From NCBI GenBank assembly GCA_950097015.1, contig CATNEN010000002.1, positions 8,742,001 through 8,806,000 on the forward strand: a stretch of 64,000 nt of DNA, written 5' to 3'. The translations under genes and the position numbers were made by a program. Each line of letters opens with the position of its first letter. Position 1 is the stretch's first letter. Shown piece by piece: positions 1-64,000 of the stretch. The notes beneath the pieces were generated by a model. It was given only the letters and a program-made list of their open reading frames with translations, did no database searches and was not told the origin of the DNA. This stretch comes from Macrostomum hystrix (taxonomy: Eukaryota; Animalia; Platyhelminthes).

Positions 1-1108
1 ATGCATTTTATTCCGATAGGTGATTCACGACGTTGGGCTGAGCCAGCTCAGTGAGCTTACCTGACATCTGCAGCATTCTGACAGAATTTTCTGTGAGCTT
101 CTGTTTCCAAAGTTGTTGGTTGCCTTTGTTACCCGCTAGAAAGAGGATTGGAGTATATAAAGGCGAATATTTCAGCAGTTTTTCTCTCTGTCCATCGCTC
201 GCTGATTGACATGTGAAGTATTAAAAAAGCATTTTGCTTTATTCTTGTTGCATAGCTAGCCATGGTCACACTAAATAGACTGAACGGTGTTTACTTAATT
301 TAAAATGTCGTCAGAGCAGTTTAATGGCTAATTGCCGTGGCTAATTGCCGTGGTTACTCAGTGGTATTAAAAACGATTGTCAACTTTTTGTAGATTAGTT
401 GCTTGAATTCGTCATACATGTAGCTCGGAGAATGTAGGCCCCGTGACTTGACTTGGTCCTGTGGGCAATGTATAGGTGACTTTGGAAACACTTTTTGTTT
501 AAACTGAGTGTTCTGTTTATGTTCACAGATTTCGCTAAATGAAAAAAATTCATGACAAAATACGGAGTTGTAGTGCAGAATAAAACCTCGAAACTATACC
601 CAAGAATTAAACTATGAGCACCAGAGCAACATGGAAATTATCATCGGAAAGCATTCTCTGCCTGCACTCAGAAGCTTCAAGCAAGGCACTTTAAAATGCA
701 GACGTTTTCAATTTTACGGCAGAGAAGACATTTTTGCAATTTGTTGATTGGCAACAATTCATTGATTTGATTGATTGAGGCTGCACCGCAGACAGACACC
801 ACAGCTGTTTTCTCTAAAGCTGTCTTGTTAACTATGGCTTTAGTGGCTGTAGAAAGAAAAAAATTGTTGTATCGAGTAGAAATTTTCAAAATGTACGTGA
901 AAATCCAGCAGATGGTTCCTAGACTTTAACTGCATCCAATACTTTTTCTCTTCTCTTCTCTTCTTGTAGATCAGAATTCCCGATCTGTCCAATAAATATG
1001 TGGGACAGCCAAGCTGTAAAGGTCTTGAAAACGGACGTTTGGTGGCGAACGTGTCTCTCCAGGTTCTATAAAGAGGGCTTTGTGATTGCACGAGCATTTG
1101 AACTAGAC

Positions 1109-1241
1109 GGTCTTGTCTGCAGCGCCAGAAAGTTGCTCAGGTACCGCTGCGTCTCGACTCTGCGACACTCTGAACGGCTGAAGTCACAGCTGGCTGAAGT
1201 CACAGCTGGCTGAAGTCGCCAGGCAGGTAAGAGCGATCTAG
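1109..1241 (-). pseudogene. Relic of the PAN-LamG gene family (start of exon 2)
   Basis: The minus strand reads ...CRRVETQRYLSNFLALQT, against WLRLETKQCLSDSLAFWT in the intact A genes. At DNA level gagacgcagcggtacctgagcaactttctggc aligns to gagacgaagcagtgcctgagcgactctctggc. Tandem 16-bp duplications (ggctgaagtcacagct) and an early stop disrupt it. Confidence 0.65.
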
Positions 1242-1270
1242 GCGAATTCAACAGTGCGAGGGCAACGCTT

Positions 1271-1640
1271 TATATAATAATTGCAGGAGGGCTGGGGGCG
1301 ACGGTACATCATTTGGTGACACTAGACCCGCAGCCAGCGAGGAGGCAATGCTTGCCCATTTCGCTGACTCCTGAGCACACACGAACATGGATACTGTACG
1401 CAGGCATATGCTCACACAGGTGTGCAGATTTACATCTGAACCAGCATTCTTATCGTCAGGCAGTGTACACTTTACTGTGCCTTGGAGGTTGGCCTTTAAG
1501 GCCGTAAATTCGACGACAAGCTCTTAGCCTTCTCTCCACGGCTGCGCCCTGAGGATAAATAATATGGCATGGCCGCGGAATCGAGCTCAGGGACCTTGGC
1601 GCGTGAGGCAAACGCGCTAACCGCTTGCCACCGACCCCCC
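1271..1640 (-). mobile_element. tRNA-derived SINE, full length, with 14-bp target-site duplication
   Basis: The minus-strand head has an A-box-like TGGCAAGCGG and a B-box-like GAGCTCGATTCC, and the element ends in an AT-rich tail. The identical direct repeat cgagggcaacgctt flanks it at 1257-1270 and 1641-1654. Homologous copies occur elsewhere in the window. Confidence 0.85.
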
Positions 1641-3242
1641 CGAGGGCAACGCTTACTTTCATTTCATTTCAGGTGCATCAATTTTATTTCAGCATTAAGC
1701 AACTTTTTTCCTGAGTTGGTACCATTCGATTAGTTTTCTATACTGTCTTATGATTTTTAACAGCTTTTTCCGTTACCTGTTGGTTGTCGGTTCCTTCGCA
1801 TTCAAGCATGGATTTGGTTTAAGAACAGCCTGGCAGGCTGCGCAAGGCTGGCCAAGGCTGGCCAATTAGCAGACGCCTCCTTACCTGTTTATAAATGAGT
1901 TTGCTGTGTAGTCTGGATGAAAGTCTAACATCTCGTCTATTTTATGGAGTTTAGCTACGAAAGCAGTAGAACAAGGCGTAGCGATAGTAAAGAACCAAAT
2001 CTTATCAAACTTTAATTCCATGTACTTTACATGAACGTATTTGTTCGCGTTTACCAGATTCAAATGGTTTTACACCTTCAAATGTCACCCAGAGTGCATC
2101 CGGATTCGACAATTTAAGCGCCTGCTGTCAGAGGCGAAGCCGCAGTACAACGCCTAAAGTCCAAAGCGCACAATGCCGAATCGTGTAGCGCGAGAGCACA
2201 CGGCAGCTCAGCCCCACCAAGTAAGCGCCGTCCATTGGTTAAACTGTCACGCAAACTAGACAAAACTAACTCTAGAATATACTTGTTCGCCCCACTAGCT
2301 GGGCTGAAAGGAACCCAGCGCAAGGGGACTCTTGTATGTTAAGATGCGTTTTGCAATAAAACACGTGAGAGACGGCTCACAAATTTACGTTGTAGCATTT
2401 TTTCTTGCATCATCTGTGCTATCAAATGGCTAGGCTGTCGGCTTGTAAAACCTCCGTAAGCCTAGCTGGGGCTACGACAGGCAATGGTCCATATTAGTAT
2501 TGACGTACGCTACTAACAGCTAGCCTCCATAACGGAGTGAGATTGAAAACTCATAAACTTTCTGCTTCCACCAAAAACTGTCATCGCAGGTGCGCCCGCC
2601 ACGATTGGCTTCGCACCGGCGGCCGTTGCTTCAGAAAATAATTCTACATGAGCCACAGCGGAATAAAATGCAGCGCAAATCTATGAACTAGTTGGCATTT
2701 TAATAATCGTATTCAGTTTATAAAAAGGTCTGAACTTGATTTGGGAGAAACTCATTCGTATTTAATTTGAATACACGCAGTAAACTACTACTACTAGTAC
2801 AATCCGATACACAAATTTTGAGTCGCCAAAGAGCTTTGGCCAGTAGTGCAACTAACAAATAAACTCAGGGAGCTGACTTGGTTCCAGAGTGAGGTTGACG
2901 AGGGCGTTTATTCCAGAAAAATTACAAAATAAAGTATACTATGACATCAGCAGCTAATTTTTTAGGTATTTCGTAGTCACATTTGTAAAACTTATGTTAC
3001 GTTTCTAACACAAAAAAACTGATTTCCTTAAATTAGAACTGTTCCTTTTCTAACCCAAACGTTTGGTTTGAAAAGTTGACTTGCTAAGAAGTTTAGAAGT
3101 AGATTCGTAGTACTAAGTGATGGTAAATTGATCCCACGATTTTTAATTTGGCAAACTTTCGGTATTCCTCTATTCAGAATTTACAAGGATAATACTTTAT
3201 CCTTGACGCTTACGAGTAAAAAAAGTCCGTGCAAGCTGTTCA

Positions 3243-4358
3243 TTATGAGACTGAGCGCACCAGCCCAAAGAAGCTGCTGATTTCAGTCCCCGTCATGGTG
3301 TCGTTCACAATGGCCACGGCCTGTACCGTGCCGTTCAGAATCCGCGAATCTCCGGGCCGAAATCCCATACGGAGGCAGTAGCAGTTCAGAACAGCAGATC
3401 CAGCATATGTATTTGCATGAGACACACTCGACACCGGCACGATTCCCGCCTTGGAGTAGAAGCTCGGGCTCTGCGGCAGCAATGATGTCACTCCAAGCTC
3501 GACGAAGTCGTTTGGGTCAAACGTGTGTGTTGCGGAGCCAGTTATGTATACCTCAGCAGAGTAGTTGAAACGAAAAAAGAGCAAGCCCCAACCGCTTGCG
3601 TGTCCATCCCAGAAACCTGCACCAATTGCCATTGTGTCGCATGTGTAGGTCTCAAATAGCGTGGCCTCTCTTGGTGTCACCCGCTTCAGTCTGATCAGCC
3701 AGGTGAGACCCTGCTTCAAGTTGGCGAACTCGACTCCTTCCAGCCACATCTTGGACGATACTCCGTTGAACTTGGCTCCCTCTCTGATGAACTCGACTGA
3801 CTCCGACTTCCACTGCTGCGTCTGGCCGCACACCAAGTTGCTCTTGCTGGCATGCGAGTCGTCACTCATCACCCAGGCTCCATGCAGCTTTGAGCCCACA
3901 ATGCTCATCAGCTTCCTGCTCAACTTCATGAATTTGACGGCTCTAGCATTGGCGAATGCAGCACAGCTGTGGAGTGTGTTGATCCCATTGCTGGCTAGTG
4001 CATCGATGAGGTGGCACATAGCAATGTATTGGAACAGGGCGCACTGGCGAGTGTCCGCGTCGAACTGGACAACCAACAGACCATCCGTTTTCTCCGCAGC
4101 GAGAGCACAATGGTGAACAGAGCTTAATGGGGCCGTCCAAAATGCCAGAGAGTCGCTCAGGCACTGCTTCGTCTCCAGTCTGAGCCAGTTTAAGCGACAC
4201 GTGCAGCTGGTTGAAGTCACCAGGCATGCAATAGCGATCAGGGTGAGGTCTGCAAGTTCGTTAAAATATTGCATATACATGCACCAGCTAAATATTAAAA
4301 TCGAAATATAAAATAAAATAGTTATATTTTGAGCATTTCACTTACTTGTTATCTGCAT
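3243..4358 (-). CDS. Secreted PAN/apple-like + LamG (ConA-like lectin fold) protein, subtype A, copy A1 (~339 aa)
   Basis: Exon 1 is 4358-4346 (ATGCAGATAACAA|gtaagt), followed by a phase-1 intron 4345-4250 (ttgcag|) and exon 2 at 4249-3243. The spliced N-terminus MQITNLTLIAIACLVTSTSC is signal-peptide-like. LamG-type motifs include GAWVMSDD, GAKFNGVSSKMWL and LNGTVQAVAIVNDTMTGTEISSFF. Domain names come from motif recognition, not an HMM run. Confidence 0.85.
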
Positions 4359-4941
4359 GCTACAGTTTGACTAAGTGAGAAAGATAATACGAAATTTATT
4401 CTTCACAAGCCGTCTACTGAGCATTGGCTTGCATATCACTATAGCTTTGCTGTTCTGTCGCGACAGGCAGTCATGCAGCAGAGCGGGTTTTAATCTAGAA
4501 ATATTTTTAGAATTAGAATAGAATAGAATAGCCAATCATTTGACGCAAAATTGCCAGAATCTTTTTTAGCAAACAGGCACTGGGAGTCCTGCTCGCTCAC
4601 TTAGCTTTATTGCTGCTCAGCACATCGGCCCTTGCGCATTGTTACTAGCACATTTAGCGTATGAAACACTAAAAGCTAGATATTAGGGTATTTTTAGCGA
4701 CACAGGGCTTCTTAAATTTTGTATCTGGAGGTAGTTTCGTCTGGTGTACAGGCTCCAGGCATGTTTTAGCTGATTATAGTCTTGTACTTGTACTTTTGCA
4801 GTCAGAAGTTTTCAATATTTTATCGGTCTTCAATACACTGCAGATGCGCTTTGGGAGGGCCCCATTTGTCCTCCGACATTGGGCAGGCGACTTTTGCTGC
4901 GTTGAGCAACTGCGCCCCTCTACTCAGTGGATTTTTCTCTA

Positions 4942-5177
4942 CTCAGCAGGAAGCTGATGAGCGCTGTGGGCTTGAAGCTCCGAGCAGCCTTTGTGATGAG
5001 TGACGACACGATAAAGAGGCCAGTAAGAGCAACTTGGTGTGATTTGAGTCGCAGACAGTCTAACTAACAAGCGATGTAGCAAGGTTCAATGGAGTGACAT
5101 CAAGGATGTGGCTAGAGGGATTTGAGTTCGCCAACTTGCAGCAACGGCCCGGTGCCCTTAGCGGCCTCATCAAATTC
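4942..5177 (+). pseudogene. Inverted relic of the PAN-LamG family
   Basis: The plus strand translates as LSRKLMSAVGLKLRAAFVMSDD / EASKSNLVC / ARFNGVTSRMWLEGFEFANLQQ, with frameshifts and deletions. It lies in the opposite orientation to all intact copies. Confidence 0.8.
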
Positions 5178-6384
5178 ACCATGACCGATAGTGAAGTTTT
5201 GATTTTTCTAGCAAGGCGACACTGATCTTCCTTTTGTGTGCTTGCCCGATTTGATTACGCTTCTGTACAGTTTGGCGGAGTGGGGATCATTATATTTTTC
5301 TGATAGAATTCATTACTTTATTTGATGCATTTTTAAGGCTCTGCCTGTCGGCTGCAGGGTGAAGGCAAGATTGGGCGCGCAAAAAGGGTAATTAAACATG
5401 GCTAAGCAGAAAATATGTGTACAACTGGCTGTCATCCACGAGCCAATCACAAGCAGTCCAGAGCCGTTTGCGAATTCCAGAAAAGTTTATAGAAGTCTCA
5501 GAAAGAGCTACCCATTGCGCGGCATCAAATTTGGACAGTCGGGTCTTACTAATTGCATGGTTAATGCAGCTACTACCGAGACCTGAGCCTCTCATCCTGA
5601 GAATTTGACAGCGCCAATCCGAAGTGACTTTAGTGGAGTCTTTCTGTATTATCTGCAATATCTGAGCAGCTCCTATACAAACGTTGAGTAAAAAACACTA
5701 GAGGGAGAAAATACATTCTAGAATAGACTGGTTTGCTCACTAACTGGGCTGAAAGGAATTCCCAGCACAAGTGTTCTTTTGTCTGTGAAGATGCGTTTTG
5801 CAATAAATTTTTCAGCCAAGTTTTAGCGTTTCGTCTTGTCACTAAGGCATCTTGCCTTTAGTGTGATCAAATGGCTAGGCTGTCGGCATGTAAAACAACC
5901 ATAAGCCTATGGCAACCTGGGCAACATGAGGCAATGGTCTATTAGCTCGTACGTACGCTACTGCACGCAGGTTTTCATAAATTAGTCTCATAAAATATTA
6001 ATAAGTTTTCTGTACCCGGAAAAAAACTGTCGTCGGAGACGCGCCATTGTTGGCTTCGCATTGGCTTCCATTGCAAGCTTCTGGAAATATTTCTCCATTA
6101 TAGCCACGGTGGAATCGACTGTCGCGCTTTTCATTTTTGGGCATTCTATAAGCTTGTGTGCATTTTTAACAATTCATGCTGAGTAGATACTGCCTTAGCT
6201 GACTGGAGCTGCATCGTATTTAAATTGATGCACTCACGTGCACTCACGCACTTCGAGTCGACAAGAGGGTTCCGGCCAGTCATGCCAGTGACCAAAGAAT
6301 TCTGCGAAGCGACTTTGCTTGTTCTCGAATGATTTTCGGGTGACAAGCGAGTTTATTCAAGTATAAACTATAGATAAATTACAA

Positions 6385-6613
6385 CAATTGCAGCAGGGCT
6401 GCAGGCAATGCCAATCAGCCCTGACTGTCGCATCTTCAGGCAGTGTAAACTTTCACTATTGTACCGATGCGAATGGACCTCAAAGGCGCAAATTGCACAA
6501 CAAGCCCACAAGCCCTCTATCTGCCCCAAATGCAAAGTGTGGCTTCGACGTGGAATCGAGCTCAGGGACCTTGGTGCGAGAGGCACACGCGTTAACCGCT
6601 GTGCCACTCACCC
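6385..6613 (-). mobile_element. tRNA-derived SINE copy, internally deleted
   Basis: Shares the head (gtggaatcgagctcagggaccttggtgcgagaggcacacgcgttaaccgctgtgcca on the plus strand), the body and the tail remnant tgcagcagggctg with the 1271-1640 element. Confidence 0.75.
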
Positions 6614-6867
6614 TAAAAACTTTAGATAAAGAGTACATGAATAAACAATAACCTCTGATTATTAAATTCAATGCTGCCACCATTGATACAAAATACAACT
6701 TTGCTGAAGAATTGAGAACTCGTTTTACTTTTCTAAGCAAGTAGTTCATTTTTTAAGTAACCCTATGGCCCAGGAGTTCAGTAAAGCTCCGTAGCTCGAG
6801 GCTGATTGTAAGTCAATGCAATGCAAATCAATTCTTTGCAAGAGATGCAAGCCGTCCATTTCTGGCG

Positions 6868-7953
6868 TCAGCGCACCAGCCCAAAGAAGCTGCTGATTTC
6901 AGCCCCCGTCATGGTGTCGTTCACAATGGCTACGGCCTGTACCGTGCCGTTCAGAATTCGCGAATCTCCGGGCCGAAATCCCATACGGAGGCAGTAGCAG
7001 TTCAGAACAGCAGATCCAGCATATGTGTCAGCATGAGACACACTCGACACCGGCACGATTCCCGCCTTGGAGTAGAAGCTCGGGCTCTGCGGCAGCAATG
7101 ATGTCACCCCAAGCTCGGCAAAGGCGTTCGGGTCATACGTGTTTGTTGCGGAGCCAGTTATGTATACCTCAGCAGAGTAGTTGAACCGGAAGAAGTATAA
7201 GCCCCAACCGCTTACGTGTCCATCCCAGAAACCTGCACCAATTGCCATTGTGTCGCATGTGTAGGTCTCAAATAGCGTGGCCTCTCTTGGTGTCACCCGC
7301 TTCAGTCTGATCAGCCAGGTGAGACCCTGCTTCAAGTTGGCGAACTCGACTCCTTCCAGCCACATCTTGGACGATACTCCGTTGAACTTGGCTCCCTCTC
7401 TGATGAACTCGACTGACTCCGACTTCCACTGCTGCGTCTGGCCGCACACCAAGTTGCTCTTGCTGGCATGCGAGTCGTCACTCATCACCCAGGCTCCACG
7501 CAGCTTTGAGCCCACACTGCTCATCAGCTTCCTGCTCAACTTCATGAATTTGACGGCTCTAGCATTGGCGAATGCAGCACAGCTGTGGAGTGTGTTGATC
7601 CCATTGCTGGCTAGTGCATCGATGAGGTGGCACATAGCAATGTATTGGAACAGGGCGCACTGGCGAGTGTCCGCGTCGAACTGGACAACCAACAGACCAT
7701 CCGTTTTCTCCGCAGCGAGAGCGCAGTGGTGAACAGAGCTTAATGGGGCCGTCCAAAATGCCAGAGAGTCGCTCAGGCACTGCTTCGTCTCCAGTCTGAG
7801 CCAGTTTAAGCGACACGTGCAGCTGGTTGAAGTCACCAGGCATGCAATAGCGATCAGGGCAAGGTCTGCAGCGTGTAATTTATTTAATCCAATCAGTTTC
7901 TCAATTTGCAATTATACTAAAAAAGCAGTAGTGTGCTCACTTGTGATTAACAT
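6868..7953 (-). CDS. Secreted PAN/apple-like + LamG protein, subtype A, copy A2 (~336 aa)
   Basis: Exon 1 is 7953-7941 (ATGTTAATCACAA|gtgagc), followed by a phase-1 intron 7940-7866 and exon 2 at 7865-6868 ending in TGA. The N-terminus is MLITNLALIAIACLVTSTSC, and exon 2 is about 97% identical to A1 by eye. Confidence 0.85.
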
Positions 7954-8475
7954 GATCCTTGCTTCGTTTTTTTAGCCTTTAGGCCTTCAGAAGGTATCCA
8001 GAAACGTTTCCCTGTTCTACAGATTTTTCTACTTTTTCTACAGATTGTTCTTCTTTTTACTCGTAATGGTTCGAAGGGTCGTCGCGTTTCCGTTTGCTAT
8101 TGTTTGTAACCTCTTGGCATGTTCTCCGATGCTGTGTATTTTCTGCAGTCTCTAATGAAGCCAGCTGCTACGTCTTTTTGCTATGCAACAATTTTTCCCG
8201 CAGCTTGACCGCCAATCAAGCGACCTGCCTAATCATGAAAGAAATTTCCCTGGGCCTTTACTTCACGCTTTTGTCTAGAATTTTTGAATCTTTCATTGTT
8301 AAGCTTAAAGGACTGATACTTTGATGGCCTGTCGTTAACATCACAGCTTTTTAGTTGTTAAGAAATTTGACAGTATTTAGCTTGAAACTTTTTGTCTAGT
8401 TCTGCAACTGTGTGGCTCGTAATAACACAGCAGCGACTTTGGCGCGCTGTTGAAAACAAAAGGCTGCCTTCAGCT

Positions 8476-8977
8476 GTTCAGTCATGGACTGGGGTGTTCA
8501 GTCATGGACTGGGGTGTTCGGTCATGGACTGGGGTGTTCAGTCATGGACTGGGGTGCTCAGTCATGGACTGGGGTGTTGAGTCATGGACTGGGGTGTACA
8601 GTCATGGACTGGGATGTTCAGTCATGGACTGGGGTGTTCGGTCATGGACTGGGGTGTTCAGTCATTGACTGGGGTGTTCAGTCATGGACTGGGGTATTCA
8701 GTCATGGACTGGGGTATTCAGTCATGGACTGGGGTATTCAGTCATGGACTGGGGTGTTCAGTCATGGACTGGGGTGTACAGTCATGGACTGGGGTGTTGA
8801 GTCATGGACTGGGGTGTACAGTCATGGACTGGGGTGTTCGGTCATGGACTGGGGTGTTCGGTCATGGACTGGGGTGTTCGGTCATGGACTGGGGTATTCA
8901 GTCATGGACTGGGGTGTTCGGTCATGGACTGGGGTGTTCAGTCATGGACTGGGGTGTTCAGTCATGGACTGGGTGTT
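8476..8977. repeat. 20-bp minisatellite (gttcagtcatggactggggt)n
   Basis: About 25 tandem units. The similar ~30-bp sequence aacaa.aggct...ttcagctgttcagtc flanks both sides. Confidence 0.95.
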
Positions 8978-10013
8978 GCCAACAAGAGGCTAGTTTCAGC
9001 TGTTCAGTCGCAGGCCGGCACAACGCAGCAGGCGGACCGGCGGACCGCAGCATGAGCAGTTCCCAATGGCATCTTTGGAACTGAAAACAGTTGAGAATCA
9101 CGTGTCTTGCTGCAGGACAGAAATTGCCTCTCCTGGGTTAAGATTCGAACTCTAGACCTAATTGGTTGTGAGTCAGAAGCTAAAACTTGCACCGGGCTTC
9201 AATTTCTGCTAAATTTTACTAAATTTTACTAAAGTTTACCAAAAGGTGGAGTAATAGGTAATTCTAGCAAGCGGATGCCAGGCAAATGGATTTATGAAAT
9301 TTAATAGAATCTGTTGTTTCCCCATTTGTGTGTAGTTCGACATCGCTGTGGAAATTTGAGCATTTGGTGTGTTTTCTGCCTTCTGTCTTCGCAAATGCCT
9401 TCACTATTTTTTTATTTTACTTTATTCCCAGGGGCAACATGCTGAGCCATCTCAGCTGAAACTGCAAGCCTGTTCCTTTTTAAGGCTGCCATTGTGGAAA
9501 TCAAGCAGATAGGGCGCGCAGCCCTGAGAAATGAACAGCCGTCACTCTGAAACTACGCTACAGTCAATTGAGTTGATGTGAGAAACGACATGTGGCAAAA
9601 GTATGAAAAAACGTCAGGTAAAAATAAGAAGCAAAGCAGTTGAAATTTTCTCTCATTAAGACATCTAAAGACATTAACTAAAAAATTCGCATATCAGTGA
9701 GGTACCACAAACAGCTGCTGCCATTACCTCATTGCTTTGGTCTTTTGACGGAAATGATTTCCATAGCAACGACGCAGCGAATCTTTAATAGGTTGGACAT
9801 GCAGGCTTGGAACACTGACGGAGAGTGACCTTCGTGCCAGGCAAGCCAGCTTGGAGTTCCTCTGCCGTTTGACATCATTTTTGGATACTGACATACTGTG
9901 ATCCGAGTTGGCGTATAGGTCAAGGACTTTTTAATTACAAGCTAGTAATACTTTAGTAACCTTAGTAGTACATGTTAGTAGTAAAGTAGTATACCTTAAA
10001 AGTCCATAAAACA

Positions 10014-10353
10014 TTGCTGGAAGGCTGCGGGCAATGACGCATCACTTGGTGACACTAGACCTGCAGCCAGCCAGGAGGCAATTCTGCCCATTTCGCTGAC
10101 TCCTGAGCACACACGCACACAGATACTGTACGCTCACACAGGTGTGTACATCTGCCCTGACTTTCTCATCGTCAGGCAGTGTACATTTCACTGCGCCTAC
10201 GAGTTTCCCCCTTCAGGGCGCAAATTGCACGACAATCCCCCAAGCCTTCTCCCCGCGGCTGCGCCCCAAATAAATGTGGCCTCGCCGTGGAATCGAGCTC
10301 AGAGACCGTGGTGCCAGGGGCAAACGCGTTAGAACCGCTCTGCCACTCAGCCT
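10014..10353 (-). mobile_element. tRNA-derived SINE copy
   Basis: Colinear with 1271-1640 from tail to tRNA-like head (tggcagagcgg ... gagctcgattcc on the minus strand). No clear TSD was seen. Confidence 0.85.
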
Positions 10354-10523
10354 CTTAGTAGTCCTTGGCATAGGTGAGCCGAATTTTCATGCGAAATATT
10401 CGCATCATACTACTGCCTGGCAAGGCGTTTTAATCCGCTGACATTTCACTGTGATTAGTCTCATACCAAAGCTGACACTACTGGCCACCAAAGTACTTCG
10501 TTTAAAAAGTATATTTTTCTTAG

Positions 10524-10674
10524 CCGGATGGTCTCCGTGAAAATCTGAGTGGCGTCACCTTGCAGAGGTCACAGTTGACGCCGACTTCCACGAAGATGCT
10601 CGAGTCGAAGGTGTTCGTAGACTAGGCTGTCCGAAACTCAGCAGCAGTCGGTTCGAACCTAGGGAATTAAAAGC
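10524..10674 (-). pseudogene. Relic of subtype-B PAN-LamG exon 2
   Basis: tgacgccgacttccacgaagatgctcgagtcgaaggtgttcgtag...gcagtcggttcgaacc aligns to B1 tgacgccgacttccacgaaggcgctcgagttgaaagtgttcgtgg...gtagtcggtgcgaacc. It is internally deleted and frameshifted. Confidence 0.75.
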
Positions 10675-11269
10675 AACTAAAACTAGGAAATCTATCCCAA
10701 AATCCATCAAAATCCCAAGAGCACTGGTGTTACAGTTTATATACTTCGGCAGCGGTTTCATTCACGACACTGTTGCTGCTGTGAACTGACTCTGATGAGT
10801 CCACCTTATAGACGTCTGCTATAAGGCATTGAGCAGCAAAAGGGCTTGACACTGAAGCTGAGCATCACTGAGACCTGGGGGAAGCATCCCAGGAATTAAT
10901 AAATTAATAATTTATTACCATACTCCTGAGCGCACACGCGCACACATAGCTCGTACCCTACAGATGGCAGGTTCAGAAAACTCTGGCTGATAATCGACTT
11001 AGATTCTTGCTGCCCCACTAACGGGATGAAGGGATGGATGAAGGCGAGGCGAGTTACTCGTAATTCTTGGGCTCACATCTAATTATACCCCGTTGAGAAA
11101 CTCGCGTTTATAACCATTGTACACTTTTGGAGGGGTTTTTCCCAGCCACCAATGAATCCTGATTGTTGCACGCCTTTACTGTCTACGTCCCGAACCCCGC
11201 CAGCTCGTCTCGCTGTCTTACAGCCTTCCCCAAACTGAGTTCTCTTGCTGCCCTAAGTCAGGCGGTCTA

Positions 11270-11403
11270 CTTTTGGACCATAGACATTTCGGGCGTGCAC
11301 CAATCGACAAAATAATCGATTGCTGCACGCCCCGCGAGACCGCTGGCTATATCAGCTCCGTGAGACTGATTGTTGCACGCCCCAACTGTCTGTGGTCCAA
11401 AAG
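11270..11403. mobile_element. Short inverted-repeat element (MITE-like) flanked by TA
   Basis: Including the flanking TA, tacttttggaccatagacatttcgggcgtgcaccaatc pairs with gattgttgcacgccccaactgtctgtggtccaaaagta (38-bp arms, 4 mismatches). A second copy sits in the duplicated block near 24950-25085. Confidence 0.5.
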
Positions 11404-11450
11404 TATACAATGCCAGTGATAAACGGCTATTCGTACTGCAAAGTTTTAAA

Positions 11451-14093
11451 CCTCTTCCTGCCTAACCAGAATCCATCATTTGTCTGTTTCCGACTGCTTG
11501 GTAAGCAGTGCTTACCATAGATATTTTCTGGCATAGCATGTCACTCCCATTCCTGCCGGCTAGGCTTACTAATCAAGCATGGCTTAAACTGATGCACTAG
11601 ACGGGAAGGAAATGAGCAGCACTACTGCCTTTAGCCAGTAAAGCAGTCTCACTTGCTGCCTGCTTGGTATGCGCTGCTTACCATAGAAATCTGTGCGCAG
11701 CAAGTCCCCTTTACAGTAGGACAAGCTTTCTTACAATAATATTCTGACCATCTTGTTTGTTAGTCTTTTCTCACTAAATTTCTCAGTACGAGCGTACTCA
11801 CTGAAAACCTGCAGTACATGGCTTCTCTCTCTGGGATCGAATACATGACCTCAGACAGTGAAGTGAGCCTCGACTCCTACTTAACAATAGACGAGGAGCC
11901 TGGTGAGGAGGTTGGCATCGAAGACGCACTGAATGGCAATCCTCCAATCATGGAAGAGCCTGAAGGCGAGGAAGGACAGGAGTTCGCAGATGGCGAAGCG
12001 GCTGAAGTTGAGAATGTTTGGCGGCTTGTCGAGCCTGGCTCCGATGAAGGGACAGAAAGTTTTGAATTTACCGGAACTGCTGGCCTAAATCCTAACGTTT
12101 TAATTCCTGACAATGTTGAGCTGGATAAGTCTTTATTTTTACAAATGTTCCTTTCTGATGAGCTTTTCCAACGTCTCGCTGAATGGACGAACGCCAAGGT
12201 GGCCACCATGCTGATGGAGCTGGATCCTGAGACGGACGTCCTTCCACCTATCTTGACTAGCTGGCGGGACTGCACCGCAAGCGAGATGAAAAAGCTAGTC
12301 GGCATGCACCTGTACATGGGCCTGAACAAAAAGTCCGAGCTACATGACTACTGGAGCACAGATGAATTTCACTGCATGCCATACTTTCAGAAGCCCGAGG
12401 CGTTAGCTCGCGATAGATTCAAGCAGCTGCTGACATTTCTGCGCTTCTACGACAGCAGGGAAGAAGCAAGCGCAGATCCACTACTCAAGATTCGTCCATT
12501 TATGAATATGCTGCAAGCTTATTGCAAGAACAACTACAGGCCTGAGTGTGAAGTGAGCATTGACGAGTCCTTGATACTGTTTAAGGGGCGACTTCGTTTT
12601 AAACAGTACATTCCAACAAAGCGGGCCAAGTCCGGAATGAAGATGTACTGTCTGTGTGAGTCCAAGTCTGCTTATCTCTTCAATTTCATAGTGCACTCAA
12701 CTCCAGAAGAAAATCGGAAGTTCGGCTCCACACAGGACTGTGTAAATCTTTCTCTCAGCGAGCGAATCGTAGCTGAGCTGGCCAATGACATTCTGGACCA
12801 AGGGTACAGAATATTTACCGACACCTGGTTTACATCATACAGGTTATCCCAGTTCCTTATTGACCATTCAACGTTCCTGACGGGCACCGTGAGGCCAGAC
12901 CGAGGAGTTCCGGCTCAGCTTCGGCAGGCTGTGGTGGTTCCGAATAATGTAGCTTTCGTGAGGAAGGGACGAGTTCTAATTGTGAAGGCTGTCGAGAGGA
13001 AGCAGAGTGGAGTCAAGACCGTGTATTTGCTGGACACGAAGGACGTTGCGTCAAAGGCCGAGAAAGTCAAGATCAATCGAGCTGGACAACATGTGGCAGT
13101 GCAGAAGAGCCGCAGTGTCTTAACTTACAATCGCTGCATGGGTGGTGTGGACAAGCTAGACGGCACCCTGCAGCCTTATGACGCCGGCAGAAAAACAACA
13201 AAATGGTTCCACAAGCTGGGCTTGCACATGTGCCTTCAAATGGTGCGCAACGCTTGGGTTCTGTACTCCAAGTGTGGTGGCCAGAATACCTTCATCAAAT
13301 ATCTCGAAGCCAGCATCCGCGGGTTAGTAGAGCGAACTGGAAATGGCAGGAAGCGACCGGCTTCCATGCTGCGCTCAGTTGCAGTCGTTGAGCAGCATTT
13401 TCCGGAGAAAATCCCAGGTCGTCCTGCCCAGCCCAGACCTACGAAAAGGTGCAGAATTTGCTACAGTTCTGCCAGGTCCCGGCGCACAATTTATTTCTGC
13501 AGCCGATGTCCAGGATGCCCGGGACTTTGTTTGTTCGATTGCTTCCAACGTTGGCATTCGCAGCGTTGAAGTATCGACAGAATGGACCAGCTTAACACTC
13601 AAACTGACTTAAGTTTTCAGTTTTGCCTCTTGTCTTTAGCTTAAATTTGTTAATGACTATTATTTATTTATTCTAGTTTTGCTAGTTATAGTTTCTGCAT
13701 AGTGTACCAGTCGTACTCTCTGTATGCGCTGGTAAGTTAGATTGGACAGATGTATCGGCTGTTTCGATGCTCTTCTTTGTTCTTTAGTTATTTTTACAAT
13801 ACTACGAGAAAGTTAAGATATTGGAATTCAAATTTATCAGAGCCTTCTTGAACAAAATAGAATGTTTGAACTAAAAGCTATAAAGGAGATGTACAAACAA
13901 CACATAATTAAGAATGTACAAATTAAAATTTATGCTTGTCAGAAAAAAATCTAGAATATTCACGGTAAGCTGTGCTTACCACTGCAGGCAGGAACCGATA
14001 GTATCAATTTAACCATAGAATTCTATCTACTCAAGCCGGCAGGAAGTAAAATTAGGGCTTGGTAAGCACTGCTTACCATCAGTCTTCTCGTGG
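11451..14093 (+). mobile_element. piggyBac DNA transposon, full length (2643 bp)
   Basis: It is absent from the paralogous site at 25129-25132. It is flanked by TAAA (11447-11450) and TTAA (14094-14097), both ends start with CC, and a palindromic 19-bp subterminal repeat occurs at 11499-11517 and 14060-14078. It contains an intact transposase ORF. Confidence 0.93.
11818..13569 (+). CDS. piggyBac-family (PGBD4-like) transposase, 583 aa
   Basis: The N-terminus is acidic. The DDD triad contexts are SIDESLILFKGR, IFTDTWFTSY and YNRCMGGVDKLD. The C-terminal Cys-rich domain is RCRIC...IYFCSRCPGCPGLCLFDCFQRWH. The ORF is uninterrupted. Confidence 0.95.
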   Translation: MASLSGIEYMTSDSEVSLDSYLTIDEEPGEEVGIEDALNGNPPIMEEPEGEEGQEFADGEAAEVENVWRLVEPGSDEGTESFEFTGTAGLNPNVLIPDNVELDKSLFLQMFLSDELFQRLAEWTNAKVATMLMELDPETDVLPPILTSWRDCTASEMKKLVGMHLYMGLNKKSELHDYWSTDEFHCMPYFQKPEALARDRFKQLLTFLRFYDSREEASADPLLKIRPFMNMLQAYCKNNYRPECEVSIDESLILFKGRLRFKQYIPTKRAKSGMKMYCLCESKSAYLFNFIVHSTPEENRKFGSTQDCVNLSLSERIVAELANDILDQGYRIFTDTWFTSYRLSQFLIDHSTFLTGTVRPDRGVPAQLRQAVVVPNNVAFVRKGRVLIVKAVERKQSGVKTVYLLDTKDVASKAEKVKINRAGQHVAVQKSRSVLTYNRCMGGVDKLDGTLQPYDAGRKTTKWFHKLGLHMCLQMVRNAWVLYSKCGGQNTFIKYLEASIRGLVERTGNGRKRPASMLRSVAVVEQHFPEKIPGRPAQPRPTKRCRICYSSARSRRTIYFCSRCPGCPGLCLFDCFQRWHSQR

Positions 14094-14503
14094 TTAACCT
14101 CGGGCGCTACGCGCCCTCGGTTAAAAACATTGCAGCACTCATAGCCGTTTATTACTATATCATTGCTGCATGTTTGAAAAGATCTTGTATTATGTAGCTC
14201 GTATAAAGCTCACTTTAAATATTTTTGCCTTTATTCCAGTGTATTTTTGTATATTAAAAAGTTGCATGGATTAGAAAAACAGCGCAAGATAATATATAAA
14301 ATAATTAACAAACTGCTCATGAGTTTGGATACAGTATTATACGTTGTGATTAAAAATGAAACAGGGCCGAAAACATCTCTCTTTTTTCAGTATTATAGAA
14401 TATGTATTGTTCGTGTTACGAGCTCGTACTATTCAGTTCACTATAGTTAAGCCACTTGCACTCAGAGAATCGTTAGATTTCGCTACTGTCTCCCATGAAT
14501 CTG

Positions 14504-15606
14504 TCAGCGCACCAGACTAAAGAAGTTGCGAATTTCATTCTCTGTCATCGTGTCATTCATGATGGCCACTGACCGGATGGTCCCCTGAAACATCCTGGAG
14601 TCGCCATGTCGATATCCGATTGTGAAGCAGGAGAAGTTCTGGGGTACCGGCGAGAAGATGTTGGACTTGGTGACCAGCGACGGCGGCACGAAGGCAGCGT
14701 TGGAAAAGAATGTAACGTTTATCGGCGCCGAAGTAGTGACGCCGACTTCCACGAAGGCGCTCGAGTTGAAAGTGTTCGTGGACACAGATGTCGTAAACTC
14801 GGCAGTAGTCGGTGCGAACCCGGAGAAGTACAGGCCCCTATTACCTATAATTCCATCCCAGAGGCCGGACCCAACTGTGTGGGTGATGCAGTTGGCATTC
14901 TCCAGAAGCGGACACTCTTTCGGAACGCGTTTGTATCTAATTAGCCAGGTTAGAGCCTGCCCCTGGTTGCCGAAATTCACAGCTTCCAGCTTCATCTTGG
15001 ACGACACTCCGTTGAACTTGGCTCCCTCACTGATGAACTCGACTGACTCCGACTTCCACAGCAGTGTCTGGCCGCACACCAAGTTGCTCTTGCTGGCTTC
15101 CTCATCGTCGCTCATCACCCACGCTGCACGCAGCTTCGAGCCTACACTGCTCATCAGCTTCCTGCTCAGCGTCATGAAGTTGACGGCTCTGGCATTGGCG
15201 AACGCAATGCATCTTTTTGGTGTGCTGATCCCATTGCTGCCTAGGGCATCGATGAGGTGGCACACGGCAATGTACTGGAACAGCGAGCACTGGCGAGTGT
15301 CCGAGTCGAACTGGGCCACCAGCAGGCCGGTCAGTTGGCTGCCATAGAAGACGCACTCGATGTCAGCCCGCGCCGATGCGCCCTGCACCGCCAGAGTCTC
15401 GGCCAGGCAGGTCGCCGTCTCGAGCCTCTGCCACTGAGTCGAGGCGGTGCAGTTGATCAGCCGGGCCAGGCAGACCAGGCCGAGCAGAGCTGCACCTGAA
15501 ACTGAGGCGGCATATTCAAATTATAGTATATAGAGGTATAATGTTCCGTCGATTGAATCAAGGGCCAAAAGGTGCGAAACCTACTTGCACCAGCTCGCTT
15601 TAGCAT
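14504..15606 (-). CDS. Secreted PAN/apple-like + LamG protein, subtype B, copy B1 (~337 aa)
   Basis: Exon 1 is 15606-15585 (ATGCTAAAGCGAGCTGGTGCAA|gtaggt), followed by a phase-1 intron 15584-15496 (tttcag|) and exon 2 at 15495-14504. The spliced N-terminus is MLKRAGASAALLGLVCLARLINCTASTQWQRLETATCLAETL, and the LamG motifs match subtype A. Confidence 0.85.
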
Positions 15607-16768
15607 GTGGGGCCGTTAGAATCCACAGTGTCCGCCACACAGAAACAGAGCTTGCAGGTCTTGCCGTCTCACTACGAATTTGAAGGTTGAAATTATTTTT
15701 TTCTTGCTGGACGTACAAGACCAACGTAACCCAAGCAACCAAGACCCCCCCAGCCAATGATTGTGAGTAGTGAAGAGATGAGTTTACTTGACCTCGATTG
15801 GACCCATCCGCCATTGTAAAAGGACTTTCTGTCAAAAAAGTTAATTTGTTGAAAACAGTCATCCGCCTCGTCGCTTGGAGTGAGAGGATGCCGCAGCAGC
15901 GTCATCCGTATGGCGCCATGCCAACCCACGCGTCGGTCCGCGTTCCCGCGGCTACTGGCAGGCTTGGGAGGGAGTGTTGATGACAAGTTCATTTTTATGC
16001 GGGTCTAAATATGGAGGCACACCAGGCTTCTATTGCTGCCTTTTGTCCATGCTTGATAAAAAACCAACAAGATATACGCAGAACTCAAAGCTTTTTTATA
16101 GAATGTCCTTGCAACGCATAAGCGCAGTAAATTTACCAGAGGATCGCTGCAGATATCGATTTGTTTTTCATGCACAAAGGGGCGTTTTTGCGAGAGGTCC
16201 TGAACTGAGAGCATACTTTGTAGCCAATGACCACTAGGTGCAGATGGACGGGAAACTGCGTTTCCTAGAAAAAGTTTATGAGGCTTGTTTTTCACCGAAA
16301 AATGCGCCATGGTGATCAGACATTTCCACTTTTTCTTCTCAAATCAGTTGACTGCGATTGAATGTGGTTGAATTTTAGTTAATACATGTAATTAAATTAC
16401 ACTCGCTCGACTCGAGAGTTGTGATTAGCTCGTACAAGTATTGTAGTATGTAGTTCCTGTTTAGATTAAAAAGTGTCTAAACTGAATCAAAGTCATAGGA
16501 TTCGTGCTTACTTATGCGTACTCGTACATAGATCGATCTCATCTCTCCCCTGGTTTATCGCTGGCGTAACTACTGTACTAGTCGGTACTGGAAGGCAGGC
16601 CAGTACCGTTGGTTAGCAAAGAGGCTGAGAGCTTTAAATAGACTTGCAAGACTAACTAACAAGCCAGAGGCTGAACGGCACGACTATCAACTGACACACG
16701 GACATGTGCTTGCAGCCCGCGTCAGTGCGACCAGCTGCGACCTACTGAACAGGGCTGGCCTATCTGAC

Positions 16769-18284
16769 ATGGCGTGCAAGGCGGCCTCCTCGGTCCTGAC
16801 GGCTTGCGCGCTGATCTCCGCGCTGAGATTGCTGTAGCAGGGCTCGACCCCCTGCTCGCCACCATCCCCCTAGTCCTCGCCGCCCTGGCTTTCGCCTTGG
16901 CCATCAAGTCCAGCCAATTCCTGGAGCGCCTGCTTCGCTGCATTTTTGTCGTCGGATTCGACCTTGGCGTCGGTGATATTTTCGATTAAATCAACAACTG
17001 CGCCATTCTGTGGCTGAAGTTGGCAGTGCTGGAGTTCTGCCTGACCTCCTGGCTGAGCCGCCTTGTCGCCGATCAGCCGGACAGTTCGAAGGTGGCTCGG
17101 ACGCTGGCCGAGGCCGGCCGGGCCGCGGACGCCGTTGCGGCCGGCCAGCTGACCCGAGCGGAGGCCTGCGACAGGTCGGCGAAGGCCGCCCGCCTTCTCC
17201 GCCTCGCGCACGACTTTCTAGCGGCTCGATTCGCCTTCTCACTATGAAAAGGCGAACTGGAAGATGGCGAGACCGGCGAGATCGACGACTGGCCGGACTT
17301 CGGCTCGAATGCGTCCGAGGCAGTTCTGACAGGTTCTGGTGGACAGATTGAGAAACTTTATGAGCATGTTTGAGCATCTGCTAGCTAGAGATGACTGCTA
17401 CTGTTAGTAGCCATACACGAGTATGAGACTGCTCGCCTCCTGCTCACTTCCTGCTCAACTCAGGCTCTCTGAACTCGGCGCTTTCGCGCCTGCTGCCAGC
17501 GCAGGAGTTTGCGTGCTCCCCGCTGCGCCAGCTGCTGCTGCACTCCCTGCGTGTCAGGCTGTGCAAACCTGCTGTGACATACCTGGCTGAGCTCCTCCTG
17601 CCGCACTGGTTGCTGTCGGCCGGTAAGGCTTCCGACGGCCGAGTCGCTTTGTTTGGCTTGGCTGACGATGACACCGCTGCTGGTGAGGCCGATCTGGCAG
17701 CTGATGGAGACGATGGCACCGAGGAATCGGAGACTGACGAAAGGAGGGATGTCTCCGTAGACTTCAGGAAGGATGTCTCCGTAGACATCAGGAAGGATGT
17801 CTCCGTAGGCTTCAGGAAAGATGTCATCGTAGGCTTCAGGAAGGATGTCTCCGTAGGCTTCAGGAAGGATGTCTCCGTAGGCTTCAGGAAGGATGTCTCC
17901 GTAGGCTTCAGGAAGGCTGTCTCCGTAGGCTTTAGGAAGGCTGTCTCCGTAGGCTTCAGGAAGGATGTCTCCGTAGACTTCAGGAAGGATGTCTCCGTAA
18001 ACATCAGGAAGGATGTCTCCATAGGCTTCAGGAAAGATGTCTCCGTAGGCTTCAGGAAGGATGTCTCCGTAGGCTTCAGGAAGGATGTCTCCGTAGGCTT
18101 CAGGAAGGATGTCTCCGTAGGCTTCAGGAAGGATTTGTCGTTGCGCTTCAGTATGACCTCCTTTAAACTGAATTCAAAACACTTCATGCTATTCAGTCAG
18201 TGTTACTCTTTCGACAGCAGTTCAATTAGCTTCTATCTACCCAAGCCATTAAAGTCTGGAGGACAGCGGCAGCGGCACCTTTGA
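16769..18284 (+). pseudogene. Decayed PXA-domain (SNX13/14/19/25-like sorting nexin) sequence with an N-terminal hydrophobic segment
   Basis: The plus strand gives a TM-like LLATIPLVLAALAFALAI, then D*INN...EFCLTSWLSRLVADQP... After removing a possible phase-1 intron (17333-17463) it continues SEAVLTGSLNSALSRLLPAQEFACSPLRQLLL...KPAVTYLAELLLPHWLL. By eye this resembles the PXA consensus (FVxSWY; LLP..e...R.Ll.e.....P.i..L.dP.wi). Disabling lesions are a frameshift near 16830 and stops at 16987-16989 and 17245-17247. Confidence 0.5.
17742..18134. repeat. 24-bp minisatellite (aggaaggatgtctccgtaggcttc)n
   Basis: About 16 units, in frame with the PXA-like reading (RKDVSVGF repeats). Confidence 0.95.
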
Positions 18285-18371
18285 TGTCGGCGACGCTCAC
18301 GAAGGTGTCAGCGAAGTAGACGACTTCAAGCATTCAAGACAGCCGCTAGTGAGTCTGGGAGTTCGGTGGGA

Positions 18372-19353
18372 TAATGAGAACTTAGAGAAGGGAGTGGGGT
18401 AATGAGAACTTAGAGAAGGGAGTGGGGTAATGAGAACTCAGGGAAGGCAGTGGGGTAATGACAACTCAGGGAAGGGAGTGGGGTAATGAGAACACAGGGA
18501 AGGGAGTGGGGTAATGAGAACACAGGGAAGGGAGTGTGGTAATGACAACTCAGGGAAGGGAGTGGGGTAATGAGAACACATGGAAGGGAGTGTGGTAATG
18601 ACAACTCAGGGAAGGGAGTGTGGTAATGACAACTCAGGGAAGGGAGTGTGGTAATGACAACTCAGGGAAGGGAGTGTGGTAATGACAACTCAGGGAAGGG
18701 AGTGGGGTAATGAGAACACATGGAAGGGAGTGTGGTAATGACAACTCAGGTAAGGGAGTGGGGTAATGAGAACACATGGAAGGGAGTGTGGTAATGACAA
18801 CTCAGGGAAGGGAGTGGGGTAATGAGAACACATGGAAGGGAGTGTGGTAATGACAACTCAGGGAAGGGAGTGGGGTAATGAGAACACATGGAAGGGAGTG
18901 TGGTAATGACAACTCAGGGAAGGGAGTGGGGTAATGAGAACACAGGGAAGGGAGTGTGGTAATGACAACTCAGGGAAGGGAGTGGGGTAATGAGAACACA
19001 TGGAAGGGAGTGTGGTAATGACAACTCAGGGAAGGGAGTGTGGTAATGACAACTCAGGGAAGGGAGTGTGGTAATGACAACTCAGGGAAGGGAGTGTGGT
19101 AATGACAACTCAGGGAAGGGAGTGTGGTAATGACAACTCAGGGAAGGGAGTGTGGTAATGACAACTCAGGGAAGGGAGTGTGGTAATGACAACTCAGGGA
19201 AGGGAGTGTGGTAATGACAACTCAGGGAAGGGAGTGTGGTAATGACAACTCAGGGAAGGGAGTGGGGTAATGGGAACTCAGGGAAGGGAGTGGGGTAATG
19301 AGAACACATGGAAGGGAGTGTGGTAATGAGAACACAGGGAAGGTAGTGGGGTA
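18372..19353. repeat. 28-bp G-rich minisatellite (gggaagggagtg[g/t]ggtaatga[g/c]aac[t/a]ca)n
   Basis: About 35 units. It ends exactly at the segmental-duplication junction. Confidence 0.95.
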
Positions 19354-19550
19354 GCAGCCTTTGTGATGAGTGACGACACGATAAAGAGGCCAGTAAGAGC
19401 AACTTGGTGTGATTTGAGTCGCAGACAGTCTAACTAACAAGCGATGTAGCAAGGTTCAATGGAGTGACATCAAGGATGTGGCTAGAGGGATTTGAGTTCG
19501 CCAACTTGCAGCAACGGCCCGGTGCCCTTAGCGGCCTCATAGAGGGAGAA
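19353..19550 (+). pseudogene. Duplicated part of the inverted PAN-LamG relic
   Basis: Matches 4983-5170. Confidence 0.8.
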
Positions 19551-20225
19551 AATACATTCTAGAATAGACTGGTTTGCTCACTAACTGGGCTGAAAGGAAT
19601 TCCCAGCACAAGTGTTCTTTTGTCTGTGAAGATGCGTTTTGCAATAAATTTTTCAGCCAAGTTTTAGCGTTTCGTCTTGTCACTAAGGCATCTTGCCTTT
19701 AGTGTGATCAAATGGCTAGGCTGTCGGCATGTAAAACAACCATAAGCCTATGGCAACCTGGGGCAACATGAGGCAATGGTCTATTAGCTCGTACGTACGC
19801 TACTGCACGCAGGTATTCATAAATTAGTCTCATAAAATATTAATAAGTTTTCTGTACCCGGAAAAAACTGTCGTAGGAGACGCGCCATTGTTGGCTTCGC
19901 ATTGGCTTCCATTGCAAGCTTCTGGAAATATTTCTCCATTATAGCCACGGTGGAATCGACTGTCGCGCTTTTCATTTTTGGGCATTCTATAAGCTTGTGT
20001 GCATTTTTAACAATTCATGCTCAGTAGATACTGCCTTAGCTGACTGGAGCTGCATCGTATTTAAATTGATGCACTCACGTGCACTCACGCACTTCGAGTC
20101 GACAAGAGGGTTCCGGCCAGTCATGCCAGTGACCAAAGAATTCTGCGAAGCGACTTTGCTTGTTCTCGAATGATTTTCGGGTGACAAGCGAGTTTATTCA
20201 AGTAAAAACTATAGATAAATTACAA

Positions 20226-20454
20226 CAATTGCAGCAGGGCTGCAGGCAATGCCAATCAGCCCTGACTGTCGCATCGTCAGGCAGTGTACACTTTCACTAT
20301 TGTACCGATGAGAATGGACCTCAAAGGCGCAAATTGCACAACAAGCCCACAAGCCCTCTATCTGCCCCAAATGCAAAGTGTGGCTTCGACGTGGAATCGA
20401 GCTCAGGGACCTTGGTGCGAGAGGCACACGCGTTAACCGCTGTGCCACTCACCC
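20226..20454 (-). mobile_element. tRNA-derived SINE copy (duplicate of 6385-6613)
   Basis: Near-identical to 6385-6613. Confidence 0.75.
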
Positions 20455-20709
20455 TAAAAACTCTAGATAAAGAGTACATGAATAAACAATAACCTCTGAT
20501 TATTAAATTCAATGCTGCCACCATTGATACAAAATACAACTTTGCTGAAGAATTGAGAACTCGTTTTACTTTTCTAAGCAAGTAGTTCATTTTTTTAAGT
20601 AACCCTATGGCCCAGGAGTTCAGTAAAGCTCCGTAGCTCGAGGATGATTGTAAGTCAATGCAATGCAAATCAATTCTTTGCAAGAGATGCAAGCCGTCCA
20701 TGTCTGGCG

Positions 20710-21795
20710 TCAGCGCACCAGCCCAAAGAAGCTGCTGATTTCAGCCCCCGTCATGGTGTCGTTCACAATGGCTACGGCCTGTACCGTGCCGTTCAGAATC
20801 CGCGAATCTCCGCGCCGAAATCCCATACGGAGGCAGTAGCAGTTCAGAACAGCAGATCCAGCATATGTGTCAGCATGAGACACACTCGACACCGGCACGA
20901 TTCCCGCCTTGGAGTAGAAGCTCGGGCTCTGCGGCAGCAATGATGTCACCCCAAGCTCGGCAAAGGCGTTCGGGTTATACGTGTTTGTTGCGGAGCCAGT
21001 TATGTATACCTCAGCAGAGTAGTTAAAACGAAAAAAGAGCAAGCCCCAACCGCTTGCGTGTCCATCCCAGAAACCTGCACCAATTGCCATTGTGTCGCAT
21101 GTGTAGGTCTCAAATAGCGTGGCCTCTCTTGGTGTCACCCGCTTCAGTCTTATCAGCCAGGTGAGACCCTGCTTCAAGTTGGCGAACTCGACTCCTTCCA
21201 GCCACATCTTGGACGATACTCCGTTGAACTTGGCTCCCTCTCTGATGAACTCGACTGACTCCGACTTCCACTGCTGCGTCTGGCCGCACACCAAGTTGCT
21301 CTTGCTGGCATGCGAGTCGTCACTCATCACCCAGGCTCCACGCAGCTTTGAGCCCACACTGCTCATCAGCTTCCTGCTCAACATCATGAATTTGACGGCT
21401 CTAGCATTGGCGAATGCAGCACAGCTGTGGAGTGTGTTGATCCCATTGCTGGCTAGTGCATCGATGAGGTGGCACATAGCAATGTATTGGAACAGGGCGC
21501 ACTGGCGAGTGTCCGCGTCGAACTGGACAACCAACAGACCATCCGTTTTCTCCGCAGCGAGAGCGCAATGGTGAACAGAGCTTAATGGGGCCGTCCAAAA
21601 TGCCAGAGAGTCGCTCAGGCACTGCTTCGTCTCCAGTCTGAGCCAGTTTAAGCGACACGTGCAGCTGGTTGAAGTCACCAGGCATGCAATAGCGATCAGG
21701 GCAAGGTCTGCAGCGTGTAATTTATTTAATCCAATCAGTTTCTCAATTTGCAATTATACTAAAAAAGCAGTAGTGTGCTCACTTGTGATTAACAT
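20710..21795 (-). CDS. Secreted PAN/apple-like + LamG protein, subtype A, copy A3 (~336 aa)
   Basis: Exon 1 is 21795-21783, the intron is 21782-21708 and exon 2 is 21707-20710. It is the segmental duplicate of A2, with a few substitutions (e.g. K>M, P>R, D>N and an A1-like tract). Confidence 0.85.
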
Positions 21796-22317
21796 GATCC
21801 TTGCTTCGTTTTTTTAGCCTTTAGGCCTTCAGAAGGTATCCAGAAACGTTTCCCCTGTTCTACAGATTTTTCTACTTTTTCTACAGATTGTTCTTCTTTT
21901 TACTCGTAATGGTTCGAAGGGTCGTCGCGTTTCCGTTTGCTATTGTTTGTAACCTCTTGGCATGTTCTCCGATGCTGTGTATTTTCTGCAGTCTCTAATG
22001 AAGCCAGCTGCTACGTCTTTTTGCTATGCAACAATTTGTTCCGCAGCTTGACCGCCAATCAAGCGACCTGCCTAATCATGAAAGAAATTTCCCTGGGCCT
22101 TTACTTCACGCTTTTGTCTAGAATTTTTGAATCTTTCATTGTTAAGCTTAAAGGACTGATACTTTGATGGCCTGTCGTTAACATCACAGCTTTTTAGTTG
22201 CTAAGAAATTTGACAGTATTTAGCTTAAAACTTTTTGTCTAGTTCTGCAACTGTGTGGCTCGTAATAACACAGCAGCGACTTTGGCGCGCTGTTGAAAAC
22301 AAAAGGCTGCCTTCAGC

Positions 22318-22640
22318 TGTTCAGTCATGGACTGGGGTGTTCGGTCATGGACTGGGGTGTTCGGTCATGGACTGGGGTGTTCAGTCATGGACTGGGGTGT
22401 TCAGTCATGGACTGGGGTGTTCAGTCATGGACTGGGGTGTTGAGTCATGGACTGGGGTGTTGAGTCATGGACTGGGGTGTTGAGTCATGGACTGGGGTGT
22501 ACAGTCATGGACTGGGGTGTACAGTCATGGACTGGGGTGTACAGTCATGGACTGGGGTGTTCAGTCATGGACTGGGGTGTACAGTCATGGACTGGGGTGT
22601 TCAGTCATGGACTGGGTTATTCAGTCATGGACTGGGTGTT
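22318..22640. repeat. 20-bp minisatellite, shorter duplicate of 8476-8977
   Basis: About 16 units of gttcagtcatggactggggt. Confidence 0.95.
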
Positions 22641-23683
22641 GCCAACAAGAAGCTAGTTTCAGCTGTTCAGTCGCAGGCCGGCACAACGCAGCAGGCGGAC
22701 CGGCGGACCGCAGCATGAGCAGTTCCCAATGGCATCTTTGGAACTGAAAACAGTTGAGAATCACGTGTCTTGCTGCAGGACAGAAATTGTCTCTCCTGGG
22801 TTAAGATTCGAACTCTATACCTAATTGGTTGTGAGTCAGAAGCTAAAACTTGCACCGGGCTTCAATTTCTGCTAAATTTTACTAAATAAATTTTACTAAA
22901 GTTTACCAAAAGGTGGAGTAATAGGTAATTCTAGCAAGCGGATGCCAGGCAAATGGATTTATGAAATTTAATAGAATCTGTTGTTTCCCCATTTGTCTGT
23001 AGTTCGACATCGCTGTGGAAATTTGAGCATTTGGTGTGTTTTCTGCCTTCTGTCTTCGCAAATGCCTTCACTATTTTTTTTATTTTACTTTTATTCCCAA
23101 GGGCAACATGCTGAGCCATCTCAGCTGAAACTGCAAGCATGTTCCTTTTTAAGGCTGCCATTGTGGAAATCAAGCAGATAGGGCGCGCAGCCCTGAGAAA
23201 TGAACAGCCGTCACTCTGAAACTACGCTACAGTCAATTGAGTTGATGTGAGAAACGACATGTGGCAAAAGTATGAAAAAACGTCAGGTAAAAATAAAAAG
23301 CAAAGCAGTTGAAATTTTCTCTCATTAAGACATCTAAAGACATTAACTAAAAGATTCGCATATCAGTGAGGTACCACAAACAGCTGCTGCCATTACCTCA
23401 TTACTTTGGTCTTTTGACGAAAATGATTTCCATAGCAACGACGCAGCGAATCTTTAATAGGTTCCACATGCAGGCTTGGAACACTGACGGAGAGTGACCT
23501 TCGTGCCAGGCAAGCCAGCTTGGAGTTCCTCTGCCGTTTGACATCATTTTTGGATACTGACATACTGTGATCCGAGTTGGCGTATAGGTCAAGGACTTTT
23601 TAATTACAAGCTAGTAATACTTTAGTAACCTTAGTAGTACATGTTAGTAGTAAAGTAGTATACCTTAAAAGTCCATAAAACAT

Positions 23684-24033
23684 TGCTGGAAGGCTGCGGG
23701 CAATGACGCATCACTTGGTGACACTAGACCTGCAGCCAGCCAGGAGGCAATTCTGCCCATTTCGCTGACTCCTGAGCATACACTCACACATTTAACAGTA
23801 CGCAGGCACACGCTCGCATAGGTGCGTACATCTGCCCTGACTTTCTCATCGTCAGGCAGTGTACACTTCACTGCGCCTACGAGTTTCCCCCTTCAGAGCG
23901 CAAATTGCACGACAATCCCCCAAGCCTTCTCCCCGCGGCTGCGCCCCAAATAAATGTGGCCTCGCCGTGGAATCGAGCTCAGCGACCGTGGTGCCAGGGG
24001 CAAACGCGTTAGAACCGCTCTGCCACTCACACC
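23684..24033 (-). mobile_element. tRNA-derived SINE copy (duplicate of 10014-10353)
   Basis: Same flanks and body as 10014-10353, with a locally divergent patch near 23775-23825. Confidence 0.85.
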
Positions 24034-24204
24034 TCTTAGTAGTACTTGGTATAGGTGAGCCGAATTTTCATGCGAAATATTCGCATCATACTACTGCCTG
24101 GCAAGGCGTTTTAATCCGCTGACATTTCACTGTGATTAGTCTCATACCAAAGCTGACACTACTGGCCACCAACACACTCCGTTTAAAAAGTTTATTTTTC
24201 TTAG

Positions 24205-24355
24205 CCGGATGGTCTCCGTGAAAATCTGAGAGGCGCCACCTTGCAGAGGTCACAGTTGACGCCGACTTCCACGAAGATGCTCGAGTCGAAGGTGTTCGTG
24301 GACTAGGCTGTCCGAAACTCAGCAGCAGTCGGTTCGAACCTAGGGAATTAAAAGC
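24205..24355 (-). pseudogene. Duplicate of the subtype-B relic
   Basis: Matches 10524-10674. Confidence 0.75.
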
Positions 24356-25100
24356 AACTAAAACTAGGAAATCTATCCCAAAATCCATCCCAAATCCCAA
24401 GAGCACTGGTGTTACAGTTTATATACTTCGGCAGCGGTTTCATTCACGACACTGTTGCTGCTGTGAACTGACTCTGATGAGTCCACCTTATAGACGTCTG
24501 CTATAAGGCATTGAGCAGCAAAAGGGCTTGACACTGAAGCTGAGCATCACTGAGACCTGGGGGAAGCATCCCAGGAATTAATAAATTAATAATTTATTAC
24601 CATACTCCTGAGCGCACACGCGCACACATAGCTCGTACCCTACAGATGGCAGGTTCAGAAAACTCTGGCTGATAATCGACTTAGATTCTTGCTGCCCCAC
24701 TAACGGGATGAAGGGATGGATGAAGGCGAGACGAGTTACTCGTAGTTCTTGGGCTCACATCTAATTATACCCCGTTGAGAAACTCGCGTTTATAACCATT
24801 GTACACTTTTGGAGGGGTTTTTCCCAGCCACCAATGAAGCCTGATTGTTGCACGCCTTTACTGTCTATGTCCCGAACCCCGCCAGCTCGTCTCGCTGTCT
24901 TACAGCCTTCCCCAAACTGAGTTCTCTTGCTGCCCTAAGTCAGGCGGTCTACTTTTGGACCATAGACATTTCGGGCGTGCACCAATCGACAAAATAATCG
25001 ATTGCTGCACGCCCCGCGAGACCGCTGGCTATATCCGCTCCGTGAGACTGATTGTTGCACGCCCCAACTGTCTGTGGTCCAAAAGTATACAATGCCAGTG

Positions 25101-25187
25101 ATAAACGGCTATTCGTACTGCAAAGTTTTAAACCTCGGGCGCTACGCGCCCTCGGTTAAAAACATTGCAGCACTCATAGCCGTTTAT
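25101..25187. other. 87-bp imperfect palindrome containing the empty piggyBac target site
   Basis: It has 42-bp arms (ataaacggctat...gggcgc / gcgccc...atagccgtttat), 7 mismatches and a 3-nt loop (tac). The piggyBac splits the other copy. Confidence 0.85.
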
Positions 25188-25538
25188 TACTATATCATTG
25201 CTGCATGTTTGAAAAGATCTTGTATTATGTAGCTCGTATAAAGCTCACTTTAAATATTTTTGCCTTTATTCCAGTGTATTTTTGTATATTAAAAAGTTGC
25301 ATGGATTAGAAAAACAGCGCAAGATAATATATAAAATAATTAACAAACTGCTCATGAGTTTGGATACAGTATTATACGTTGTGATTAAAAATGAAACAGG
25401 GCCGAAAACATCTCTCTTTTTTCAGTATTATAGAATATGTATTGTTCGTGTTACGAGCTCGTACTATTCAGTTCACTATAGTTAAGCCACTTGCACTCAG
25501 AGAATCGTTAGATTTCGCTACTGTCTCCCATGAATCTG

Positions 25539-26642
25539 TCAGCGCACCAGACTAAAGAAGTTGCGAATTTCATTCTCTGTCATCGTGTCATTCATGATGG
25601 CCACTGACCGGATGGTCCCCTGAAACATCCTGGAGTCGCCATGTCGATATCCGATTGTGAAGCAGGAGAAGTTCTGGGGTACCGGCGAGAAGATGTTGGA
25701 CTTGGTGACCAGCGACGGCGGCACGAAGGCAGCGTTGGAAAAGAATGTAACGTTTATCGGCGCCGAAGTAGTGACGCCGACTTCCACGAAGGCGCTCGAG
25801 TTGAAAGTGTTCGTGGACACAGATGTCGTAAACTCGGCAGTAGTCGGTGCGAACCCGGAGAAGTACAGGCCCCTATTACCTATAATTCCATCCCAGAGGC
25901 CGGACCCAACTGTGTGGGTGATGCAGTTGGCATTCTCCAGAAGCGGACACTCTTTCGGAACGCGTTTGTATCTAATTAGCCAGGTTAGAGCCTGCCCCTG
26001 GTTGCCGAAATTCACAGCTTCCAGCTTCATCTTGGACGACACTCCGTTGAACTTGGCTCCCTCACTGATGAACTCGACTGACTCCGACTTCCACAGCAGT
26101 GTCTGGCCGCACACCAAGTTGCTCTTGCTGGCTTCCTCATCGTCGCTCATCACCCACGCTGCACGCAGCTTCGAGCCCACACTGCTCATCAGCTTCCTGC
26201 TCAGCGTCATGAAGTTGACGGCTCTGGCATTGGCGAACGCAATGCATCTTTTTGGTGTGCTGATCCCATTGCTGCCTAGGGCATCGATGAGGTGGCACAC
26301 GGCAATGTACTGGAACAGCGAGCACTGGCGAGTGTCCGAGTCGAACTGAGCCACCAGCAGGCCGGTCAGTTGGCTGCCATAGACGACGCACTCGATGTCA
26401 GCCCGCGCCGATGCGCCCTGCACCGCCAGAGTCTCGGCCAGGCAGCTCGCCGTCTCGAGCCTCTGCCACTGAGCCGAGGCGGTGCAGTTGATCAGCCGGG
26501 CCAGACAGACCAGGCCGAGCAGAGCTGCACCTGAAACTGAGGCGGCATATTCGAATTATAGTATATAGAAGGTATAATGTTCCGTCGATTGAATCAAGGG
26601 CCGAAAGGTGCGAAACCTACTTGCACCAGCTCGCTTTAGCAT
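25539..26642 (-). CDS. Secreted PAN/apple-like + LamG protein, subtype B, copy B2 (~337 aa)
   Basis: Exon 1 is 26642-26621, the intron is 26620-26531 and exon 2 is 26530-25539. It is nearly identical to B1 (F>V in ECVFY/ECVVY). Confidence 0.85.
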
Positions 26643-27803
26643 GTGGGGCCGTTAGAATCCACAGTGTCCGCCACACAGAAACAGAGCTTGCAGGTCTTGC
26701 CGTCTCACTATGAATTTGAAGGTTGAAATAATATTTTTCTTGCTGGACGTACAAGACCAACGTAACCCAAGCAACCAAGACCCCCCAGCCAATGATTGTG
26801 AGTAGTGAAGAGATGAGTTTACTTGATGTCGATTGGAACCATCCGCCATTGTAAAAGGACTTTCTGTCAAAAAAGTTAATTTGTTGAAAACAGTCATCCG
26901 CCTCGTCGCTTGGAGTGAGAGGATGCCGCAGCAGCGTCATCCGTATGGCGCCATGCCAACCCACGCGTCGGTCCGCTTTCCCGCAGCTACTGGCAGGCTT
27001 GGGAGGGAGTGTTGATGACAAGTTCATTTTTATGCGGGTCTAAATATGGAGGCACACCAGGCTTCTATTGCTGCCTTTTGTCCATGCTTGATAAAAAACC
27101 AACAAGATATACGCAGAACTCATAGCTTTTTTATAGAATGTCCTTGCAACGCATAAGCGCAGTAAATTTACCAGAGGATCGCTGCAGATATCGATTTGTT
27201 TTTCATGCACAATGGGGCGTTTTTGCGAGAGGTCCTGAACTGAGAGCATACTTTGTAGCCAATGACCACTAGGAGCAGATGGACGGGAAACTGCGTTTCC
27301 TAGAAAAAGTTTATGAGGCTTGTTTTTCACCGAAAAATGCGCCATGGTGATCAGACATTTCCACTTTTTCTTCTCAAATCAGTTGACTGCGATTGAATGT
27401 GGTTGAATTTTAGTTAATACATGTAATTAAATTACACTCGCTCGACTCGAGAGTTGTGATTAGCTCGTACAAGTATTGTAGTATGTAGTTCCTGTTTAGA
27501 TTAAAAAGTGTCTAAACTGAATCAAAGTCATAGGATTCGTGCTTACTTATGCGTACTCGTACATAGATCGATCTCATCTCTCCCCTGGTTTATCGCTGGC
27601 GTAACTACTGTACTAGTCGGTACTGGAAGGCAGGCCAGTACCGTTGGTTAGCAAAGAGGCTGAGAGCTTTAAATAGACTTGCAAGACTAACTAACAAGCC
27701 AGAGGCTGAACGGCACGACTATCAACTGACACACGGACATGTGCTTGCAGCCCGCGTCAGTGCGACCAGCTGCGACCTACTGAACAGGGCTGGCCTATCT
27801 GAC

Positions 27804-29139
27804 ATGGCGTGCAAGGCGGCCTCCTCGGTCCTGACGGCTTGCGCGCTGATCTCCGCGCTGAGATTGCTGTAGCAGGGCTCGACCCCCTGCTCGCCACCAT
27901 CCCCCTAGTCCTCGCCGCCCTGGCTTTCGCCTTGGCCATCAAGTCCAGCCAATTCCTGGAGCGCCTGCTTCGCTGCATTTTTGTCGTCGGATTCGACCTT
28001 GGCGTCGGTGATATTTTCGATTAAATCAACAACTGCGCCATTCTGTGGCTGAAGTTGGCAGTGCTGGAGTTCTGCCTGACCTTCTGGCTGAGCCGCCTTG
28101 TCGCCGATCAGCCGGACAGTTCGAAGGTGGCTCGGACGCTGGCCGAGGCCGGCCGGGCCGCGGACGCCGTTGCGGCCGGCCAGCTGACCCGAGCGGAGGC
28201 CTGCGACAGGTCGGCGAAGGCCGCCCGCCTTCTCCGCCTCGCGCACGACTTTCTAGCGGCTCGATTCGCCTTCTCACTATGAAAAGGCGAACTGGAAGAT
28301 GGCGAGACCGGCGAGATCGACGACTGGCCGGACTTCGGCTCGAATGCGTCCGAGGCAGTTCTGACAGGTTCTGGTGGACAGATTGAGAAACTTTATGAGC
28401 ATGTTTGAGCATCTGCTAGCTAGAGATGACTGCTACTGTTAGTAGCCATACACGAGTATGAGACTGCTCGCCTCCTGCTCACTTCCTGCTCAACTCAGGC
28501 TCTCTGAACACGGCGCTGTCGCACCTGCTGCCAGCGCAGGAGTTTGCGTGCTCCCCGCTGCGCCAGCTGCTGCTGCACTCCCTGCGTGTCAGGCTGTGCA
28601 AACCTGCTGTGACATACCTGGCTGAGCTCCTCCTGCCGCACTGGTTGCTGTCGGCCGGTAAGGCTTCCGACGGCCGAGTCGCTCTGTTTGGCTTGGCTGA
28701 CGATGACACCGCTGCTGATGAGGCCGATCTGGCAGCTGATGGAGACGATGGCTCCGAGGAATCGGAGACTGACGAAAGGAAGGATGTCTCCGTAGACTTC
28801 AGGAAGGATGTCTCCGTAGGCTTCAGGAAAGATGTCATCGTAGGCTTCAGGAAGGATGTCTCCGTAGGCTTCAGGAAGGATGTTTCCGTAGGCTTCAGGA
28901 AAGATGTCATCGTAGGCTTCAGGAAGGATGTCTCCGTAGGCTTCAGGAAGGATGTTTCCGTAGGCTTCAGGAAGGATGTCTCCGCAGGCTTCAGGAAGAA
29001 TGTTTCCGTAGGCTTCAGGAAGGATGTCTCCGTAGGCTTCAGGAAGAATGTTTCCGTAGGCTTCAGGAAGGATGTCTCCGTAATGAGAACTCAGGGAAGG
29101 GAGTGGGGCAATGAGAACTCAGGGAAGGGAGTGGGGTAA
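27804..29139 (+). pseudogene. Duplicate of the decayed PXA-like sequence
   Basis: Same sequence and same disabling stops as 16769-18284, and it runs into the fused minisatellites. Confidence 0.5.
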
Positions 29140-29309
29140 TGAGAACTCAGGGAAGGGAGTGGGGTAATGAGAACACAGGGAAGGTAGTGGGGTAATGAGA
29201 ACTCAGGGAAGGGAGTGGGGTAATGAGAACTCAGGGAAGGGAGAGGGGTAATGAGAACTCAGGGAAGGGAGTGGGGTAATGAGAACTCAGGGAAGGGAGT
29301 GGGGTAATG
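28777..29309. repeat. Fused 24-bp and 28-bp minisatellites
   Basis: 24-bp units run to ~29080, then switch directly (ggatgtctccg|taatgagaactcaggg) to 28-bp units up to ~29309. Confidence 0.95.
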
Positions 29310-29995
29310 CGAGTGACTGCATGGGTGAGAAGGCGCGACTCCAGGGCAATCTTGCCTTAGTGGTTTTATTCGGTACTGAAGAAGGTCCGTACAGTAGCTG
29401 GGACTGAGCAAAGTCGGCCGAAGCCAGTTGTCAAGCTGCGTAAAAGCATTGAATCCGGGGCGGAACCGCGTAGACGTAGAAGTTTTTATTTCATAAGTTC
29501 ATGAACAAAAATGATTAAGAAGGCTGCCGCCCTATCCTACAGCGATGAGGTACTGCGCAGTTTGTGAGGCTTGGCTGGATTGAAGCAGCCCGGGTGTGCG
29601 GCCGACTGCACGCTCGATAATCCGCGGCTCCTAATTGAATCAGTTTTCCAGTTGAGGAGGCCGCGATTCGACTCCGTGGAGCGCCAAAAAAAGTAAATAT
29701 TACTCGAATTTTTATGCCGAATAAAGGTCTTTGTTCAACCTAGACAACTTGCAAAACAGTTTCCGATTAAAATAAAAATTAAAGAAAGCATTTTGTTTTA
29801 ACAAGCTTTGTCTAATCTGCGAACTCGAAGCAGACCCAATTAAAAGTTTACATTCTTCAGAAATGAAAACAAAGGCTGGAATTCGATTAAGGTCAAACTT
29901 CTGGGGGGGACGCTCGGCAGGTATTTTAAAGTCGCATTGCTACCAACTGGCCATGCAGGAATCCGGGATTTTAGGAAAATCCAAAAGCATTAAAC

Positions 29996-32440
29996 ACCGG
30001 CCCGAGGGCCTGATGCGGCCCTCGAAGCTCCCAAATCTGGCCCCTTTCCGACACCTACAGTATCCAGTCTCATCTCTCCCCTGTCTCATCTCTCCGCTGT
30101 CTCATCTCTCCGCTGTCTCATCTCTCCGCTGTCTCATCTCTCCGCTGTCTCATCTCTCCACTGTCTCATCTCTCCCCTGTCTCATCTCTCCGCTGTCTCA
30201 TCTCTCCCCTGTCTCATCTCTCCCCTGTCTCATCTCTCCGCTGTCTCATCTCTCCCCTGTCTCATCTCTCCACTGTCTCATCTCTCCCCTGTCTCATCTC
30301 TCCCCTGTCTCATCTCTCCCCTGTCTCATCTCTCCCCTGTCTTATCTCTCCCCTGTCTCACCTCTCCCCTGTCTTATCTCTCCCCTATCTCATCTCTCCC
30401 CTGTCTCACCTCTCCCCTGTCTTATCTCTCCCCTGTCTCATCTCCCCTGTCTCATCTCTCCGCTGTCTCATCTCTCCGCTGTCTCATCTCTCCGCTGTCT
30501 CATCTCTCCGCTGTCTCATCTCTCCGCTGTCTCATCTCTCCGCTGTCTCATCTCTCCCCTGTCTCATCTCTCCGCTGTCTCATCTCTCCGCTGTCTCATC
30601 TCTCCGCTGTCTCATCTCTCCACTGTCTCATCTCTCCGCTGTCTCATCTCTCCGCTGTCTCATCTCTCCGCTGTCTCATCTCTCCGCTGTCTCATCTCTC
30701 CCCTGTCCAATCTCACCACTGTCTCATATTTTCGCTGTCTCATCTCTCCCCTGTCTCATCTCTCGCTGTCTCATCTCCCCCTGTCTCATCTCTTCCCATG
30801 TCTCAACTCTCGCTGTCTCATCTCTCCGCTGTCTCATCTCTCCCCTGTCCAATCTCACCGCTGTCTCATATTTTCGCTGTCTCAACTCTCACCTGTCTCA
30901 TCTCTCCGCTGTCTCATCTCTTCCCGTGTCTCAACTCTCACCTGTCTCATCTCTCCGCTGTCTCATCTCTTCCCGTGTCTCAACTCTCACCTGTCTCATC
31001 TCTCCGCTGTCTCATCTCTTCCCGTGTCTCAACTCTCACCTGTCTCATCTCTCCGCTGTCTCATCTCTCCGCTGTCTCATCTCTCCGCTGTCTCATCTCT
31101 CCGCTGTCTCATCTCTCCGCTGTCTCATCTCTCCCAGCCCCTGTCTCAACTCTCACCTGTCTTATCTCTCCGCTGTCTCATCTCTTCCCGTGTCTCAACT
31201 CTCACCTGTCTCATCTCTCCGCTGTCTCATCTCTTCCCGTGTCTCAACTCTCACCTGTCTCATCTCTCCGCTGTCTCATCTCTCCGCTGTCTCATCTCCC
31301 CCTGTCTCATCTCTTCCCATGTCTCAACTCTCGCTGTCTCATCTCTCCGCTGTCTCATCTCTCCCCTGTCCAATCTCACCGCTGTCTCATATTTTCGCTG
31401 TCTCAACTCTCACCTGTCTCATCTCTCCGCTGTCTCATCTCTTCCCGTGTCTCAACTCTCACCTGTCTCATCTCTCCGCTGTCTCATCTCTTCCCGTGTC
31501 TCAACTCTCACCTGTCTCATCTCTCCGCTGTCTCATCTCTTCCCGTGTCTCAACTCTCACCTGTCTCATCTCTCCGCTGTCTCATCTCTTCCCGTGTCTC
31601 AACTCTCACCTGTCTCATCTCTCCGCTGTCTCATCTCTCCGCTGTCTCATCTCTCCGCTGTCTCATCTCTCCGCTGTCTCATCTCTCCGCTGTCTCATCT
31701 CTCCCAGCCCCTGTCTCAACTCTCACCTGTCTTATCTCTCCGCTGTCTCATCTCTTCCCGTGTCTCAACTCTCACCTGTCTCATCTCTCCGCTGTCTCAT
31801 CTCTTCCCGTGTCTCAACTCTCACCTGTCTCATCTCTCCGCTGTCTCATCTCTCCGCTGTCTCATCTCCCCCTGTCTCATCTCTTCCCATGTCTCAACTC
31901 TCGCTGTCTCATCTCTCCGCTGTCTCATCTCTCCCCTGTCCAATCTCACCGCTGTCTCATATTTTCGCTGTCTCAACTCTCACCTGTCTCATCTCTCCGC
32001 TGTCTCATCTCTTCCCGTGTCTCAACTCTCACCTGTCTCATCTCTCCGCTGTCTCATCTCTTCCCGTGTCTCAACTCTCACCTGTCTCATCTCTCCGCTG
32101 TCTCATCTCTTCCCGTGTCTCAACTCTCACCTGTCTCATCTCTCCGCTGTCTCATCTCTCCGCTGTCTCATCTCTCCGCTGTCTCATCTCTCCGCTGTCT
32201 CATCTCTCCGCTGTCTCATCTCTCCCAGCCCCTGTCTCAACTCTCACCTGTCTCATCTCTCCGCTGTCTCATCTCTTCCCGTGTCTCAACTCTCACCTGT
32301 CTCATCTCTCCGCTGTCTCATCTCTTCCCGTGTCTCAACTCTCACCTGTCTCATCTCTCCGCTGTCTCATCTCTCCGCTGTCTCATCTCTCCCCTGTCTT
32401 ATCACTTAGGCCCGCCAGGTAATAAGTTTGCCGACCCCTG
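29996..32440. mobile_element. Non-autonomous hAT (Charlie/Buster-type) element containing a 16-bp satellite
   Basis: The 8-bp direct repeat cattaaac (29988-29995 and 32441-32448) has a central TA. The right end gtttgccgacccctg and the left subterminal cggcccgagggcctgatgcggccc resemble MER58-type Charlie ends (from memory). The left 15-bp TIR is missing. Confidence 0.75.
30067..32402. repeat. 16-bp satellite (ctgtctcatctctccg)n with ~520-570 bp higher-order blocks
   Basis: The marker ccaatctcaccgctgtctcatattttcg occurs at ~30849, 31370 and 31941. The marker cccagcccc occurs at ~31132, 31703 and 32223. Confidence 0.95.
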
Positions 32441-33355
32441 CATTAAACAATAGAATCACAACGCTATTGTCCAACTGAATAAAGACGGTGTTTTAAATAC
32501 CCACTGCCTGCTTCACGAAAGCTCCGAAACCGAATATTGATCGATTTTCGTGAAGTACGATGAACTAACTTTCATAGCCGTCCGACGTCAACAATACGAC
32601 GTCGAGGTATTCAGCGATTCTAGTCGAAGACCGTGGTGACAAGGACAGCTAGCATTGCTCTGTGTGAACCTCTATGGCGTAAAGTATAATCAATGAAATA
32701 TAGTCAACACTGATAGCCAACTTGGTTATATAATGAACTTTTGTGCGCAGAAAAATTATGCCTTTATTAGTGGTGTTTGCCACCAGAAACCCCGACAAGA
32801 ATCGTTGAATATCTCGACGATGCGATGTTTTTGTGATTCTGGAAGTTGTTTCATCGAATAGAGTGGAAAATTTCAGCCAGTTCATGGCGATTGGTTGAAT
32901 ATTTTGAAATACCCCGAGGTCTTTGTACTGCTAAACAATAGTTAGTGTTGCATAGCAGATCCCAAATCCAGTGAAGTGACTCACACCAACTAGCGACTCA
33001 CACCACATTCAAGTGGGCGCATTTCATTTTCTTGAGTGATTTTCACGCCCTCAGATTTCATTGCTACTCGGAGATTCCGAAGCAGGCTTGACATGACAGA
33101 AAAGCCATTGCATGGGCAATCAGCCACTTTGACCACCCTCTCTGATTGATGACTCATGCTGCTGATTTGCCTATTCACAACTCATTGTTCTCGCAATGAA
33201 CTTCAGACCCACTCGAGTGGGTTAATATTGGCTCACAGAAACACTGCAGTTAGTCATCACAATGCCATTAACAGCTTGGACAGTGACATTCTGTTGTGGG
33301 GTAGCTCATTAAGCCACTTTTATTTACTGTCTGAACAGAACCTGCAGGTGATTAA

Positions 33356-34285
33356 ACTGACTACCTGACAGACAAGGAACTGACATCATCTGACAGACAA
33401 GGAACTGACACTACCTGACAGACAAGGACTGACACTACCTGACAGACAAGGAACTGACACTACCTGACAGACAAGGACTGACACTACCTGACAGACAAGG
33501 ACTGACACTACCTGACAGACAAGGAACTGACATCATCTGACAGACAAGGAACTGACACTACCTGACAGACAAGGAACTGACAGTACCTCCTGACAGACAA
33601 GGAACTGACAGTACCTGACAGACAAGGAACTGACAGTACCTGGCAGACAAGAACTAACACTACCTGACAGACAAGGACTGACACTACCTGACAGACAAGG
33701 ACTGACATCATCTGACAGACAAGGAACTGACAGTACCTGACAGACAAGGAACTGACATTATCTGATAGACAAGGAACTGACACAACCTGACAAACAAGGA
33801 ACTGACACAACCTGACAGAGAAGGAACTAACACTACCTGACAGACAAGGAACTGACAGTACCTGACAGACAAGGAACTGACACTACCTGACAGACAAGGA
33901 ACTGACAGAACCTGACAGACAAGGAACTGACACTACCTGACAGACAAGGAACTGACAGTACCTGACAGACAAGGAACTGACACAACCTGACAGACAAGGA
34001 ACTGACACAACCTGACAGACAAGGAATTGACACAACCTGACAGACAAGGAACTGACATCATCTGACAGACAAGGGACTGACATCATCTGACAGACAAGGA
34101 ACTGACATCATCTGACAGACAAGGGACTGACATCATCTGACAGACAAGGAACTGACACAACCTGACATACAAGGAACTGACACAACCTGACAGACAAGGA
34201 ACTGACACAACCTGACATACGAGTACAAGGAACTGACACAACCTGACATACAAGGAACTGACACAACCTGACAGACAAGGAACTG
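33356..34285. repeat. 24/25-bp minisatellite (ctgacagacaaggaactgacactac)n
   Basis: Tandem units are directly visible. Confidence 0.95.
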
Positions 34286-35410
34286 TCCAATGTGCCAATG
34301 AAGCCGGCAGTGGGAATGTCTCTGGTTTCAAAGCCCGCATGCAATCTGCTAGTCATCAATCACGGGATTTCATGTGAGGTTTTATTTCTCATTCGGTCTC
34401 TGCTCGTGAATAGTTGCTCTAGTGTGTCAAAGCTTTCAGTTCGATATGATTTAATTCCCTTTTCTGATATTTGAGTAGGCAGCGGCTTCTCAATTCGGCT
34501 ATGACTCAGCCAAGACGAAGATTGGAAATCTTCTAATCTGTTTGAGCATAGACTCAAAGTTACGGGGACTCACTTTCCCTGAGTATCGCCGGCCAGGCAG
34601 GCAGGCAGGCAGACAGTTGGGGAGCCGCGCTAGACCCCAGGTGGGTTAAGCCGGTTGGGGAGGTGGGGTGGGCGCGGATGACACGGTGATCTGCCGTTGA
34701 GTTGCCTGAGACACTGGCGTTCCAAGAGCTGCAAATTTAGCTTACTGACGGCGGTGACTAAGAGGGCCTGCCTCAAGCAGAAACTTGGCGCGGAGGAAGA
34801 GCGGGGAATCGCTACAAGCTCCCAACCCCCTCCCAAGGCCAGCTCAGCTTGGGCGATCGCCGTTGAAACTGCCCGGCAGGGATAGGGAATTGGGATTTTT
34901 AACAAGCCCTGCCACAAAATTTGCCCCATTTTCTCATGCCCAACCCTACGCGGTCGGCAGCTCAGGTGTGCCCGCAATGGCAGCTGCTTTTAGCCTCCGT
35001 CTACTGCTGCTCCCATTCTCTCTCCCTGTCGACTGGGGCGGGCCGAGGGAGGGCAGCCACCCCACCGCCAGCCAACCCCAGGGCAGGCGTGTCTGCCCGC
35101 AGTAGGAAGTGCCGGTCTGTATAAAGCAGGAGGGCTTGAGTCGGCAGCAATGACCGCGTCTCTTCCTTGCTTACTTTGCCAACGCCTGCCTTCTGCGCCT
35201 GTCATCGCATTGTTTAGTTGCTAGGCTAAGCGAAGGACTGTTTTGTAGTCATTGATTTTTGTTTGGCCCCAGTCTGATATCGATTTCGATCAGGCCACCG
35301 ACCGGCGCGAGCTGTTATTTGAGTCCCCCCTGAGTCCAGCTAGCCACCGGCACAGTTGAGCACAGTTGAGCACAGTTGCATTGAGCCAAGCGTACCAGCA
35401 GCTGGGAGAC

Positions 35411-38400
35411 ATGATCAAGAGCCGCTCAGCCTTCAACATGCCGAGCAGCCGGCCCAGGAGAAGTGAGTTCTTGTTTGAGCATTGTTTTTAGTATTCTAGT
35501 TGGCGTACTGTGGGCTCACGGTTCATTAAACTGTTTGCTAATCTGGTGAATGCAGAAACTTAAACGATCACACCTGCTGTGAGAGTCAGAGAGAGTCAGA
35601 GAGTCAGAGAGTCAGAGAGTCAGAGAGTCAGAGAGTTAGAGAGCCAGAGAGTCAGAGAGTCAGAGAGTCAGAGAGTCAGAGAGTCAGAGAGTCAGAGAGT
35701 CAGAGAGTCAGAAAATCTGAGAGAGTCAGAGAGTCCGAGAGTCCGAGAGTCAGAGAGTCAGAAAATCAGAGAGAGCCAGTGAGCCAGAGAGTCAGGTAGT
35801 CGGCACCCTTGGAAGCAGCCACTGAAGCACCACCGCCAACGCCAATCTCTGCAGTCTGGCTGAACGGAGTCGGCGCCCAGAACGGCAGTGGCAAGGAGGA
35901 GGAGCTGCGCAAGTCGCTGCCCTACTGCGACACGGAGACCGGCACCAAGAACCGAGGTTCGAATCCTGCTGCACAGCTTTTATACCTTTTCTGATCGTTT
36001 CGTGTAATTAAAAAATTACAAATTATGAAATTACATTTTCGCCTACGCATTTGACCTGTTCTGAATTGCAGTGGTCGAGAGGGACCCCATCGCTGGCCTG
36101 GGTCTCCTGGGCAAGGAGTATGACCCGTTCCTGGAGACTCGACAGAGCAGCACGCCAAGGACAGCCAGAGACCGCGGTGAGCTGCGGGTGGACTGACGGG
36201 AGATTGGAGTCTGAGAGACGAGAGTCAGAGAGAAGAGAGTCAGAGAGAAGAGAGTCAGAGAGAAGACAGTCAGAGAGAAGACAGTCAGAGAGACGAGAGT
36301 CAGAGAGAAGAGAGTCAGAGAGAAGAGAGTCAGAGAGACGAGAGTCAGAGAGAAGACAGTCAGAGAGAAGAGAGTCAGAGAGACGAGAGTCAGAGAGACG
36401 AGAGTCAGAGAGAAGAGAGTCAGAGAGAAGACAGTCAGAGAGAAGACAGTCAGAGAGAAGACAGTCAGAGAGACGAGAGTCAGAGAGAAGACAGTCAGAG
36501 AGAAGACAGTCAGAGAGAAGAGAGTCAGAGAGAAGAGAGTCAGAGAGAAGACAGTCAGAGAGAAGACAGTCAGAGAGAAGACAGTCAGAGAGAAGACAGT
36601 CAGAGAGAAGACAGTCAGAGAGAAGACAGTCAGAGAGAAGACAGTCAGAGAGAAGACAGTCAGAGAGAAGACAGTCAGAGAGAAGACAGTCAGAGAGAAG
36701 ACAGTCAGAGAGAAGACAGTCAGAGAGAAGACAGTCAGAGAGAAGACAGTCAGAGAGAAGACAGTCAGAGAGAAGACAGTCAGAGAGAAGAGAGTCAGAA
36801 GGAGATGATTCAGGACGTCAAGCTCAGTAATGGCTGAATCAGAGAGTCGGAGACCATCTCAAAGCCGGAGAGACTAGCTTCAAGGCGCCTGTTGCGCACG
36901 CAGACTCGAGCCGGAATCCAATTCTCGGCGAGGGCAACCTCGGCCAGGAGGTGAATCTGTTCAACCGGCCAGACGGATACAAGAGCAACAGAAAGAGTGA
37001 GTTGCTAAGGCAGAGGAGAGACGTAAGAAAAAAGGGGATGAGACAGAGAGGGAGAGATTGGGATGTAGAAAAGGAGAGGACATGCTGTACTGTGATGGGA
37101 TCTAGCATGGAGCTCTGAATGAGAGACAACTCCCCGCCAAACCCCCATTTTCCGGACCAGTGTATGCTGAGAGAGACCTTCGAATATCCTATCTGCCCAG
37201 TGCATTTTCGGGACAGCCAGTCAGCCTACACTGGTCTGGCTCTCCCAGTTTCTGACTCAAGCTACAGGGGCAGGGGCATAGAGTAGTGGGAGAAGTCTAA
37301 CAAGCATCAGGGACCTCTGCCGCATCCGCAGGCCGCAATCCGCTTCAACCGGAGCCGCAAAGCGCCGATGACGACAAACTGCGGCCCCGCGGACGACCCG
37401 GCAAAGTCAGCATTCACCAAGGTGAGCAGCGCTTAACCTTAGGCAGTCAAAATAGTGAAGGAGTTGCTGAGCCGTTTCCATGCTTAATTTATTCTCTACC
37501 GCTTCATTTCTAATCAGTATTTTGCTACAACAATGGTCCAGGCCAGACCGTGGGACTGGGGGGGGGCATTTTATTGCGGCACAATTTCCACATCACTGAA
37601 ATTTACTGGCTAGCGAGGGCAGCTGCGAATTTGGCCAGTCTGTTTTTCCTACTTAATTTGCTACCGTTGCAATGATTTGTTTCGTTTGCTTTAGAAGCGA
37701 ATATAAAAAAGCACACTGGACTCATGCGTGCTTTGCTACGCATTGCGTTATCCTCGTGCAAGTTTTGTGAAATTTTCTTCTAAATTTCTGCTTCTCATTG
37801 CTGGTACAGCTGAGACCGCATTATGTAAATTATTCAGGCCCGTTGCCTTATAAGCGAGCAGTTTGGGACAGTGCTTGACGAAGGGATTATGCTAATTTGA
37901 CATGCCTTTCCGTCACTTGGGCGAAGTTTGTTTATCTGTTTTATCTGGCGTGGTAAAATACATTCTCGGTCAATAGCACTGAGGTATGTATATTATCAGC
38001 TGCTTGAATCATACTGCAGGCCTAGAAACAGAATTCTTGGCTACTTCTCTATCCAAACCTGTGCGCATAACAAATAAGTCGAGCAACTGTTTTGAGCACA
38101 CCCCCACACTCCCAACCCCGACTTGACACCTCAAGCTAACACACACCCCCACACTCCCAACCCCGACTTGACACCTCAAGCTAACACACACCCCACACTC
38201 CCAACCCCGACTTGACACCTCAAGCTAACACACACCCCACACTCCCAACCCCGACTTGACACCTCAAGCTAACACACACCCCACACTCCCAACCCCGACT
38301 TGACACCTCAAGCTAGCACACACCCCCACACTCCCAACCCCGACTTGACACCTCAAGCTAACACACACCCCACACTCCCAACCCCGACTTGACACCTCAA

Positions 38401-41400
38401 GCTAGCACACACCCCCACACTCCCAACCCCGACTTGACACCTCAAGCTAACACACACCCCCACACTCCCAACCCCGACTTGACACCTCAAGCTAGCACAC
38501 ACCCCCACACTCCCAACCCCGACTTGACACCTCAAGCGAACACACACCCCCACACTCCCAACCCCGACTTGACACCTCAAGCTAACACACACCCCACACT
38601 CCCAACCCCGACTTGACACCTCAAGCTAGCACACACCCCACACTCCCAACCCCGACTTGACACCTCAAGCTAGCACACACCCCACACTCCCAACCCCGAC
38701 TTGACACCTCAAGCTAGCACACACCCCCACACTCCCAACCCCGACTTGACACCTCAAGCTAACACACACCCCACACTCCCAACCCCGACTTGACACCTCA
38801 AGCTAGCACACACCCCCACACTCCCAACCCCGACTTGACACCTCAAGCTAACACACACCCCCACACTCCCAACCCCGACTTGACACCTCAAGCTAGCACA
38901 CACCCCAACACTCCCAACCCCGACTTGACACCTCAAGCTAACACACACCCCACACTCCCAACCCCGACTTGACACCTCAAGCTAGCACACACCCCACACT
39001 CCCAACCCCGACTTGACACCTAAAGCTAACACACACCCCACACTCCCAACCCCGACTTGACACCTCAAGCTAGCACACACCCCCATACCCCCACCCCCCG
39101 ACTTGACACCTCTAGCTAGTCCACACTCCAGACCCCAGCTACAATTTAAGAAACCGAGTGCAAGTCCAGGACAAGCCTGACGACAAGCCTCCCCCTTTAA
39201 TTTTTTCAGCTCAGCGAGATCCGATCTCCGGTCGCGGCGAGTTCGGTCGCGAGTGGGACCCGGTGCACAAGTACGCCGGACGGCCCAGACCCTGGCATCA
39301 GCGCGCAGCGGACGGTGAGTCTCGGCCATAGACTATGCGATATTTTGCCGCCGCGGACACCCCGGGTCACGAGATTTCTAATCTCAGCAAGCTGCGCCCC
39401 CCCCGAAATCTCGCACTCGCCAGATCCCCGCTATTACAAGTTCAGCGAGAGGCCCTCGGTGTCCAAAACTGATCAGAAGTACATTTTCGGCTACTATGGT
39501 ACAGGCTAAATCGATGAAGTCCACACTTCCCATTGTTCATTATATATTTTTTCATTTAATCTTCTCGTTTTTTGCGAAAAGCATGAGTCAGTTTTCAGAG
39601 TCTTCGTTTCGCTCATTGGAGTCGTGTTTTGCATGCCGTTTCACTGCAGGCTAATGAGATTTCCTACATGTAGCGGTTTTGCGCTACTAAAAGCTCACCA
39701 GCCGGCTTTCCTAGGCCAAAATGTTGTCTGGTATTTGTGTCTCATCGACTCATTTGCAGCGAGGAAATTTAGCTTGAAATGAATTGTTTCTTTGTATTTG
39801 TTTTGTTTCATTTTTCATATCTTACTAAAATTTAACTTGAATTGCTACTGACAGTCAGAGAGTAGTGTACTGCGCATATACAATGCATGATTTAAAAACG
39901 ATTAATTCTCGCAGCCAAGCGCGGCGGCCGCTGCAACCCGCTGACCGGCGAGGACGCCAAGACTTTCGACATCAACCAGGAGCTGCGTCGAACGCCTAGG
40001 AAGGGAATGAGTGAGTTTCGCTAGCCAAACTTTGACAGTTTGCAATATACTACTCGTAATATATTGCAAAGTAGCCTATATTGCGCATTGGTAAATTTCG
40101 CTCACCACAGAAAAAAGTAACCCAGTGACTGGCGAGAACTGCGAAAGTTTCACTGTGTCAGACAAGATGAATGAAAAGAACGTAAAAACTGGCGCCAGAA
40201 AGACTGCCCGGGGTGAGTCAGATTTGAAGCTGGCACTCGGAATCTGTCTCTCAGAACCTGTCACTAGGAATCTGTCACTCAGAAAGTGTAACACAGAATG
40301 TGTCACTCGGAATCTGTCACCCGGAATGTGTCACACAGAACCTGTCACTCGGAATGTGTCACTCGGAATGTATCACTCAGAATGTGTCACTCATAATGTG
40401 TCACTCAAAATCTGTCACTCAAAATCTGTTACTCGGAATCTGTCACTCGAAATCTGTCACTCAAAATCTGTCACTCAAAATCTGTCACTCAAAATCTGTC
40501 ACTCAGAATCTGTCACTCGAAATCCGTCAATTAGAATGTGTCACTCGGAATCTGTCACTCAGAATCTGTCAATCAGCATCTGTCACGCGGAGTCTGTCAC
40601 TCAGAATATTGAAGCTGTCGCTATCTGGTAAATGTTTTAAATTCTGAGCTCTAGGTCAAGGTCAAGGTCAAGGTCACTCTATGGTTGTCTGCGACTCTTC
40701 AAACCGATGTTTTCCATTTCCAGGGGGCAACCCAGTCACCGGTGAGAACTGTAAATCCTTTGACTTCAACATCGAGTCGAAGTCGGCCGGAAGTTCGCCG
40801 AGGAAGGCGGCTGCGGGTGGCAACCCGGTGACGGGAGAAAACTGCACCGTGTACGCCTACAGCAGCGAGTTCAAGCCGAAGCCGAACAAGCCGAACGGTG
40901 AGCCAGAGCCTGATGACCGAATTATAATGACCAGAACAGCATGACTAGAATCGAATGACCGAAATAGAATGACCAAAACAGCATGACTAGAATCGAATGA
41001 CCGAAATAGAATGACCAGAACAGCATGACTAGAATCGAATAACCAAAATATAATGACAAGAACAGCATGACTAGAATCGAATGACCAAAATATAATGACA
41101 AGAACAGCATGACTAGAATCGAATGACCAAAATAGAATGACCAGAACAGCATGACTAGAATTAAATGACCTATAGCCAAAATAAATAACCTGAATCAGAG
41201 TTTTATGGCTTTACACTTTCTGTGTTCGATCATCAGCTGGTCATATGTGAAAGGTCATCTGAGTTTATAGATCAGCAGAATATTAAAAGCGGACGCTCAA
41301 ATGATGAGTTTGAGTTTGATTGACAGCGTGTTGAGTCAGTCAGTGCGAACTGACCACAGTTAGCCCTGGCCATTGTAGAGCGCAAAAATCCTTTAACTGG

Positions 41401-43931
41401 CGAGAATGTGAGCAGCTTTGTGCTCAAACTCACTGAGCGGGCCGACCAGCCGCCTAAACAGACGGAGCCCTACAGCCCGAGTATGATGAAGCTGCTGCTT
41501 GCTCAAAGCCTCTGCTGAGTCGATCAGCTCAAACTTTCCTAGCACTTACTTTCCCCCCAACCCCTATGCTCAGCTTGGAAATGGAATTTCATCTCTTTGA
41601 GAACTGTTCCGAGAGGAGCAACTTTTGAGCATTTCAGTCCAGAGGCATCTAATAGGCAAATGCATGCTGCTCCAGTGTGGCAGGATTCCTTGGTTACTGG
41701 CTGTCAGAACTTTCTCTGCATGAACAAAGCTTTTCAATTTCATTCGTCTACAGAGCGGTTAACGCGTTGGCCTGTCGCACCAAGGTCCCTGAGCTCGATT
41801 CCGCGGCGAGGCCACATTTATTTTGGGCGCAGCCGCGAAGAGAAGGCTTGGGGGCTTGTCGTGCAATTTACGTCCTTGAGGGCCTATCTCGTAGGCGCAG
41901 TGAAATGTACACTGCCTGACAATGAGAAAGTCAGGGCAGATGTACACACTGTGTGAGTGTGTGCTCAGGAGTCAGCGGAACGGCAGAATTGCCTGCTCGC
42001 TGGCTGCGGGTCCAGTGTCACCAAATGATGTGCATTGCCCGCAGCCCTCCCGCAGTTATTACTCGTAATTTTATTAATCTATCTAGACGGCTTGGTATTG
42101 GAAATTTTAACAACAGTTTAACAACAGTGTATGTCTTATTGTCTGCATGCACGCCATATTATTTCCTTTATCCCATACTTATAATACCAAAATTTATCCC
42201 ATCGCACACTCGACGCGGCTCGGTAATATCCAGGCGAGGCCAAGAACCCGCTGACCGGAGCCAACTGTCCCAGCTTCACCGTCAGCAGCGAAGACCGGCC
42301 AAAGACTGCGCCGGGAGCTCTGCAGGCGACCCGTGAGACTCCATTTTTCCTCCTTTTTCTCCCTGATCCAATTTATCTAGTTATCTACCGAGTCTAATCC
42401 GAATCTCAACCGAATTTCAACCGAATCTCAACCGAATCTTAACCGAATTTCAACCGAATCTCAACCGAATCTTAACCGAATTTCAACCGAATCTTAACCG
42501 AATCTTAACCGAATTTCAACCGAATCTTAACCGAATCTCAACCGAATTTCAACCGAATCTCAACCGAATTTCAACCGAATCTCAACCGAATCTTAACCGA
42601 ATTTCAACCGAATCTTAACCGAATTTCAACCGAATCTTAACCGAATTTCAACCGAATCTTAACCGAATTTCAACCGAATCTCAACCGAATCTCAACCGAA
42701 TCTCAACCGAATTTCAACCGAATCTCAACCGAATCTTAACCGAATTTCAACCGAATCTCAACCGAATTTCAACCGAATCTCAACCAAATCTTAACCGAAT
42801 TTCAACCGAATCTTAACCGAATCTCAAGTGAACTTCTCTCAAATCTCATTTGTATCTCAACCGAATCTATCCCATATCTCACCTGAGACTCAACTAAATC
42901 TCATCTGAAACCGATCACACCGCAACCTCACCCGAGCAGCGCGGGCCTCATCCAACCCTGTCACCGGTGAGGGCTGCCGTCACTATGTACTGTGCACTGG
43001 CGAGAAGAAAATGTCGAGCAGCCCACAGACACCACGGGAGCCGGTCAGCAACCCGCTGACTGGCAGCAACGTCCGCTGCTTCGACATCAACCAGGAGATG
43101 CGCGTCAACCGTCGGGCTACCGATGGTGAGTTCTCATTCCCTTGCTGGACATCGCTGACTCTTTGACTGTCTGACTCTCTGACTCTATGACTCTCTGAAT
43201 CTCTGGCTCTCTGACTCTCTGACTCTCTGACTCTCTGACTCTCTCTGGCTCTCTGACTCTCTGACTCTCTGGCTCTCTGACTCTCTGACTCTATGACTCT
43301 CTGACTCTCTGACTCTCTCTGGCTCTCTGACTCTCTCTGGCTCTCTCTGGCTCTCTGACTCTCTCTGACTCTCTCTGACTCTCTGACTCTCTCTGGCTCT
43401 CTCTGGCTCTCTGACTCTCTCTGACTCTCTCTGACTCTCTGACTCTCTCTGGCTCTCTGACTCTCTCTGGCTCTCTCTGGCTCTCTGACTCTCTCTGACT
43501 CTCTCTGGCTCTCTGACTCTCTGACTCTCTGGCTCTCTGACTCTCTGACTCTATGACTCTCTGACTCTCTGACTCTCTCTGGCTCTCTGACTCTCTCTGG
43601 CTCTCTCTGGCTCTCTGACTCTCTCTGACTCTCTCTGGCTCTCTGACTCTCTCTGACTCTCTCTGGCTCTCTGACTCTCTAACTCTCTGACTCTCTGACT
43701 CTCTGACTCTCTGACTCTCTGACTCTCTGACTCTCTGACCAATATTGAAAAGGCGCCAAGCCGGCTGAAAACGGACACCAAACCAACGGCCTGAGCTGCG
43801 ATGTTGCGACCGTGTCAGGTGAGACGCCGCCTTGACATTTGAATCGATGATTCCCCAGTTCAATGTACGAATTACACCTGTCAATCACCGTCGGTATTGC
43901 AGCTCGCAGCAACCCCATCACAGGAATGTGA
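35411..43931 (+). CDS. 15-exon gene for a ~491-aa NP[V/L/I]TG-repeat protein of unknown family
   Basis: Exons: 35411-35462, 35855-35956, 36072-36176, 36904-36996, 37332-37421, 39210-39314, 39424-39498, 39915-40010, 40111-40212, 40724-40897, 41379-41480, 42234-42332, 42940-43125, 43753-43818, 43903-43931. All introns are GT-AG and phase 1, every internal exon is a multiple of 3, and the joined frame has no stop until SNPITGM*. Weakest points are the exon-2 donor (gttcga) and the exon-14 acceptor (aag). AATAAA lies at 44281-44286. Confidence 0.8.
35581..35795. repeat. (gagagtca)n-type minisatellite in intron 1
   Basis: Tandem units are directly visible. Confidence 0.95.
36207..36798. repeat. 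15-bp minisatellite (cagagagaag[a/c]cagt / agagt variants) in intron 3
   Basis: About 39 units. It is the source of the spurious SERRQ ORF. Confidence 0.95.
38096..39118. repeat. 44/45-bp minisatellite (cacacacccccacactcccaaccccgacttgacacctcaagcta[a/g])n in intron 5
   Basis: About 23 units. Confidence 0.95.
40238..40605. repeat. Degenerate 14-bp minisatellite (aatctgtcactc[a/g][a/g])n in intron 9
   Basis: Tandem units are directly visible. Confidence 0.85.
40925..41170. repeat. 42-bp minisatellite (catgactagaatcgaatgaccgaaatagaatgaccagaacag)n in intron 10
   Basis: About 6 units. Confidence 0.9.
41750..42078 (+). mobile_element. tRNA-derived SINE copy in intron 11
   Basis: The plus strand has the head gagcggttaacgcgttggcctgtcgcaccaaggtccctgagctcgattccgcgg, the shared body and an AT-rich tail after cagccctcccgcag. 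Confidence 0.85.
42397..42826. repeat. 11-bp minisatellite (aaccgaat[c/t]t[c/t])n in intron 12
   Basis: About 39 units. Confidence 0.95.
43156..43739. repeat. (tgactctc)n-type minisatellite in intron 13 (reverse complement of the intron-1 array)
   Basis: Tandem ctctga/ctctgg units are directly visible. Confidence 0.95.
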
Positions 43932-46900
43932 GGCCTTCACGGATAGCTGAAGCTGGGTGACGCACGGTTGACTCACGAAGCAGCTCACGGACAGCTCACC
44001 TTATCGACAATTGCAGCCCTGTCTCTGAAGTCCTCAAGCTGTCATATTCTCTTTGTTCTCCTCCGCCTGCTCGTAACAAATTAAATTTCGGTGTCGCTTT
44101 TTACTATTTTACCCGTTTTTATTGCTTTCTAGTTCCACAGCAGCATGCAAGCTGCCGGAACTTCAACGCCGATAATCATTTTCAGCTGAAAGTCAATTTG
44201 TTTTCCTGTTGCTAACCGTTCGATTGAATCTCCGATCCAATCAGGTGCTGCCGTTTTCAAAACACCTCTTCAGCCCCGCCAATAAAGCCGCTTTATCAGT
44301 TTTTATCAGTTTTTATTGCTACTCCAGAAATCTACTGCCATCTAATCGGTGACTAGCTTTTGTTTAATTCTCCTTTGTTAAAACAGCAACAGTTTTGCTT
44401 TGAATTTTCTCGATTTTGCTTTCGGCGGCTTTCAGTGCCACTTTTTTTGAAGGAAATTTTCCTTGCTGCCTGAGTTGGTTCTGCTGGTGGATTTTGTTAA
44501 TTTCGTTGAATTGTTTCTTTTTTAATTCGAGAAAAAACTCATCTTGGCCATCGCGCATGTACATGTCCCGCTGTTACTGCGTACTCTGCCTTGCATACTG
44601 TAACTTTTTATTAACTTGTGTAGTAGAAAAAAAACAAAAAAGTTGCATTGCGGGATAGTTAGAAATTCTGTTGAAAACTGTGCGCAATTCTGAGTCATAT
44701 TAATGATTTCCGCTCTGTAAAAGTACATTCTGCTCATCCCTGATTCGCGCGAAATCTTAATAAATATTGACTACCCTCTTCCAAGCTGACGGCTTGTCTG
44801 AACAGAATTTTCCTGGAATTGATTTTCCGCTGCAAACTCCAACTTGCCTACTGCCAGTAGGGTAGTTGGATAGCTGAGAGCGAGTAATAGGAAAATTTGC
44901 TTACTGACAGAAATATTTACAAAATTGGTACGCTGGAGCTGAGAGAAGTGAATGGAGTGAGAGATTCAGGTGACAGAAAATCTCGGGTAATGAAACCAGT
45001 AAGTGTTAGCGGTATTTTCAAAACCGAACGCATTTTTGAGTTCGTTCTCAATGAGAACAGATTGATAGAAATTTCAATTTTATTTTGATAAAAATTAGTC
45101 AGGCTTCGAGATTTTCCAGGCGATCGGTTGAATATTTTAGGAGATACGGAACAAAAATAATAATTTGGGTATATGAAATACCCCTTGGTGTTTCTCCGGT
45201 TAACTGGATCACTCATCGGAGCCTCCTAAACTTCGCGGTGAAACTTCAACCCAACGATTCGCTACACTTTTGTTTGAGTGTACAAATTGGAATATGAAAT
45301 TTTGAAATTCGAAGCCTCTTAAGGCCGCATATTTGTCACAGTGCCGCGGAGTTTATTTAACAAATTAGTTTCCTACTTTCTCAGAGCACCAGAAAAGTCA
45401 AACACTTTGCAAACCGCTTATTTTCATAGTTACGCATGCGCGCAGTTTTTGTTGTTGAAATAATTTTCTATGCATGACTCTAACTCGCGCAAGCCTCCGA
45501 AGTGGCAGATCGCTACATTTCACTCGTGGAGTAACGATTTAGGCTGGTGTAGCTGCTCATTCACTCGCAGACTTGCCAAAGCTACTCAGCTGCAGTAGTG
45601 TGTGAGGCTCTAGCCCTGCAGCGATTTCTCTGTGACTTATCCCAATAAATTGCATAGCCAATCAACACTGAGTCAAAACCTGAGCAAGGTGCAGACTTAC
45701 ATAATTTCATCCGGCCTTCTTAATTATTTGCTGTAATTAAATTTTCAATGCAATTAATCTGGGACTGTGGCTACAGTCAGCACAGTCGGGCATGGACACT
45801 CTCGGCTTATGCGCTGACACGGAGGGCCGCTTTTGTCGGCTCGTTCTCAGCCTCAGGGGCCGGCCCCGCCCCCCACCCCGGGGCTGTAACACTGGATAAT
45901 TGCTTTGTAATGCTATTAGCGGGCCTGCGCGTACGGGGCCAGTTCGTGTTTCACTCACTCAGGGCTTCCAAGAACTTCAATGGAACACTTCTTCTCGGGG
46001 CCTTCTTTGGGATTTCAAAAAAATCGTTTTAATTCATTCGATTCGAATGAGTCAGTGTGGACGAAGAGCGGTTCTGAAATTTGGTTAGGCTCCGCTTGAA
46101 ATGCGGCTGGCTCTGATTGAAGCCAATTTGTTGGCAAGTCGGACGGGAAACCTCAGCTTTATTGTCCTCGCACATGAGACCTCGCTCAAAACTAGTCAAA
46201 TATTTTTTGTATTGAGTACTGTTCTCAAAATGTCTCAAAACAGCTCACACTTACTCATCATATCGATTGTCAAGTGTCCTGATTAAATTGATTAATTCGA
46301 TTAAAATCTTGATTGCAAACTTCAAACGTCTGTCTTAAAAAATAGGAGACAAAAAGCAGCAAATCATTTCCCATCCTGCAGGCTCGGGATTTTCCCCTGG
46401 GGAGTCGCCAAAGTCTGAGTCCGCCCGAGTTCTCAAAGACTTCGAAATGGAAAAACAGCTGAAAAAATGCAAGTCGAAAAAGTCGAATTGCCAGTTCATT
46501 TATCAACTGAACACAAAATCATAAAAAATGTGCAGGAGACTGTCTGCAGCAACAGCTGCCGTCCATTCGGTCGATATTGTGGAATGATGGAGCAGGTCTG
46601 AGGGGTCAGGGCCTCCAAAAATATTCGTGTTTCATGGCGACATGAAAAACCATCAGCGACTGAAATATTCAGAGAGGCAGCAGGGCGCTCTCAGTCCAAG
46701 AAATTCTCAAAGCTGAGTATGAAAAGATGGATGAATTTGCTGAGTTGGGCAAAGAAAATTTTTCGAGAATTTTTTGTGCAAACAGAAGCTGCTAAAATGG
46801 GGAGTGGACAGGGTTTAAGAGGGATCTGTTTTGGCCGCCTGTGGAATGATGAGAACCTCTGTTTATACATTTATACTCAAATAATTCCAGGCTCCGGGCG

Positions 46901-48150
46901 CTGATTCCGCCAGCTGGAGCTGCTCAACGTGAGTCCCGAGTAAAATAAGTCACTTTTTTTCTTTAATTTGCTTTTGTCTGCGTCTGACAAATTCTCAAAG
47001 GCTTTTACTTAATCCTGGGGCCTTCCGTGCCGTTAAAAAACAAACAGCTGAGCATAATAGGGAGTGTGATACTCAATTCAACTCGACGAATTCTGTTTTG
47101 CCCAAGGGCTCCGTCAGCTGCTGCTGCTGCTGCTGCTGTTCATTCCCAACTCTCACAATTGGCTGCCCCCAAGCGGTCCGCAGCAGCAGCGCTGATAGCA
47201 AATTACTGGCCAGTTTTTGCTGATGAAGAATAACAAACAAAAGCATCGCCAACGGGCAGTTATGAGGCTGAGCACAGGGGGTGTAAATGAAATTGTTTCA
47301 GCTCCCTGCACCGGCAACACTGGCCCGGAGGCTGCCACGGCCGCAGCGCTGAAACAACTGAAGGCCGTGTTTTTTAACAAACCAATTTGCAGTTTGTTTG
47401 ACCGAGCTCGAATCCGGCGCCTATGAGGAAAAGAGGAAAAACTGTGAAAAGCAATTTTTCATCCCGGCAAAACACCGAAGCCGGGCCTTATCTGCTTCTT
47501 CAAACTTTATTTGATCAGAGAGTTGCCGACGGGCTCCGAAAAGCATTCGATTCCGTCAAGTGAAAATAAAGAGAGACTGAAAAGTTGAGGAGGCGATAAG
47601 TGGGGTGGCTGCCGCCTCTGCTGCTGCTGCTGCTGATGCTGCTGGATGAAATTGATTTTCTGTTTGACTGACCAGCACCACCCCGATGTAAATTTGTGTT
47701 TGCTCAAGCAGTGGTCGCTGATGAAAAATGGTAATTCCTTCAGCTTTGAGCTATGGCAGGCAGTAGCGAAAACTCAAAGTTGCTTCAACAAACTCGGCTC
47801 GAGTGCTTGTTAGACATAAAATTCACTTGGAGCGCCGAAATCCAGCTGAGCCTGGAAATCAACGCCTTCATTAATCGACTCTCTCTGATCTGTGATTTAC
47901 GCCAAATCTGACACTTGAAGAACAAACAAAGCGTTTTTAGCCAAGCAGCTATCAGTTTGGGCCCGCAGCTTTCTGACAGAACTGATTTTACTGGTGTGAA
48001 GCCGCTTGTAGCAGCTTCTGCAACAGCTTTTCAAAATTTCAGCGCGTTTCTCGTCCAGGACGCCAGCTCCAGATATACATTGTGCCTGCTTCCCCTACTA
48101 CACTTGGTTAGGACACCCTCCCTGTATTACGGGTTAAAGTCTTCAAAGCG

Positions 48151-51100
48151 GTAGAGACACCCTGTCCTCAAGGATGTAGAGACACCCGGTCTTCAAGGAT
48201 GTAGAGACACCCTGTCCTCAAGGATGTAGAGACACCCGGTCTTCAAGGAGGTAGAGACACCCTGTCCTCAAGGATGTAGAGACACCCTGTCCTCAAGGAG
48301 GTAGAGACACCCTGTCCTCGAGGATGTAGAGACACCCTCTCTTCAAGGATGTAAAGACACCCTGTCCTCGAGGATGTAGAGACACCCTCTCTTCAAGGAT
48401 GTAAAGACACCCTGTCCTCGAGGATGTAGAGACACCCTCTCTTCAAGGATGTAAAGACACCCTGTCCTCAAGAAGATAGAGACACCCTGTCCTCAAGGAT
48501 GTAGAGACACCCTGTCCTCAAGGATGTAGAGACACCCTCTCTTCAAGGAGGTAGAGACACCCTGTCCTCAAGAAGATAGAGACACCCTGTCCTCAAGGAT
48601 GTAGAGACACCCTGTCCTCAAGGATGTAGAGACACCCTGTCCTCAAGGATGTAGAGACACCCTGTCCTCAAGGATGTAGAGACACCCTGTCCTCAAGGAT
48701 GTAGAGACACCCTGTCCTCAAGGATGTAGAGACACCCGGTCTTCAAGGAGGTAGAGACACACTGTCCTCGAGGATATAGAGACACCCTCTCTTCAAGGAT
48801 GTAAAGACACCCTGTCCTCGAGGATGTAGAGACACCCTCTCTTCAAGGATGTAAAGACACCCTGTCCTCGAGGATGTAGAGACACCCTCTCTTCAAGGAT
48901 GTAAAGACACCCTGTCCTCGAGGATGTAGAGACACCCTCTCTTCAAGGATGTAAAGACACCCTGTCCTCAAGAAGATAGAGACACCCTGTCCTCAAGGAT
49001 GTAGAGACACCCTGTCCTCAAGGATGTAGAGACACCCTCTCTTCAAGGAGGTAGAGACACCCTGTCCTCAAGAAGATAGAGACACCCTGTCCTCAAGGAT
49101 GTAGAGACACCCTGTCCTCAAGGATGTAGAGACACCCTGTCCTCAAGGATGTAGAGACACCCTGTCTTCAAGGATGTAGAGACACCCGCTCTTCAAGGAT
49201 GTAGAGACACCCGGTCTTCAAGGATGTAGAGACACCCTGTCCTCAAGGATGTAGAGACACCCGGTCTTCAAGGATGTAGAGACACCCTGTCCTCAAGGAT
49301 GTAGAGATACCCTCTCTTCAAGGATGTATAGACACCCTGTCCTCAAGGATGTAGAGACACCCGGTCTTCAAAGATGTAGAGACACCCTGTCCTCGAGGAT
49401 ATAGAGACACCCTCTCTTCAAGGATGTAAAGACACCCTGTCCTCAAGAAGATAGAGACACCCTGTCCTCAAGGATGTAGAGACACCCTGTCCTCAAGGAT
49501 GTAGAGACACCCGGTCTTCAAAGATGTAGAGACACCCGGTCTTCAAGGATGTAGAGACACCCTGTCCTCAATAAGATAGAGACACCCTGTCCTCAAGGAT
49601 GTAGAGACACCCGGTCTTCAAGGAGGTAGAGACACACTGTCCTCGAGGATATAGAGACACCCTCTCTTCAAGGATGTAAAGACACCCTGTCCTCAAGAAG
49701 ATAGAGACACCCTGTCCTCAAGGATGTAGAGACACCCTGTCCTCAAGGATGTAGAGACACCCGGTCTTCAAAGATGTAGAGACACCCGGTCTTCAAGGAT
49801 GTAGAGACACCCTGTCCTCAATAAGATAGAGACACCCTGTCCTCAAGGATGTAGAGACACCCGGTCTTCAAGGAGGTAGAGACACACTGTCCTCGAGGAT
49901 ATAGAGACACCCTCTCTTCAAGGATGTAAAGACACCCTGTCCTCGAGGATGTAGAGACACCCTCTCTTCAAGGATGTAAAGACACCCTGTCCTCGAGGAT
50001 GTAGAGACACCCTCTCTTCAAGGATGTAAAGACACCCTGTCCTCGAGGATGTAGAGACACCCTCTCTTCAAGGATGTAAAGACACCCTGTCCTCAAGAAG
50101 ATAGAGACACCCTGTCCTCAAGGATGTAGAGACACCCTGTCCTCAAGGATGTAGAGACACCCTCTCTTCAAGGAGGTAGAGACACCCTGTCCTCAAGAAG
50201 ATAGAGACACCCTGTCCTCAAGGATGTAGAGACACCCTGTCCTCAAGGATGTAGAGACACCCTGTCCTCAAGGATGTAGAGACACCCTGTCCTCAAGGAT
50301 GTAGAGACACCCTGTCCTCAAGGATGTAGAGACACCCTGTCCTCAAGGATGTAGAGACACCCGGTCTTCAAGGAGGTAGAGACACACTGTCCTCGAGGAT
50401 ATAGAGACACCCTCTCTTCAAGGATGTAAAGACACCCTGTCCTCGAGGATGTAGAGACACCCTCTCTTCAAGGATGTAAAGACACCCTGTCCTCGAGGAT
50501 GTAGAGACACCCTCTCTTCAAGGATGTAAAGGCACCCTGTCCTCGAGGATGTAGAGACACCCTCTCTTCAAGGATGTAAAGACACCCTGTCCTCAAGAAG
50601 ATAGAGACACCCTGTCCTCAAGGATGTAGAGACACCCTGTCCTCAAGGATGTAGAGACACCCTCTCTTCAAGGAGGTAGAGACACCCTGTCCTCAAGAAG
50701 ATAGAGACACCCTGTCCTCAAGGATGTAGAGACACCCTGTCCTCAAGGATGTAGAGACACCCTGTCCTCAAGGATGTAGAGACACCCTGTCCTCAAGGAT
50801 GTAGAGACACCCTGTCCTCAAGGATGTAGAGACACCCTGTCCTCAAGGATGTAGAGACACCCGGTCTTCAAGGATGTAGAGACACCCTGTCCTCAAGGAT
50901 GTAGAGACACCCGGTCTTCAAGGAGGTAGAGACACACTGTCCTCGAGGATATAGAGACACCCTCTCTTCAAGGATGTAAAGACACCCTGTCCTCGAGGAT
51001 GTAGAGACACCCTCTCTTCAAGGATGTAAAGACACCCTGTCCTCGAGGATGTAGAGACACCCTCTCTTCAAGGATGTAAAGGCACCCTGTCCTCGAGGAT

Positions 51101-52194
51101 GTAGAGACACCCTCTCTTCAAGGATGTAAAGACACCCTGTCCTCAAGAAGATAGAGACACCCTGTCCTCAAGGATGTAGAGACACCCTGTCCTCAAGGAT
51201 GTAGAGACACCCTCTCTTCAAGGAGGTAGAGACACCCTGTCCTCAAGAAGATAGAGACACCCTGTCCTCAAGGATGTAGAGACACCCTGTCCTCAAGGAT
51301 GTAGAGACACCCTGTCCTCAAGGATGTAGAGACACCCTGTCCTCAAGGATGTAGAGACACCCTGTCCTCAAGGATGTAGAGACACCCTGTCCTCAAGGAT
51401 GTAGAGACACCCGGTCTTCAAGGATGTAGAGACACCCTGTCCTCAAGGATGTAGAGACACCCGGTCTTCAAGGAGGTAGAGACACACTGTCCTCGAGGAT
51501 ATAGAGACACCCTCTCTTCAAGGATGTAAAGACACCCTGTCCTCGAGGATGTAGAGACACCCTCTCTTCAAGGATGTAAAGACACCCTGTCCTCGAGGAT
51601 GTAGAGACACCCTCTCTTCAAGGATGTAAAGACACCCTGTCCTCGAGGATGTAGAGACACCCTCTCTTCAAGGATGTAAAGACACCCTGTCCTCAAGAAG
51701 ATAGAGACACCCTGTCCTCAAGGATGTAGAGACACCCTGTCCTCAAGGATGTAGAGACACCCTCTCTTCAAGGAGGTAGAGACACCCTGTCCTCAAGAAG
51801 ATAGAGACACCCTGTCCTCAAGGATGTAGAGACACCCTGTCCTCAAGGATGTAGAGACACCCTGTCCTCAAGGATGTAGAGACACCCTGTCTTCAAGGAT
51901 GTAGAGACACCCGGTCTTCAAAGATGTAGAGACACCCTGTCCTCGAGGATATAGAGACACCCTCTCTTCAAGGATGTAAAGACACCCTGTCCTCAAGAAG
52001 ATAGAGACACCCTGTCCTCAAGGATGTAGAGACACCCTGTCCTCAAGGATGTAGAGACACCCGGTCTTCAAAGATGTAGAGACACCCTGTCCTCAAGGAT
52101 GTAGAGACACCCGGTCTTCAAAGATGTAGAGACACCCTGTCTTCAAGGATGTAGAGACACCCTGTCCTCAAGGAGGTAGAGACCCCCTGTCTTC
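48151..52194. repeat. 25-bp satellite (gtagagacaccctgtcctcaaggat)n, ~160 units, with higher-order structure
   Basis: The variant gacacactgt recurs at 48756, 49631, 49881, 50381, 50931 and 51481; the last intervals are 500, 550 and 550 bp. Confidence 0.97.
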
Positions 52195-52664
52195 TAGGCT
52201 GGCAAGTCTTTAAGAAATTCGCGAACCGCCAAAGCAGTATAACTCTGTCGCAGGATTTTGACAATCCGCCCGAGCCGCCTGTCTTACTGTCAGTTTCTTG
52301 TAAAAAGCATTTTAAATTCGCGCCACTGTCCTGTCAAAACTGCGAAGCTTAGCCGGCTGCTGCGACCGATCAATAATCTCGAGGATTTGCTGGCGTCTGT
52401 CACTTGTTCAACTAGACGGCGGTGCTTGATAAATGGGGATCTGGGATGGATTATTGCCGCTTGAGTCCACCGAATTTGCATTCCGCTTGTGAGATTTTCT
52501 GAATCACAAAGTTGACTGAATTTAAAACGAAAAAAACTCGATTAAAGGGCCACAAAACGGGCTGCATGCAGGACAGAAACATTTGGCAAGACTGCGTTAG
52601 AAATGAGGAATTCTAAGTGAGGCTTCGATGATTACAGATGGCAAGGATAGCGAATGCTAAGGTG

Positions 52665-53910
52665 AGAAGGTTCAGGGGAGAGATTCAGGGGAGAGATTCA
52701 GGAGTAAAAAGGTTCAGGGGAAGAAGCAGTATAGTGGAGAGATTCAGGAGTAAAAAGGTTCAGGGGAAGAAGCAGTATAGTGGAGAGATTCAGGAGTAAA
52801 AAGGTTCAGGGGAAGAAGGTTCTGGGGAAGAAGGTTCAGGGGAAGAAGCTTCAGGGGAAGAAGGTTCAGGGGAAGAAGGTTCAGGGGAAGAAGGTTCAGG
52901 GGAAGAAGGTTCAGGGGAAGAAGGTTCAGTGGAGAGATTCAGGAGTAAAAAGGTTCAGGGGAAGAAGGTTCAGGGGAAGAAGGTTCAGTGGAGAGATTCA
53001 GGAGTAAAAAGGTTCAGGGGAAGAAGGTTCAGGGGAAGAAGGTTCAGTGGAGAGATTCAGGAGTAAAAAGGTTCATGGTAAGAAGGTTCAGGGGAAGAAG
53101 GTTCACAAGAAGAATGTTCAGGGGAAGAAGGTTCAGTGGATAGATTCAGGAGTAAAAAGGTTCAGGGGAAGAAGGTTCAGGGGAAGAAGGTTCAGTGGAT
53201 AGATTCAGGAGTAAAATGGTTCAGGGGAAGAAGGTTCAGGGGAAGAAGGTTCAGGGGAAGAAGGTTCAGGGGAAGAAGGTTCAGTGGAGAGATTCAGGAG
53301 TAAAAAGGTTCAGGGGAAGAAGGTTCAGGGGAAGAAGGTTCAGGGGAAGAAGGTTCAGTGGATAGATTCAGGAGTAAAATGGTTCAGGGGAAGAAGGTTC
53401 AGGGGAAGAAGGTTCAGGGGAAGAAGGTTCAGGGGAAGAAGGTTCAGGGGAAGAAGGTTCAGGGGAAGAATGTTCAGTGGATAGATTCAGGAGTAAAAAG
53501 GTTCAGGGGAAGAAGGTTCAGGGGAAGAAGGTTCAGTGGATAAATTCAGGAGTAAAAAGGTTCAGGGGAAGAAGGTTCAGGGGAAGAAGGTTCAGTGGAG
53601 AGATTCAGGAGTAAAAAGGTTCAGGGGAAGAAGGTTCAGGGGAAGAAGGTTCAGGGGAAGAAGGTTCAGGGGAAGAAGGTTCAGTGGATAGATTCAGGAG
53701 TAAAAAGGTTCAGGGGAAGAAGGTTCAGGGGAAGAAGGTTCATGGGAAGAAGGTTCAGGGGAAGAAGGTTCAGGGGAAGAAGGTTCAGGGGAAGAAGGTT
53801 CAGAGGAAGAAGGTTCAGGGGAAGAAGATTCAGGGGAAGAAGGTTCACGAGAAGAAGGTTCAGGGGAAGAAGGTTCAGGGGGAAAAGGTTCAGGGGATGA
53901 AGGTTCAGGG
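52665..53910. repeat. 15-bp minisatellite (ggttcaggggaagaa)n with interspersed gtggagagattcaggagtaaaaa units
   Basis: Tandem units are directly visible. Confidence 0.95.
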
Positions 53911-54664
53911 GAATGTTGACTTTGCTGTTGCTGTGGACAATACGAGGCCGAGGTCTGAGCCGAGTGTTGGAGTGAGTGAAATCCTTAGCGTAGAAAACTC
54001 GCAAATCCCATTGAAATTGTCCCTCCTAGAGGCTCAAAGCCCCCCTACCACAACTTCCCCAACCGCTGAGATCGTCAGCGACGAAAACAAATTTCTGAGA
54101 AGCTTTAGAAATCCACAAAATTTTGTCTACCACAGACTCCTGAGCCCTCGAAATTTGTTCGAGATGGAAAATAGTGCGCGCAAGCAATCACAATGCGTCC
54201 ATTTCATCTGGTGATTTAGTGGTGTTTAGAGCTAGCGCAACTCTCCGCCGCGAGGCCAGCTTCTCGTGTTTCAGCAGGCCCCTCCTTAGTATTCATGGAA
54301 TCGGGGCAGGGCCACGCTCCGCCTAGCATTAAAAATGTGTCACTTGATAATCCTGAAATTCCGCGACTTATTACAAACATCGATGCATCATTTTTCCTTT
54401 TGATTTTCTAAGGATTATCTGGGCGGCGTCAAATTTATGAAAAATATGCAAATTTTGGACACGGACCCGCGAGCCGGCGGGCCGGCCGAGTTTCTCAGTC
54501 CTCAGCTCAACTTCTAGGGGATTTTTTGGCAGCTACTTGTTTAAAAATTTGACTTGCTCATGATCATTGCAGCTCACAGTCTCCATGGTGGCTTTGATTT
54601 GTCTCGAAACTGGCTTACCGCAGGGCAGGGTCTCGTCCCCTCCCGATGTCGACTTAAGAGATTC

Positions 54665-54890
54665 GAACTTGGGATTTTATACTTGAAGGACAAGGGTTCG
54701 ATTCCCGACTCCACTGCAATAATTAGTGTGCTTTAGCCGCGGAGAGAAGGCTTTTGGGCTTGTTGTGCAATTTACGCCCTTTAGGGCCAACCGCCAAGGC
54801 TCAGTGAAAGTGTACGCTGACTGACGTAGTCAGGGCAGATTTAAACTTTGGGTGGGCGTGTACACAGCCTTTGGAAGCCTAGGCTGCGAC
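54665..54890 (+). mobile_element. Divergent SINE copy or related subfamily
   Basis: A canonical B-box (gggttcgattccc) is followed by agccgcggagagaaggcttttgggcttgttgtgcaatttacgccct...cagtgaaagtgtac...gtcagggcagat, which matches the SINE body. Confidence 0.6.
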
Positions 54891-55074
54891 ACTAGAAATA
54901 CCATGACATATGTCTATGGTAAAGATCCACACATGACATACCCACAGATGACACTTCATTTCAGCTTTCTATGGTCTGAAGTTCTGAAGTTCTACGCTCT
55001 GAAGTACTTCTAATATACTTAAAAGTATATTTCGGGTTTTATAATACTTAAGTTTTAACACCCGAAGTATCCAT

Positions 55075-55315
55075 TCTTGAGTTTCCGATCCCGAAGTTTC
55101 CATTCCTGAAGTTTACATTCTTGAGTTTTCAACCCTAAAGTTTCCATTCCTGAAGTTTCCATTCCTGAATTTTCCATTCCTCAAGTTTCCATTCCTGACG
55201 TTTCTATTCCTGAAGTTTCTATTCCTGAGGTTTCCATTCCTGAGGTTTCCATTCCCAAAGTTTCCATTCCTGAGATTTCCATTCCTGCAGTTTATGATCC
55301 TGAAGTTTTCATTCC
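55075..55315. repeat. 15-bp minisatellite (tttccattcctgaag)n
   Basis: Degenerate tandem units. Confidence 0.85.
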
Positions 55316-56085
55316 TTTCGTCTGTTAAATTTCTCTTGACAAAAAGATTCCTAAAAAATGTTTCTAAAATGTTTCTCAAAGCCTTCAGAGGGCAGCCATC
55401 GATTTAAAACCGCGAGTCTGTTCAAAGTAAATTTGGAATTTTCAGATGGCCGAGAAATTTTGCCTTCGAATTTCTTGGCAGCAATTTTTGTGTCTCCGAA
55501 TTTGTTTTAGAAAGGCAGAAGAAAAAAATCAATGAAAGTTCGGCTGGACGCTGGGGTGGGTGGTTGCCGCCCAGTTTCTAGGGGAGGGGGCGGACACAGC
55601 TGATTAAAAACGGCTCGCAGAGGATTTGCTTGAGGAGGCAGATTTTAATCTGACAAGCAGGCAGAGAAAAGAGGATTAGAGAGGCCAAAACTTGCCAGTG
55701 CCTGGCGCGCCAGTTTTTCTGCCATTTCTGGCCCCCTGCTCGGGAATGGGATAATTTCACCTCATTCGACCATCGGCTCCCCCAGTCCCCACATTTTTTC
55801 CAGGAAAAGCTGGTCGATGAAACTACATTTGGCGGAGGCTGGGGCGGGTGTCGAGGCGAGGGGGGCTGAATTTCATATTAATCCGCATCTCAGGCTCCGT
55901 GCGTGCTGCTAAATTCGGCAGCGGCTAATGGTGGGCAGCGGCGAGTGTCCGTTGGGGTGGCGACATTTTTTAAAAGAATATAATTTATGCATAAGCGCTC
56001 GAGCAGATGATGCGTTTTAATAAGCTGGCGAAGGTGGCCAGCTCAGGGCCAGGGCTAACTTATCGATTATCACTGAGTAGTAGCG

Positions 56086-56410
56086 AGTAACGAGTAGCGA
56101 GTAACGAGTAGCGAGTAACGAGTAGCGAGTAACGAGTAGCGAGTAACGAGTAGCGAGTAATGAGTAGCGAGTAACGAGTAGCGAGTAACGAGTAGCGAGT
56201 AACGAGTAGCGAGTAACGAGTAGCGAGTAACGAGTAGCTAGTAACGAGTAGTGAGTAACGAGTAGCGAGTAGCGAGTAGCGAGTAACGAGTAGCGAGTAA
56301 CGAGTAGCGAGTAGCGAGTAGCGAGTAAAGAGTAGCGAGTAAAGAGTAGCGAGTAACGAGTAACGAGTAACGATTAACGAGTAGCCAGTAACGAATAATG
56401 AGTAACGAGA
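56086..56410. repeat. 7/14-bp minisatellite (gagtagcgagtaac)n
   Basis: Tandem units are directly visible. Confidence 0.95.
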
Positions 56411-57271
56411 ATATTTCGAATATTATAATCTAACGAAGGATTAGAAACGGTATAGTTTAACGATTTAAATCAACGTTTTGCCCAAGAGGCAGAAAATCTA
56501 ACGCGCAGTAACTTTTTTATTAATGATAAAATCAACGATTTAAACTGAGTTTAACGCTCTTCAAAAGGAGATCACAGCCTTTCGGGTCGTCGCATCGCTC
56601 CGAAATCGCTCTTGAACCCTCACGGCTCCCCCCCAAATCTCTCTCAAGTCCCAAAAATTTCTCCCAGCCGATCTCAAGGAAAAAAATCTTTTAAAAAATG
56701 AAAAAGAAGATTTCTTCAGCCGATTTCTTGAAACTGCAGCGGGCCGGGCGGGACCCACCGAAGGGGAGAAAATGATGACGATGATTTTGTGAGAAAATTT
56801 AATCTTCCTCAGAGAGACGGACAGGGGCCGAGGCGGCAGGTCCGAGGCTCCAGAAAAAAGCGATTCAATTTGAAGTGTCGGAGGGGGAGCTGGCGGAGAT
56901 AAAAGAGGCCGGGCTGGGTTGGAGGCAGATTATGCAAATCTCTGGGCATCTCCCAGCCGCAATTTTCCAGCCCTTTATTCAGCGGACACACGTGGCTCTA
57001 AAATTTAATTTCTTAAAAAGGCGCGGGGTTTGCGGCTTGCCCGCGAGAAACTGCGACGCCGGGCCGTTGGAGGGGCTTTAAAAATATCGATTTTCCTTCG
57101 TACAACTTTTTCTTCTCTTTTTCTCAGAACTCGCCCAGTTTGACAGACTCATTAGGGCACCGACTCATCCGCTAGCATGGGGAACTCGGAGCCTTGGGAT
57201 CCACCAGCTTTGTCTCTGCCTGAGCATCCGCTTCCCCTGCGCTACGGACTACACCAGCATCTTCTGCATTG

Positions 57272-57948
57272 TAACCTAATCCTCTACCCCTCTCCCAATG
57301 GACCCTAATCCTCTACCCCATCCCATTGGACCCTAATCCTCTACCCCTCTCCCAATGGACCCTAATCCTCTACCCCTCTCCCAATGGACCCTAATCCTCT
57401 ACCCCTCTCCCAATGGACCCTAATCCTCTACCCCATCCCATTGTACCCTAATCCTCTACCCCATCCCATTGTACCCTAATCCCGCTACCCTAATCCCGCT
57501 ACCCTAATCCCACTACCCTAATCCTCTACCCCATCCCATTGCACCCTAATCCTCTACCCCTCTCCCAATGGACCCTAATCCTCTACCCCATCCCATTGCA
57601 CCCTAATCGTCTACCCCTCTCCCAATGGACCCTAATCCTCTACGCCATCCCATTGTACCCTAATCCCGCTACCCTAATCCCACTACCCTAATCCCACTAC
57701 CCTAATCCTCTACCCCATCCCATTGCACCCTAATCCTCTACCCCTCTCCCAATGGACCCTAATCCTCTACCCCATCCCATTGTACCCTAATCACACTACC
57801 CTAATCCCACTATCCTAATCACACTACCCTAATCCCACTACCCTAATCCCACTACCCTAATCCCACTACCCTAATCCCACTACCCTAATCCCACTACCCT
57901 AATCCCACTACCCTAATCCCACTACCCTAACCCCACTACCCTAATCCC
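57272..57948. repeat. Composite 28/29-bp and 14-bp minisatellite containing CCCTAA
   Basis: accctaatcctctacccctctcccaatgg units grade into (taccctaatcccac)n. Confidence 0.9.
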
Positions 57949-58679
57949 AGAAAAAATGTCCACGCCTTTCTTCCAAAACCCTATTCCCAAAAACCAAATC
58001 CCACACCCCAAATCCAACTACCTAATCCCTCAACTCTAATCCCACCACCGACTAGCCGAATCCCAATGCCCCACTCCCACCAGTTCTCTTCCCGTAGCTG
58101 TCCATCTTTAGTTCTAATCAGTTTCAGCATTTTAATCACAAAATTTTCTGGCACAGCATATCGTTCTAGTTCTGGTCGGTTATATTAAGAAAATGCTGAT
58201 GGGCAGACAGACAGCTAGCAATGGGGATTAGAGGGGCTGGTTTAGGGATCTGAAATGCTGCGACAAGCCAGCGAGTCAAGTGCTGGTCCCCCGGAGTCTC
58301 CGGGACTGATTAAAATTCCAAATCAGATGTGAAGGAATGACCCTTGAAGCCCGCTCAGAGGCTCTCAACCTCAGCTGTGTGCTCATGTGTGAATCAAATT
58401 GCATCGCTGAGCCATCCGAGTTCATAACCATCATTATCTGCGCTTCCACCTCTCGCCCGTCCACTTGGCTGCCAGGTGGGCCTAGCCGGTCAACCGAACA
58501 CGACTGCTTTTCATTTCTAAGAAACCGAACGGAAAGATAAAAAAGCAGGCCGAGTTTTTTTAAGCGAAGACAAACGAGATTAGGGAAAACTCATCCGCAT
58601 CAACTTGAGTAGCCACTTCTGAGACTGCTCAACACGACAGGAGTTGCATCTCAATTTGATCACCTTCTCAATTCCTGAG

Positions 58680-58950
58680 AAGGAATTAGCAAATGGTTTG
58701 CTAATCTATTCTTTAAGATTAAGGAATGGATTGCTAATCTATTCTAGAAGATTAAGGAATGGATTGCTAATCTATTCTAGAAGATTAAGGAATGGATTGC
58801 TAATCTATTCTAGAAGATTAAGGAATGGATTGCTAATCTATTCTAGAAGATTAAGGAATGGATTGCTAATCTATTCTAGAAGATTAAGGAATGGATTGCT
58901 AATCTATTCTAGAAGATTAAGGAATGGATTGCTAATCTATTCAAGCAGAT
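58680..58950. repeat. 33-bp minisatellite (aggaatggattgctaatctattctagaagatta)n
   Basis: About 8 units. Confidence 0.95.
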
Positions 58951-59774
58951 TAAGGAGCAGAATGATGGGTACATTGTAGGTAAATCCATCAGCCAGTTTG
59001 TCTTTCATTTCTTTGCTATTTTATTATTCCAAAAGCGATTTGTCAGAAATCTGGGGGCTTTCAACTTGGAACGATAAACAAAGTAAGGAAAATGAAAAAT
59101 AAATGACGACACGAGGAGGCAGATTTGAACGCAGGATAAATAAGCAGCCCCGCTGCCAAACCCCCGCACAAATTAATGGGAAAATAAAAACAGGCAATCA
59201 CCAACCGCTGATAAAGAAATAAAGGAATCAAGATTTGGCTGGATGGGATAATGCGGCCGGTGCATTACGGGAAATGTACAAATCCGGTTCGTAAATCAAA
59301 ATTCTTTCTCCGCCCCTGCCCGGCCTCCAGTTGTCCGAAATCGCTTGCGGATATAATTTTTCTTTTTCTTTTTAAATTTGCACAACAAATGGAAAGTGGT
59401 GGCCGCTCGATTTATCAACGCTGCTGAGTGCAGGAAGCGGCTTTGAGTCGAGTCGAGACTCGAGCATAAAAACAGGAAAATCACGGCCCTCCGCTTTTTA
59501 GCGCTCTGAGAAACGAGAAATTGAGGAGCCAGTTTTTTTCAACGTAGATTTGATTATCCTTCCTGAAGAAGCTTTTAGGGTTTTGTCTGATCATGCTGGA
59601 GTGATTAAACGACTGGATTTATATTTCACCTGCTAATAAATGCTGAAGGTTGACCGCCATCTTTTATAGGGCGTTTTCGGCCCTCATAAATCGGATTTAT
59701 ATTGCTTCCGATCAGGCGATTCTCGTGATCTTAAGCTCGTCTCTCATTTTACAGTTCGTTGAGGTCCTTCGTTC

Positions 59775-60455
59775 TTCGAGGTCCTGAGTTCTTGGAGGTC
59801 CTGAGTTCTTGAAGGTGCTGAGTTCTTGGAGGTCCTGAGTTCTTGGAGGTCCTGAGTTCTTGGAGGTCCTGAGTTCTTAGAGTTCATGAGTTCTTGGAGG
59901 TCCTGAGTTCTTGGAGGTCCTGAGTTCTTAGAGTTCATGAGTTCTTGGAGGGTTCTAAGTTCTTGGAGGTTCTGAGTTCTTGGAGGTCCTGAGTTCGTGG
60001 AGGTCCTGAGTTCTTGGAGGACCTGAGTTCTTGGAGGACCTGAGTTCTTGGAGGACCTGAGTTCTTGGAGGACCTGAGTTCTTGGAGGACCTGAGTTCTT
60101 GGAGGACCTGAGTTCTTGGAGGACCTGAGTTCTTGGAGGACCTGAGTTCTTGGAGGACCTGAGTTCTTGGAGGACCTGAGTTCTTGGAGGACCTGAGTTC
60201 TTGGAGGACCTGAGTTCTTGGAGGACCTGAGTTCTTGGAGGACCTGAGTTCTTGGAGGACCTGAGTTCTTGGAGGACCTGAGTTCTTGGAGGACCTGAGT
60301 TCTTGGAGGACCTGAGTTCTTGGAGGACCTGAGTTCTTAGATTTCATGAGTTCTTGGAGGACCTGAGTTCTTAGATTTCATGAGTTCTTAGATTTCATGA
60401 GTTCTTAGATTTCATGAGTTCTTAGAGGTCCTGAGTTCTTGGAAGTCCCGAGGTC
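59775..60455. repeat. 17-bp minisatellite (gagttcttggagg[a/t]cct)n
   Basis: About 40 units. Confidence 0.95.
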
Positions 60456-61189
60456 TTGGAGGTTCCTGAGATGTAGAAGGTCCTGAGTTATTGTTGGGGA
60501 TCGTGAGTTCACAGTGGCCCTCATTTATTTTCAGCTCAGTTAGCGCTGCAAATCCATCTATCTAAATAGAGGCTTTTTGATTTAGAAAACGCAGAAATTA
60601 ATTTTGCCAGAAATTCCTTCTCAATTTTTCACATCAGAAAATCAGGCACGGCGGATGACCGGAGCGGTCGAGCGAACGTTCAAGGAAGGCAAACGCATGC
60701 AATCAATGATAGGCAAAGAGAATTGCTCACTGATTTCGCAAACATCATTTCGGATTTCGTTTTAGGCAATAAAAAAATTCAAAGGTGCTACGAGTTCTGC
60801 TACCTGAGGGAGGCGGAGAAGCCCCTCTTTGGGGGTCTGAAATGGGATTTTTTGGGATTCAATGATGCGGCTGGACTGGGCGGAGGCCGGGAGATGAAGC
60901 TCCGGCTATCATATTTTCATCTATCTGCCGTCCTCTGTTTGTTTCTGAATTTTCCCCTAGAATGGGCATCCAGAAATCCATGGGCACAGCCGCTGATTCT
61001 CAGGAAAATTTTTTTTCATTTTTTGTGTTTCTTTTGCTTCTAAACCCTTTTCGACTCTTCAACTGTGAAATATGATTTGCCGTTTCAATTGCTGCCGGGA
61101 CTCCGCCAGCACCAGCAGGAAATCGGTCAGGCAATGTTTGATTTTGTTTTTCCTGATGCGAAATCTAATTGATCTCAGGGTAGGCAAGC

Positions 61190-62240
61190 CGCGATTCTGG
61201 TACATCATCAGCTGCGATTCTGGTACATCATCTACGGCGATTCTGGTACATAATCAACGGCGATTCTGGTACATCATCTACGGCGATTCTGCTACATCAT
61301 CTACGGCGATTCTGGTACATCATCAACGGCCATTCTGTTACATCATCAACGGCGATTCTGGTACATCATCAACAACGATTCTGGTACATCATCAACAACG
61401 ATTCTCGTACATCATCAACAACGACTCTGGTACATCATCAGCCACGATTCTGGTACATCATCAGCCACGATTCTGGTACATCATCAGCCACGATTCTGGT
61501 ACATCATCAACGGCGATTCTGGTACATCATCAACAACGACTCTGGTACATCATCAGCCACGATTCTGGTACATCATCAGCCACGATTCTGGTACATCATC
61601 AACGGCGATTCTGGTACATCATCAACGGCGATTCTGGTACATCATCAACGGCGATTCTCGTACATCATCAACAACGATTCTCGTACATCATCAACGGCGA
61701 TTCTGGTACATCATCAACGGCGATTCTCGTACATCATCAACAACGATTCTCGTACATCATCAACGGCGATTCTCGTACATCATCAACAACGATTCTCGTA
61801 CATCATCAACGGCGATTCTGGTACATCATCAACGGCGATTCTGGTACATCATCAGCCACGATTCTGGTACATCATCAGCCACGATTCTGGTACATCATCA
61901 GCCACGATTCTGGTACATCATCAACGGCGATTCTGGTACATCATCAGCCACGATTCTGGTACATCATCAGCCACGATTCTCGTACATCATCAACAACGAT
62001 TCTCGTACATCATCAACGGCGATTCTGGTACATCATCAGCCACGATTCTGGTACATCATCAACGGCGATTCTGGTACATCATCAGCCACGATTCTAGTAC
62101 ATCATCAGCCACGATTCTGGTACATCATCAGCTGCAATGCGGGTACATCATCTGCCACGATTCCTGTACATCATCAGCTGCAATGCTGGTACATCATCTG
62201 CCACGATTCCTGTACATCATCAGCTGCAATGCTGGTACAT
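61190..62240. repeat. 23-bp minisatellite (cgattctggtacatcatca[acgg/gcca])n
   Basis: About 45 units. It is the source of the spurious 341-aa ORF. Confidence 0.95.
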
Positions 62241-63079
62241 CGTCAATAGCCATTGTGTAATGTCCAGGTGATCAAGTGGCTTCATTGCCACCGATTGGAG
62301 CTCAATGCAAATTGCGACAAAGTTGTCATTTTTTGTTAATTTACAATCGCTCGGAAATTGCCGAATGGGATTTTTAGCGACTGTCAGACGGGCTGGCAGA
62401 TGGTCAGCGCCTCCGCCAGCTCTTGAAGAATTAGTCAGAAATGCAATTAAGAATTCTCGGCACATTCTTAGGACATCAGTTGAAGCAGCTTTTTTGCAGT
62501 GGCCACTTCATTTTTTTACTTCTTCGAATTTGAACGGCTGGCCTCGGACCGCAATCAGATTCGTGTCACAAGTGGCAACTGTCCGTTTTCTTGACTTCTT
62601 TATAGTCAGTTTTTGATAGATGGCTCCCTGCTTTTGTTTGAGAGATTGTAGTTTTTTGGACCCGGAGGCTGGGACGCAGAACACAACTGAATGGAGGAAC
62701 CCAGGCCTCATTAAAAGGCATTGAGAGATAAGCAGATTGTGTCACACTGCGGCTCTTGACTCCTGACTTTTTTATTGCTTAGAAAGAGATGCGCGCCGGG
62801 CCTTCATCGACCATTTTAGATTCGGTCTTTGAGAGGCCTGCGTAAACAAATAGAGAAAGGAGACGCACGCCAATGGACCCGGTGTCGTAAATTTTGTTAT
62901 TCGAAAAATTCATCTTCTTATGAATCGACTAAGGGCCTTCAATTATAAGGCTTGCCCGTGGTTTGTTGATTTTAAAGATTGCGGGAGTTTCGGCTGTGAT
63001 TTAAAAGATAAGAAAAAATTCTTTGCTTCGGGTGCTTCGGCTAGTGGTCATGATCTCAGATGGGCCTACCCAGGGGCCA

Positions 63080-64000
63080 GCTACGATACCAGTACATCCC
63101 CAGCTACGATACCAGTACATCCCCAGCTATACGATACCTGTACATACCTATACGATAGCTTTACGATACCTGTACATCCTCAGCTATATGATACCTGTAC
63201 ATCCTCAGCTATATGATACCTATAGATCCTCAGCTATATGATACCTGTACATCCTCAGCTATATGATACCTGTAGATCCTCAGCTATATGATACCTGTAC
63301 ATCCTCAGCTATATGATACCTGTACATCCTCAGCTATATGATACCTGTACATCCTCAGCTATATGATACCTGTACATCCTCAGCTATATGATACCTGTAG
63401 ATCCTCAGCTATACGATACCTGTACATCCTCAGCTATATGATACCTGTACATCCTCAGCTATATGATACCTGTACATCCTCAGCTATATGATACCTGTAC
63501 ATCCTCAGCTATATGATACCTGTACATCCTCAGCTATATGATACCTGTACATCCTCAGCTATATGATACCTGTAGATCCTCAGCTATACGATACCTGTAC
63601 ATCCTCAGCTATATGATACCTGTACATCCTCAGCTATATGATACCTGTACATCCTCAGCTATATGATACCTGTACATCCTCAGCTATATAATACCTGTAC
63701 ATCCTCAGCTATATGATACCTGTAGATCCTCAGCTATATGATACCTGTACATCCTCAGCTATATGATACCTGTACATCCTCAGCTATATGATACCTGTAC
63801 ATCCTCAGCTATATGATACCTGTACATCCTCAGCTATATGATACCTGTACATCCTCAGCTATATGATACCTGTAGATCCTCAGCTATATGATACCTGTAC
63901 ATCCTCAGCTATATGATACCTGTACATCCTCAGCTATATGATACCTGTACATCCTCAGCTATATGATACCTGTACATCCTCAGCTATATGATACCTGTAC
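63080..64000. repeat. 25-bp minisatellite (gatacctgtacatcctcagctatat)n, running off the window end
   Basis: Tandem units are directly visible. Confidence 0.97.

Follow-up and report, generated by a model that had tools for sequence, protein, structure and literature searches.

The window analysed in this study, i.e. the whole stretch of 64,000 nucleotides of Macrostomum hystrix DNA, carries five intact minus-strand genes (A1, A2, A3, B1 and B2), which belong to a large, apparently Macrostomum-restricted family encoding probably secreted, two-domain proteins of ~335 aa; these would be soluble, lectin-like recognition or secretion proteins, whose gene arrays would have been shaped by duplication and bounded gene conversion. 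The predicted order within the protein is a cleavable leader, a divergent PAN/apple-like domain, a helix of ~20 residues and a ConA-like (Laminin_G_3-type) beta-sandwich, against which the helix would pack the PAN/apple-like domain.

Intact genes and their products

Analysis of the open frames, combined with exact pattern matching, revealed that the five intact genes represent two gene types only, A (three copies) and B (two copies), with the following features:

3243-4280, minus strand: A1 long open frame (ORF list)
3243-4249, minus: A1 exon 2, encoding signal-peptide remainder, PAN-like domain, helix and jelly roll, stop included
4250-4345, minus: A1 intron (sequence reading)
4346-4358, minus: A1 exon 1, 13 nt (ATG + 10), GT donor next (sequence reading, exact pattern match)
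6868-7911, minus: A2 long open frame (ORF list)
6868-7865, minus: A2 exon 2 (ORF list, sequence reading; structure predicted)
7866-7940, minus: A2 intron, 75 nt, phase 1 (sequence reading)
7941-7953, minus: A2 exon 1, 13 nt (sequence reading, exact pattern match)
14504-15388, minus: B1 long open frame (ORF list)
14504-15495, minus: B1 exon 2 (ORF list; Laminin_G_3, 27.6 bits)
15496-15584, minus: B1 intron, 89 nt, phase 1 (sequence reading)
15585-15606, minus: B1 exon 1, 22 nt (sequence reading, exact pattern match)
20710-21753, minus: A3 long open frame (ORF list)
20710-21707, minus: A3 exon 2, twin of A2 (ORF list, self-comparison)
21783-21795, minus: A3 exon 1, 13 nt (exact pattern match)
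25539-26423, minus: B2 long open frame (ORF list)
25539-26530, minus: B2 exon 2, twin of B1 with 3 aa differences (ORF list)
26621-26642, minus: B2 exon 1, 22 nt (exact pattern match)

At these positions, all five genes have the structure proposed in a preliminary description of this DNA: a tiny exon 1 (13 or 22 nt), a phase-1 intron (75-96 nt) that is bounded by GT and AG in every model, and a single large exon. The C-terminus of A1 is 3 aa longer than those of A2 and A3. A tiny exon 1 and a short intron, of different sequence, also occur in most of the close paralogues from other parts of the genome, and the more distant ones have no intron, their Met and hydrophobic leader being contiguous. 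Both the splice model and the reading of a signal peptide are supported by this recurrence of exon 1 and intron and by the intronless paralogues with a Met-leader. A protein and transcript look-up did not find the exact A or B products on record.

In a hydrophobicity scan of the proteins of the window genes, a single hydrophobic 19-residue window was detected, located at the N-terminus, and neither a TM segment nor a C-terminal hydrophobic tail was found, in agreement with the earlier claim that TM segments and anchors are absent. The leader forms the start of exon 2, with the Met and 4-7 residues supplied by exon 1. We infer that the family proteins are secreted. The A and B proteins are probably N-glycosylated: among 37 family members the median number of sequons per protein is 4, and the sequon at A2 N315 is kept in 26 of them.

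Duplication and decay

Self-comparison of the window revealed two units that are 97-98.6% identical; the window also carries a piggyBac element and several relics:

5699-18047: segmental-duplication unit 1 (A2, relic, piggyBac insertion, B1, minisatellite; self-comparison)
19540-29082: segmental-duplication unit 2 (A3, relic, B2, minisatellite, without piggyBac; self-comparison)
11455-14095, plus strand: piggyBac element, unit 1 only (DDE_Tnp_1_7, E 4.5e-68)
11818-13569, plus: intact piggyBac transposase ORF, 583 aa
4810-5207, plus: pseudogene relic, query residues 72-198, two frame-shifted pieces with stops
10577-10705, minus: pseudogene relic, residues ~210-253, with stops
19380-19541, plus: relic, duplicate of 5010-5207, with the same translated string
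24258-24437, minus: relic, duplicate of 10577-10705

The window genes derive from a recent segmental duplication of ~13.8 kb plus one extra copy, A1. The five paralogs described previously are all intact, but they are not independent, since A2 with B1 and A3 with B2 are copies generated by this duplication. Similarly, relics are present, but not the five that were counted: there are four loci (five pieces), stemming from two older pseudogene pieces. Because 19380-19541 copies 5010-5207 and 24258-24437 copies 10577-10705, the relics document no more than two independent decay events. The duplication, the relics and the transposon insertion fit the birth-and-death evolution suggested earlier.

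Predicted domain structure

The AlphaFold model of A2 (331 residues) reached a pLDDT of 89.1 and a pTM of 0.85. According to this model and to the fold searches, residues 115-331 form a two-sheet jelly-roll beta-sandwich of ~200 residues. More than 140 chains matched the model in VIA at Z>=8. The matches are to carbohydrate-binding ConA-like modules, with domain 4 of the Geobacillus arabinanase AbnA as the best (5hon; Z 18.7, rmsd 3.2, 187 aligned), followed, among others, by the lectin domain of trypanosome sialidase (Z 15.4), the CBM40 of sialidases (Z 14.4-14.5), pentraxins (~14) and LamG (~11.9); Foldseek gave ConA-like matches with an E of 3e-8. In Pfam, B1 and B2 score 27.6 bits against Laminin_G_3 (PF13385), which exactly equals the curated cut-off, A1-A3 gave no match to this family at E<=1, and 20 of 37 family members matched it at E<=0.1 (best 4.9e-7). 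A search with the family profile retrieved about 3800 proteins, matching through positions ~150-330 only. The Pfam matches and the confident model with its strong fold matches bear out the earlier assignment of a LamG (ConA-like) domain, and the C-terminal part is confirmed, at the level of the predicted structure, as a ConA-like/Laminin_G_3 jelly roll.

The domain therefore resembles Laminin_G_3/ConA-like modules (AbnA domain 4, CBM40, the trypanosome (trans-)sialidase lectin domain, pentraxins, TSPN and LamG; Z 18.7-11.4), and a long helix precedes the jelly roll, a feature shared with trypanosome sialidases. However, identity to the proteins carrying such modules is ~10%, no catalytic or other partner domain is present, and Pfam Laminin_G_1/2, typical of classical LamG, do not match the family. 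Two more specific affiliations were rejected: (i) trypanosome sialidase/trans-sialidase, of which just the lectin-like C-terminal domain aligns (2a75 residues 391-626, VIA), with no six-bladed propeller, and (ii) clostridial neurotoxin/NTNH, where the alignment is confined to the HCN-type jelly roll (Z 15-16.6, 7-12% identity) and the other toxin domains are absent; the latter resemblance reflects a generic fold in common.

The N-terminal domain, modelled alone (pLDDT 84.6), shows a sheet packed on one helix, as in PAN/apple domains (HGF N, plasminogen PAp, HAI-1 MANEC, leech anti-platelet protein, factor XI apple) and in the apple lectins Sarcocystis SML-2 and Toxoplasma MIC4. The VIA matches include MANEC (Z 7.0), HAI-1 (6.6), plasminogen (6.5), HGF N and LAPP (6.1) and the MIC4 apple domain (5.6); the top 18 (Z 7.0-4.7) comprise 17 PAN/apple/MANEC/WSC domains and one mimivirus protein. 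In Foldseek, the ~30 best matches are all of the PAN/apple type (probability 0.72-0.98, and 0.9-0.98 in the top ~20; E 0.03-0.3; TM 0.33-0.52). By contrast with PAN/apple domains, the helix carries a single Cys (HCALAA in A, IECVFY in B), Z is at most 7, and Pfam gave no match to the PAN family at E<=1 (five proteins) or at E<=0.1 (37 members); a profile search of PDB sequences likewise yielded nothing meaningful. The family has 5-6 conserved Cys of its own (A2 residues 15, 29, 47, 69, 78 and 95). These data support a divergent PAN/apple fold, at the fold level only (Z 5-7, below 8) and with a non-canonical cysteine pattern; like PAN/apple, the domain would be a cysteine-stabilised extracellular binding module. 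Thus, both folds proposed earlier were recovered by structure prediction, the PAN-like one with modest scores, and the CxxxC pair is missing, as had been noted.

Family size, distribution and constraint

The genome-wide copy count suggested in the preliminary description gave at least 121 loci, spread over more than 10 contigs; about 60-65 are full-length open copies. The only two-domain relatives that profile and database searches detected come from Macrostomum lignano and from a small number of metagenome contigs, which agrees with the proposed lineage-specificity; so far, the family appears restricted to Macrostomum. The M. lignano entries A0A1I8H4S8, A0A1I8GAB7, A0A1I8F1U2, BOX15_Mlig033890g1 and others are true members with both domains and, as in M. 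hystrix, a constant core and variable flanks. Their automatic names (UBC core, COIA1, MAM, SPATA6 and others) either bear no relation to the sequence or stem from gene models that were fused, and BOX15_Mlig033890g1 represents, in truncated form, a locus with a frameshift. The major clades are older than the split from M. lignano. A literature search turned up no paper describing the family, and the combination of a PAN-like with a ConA-like domain is a previously undescribed architecture.

The dN/dS values were 0.22-0.38 among the window genes, 0.44-0.62 when pooled over recent pairs, and about 0.2-0.7 overall, which demonstrates coding constraint on the family genes. Since these values lie below 1, there is no sign of selection for diversity, and the "diversifying" character suggested previously is not supported; old age alone may account for the variable part.

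The presence of relics, the piggyBac insertion and minisatellites around the genes would suit non-functional copies, i.e. decaying duplicates or transposon cargo, but we regard this explanation as extremely improbable given (i) the number of open full-length copies and the conservation of their splice sites, (ii) the dN/dS range, (iii) the conserved fold and the (nearly) invariant cysteines and one sequon, (iv) the conservation of the family in M. lignano and (v) the finding that the core DNA (see below) occurs inside family genes only. As regards cargo, self-comparison detected no terminal repeats of the duplicated unit itself, and piggyBac resides in one unit only.

Mosaic divergence

Synonymous differences (pS) and genomic matches delimited a homogenised constant core within A2, covering the second half of the PAN-like domain, the long helix and the first jelly-roll strands:

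7384-7701, minus strand: constant core of A2, residues 55-160 (pS profile, genomic matches)

In this ~300-bp core pS is 0.12-0.22, versus 0.5-0.86 in the flanks; one subclade shows 0.00-0.06 for residues 21-160 and 0.64-0.90 for residues 201-320. The core DNA of A2 has 40 genomic matches, every one within family members and mostly 83-90% identical. In a between-species comparison covering 42 codons and one M. lignano locus, itself frameshifted, core pS was 0.16 among paralogues within the genome versus 0.28 (minimum 0.24) to the M. lignano copy, and outside the core the order was reversed (0.53 versus 0.45). At the protein level, too, the core has changed little between species, and purifying selection hence accounts for some of its low divergence; pN/pS in the core is similar to that in the flanks.

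The low core pS beside the high flank pS indicates that, besides birth and death, bounded gene conversion has probably shaped each gene as a mosaic. Repeated conversion with fixed boundaries would keep an internal core of ~300-480 bp nearly identical among paralogues, while ancient divergence would persist at the beginning of the PAN-like domain and in the distal two-thirds of the jelly roll; the arrays would also be reshaped by segmental duplication, by transposon insertion and by the decay of copies to relics. A nucleotide-level function of the core (overlapping antisense gene, RNA structure, small-RNA target) could also lower pS, and plus-strand ORFs of 151-241 aa do overlap it in A and B; within the C2 clade, the antisense frame stays open across the core in most members. 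This frame is closed in other clades, yet these show a like mosaic with other core sequences; the similar pN/pS, the closer relationship of the cores within the genome than between species, and the comparison of A1 with A2 also argue against such a function, which we consider very improbable. A1 shares 97% nt identity with A2 and A3 over 3230-4254 only, i.e. its whole exon 2, and its flank is ~68% identical to that of A2.

Possible roles

The likeliest task of the proteins would be to bind a glycan or protein ligand outside the cell, as soluble recognition or secretion components (e.g. surface or mucus defence factors) whose jelly-roll surfaces would differ from member to member; a role in immunity, mucus or allorecognition can only be conjectured.

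Constant/variable secreted recognition families of invertebrates, e.g. snail FREPs, evolve by duplication and gene conversion. Like FREPs, the present family is a large, tandem, secreted family of lectin type, with one part conserved and the binding part highly diverged, although its domains are unrelated, and somatic diversification, immune induction or positive selection would be hypothetical here. It is conceivable, but rather unlikely, that the family constitutes a germline-encoded recognition repertoire, in which bounded conversion keeps the scaffold uniform, perhaps for docking to a common partner or for oligomerisation, and dozens of anciently diverged distal jelly-roll surfaces are selectively preserved. 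If true, flatworms would thereby possess an equivalent of the constant/variable lectin systems that serve immunity or self/non-self recognition.

We are similarly doubtful about reproductive secretions (prostate/seminal fluid, cement/shell gland, female tract) expanded and diverged under sexual selection or conflict in these hermaphroditic worms. A large, lineage-restricted, tandem, secreted and fast-diverging family would fit such a role, and the seminal-fluid proteins of Macrostomum are under active study (PMC6953679); no family member was found named in the retrieved papers. However, the dN/dS values below 1 do not favour it, and the major clades predate the M. lignano split, so the family is not merely a recent burst.

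Improbable, too, is a role as structural or matrix parts of secretory products (rhabdites, adhesive or mucus granules), kept in many copies for dosage: the near-identical recent duplicates A1-A3 and B1-B2 suit dosage, and the signal peptide, sequons and cysteine-stabilised domains suit a matrix protein, but low-complexity or repeat character is absent, and the saturated divergence of the distal jelly roll beside a homogenised core is left unexplained.

Free-living flatworms are models of regeneration and sexual selection, and their secreted recognition molecules are almost unknown. With its roughly 60 or more intact genes and its very clean constant/variable mosaic, this family of lectin-like proteins offers a ready set of candidates that could be screened for expression and targeted by RNAi in Macrostomum lignano; it also lends itself to the study of how gene conversion boundaries are maintained in nature. 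If the variable halves do not bind different ligands, the family would represent an ordinary lineage-specific expansion of lectin-like genes; if they do, it would be a new type of invertebrate recognition repertoire.

Gene models and leader sequences

A six-frame ORF listing revealed five long minus-strand open frames in the window: type A accounts for three (listed at 345-347 aa), type B for the other two. The first coding exons were located by DNA reading and exact pattern matching as follows:

A1 exon 1: 4346-4358, minus strand, 13 nt
A2 exon 1: 7941-7953, minus strand, 13 nt
A3 exon 1: 21783-21795, minus strand, 13 nt
B1 exon 1: 15585-15606, minus strand, 22 nt
B2 exon 1: 26621-26642, minus strand, 22 nt

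In each case exon 1 is followed by a GT donor, an intron of 75-96 nt and an AG acceptor, in phase 1. Thus, the gene anatomy given in the preliminary description (tiny first exon, phase-1 intron, large exon) was borne out, and its observation of the tandem family as a whole was confirmed. The large second exon was the query for every search and fold prediction reported here. A sixth intact paralogue lies immediately to the left of the window. The stop codon of A1 has moved, which adds three codons (SVS, 3246-3254, minus strand) beyond the stop position of A2 and A3.

Analysis of 30 further paralogues showed that most members of the same clade have the corresponding elements at the equivalent site: an ATG and a 7-19-nt exon, then GTAAGT-like donors and a TTTCAG acceptor, with intron sequences that are unrelated. 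Several distant paralogues are intronless and encode Met and a hydrophobic leader within a single open frame. The tiny exon and splice sites of the former, together with the contiguous leader of the latter, provide comparative support for both the splice model and the signal peptide. Exact-product look-up in transcripts and assemblies gave no match for two intronless paralogues or for the best M. lignano homologue. The signal-peptide intron is kept in some subclades and missing from others, which indicates gain or loss of this intron during the history of the family.

The only hydrophobic 19-residue window of the predicted proteins is N-terminal, a C-terminal hydrophobic tail is absent, and the sequon at A2 N315 is found in 26 of 37 members. 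Judged from their sequences, the A and B proteins look secreted and glycosylated.

Segmental duplication, relics and repeats

Self-comparison of the window revealed a 97-98% match between 5699-11454 and 19540-25136, and a 98.6% match between 14096-18047 and 25131-29082. These self-matches define [A2 - spacer - B1 - minisatellite] (unit 1) and [A3 - spacer - B2 - minisatellite] (unit 2) as two copies of one ~13.8-kb unit; the five A and B genes are not independent of one another. A piggyBac element breaks unit 1 at about 11455-14095:

piggyBac element: 11455-14095, plus strand; ORF 11818-13569, intact 583-aa transposase with a zinc-finger tail (DDE_Tnp_1_7, E 4.5e-68)

Unit 2 carries an empty site near 25131-25136, and the insertion is therefore younger than the duplication.

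Five relics had been described among the genes. Decayed fragments were indeed detected with tblastn, but they form four loci (five pieces), each with stops or frameshifts:

family relic: 4810-5207, plus strand
family relic: 10577-10705, minus strand
family relic, duplicate of part of 4810-5207: 19380-19541, plus strand
family relic, duplicate of part of 10577-10705: 24258-24437, minus strand

Since two of the four are duplicates, only two original decay events are represented.

The window is also crowded with minisatellite arrays, whose self-match offsets are about 15-60 bp:

minisatellite arrays: 8475-8993, 17444-18284, 18366-19353, 28479-29309, 30064-32403, 33355-34285, 36207-36805
minisatellite arrays, continued: 38095-39137, 48139-52198, 52665-53913, 59753-60510, 61187-62246, 63082-64000

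Several of these arrays generate spurious long ORFs, e.g. one of 848 aa (29863-32409) and a TETSFLKP-repeat ORF (17444-18187). A duplicated 128-aa Arg/Pro-rich ORF (16991-17377 and 28026-28412, minus strand), situated in GC-rich DNA adjoining the minisatellite of each unit, is probably non-coding in both.

Predicted folds of the two domains

An AlphaFold model for exon 2 of A2 (pLDDT 89.1, pTM 0.85) was built from the aligned sequences of 37 full-length members of the family. In this model, residues 115-331 form a ConA-like jelly roll, as also recognized by fold search. Its closest structural matches are carbohydrate-binding modules. The VIA comparisons gave (i) domain 4 of the Geobacillus arabinanase AbnA (18.7, rmsd 3.2, 187 aligned), (ii) HCN-type domains of clostridial neurotoxin/NTNH (15-16.6), (iii) the lectin-like domain of trypanosome sialidase (15.4), (iv) CBM40 (14.4-14.5), (v) pentraxins (about 14) and (vi) laminin LG modules (about 11.9), while Foldseek matched the A2 model to trans-sialidase (E 3e-8). 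The neurotoxin/NTNH match reflects the generic fold (7-12% identity), and other toxin features are absent. At the sequence level, Pfam assigned no family to the type A proteins and a PDB sequence search with A2 gave no match; Laminin_G_3 was matched by type B exactly at the cut-off, and by 20 of 37 members at E<=0.1. The LamG/ConA-like domain proposed earlier is therefore upheld by AlphaFold, VIA and Foldseek, as well as by Laminin_G_3 matches in part of the family.

When modelled by itself (pLDDT 84.6), the N-terminal domain matched almost exclusively PAN/apple-type domains in VIA and Foldseek. The VIA matches comprised MANEC (7.0), HAI-1 (6.6), plasminogen (6.5), HGF N and leech anti-platelet protein (6.1), followed by SML-2 (5.8), the MIC4 apple domain (5.6), WSC (5.5) and the kallikrein and factor XI apple domains (about 5). 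The best Foldseek rows had a probability of 0.9-0.98, but modest E values of 0.03-0.3. Neither the window proteins nor the 37 members matched a PAN HMM in Pfam, a PDB search with the N-domain profile returned only noise, and the helix carries a single cysteine in place of CxxxC. Of the PAN-like segment lacking CxxxC that had been described, the apple-type fold and the one helix cysteine were recovered, but PAN HMM support was not; on the model, the domain counts as apple-like at the level of the fold only.

The N-domain also resembles the PAN-like part of mimivirus R655 (9crz_B, VIA Z 6.4), and in the ESM Atlas its closest cluster is a PAN_1 protein family of giant viruses, a lead only. PAN_1 and Laminin_G_3 clusters were retrieved from the ESM Atlas with a score of 0.89, likewise as leads only.

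Family size and distribution

The genome-wide copy count proposed in the preliminary description, made with A2 exon 2, identified at least 121 matching sites in the genome (220 Mb), distributed over contigs C1, C2, C3, C10, C11, C15, C31, C33, C34, C37, C38, C39 and C41. About 60-65 of these span the full length and contain no stop, and about 30 are disrupted or incomplete (table count, a lower bound). Tandem arrays occur on C2 (7.87-7.97 and 8.54-8.77 Mb), C1 (17.7-20.5 Mb) and C38 (25.6-26.5 Mb).

A tree of 46 sequences contained four well-supported clades, with M. lignano sequences within two of them, which places the origin of the main clades before the split from M. lignano. The best match to P0002 in the genome of the window reached 58%, which sets this genome apart from M. 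lignano. A family-profile word search found 11 proteins, those of named source all from M. lignano and the others from JGI metagenome contigs. When 1.84 billion representatives were scanned in full with the HMM, 28 matches reached E<=1e-30; the ten top matches looked up were eight M. lignano entries, one JGI contig and one giant repeat protein, and the other ~3800 matches cover the jelly-roll half only and come mainly from giant repeat proteins. The names given to the M. lignano entries in UniRef bear no relation to their sequence. No paper on a Macrostomum PAN-like/LamG family was found in the literature searched. The family is real, large, undescribed in that literature and so far seen in Macrostomum only.

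Two JGI "full-length" proteins (P0001 and P0003) were considered as intron-free transcripts and rejected, because the contig is genomic and the N-terminus was read through the intron. Contig Ga0193976_1004720 of JGI 3300019727 (L001:1-340) is genomic flatworm-like DNA; P0001 as called begins inside an intron, since the true leader starts only after a TTTCAG acceptor located at about 333, and the first ~12 residues of P0001 are not real. The M. lignano model BOX15_Mlig033890g1 (215 aa; NIVC01000195.1, L002:9880-10648) is truncated: PAN-like coding continues upstream in another frame, with a break near 9995, so the locus is frameshifted or mis-assembled.

Exon mosaicism and probable gene conversion

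Pooled over 16 genes of the C2/C3 clade, the synonymous difference was 0.12-0.22 at A2 residues ~55-160 (the core, 7384-7701), compared with 0.5-0.86 on either side. The window neighbours A2 and B1 share 87-93% nucleotide identity over residues 61-160 and 45-63% elsewhere. In the C1 subclade, with distances of up to 600 kb between its genes, pS was 0.00-0.06 for residues 21-160 versus 0.64-0.90 (saturated) for residues 201-320. The mosaic recurs in JGI fragments and in two proteins of M. lignano, P0012 and P0013.

As an explanation of the core, a general genomic repeat or a mobile cassette was rejected, since 40 of 40 DNA matches fall in family genes. Dual coding of the core was also rejected, as overlapping antisense ORFs are not conserved across clades. 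Within the core (42 codons, compared with one M. lignano locus, itself frameshifted), median pS was 0.16 among the paralogues of this genome, against 0.28 (minimum 0.24) to M. lignano, whereas just outside it the order was reversed (0.53 among paralogues, 0.45 to M. lignano). The confinement of core DNA to family genes, the exclusion of a conserved antisense ORF and the greater closeness within than between species favour gene conversion over constraint alone. Furthermore, the 97% identity of A1 to A2/A3 is restricted to 3230-4254, a stretch that begins 5 nt ahead of the splice acceptor and ends 13 nt beyond the stop, whereas the downstream flanks of A1 and A2 align with only ~68% identity. 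Together with the three preceding points, this near-identity of an entire exon between diverged flanks points to gene conversion that is repeated and bounded, in addition to birth and death.

Coding constraint and possible function

The dN/dS values were 0.22-0.36 for A1/A2/A3, 0.32 for B1/B2 and 0.38 for A2/B1 (dS 0.88), values that mark these genes as constrained in their coding sequence; in old comparisons pS is saturated, and ratios there are unreliable. For recent pairs, pooled dN/dS (pN/pS) was 0.44 in the core taken together with the N-terminal part, and 0.62 in the variable part. Positive selection was not detected in these pooled values, and the single pair reaching pN/pS 1.36 in the variable part (L025/L026) is not enough to claim it. 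The genes had been called diversifying, which these ratios do not bear out.

The wider interpretation of a secreted PAN/LamG family undergoing birth and death was largely supported. Neither its folds nor the processes by which it evolves are new. For both domain types there are precedents of lectin and protein binding. The best-supported reading is that the members would act as soluble extracellular binders, with defence or mucus, reproduction and granule matrix as candidate settings. In this reading, the family may represent a homogenised scaffold carrying old, diverse binding halves.

What the first reader, a model, noticed from the sequence alone, without database searches (positions are those of the whole stretch)
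35411..43931. Hidden 15-exon gene encoding an NP[V/L/I]TG-repeat protein, about one motif per symmetric phase-1 exon
Seen: 15 small exons buried among minisatellites join into one stop-free frame of ~491 aa. All 14 introns are phase 1 and every internal exon is a multiple of 3 (66-186 nt, mostly 90-105). Thirteen motif copies occur, usually near an exon start: RDPIAG, RNPILG, RNPLQP, RDPISG, CNPLTGEDAKTF, SNPVTGENCESF, GNPVTGENCKSF, GNPVTGENCTVY, KNPLTGENVSSF, KNPLTGANCPSF, SNPVTGEGCRHY, SNPLTGSNVRCF and the terminal SNPITGM*. Linkers are polar, Pro/Ser/Lys/Arg-rich and look disordered. Knowledge: symmetric same-phase exons are the signature of growth by exon duplication, and they allow in-frame skipping. 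From memory, Drosophila Jupiter (a microtubule-associated protein) contains a similar GNPVTGEG motif, although no PPGG motif is present here. Inference: a modular, possibly alternatively spliced microtubule or ciliary binding protein. Its ~30-35 aa motif spacing recalls lattice-binding repeat proteins such as SAXO/SPM1.
Basis: partly seen in the sequence, partly recalled or inferred. Interest (0 to 1): 0.85.

Follow-up and report, generated by a model that had tools for sequence, protein, structure and literature searches.

The report
Flatworm Jupiter-derived repeat protein gene
A real, spliced flatworm gene encodes a floppy protein carrying 13 copies of a short motif that resembles a loop known to plug into the taxol-binding pocket inside microtubules of single-celled organisms, so it may be an animal multi-plug microtubule stabiliser, but binding has not been shown.

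Summary
Confirmed. Fifteen exons give a stop-free 491-aa frame; all 14 introns are phase 1. Spliced contigs support six junctions and show that exon 7 (75 nt, no motif) is skipped about half the time. The gene is the orthologue of Macrostomum lignano Mlig009188/Mlig011212 (86% identity, dN/dS 0.10). It belongs to an uncharacterised family of flatworms (mis-named 'surface protein PspC' in flukes and tapeworms; S. mansoni Smp_150640) and ribbon worms. The 13 units and the all-phase-1 layout are conserved to Schistosoma and Echinococcus. It is not a canonical Jupiter (no PPGG, no Pfam hit), but probably descends from Jupiter's NPVTG module: beetle Jupiter-like genes carry NPVTG on the same kind of phase-1 exon, and the Lineus homologue keeps one PPGG motif. 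New lead: the repeat core matches GYNPITGEY, the CFAP213 loop that binds the beta-tubulin taxane pocket, for which the authors found no homologue in 'higher eukaryotes'. Caveat: NPxTG is a generic turn, and bacterial FG-GAP repeats score equally well. Best reading: a disordered multivalent microtubule binder (about 0.7), probably luminal (about 0.45), with splicing tuning spacing. The scan found a paralogue of this family before in this genome (s1-381986), without the CFAP213 link.

The parts
35120..35125 (+). TATA-like box; probable transcription start near 35150-35165, 5' UTR about 250 nt
35411..35462 (+). Coding exon 1 (ATG)
   Evidence: same length and N-terminus in the M. lignano orthologue
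35855..35956 (+). Exon 2, no listed motif; carries a conserved L..LP..DxETG.K.R block; weak donor GTTCGA
   Evidence: block conserved in all 18 flatworm rows
36072..36176 (+). Exon 3, type-A unit (RDPIAG)
36904..36996 (+). Exon 4, type-A unit (RNPILG)
37332..37421 (+). Exon 5, degenerate type-A unit (RNPLQP)
   Evidence: its 3' end is the loose end before exon 6 in three runs
39210..39314 (+). Exon 6, type-A unit (RDPISG..FG.EWDP), among the best-conserved blocks
   Evidence: Spliced contigs; alignment A4
39424..39498 (+). Exon 7, 75-nt cassette without motif, included in about half of transcripts
   Evidence: Joints 6>7, 7>8 and 6>8; present in Mlig009188, absent from Mlig011212; in locus L001 at 9519-9596
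39915..40010 (+). Exon 8, type-B unit (NPLTGED)
40111..40212 (+). Exon 9, type-B unit (NPVTGENC)
40724..40897 (+). Exon 10, two type-B units
   Evidence: Loose end after exon 9; also a doublet exon in Schistosoma and Echinococcus
41379..41480 (+). Exon 11, type-B unit; weak donor GTATGA shared with M. lignano; possibly alternative
   Evidence: contigs of X5 and X1 end exactly at the end of exon 10, an indirect sign of a branch
42234..42332 (+). Exon 12, type-B unit
42940..43125 (+). Exon 13, two type-B units
43753..43818 (+). Exon 14, linker without motif
43903..43931 (+). Exon 15 coding part: terminal unit SNPITGM and stop (YNI[IL]TG in flukes and tapeworms)
43932..44640 (+). Probable 3' UTR; AATAAA at 44281 and 44759; end not mapped
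   Evidence: four runs hold 0.90 of the words of 43753-44640, two of which proved to be spliced RNA

Best explanation
The gene makes a basic (pI 9.7), intrinsically disordered protein: a string of 13 short turn motifs (4 type A, R[DN]PI[SAT]G.G.[LF]G.E; 8 type B, NP[LV]TGENC.[ST][FY]; 1 at the C-terminus), mostly 28-39 residues apart. SHOWN: the gene, its splicing, the cassette exon, purifying selection strongest on motif cores, and conservation of unit number, order and exon phase across flatworms. INFERRED (fairly strong): the unit descends from the NPVTG exon of the Jupiter/HN1 family, multiplied by exon duplication before free-living and parasitic flatworms split, with loss of the PPGG repeats. 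INFERRED (moderate): each NPxTG turn folds on binding into the taxane pocket of one beta-tubulin on the microtubule's inner wall, as the GYNPITGEY loops of CFAP213 do. The basic linkers would span to the next pocket, along a protofilament (8 nm) or to the neighbouring one. Many weak plugs would give avid binding and stabilise long-lived microtubules (cilia, flame cells, sperm cortical microtubules or neurons; site unknown). Skipping of symmetric exons would change spacing or plug number, and S/T-P sites in the linkers could release it on phosphorylation. Microtubule binding of any mode: about 0.7. This specific luminal mode: about 0.45.
For: Model and phases. Spliced joints and exon-7 skipping. 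dN/dS 0.096 overall, 0.05 in cores, 0.12 in linkers. Unit-for-unit alignment in 18 flatworm proteins. All-phase-1 layout with the same two doublet exons in M. lignano, S. guineensis and E. multilocularis. In two beetle Jupiter-like genes (Pfam JUPITER), each NPVTG starts 2-5 codons after a phase-1 intron and the first sits on a symmetric 84-87-nt exon. The Lineus homologue has an N-terminal LNPPGGRVSINLF, matching JPT2's microtubule-binding LNPPGGKSSISFY (PMC12773733). CFAP213 loops GYNPITGEY occupy taxane pockets in cryo-EM (PMC11642885); the terminal unit of flukes and tapeworms reads YNI[IL]TG. JPT2 is luminal and competes with paclitaxel (PMC12773733). All members are basic, pI 9.0-10.2. 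A single-unit model shows a bridge closing the NPVTGE turn (pLDDT 68). GFG repeats of about 31 residues span one tubulin dimer (PMC10973386).
Against: No binding, localisation or tissue data: no paper names these genes and five supplement searches were blank. NPxTG is a generic turn: bacterial FG-GAP repeats match the unit profile as well (95.5%) as beetle Jupiter units do (95.6%), and flank-only scores of the Jupiter units are mostly weak. No PDB chain, FAP213 included, was found by sequence or fold. The Tyr before Asn in the CFAP213 motif is missing from all Macrostomum units. In JPT2 the tested binding motif is PPGG, which flatworm members lack; I found no paper testing Jupiter's NPVTG.
Confidence: 0.45

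Rival explanations
1. It is a microtubule-associated protein of the Jupiter lineage but binds the outer surface or tubulin tails mainly through its basic linkers (Tau/MAP-like, possibly as a condensate). The NPxTG units dock elsewhere on the lattice or on a partner.
For: Net charge +25, disorder and S/T-P-[KR] sites. Jupiter descent. JPT2 condensates wet pre-formed taxol microtubules (PMC12803092).
Against: Selection is strongest on the motif cores (dN/dS 0.05 against 0.12), which points to a stereospecific pocket rather than charge alone; the core matches a solved luminal loop.
Confidence: 0.25
2. It is a multivalent scaffold for a non-tubulin partner (a small hub protein or another filament). 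The match to CFAP213 and Jupiter is convergence on a common Asx-Pro-x-Thr-Gly turn.
For: Bacterial FG-GAP propeller repeats carry the same NPVTGEN string and score equally. No PPGG, MASNIF or Pfam JUPITER match in any flatworm member.
Against: Shared phase-1 exon module with beetle Jupiter-like genes and a PPGG motif in the same polypeptide as the array in Lineus are not explained by convergence of a turn.
Confidence: 0.24
3. It is a secreted or surface protein, as the database name 'surface protein PspC' of the parasite orthologues suggests.
For: Only the names.
Against: No hydrophobic leader or membrane segment in the sequence; no PspC Pfam match; orthologues carry unrelated automatic names (MBD, CLASP_N, histone acetyltransferase), showing that the names are noise.
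Confidence: 0.04
4. The gene model is a chance chain of short frames among minisatellites.
For: Eight junctions were not read from RNA here; exons 2 and 11 have weak donors.
Against: Spliced contigs, an 86%-identical annotated orthologue with the same exon boundaries, dN/dS 0.10.
Confidence: 0.01

Closest known systems
Uncharacterised flatworm/ribbon-worm family: M. lignano BOX15_Mlig009188g1 and Mlig011212g1 (orthologues), Mlig025565/Mlig027991 (paralogue), S. mansoni Smp_150640, E. granulosus EGR_00302, Lineus LOC135494118, Tubulanus LOC141906064
   Same: End-to-end similarity (86% to M. lignano; the M. lignano protein is 35-38% identical to fluke and tapeworm members); same 13 unit positions in order; all introns phase 1; skippable exons.
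   Different: Nothing essential: this is a member. The family has no Pfam entry, no function and wrong names; no paper in the library cites the six gene identifiers searched.
Jupiter / HN1 / JPT1-JPT2 family (Pfam PF17054)
   Same: Basic and disordered; NPVTG module on phase-1 exons as in beetle Jupiter-like genes; one PPGGxxS motif in the Lineus homologue; PPGG-less Jupiter-like genes also exist in beetles.
   Different: No PPGGxxSxxF repeats, no MASNIF, no Pfam match; 13 NPxTG units instead of 2-4 in the beetle proteins; 491 aa against 126-223 aa for the beetle proteins retrieved.
CFAP213/FAP213 (central-pair microtubule inner protein of Tetrahymena and Chlamydomonas; PMC11642885)
   Same: Motif core NP[IVL]TGE; YNI[IL]TG at the C-terminus of parasite orthologues.
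   Different: CFAP213 has two loops and long helices and is reported mainly from protists; this protein has 13 units and no long helices; no profile-level homology was found.
SAXO/MAP6 Mn repeats, PYG, GFG, SNYG and NWE modules (PMC10973386)
   Same: Short tandem units in a disordered chain; GFG unit length about 31 residues.
   Different: None of their signatures forms the repeat, and there is no Pfam match; NPxTG is not among the modules of that survey.

Membership tests
Flatworm/nemertean NPxTG-array family (unnamed) | End-to-end similarity with the same ordered units | tested here: met
   86% identity to Mlig009188; alignment A4; groups with the M. lignano orthologues at 98/99 support
Flatworm/nemertean NPxTG-array family (unnamed) | All-phase-1 exons, one unit each, two doublet exons, terminal mini-exon | tested here: met
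   nemertean gene structures could not be fetched
Jupiter/HN1 (JPT) | PPGGxxSxxF repeats (PMC12803092) | tested here: not met
   None in the model, in the window's six frames or in 17 flatworm homologues; one in Lineus
Jupiter/HN1 (JPT) | MASNIF motif | tested here: not met
Jupiter/HN1 (JPT) | Pfam PF17054 above cut-off | tested here: not met
   Ten exons, orthologues and the Lineus N-terminus all blank; beetle proteins pass
Jupiter/HN1 (JPT) | NPVTG module on a phase-1 exon, motif just after the acceptor | tested here: met
   Beetle loci L005 and L006
Jupiter/HN1 (JPT) | Microtubule binding | not testable with these tools
   Needs experiment
CFAP213/FAP213 | GYNPITGEY loop motif | tested here: inconclusive
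   Core N[PI][ILV]TG nine times in the model; the preceding aromatic is absent in Macrostomum and present in the terminal unit of most flukes and tapeworms; bacterial control scores equally
CFAP213/FAP213 | Long helices forming a lateral arc | tested here: not met
   AlphaFold shows only two short low-confidence helices
CFAP213/FAP213 | Profile-level sequence homology | tested here: inconclusive
   No FAP213 chain among PDB hits, but short motifs fall under HMMER's filters and no CFAP213 sequence could be fetched for a direct comparison
CFAP213/FAP213 | Loop seated in the beta-tubulin taxane pocket | not testable with these tools
   No multimer prediction and no tubulin sequence available
SAXO/MAP6 (Mn), PYG, GFG, SNYG, NWE modules | Signature motif or Pfam family match | tested here: not met
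   Pfam scans blank; unit logos differ from the published signatures

The most novel reading that the evidence does not exclude
NPxTG is an ancient, unrecognised taxane-pocket module shared by protist CFAP213 and animal Jupiter-lineage proteins. Flatworms multiplied it into a conserved 13-plug luminal protein whose unit count acts as a ruler (13 protofilaments around, or about 96 nm along) and is tuned by exon skipping. This would answer the question, left open in PMC11642885, of which motif animals use in place of CFAP213.
Probability: 0.25. Interest if true: 0.85.

Novelty: new variant of a known kind. Interest (0 to 1): 0.6.

Why it matters
If the units are taxane-pocket plugs, this names a new animal microtubule-lumen module and assigns a role to Jupiter's overlooked NPVTG motif. 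It would also give the highest-valency natural example (13 against 2 in CFAP213 and 3 localising PPGGK repeats in JPT2). The family is conserved in every fluke and tapeworm hit, where it is mis-annotated as a surface protein, so the finding corrects an annotation and offers a testable cytoskeletal gene. Its one-unit-per-exon design makes valency experiments simple in Macrostomum, which is amenable to RNAi and transgenesis (own knowledge).

Tried and rejected
The joined spliced protein was built only inside scripts and never sent to a search tool. Remote searches used exons by reference, alignments of exons, or the returned M. lignano orthologue as a stand-in; the joined search was left out. 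Pfam per exon: nothing. PDB sequence searches: only artefactual designed-repeat hits or none. ESM Atlas: no usable hit. Foldseek with the single-unit model: none. Full-length AlphaFold: disordered, not searched. Literature for NPVTG alone or gene ids: nothing relevant. Expression tables in five papers' supplements: no entry, and the held files are cut. Motif-level profile similarity as proof of Jupiter homology was rejected after the FG-GAP control scored the same. The TagH_SH3-like and 2C_adapt Pfam matches were rejected as the same generic turn. A possible 27-nt micro-exon at 39132-39158 had no contig depth. The one reads call went to a repeat-free stretch (39127-40225), because the tool refuses long repeats. 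UniRef names such as 'Microtubule-associated protein Jupiter' on Macrostomum entries were not counted as evidence, since sister entries carry unrelated automatic names.

Full report
1. Observation. A six-frame scan finds 13 [ND]P[VLI]xG-type motifs between 36083 and 43911, all on the + strand. There are three more in the other 55 kb, all copies of one duplicated block; shuffles of the region give 0.6 on average, 4 at most. Chaining AG/GT sites around them gives 14 exons and 466 aa. Every intron is phase 1 and every internal exon is a multiple of 3. Coding GC3 is 0.75. The protein is basic (pI 9.7), rich in R/P/S/G/N/K, and on the disordered side of the charge-hydropathy boundary. AlphaFold with an 18-row alignment gives mean pLDDT 39 and no fold. 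The joined protein was used only in local scripts; remote searches were run exon by exon or with returned orthologues.

2. Expression and splicing. Eight runs hold the 3' part. Their type is not on record, but contigs of X5, X8 and X1 laid on 39127-40225 cover the exons and, apart from one low-depth intronic piece in X8, nothing else; they join at GT..AG, so they are spliced RNA. Joints seen: exon 6>7, 7>8, 6>8 and 8>9; the loose ends are the end of exon 5 and the start of exon 10. Exon 7 is a cassette, with inclusion depth 22.7/27.9 and skipping depth 30.1/23.6. Contig lengths fit a 5' UTR of about 250 nt starting just downstream of TATAAA at 35120, and suggest a further branch after exon 10; both points are indirect.

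3. Family. A profile of the eight type-B units against 1.84 billion representatives returned 29 proteins. The best are from Macrostomum lignano, flukes, tapeworms, a monogenean, two ribbon worms and a bark beetle; the rest are unnamed fragments and long repeat proteins, two of which proved to carry FG-GAP repeats. A second round gave full-length members. M. lignano Mlig009188g1 is 86% identical end to end and includes exon 7; Mlig011212g1 lacks it. dN is 0.091 and dS 0.95, so dN/dS is 0.096 (0.05 in motif cores, 0.12 in linkers). The window is therefore most likely another Macrostomum species. The tree groups it with these orthologues (98/99), apart from a paralogue pair (Mlig025565/Mlig027991) and a third copy; among flukes and tapeworms the tree follows the expected groups. 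In 18 flatworm proteins the units align one to one: a conserved exon-2 block, four type-A units, eight type-B units and a C-terminal unit, which reads YNI[IL]TG in most parasite members. M. lignano (14 exons), Schistosoma guineensis (13) and Echinococcus multilocularis have phase-1 introns across the array and the same two doublet exons. The exon duplications thus predate the split of free-living and parasitic flatworms. In the paralogue, the exon at the cassette position carries a full NPITG unit and is also missing from a sister model, so exon 7 may be a decayed unit with old alternative splicing (inference). RefSeq isoforms of Lineus and Tubulanus differ by whole units. The name 'surface protein PspC' has no support.

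4. Relation to Jupiter. The defining PPGGxxSxxF and MASNIF motifs (PMC12803092) are absent from the model, the window and all flatworm members, and Pfam JUPITER does not match. It is not a canonical Jupiter. Three results point to descent from one. The beetle hit passes Pfam JUPITER with its NPVTG repeats, and its relatives have a Jupiter N-terminus, two NPVTG and no PPGG. In two beetle loci each NPVTG follows a phase-1 intron by 2-5 codons, and the first lies on a symmetric 84-87-nt exon, the same module as in flatworms. The Lineus homologue carries LNPPGGRVSINLF ahead of the array, 8 of 13 identical to the microtubule-binding JPT2 C-terminus given in PMC12773733. One Lineus isoform begins with a stretch (NSSRVLNPPGG) that, from memory, resembles the human JPT1 N-terminus; I could not verify this. 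Motif similarity alone proves nothing: hhalign gives 95.6% to beetle units and 95.5% to bacterial FG-GAP repeats.

5. Mechanism. A full-text search for NPITG with microtubule returned one relevant paper. PMC11642885 shows by cryo-EM that two loops of CFAP213, consensus GYNPITGEY, sit in the taxane pockets of beta-tubulin on adjacent protofilaments. Its authors found homologues mainly in protists and none in 'higher eukaryotes', and ask what motifs those organisms use. The type-B core NP[VL]TGE and the terminal YNI[IL]TG match this motif, and a single-unit model closes a turn over NPVTGE (pLDDT 68). JPT2 is luminal and taxane-sensitive through its PPGG repeats (PMC12773733), and PPGG and NPxTG units can be put in the same register (N-P-x-x-G-x4-S-F; my comparison). 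Spacing of mostly 28-39 residues could bridge 8 nm along a protofilament or the shorter step to the next one; GFG repeats of about 31 residues span one dimer (PMC10973386). The best reading is a multivalent luminal stabiliser, with splicing and proline-directed phosphorylation (five S/T-P-[KR]-type sites) as controls. All of this step is inference. No FAP213 chain was recovered by sequence or fold, the aromatic before Asn is missing in Macrostomum, and the turn is generic (own knowledge: it is the chignolin-type turn). No expression site was found.

6. Novelty and verdict. The gene is real and belongs to a database-present but unstudied family. New here are the demonstrated cassette exon, the conserved exon layout across flatworms, the shared phase-1 module with beetle Jupiter-like genes, the FG-GAP control, and the link to the CFAP213 taxane-pocket loop. 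Class: new variant of a known kind. Interest 0.6, because it makes a stated open question directly testable while function remains unshown. The coincidence of 13 units with 13 protofilaments or a 96-nm repeat is only speculation, since paralogues and isoforms have other counts.

Noticed in passing
window 35150-35224 (+): A 24-codon ATG-started frame right at the inferred transcription start; an upstream ORF if the 5' end includes its ATG.
   Followed up: no
window 3230-29082: Nested segmental duplications at 96-99% identity (3230-4254 = 6846-7870 = 20688-21712; 5699-8799 = 19540-22641; 8655-11454 = 22318-25136; 14096-18047 = 25131-29082), with 338-364-codon frames on the - strand in several copies.
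   Followed up: no
   Followed up: no
window 41379-41518 (+): Exon 11 has a weak donor (GTATGA, same in M. lignano); read-through would end in a short hydrophobic tail and a stop at 41516-41518. Contig ends hint at branches after exons 10 and 11.
   Followed up: partly
window 35590-35795, 36208-36799, 43155-43739: Related AGAGTC-type minisatellites lie in three introns, the last in opposite orientation; about half of the introns hold an array.
   Followed up: no
L005 10001-19085 and L006 10001-33795: These beetle Jupiter-like loci have no PPGG-coding sequence on the gene's strand: PPGG-less Jupiter relatives with only NPVTG motifs, natural tests of what NPVTG does alone.
   Followed up: partly
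type-B units, window 39915-43125: A cysteine often follows the motif (GENC; 43% of flatworm type-B units), unusual in a disordered cytosolic protein; possible lipidation or redox site.
   Followed up: no
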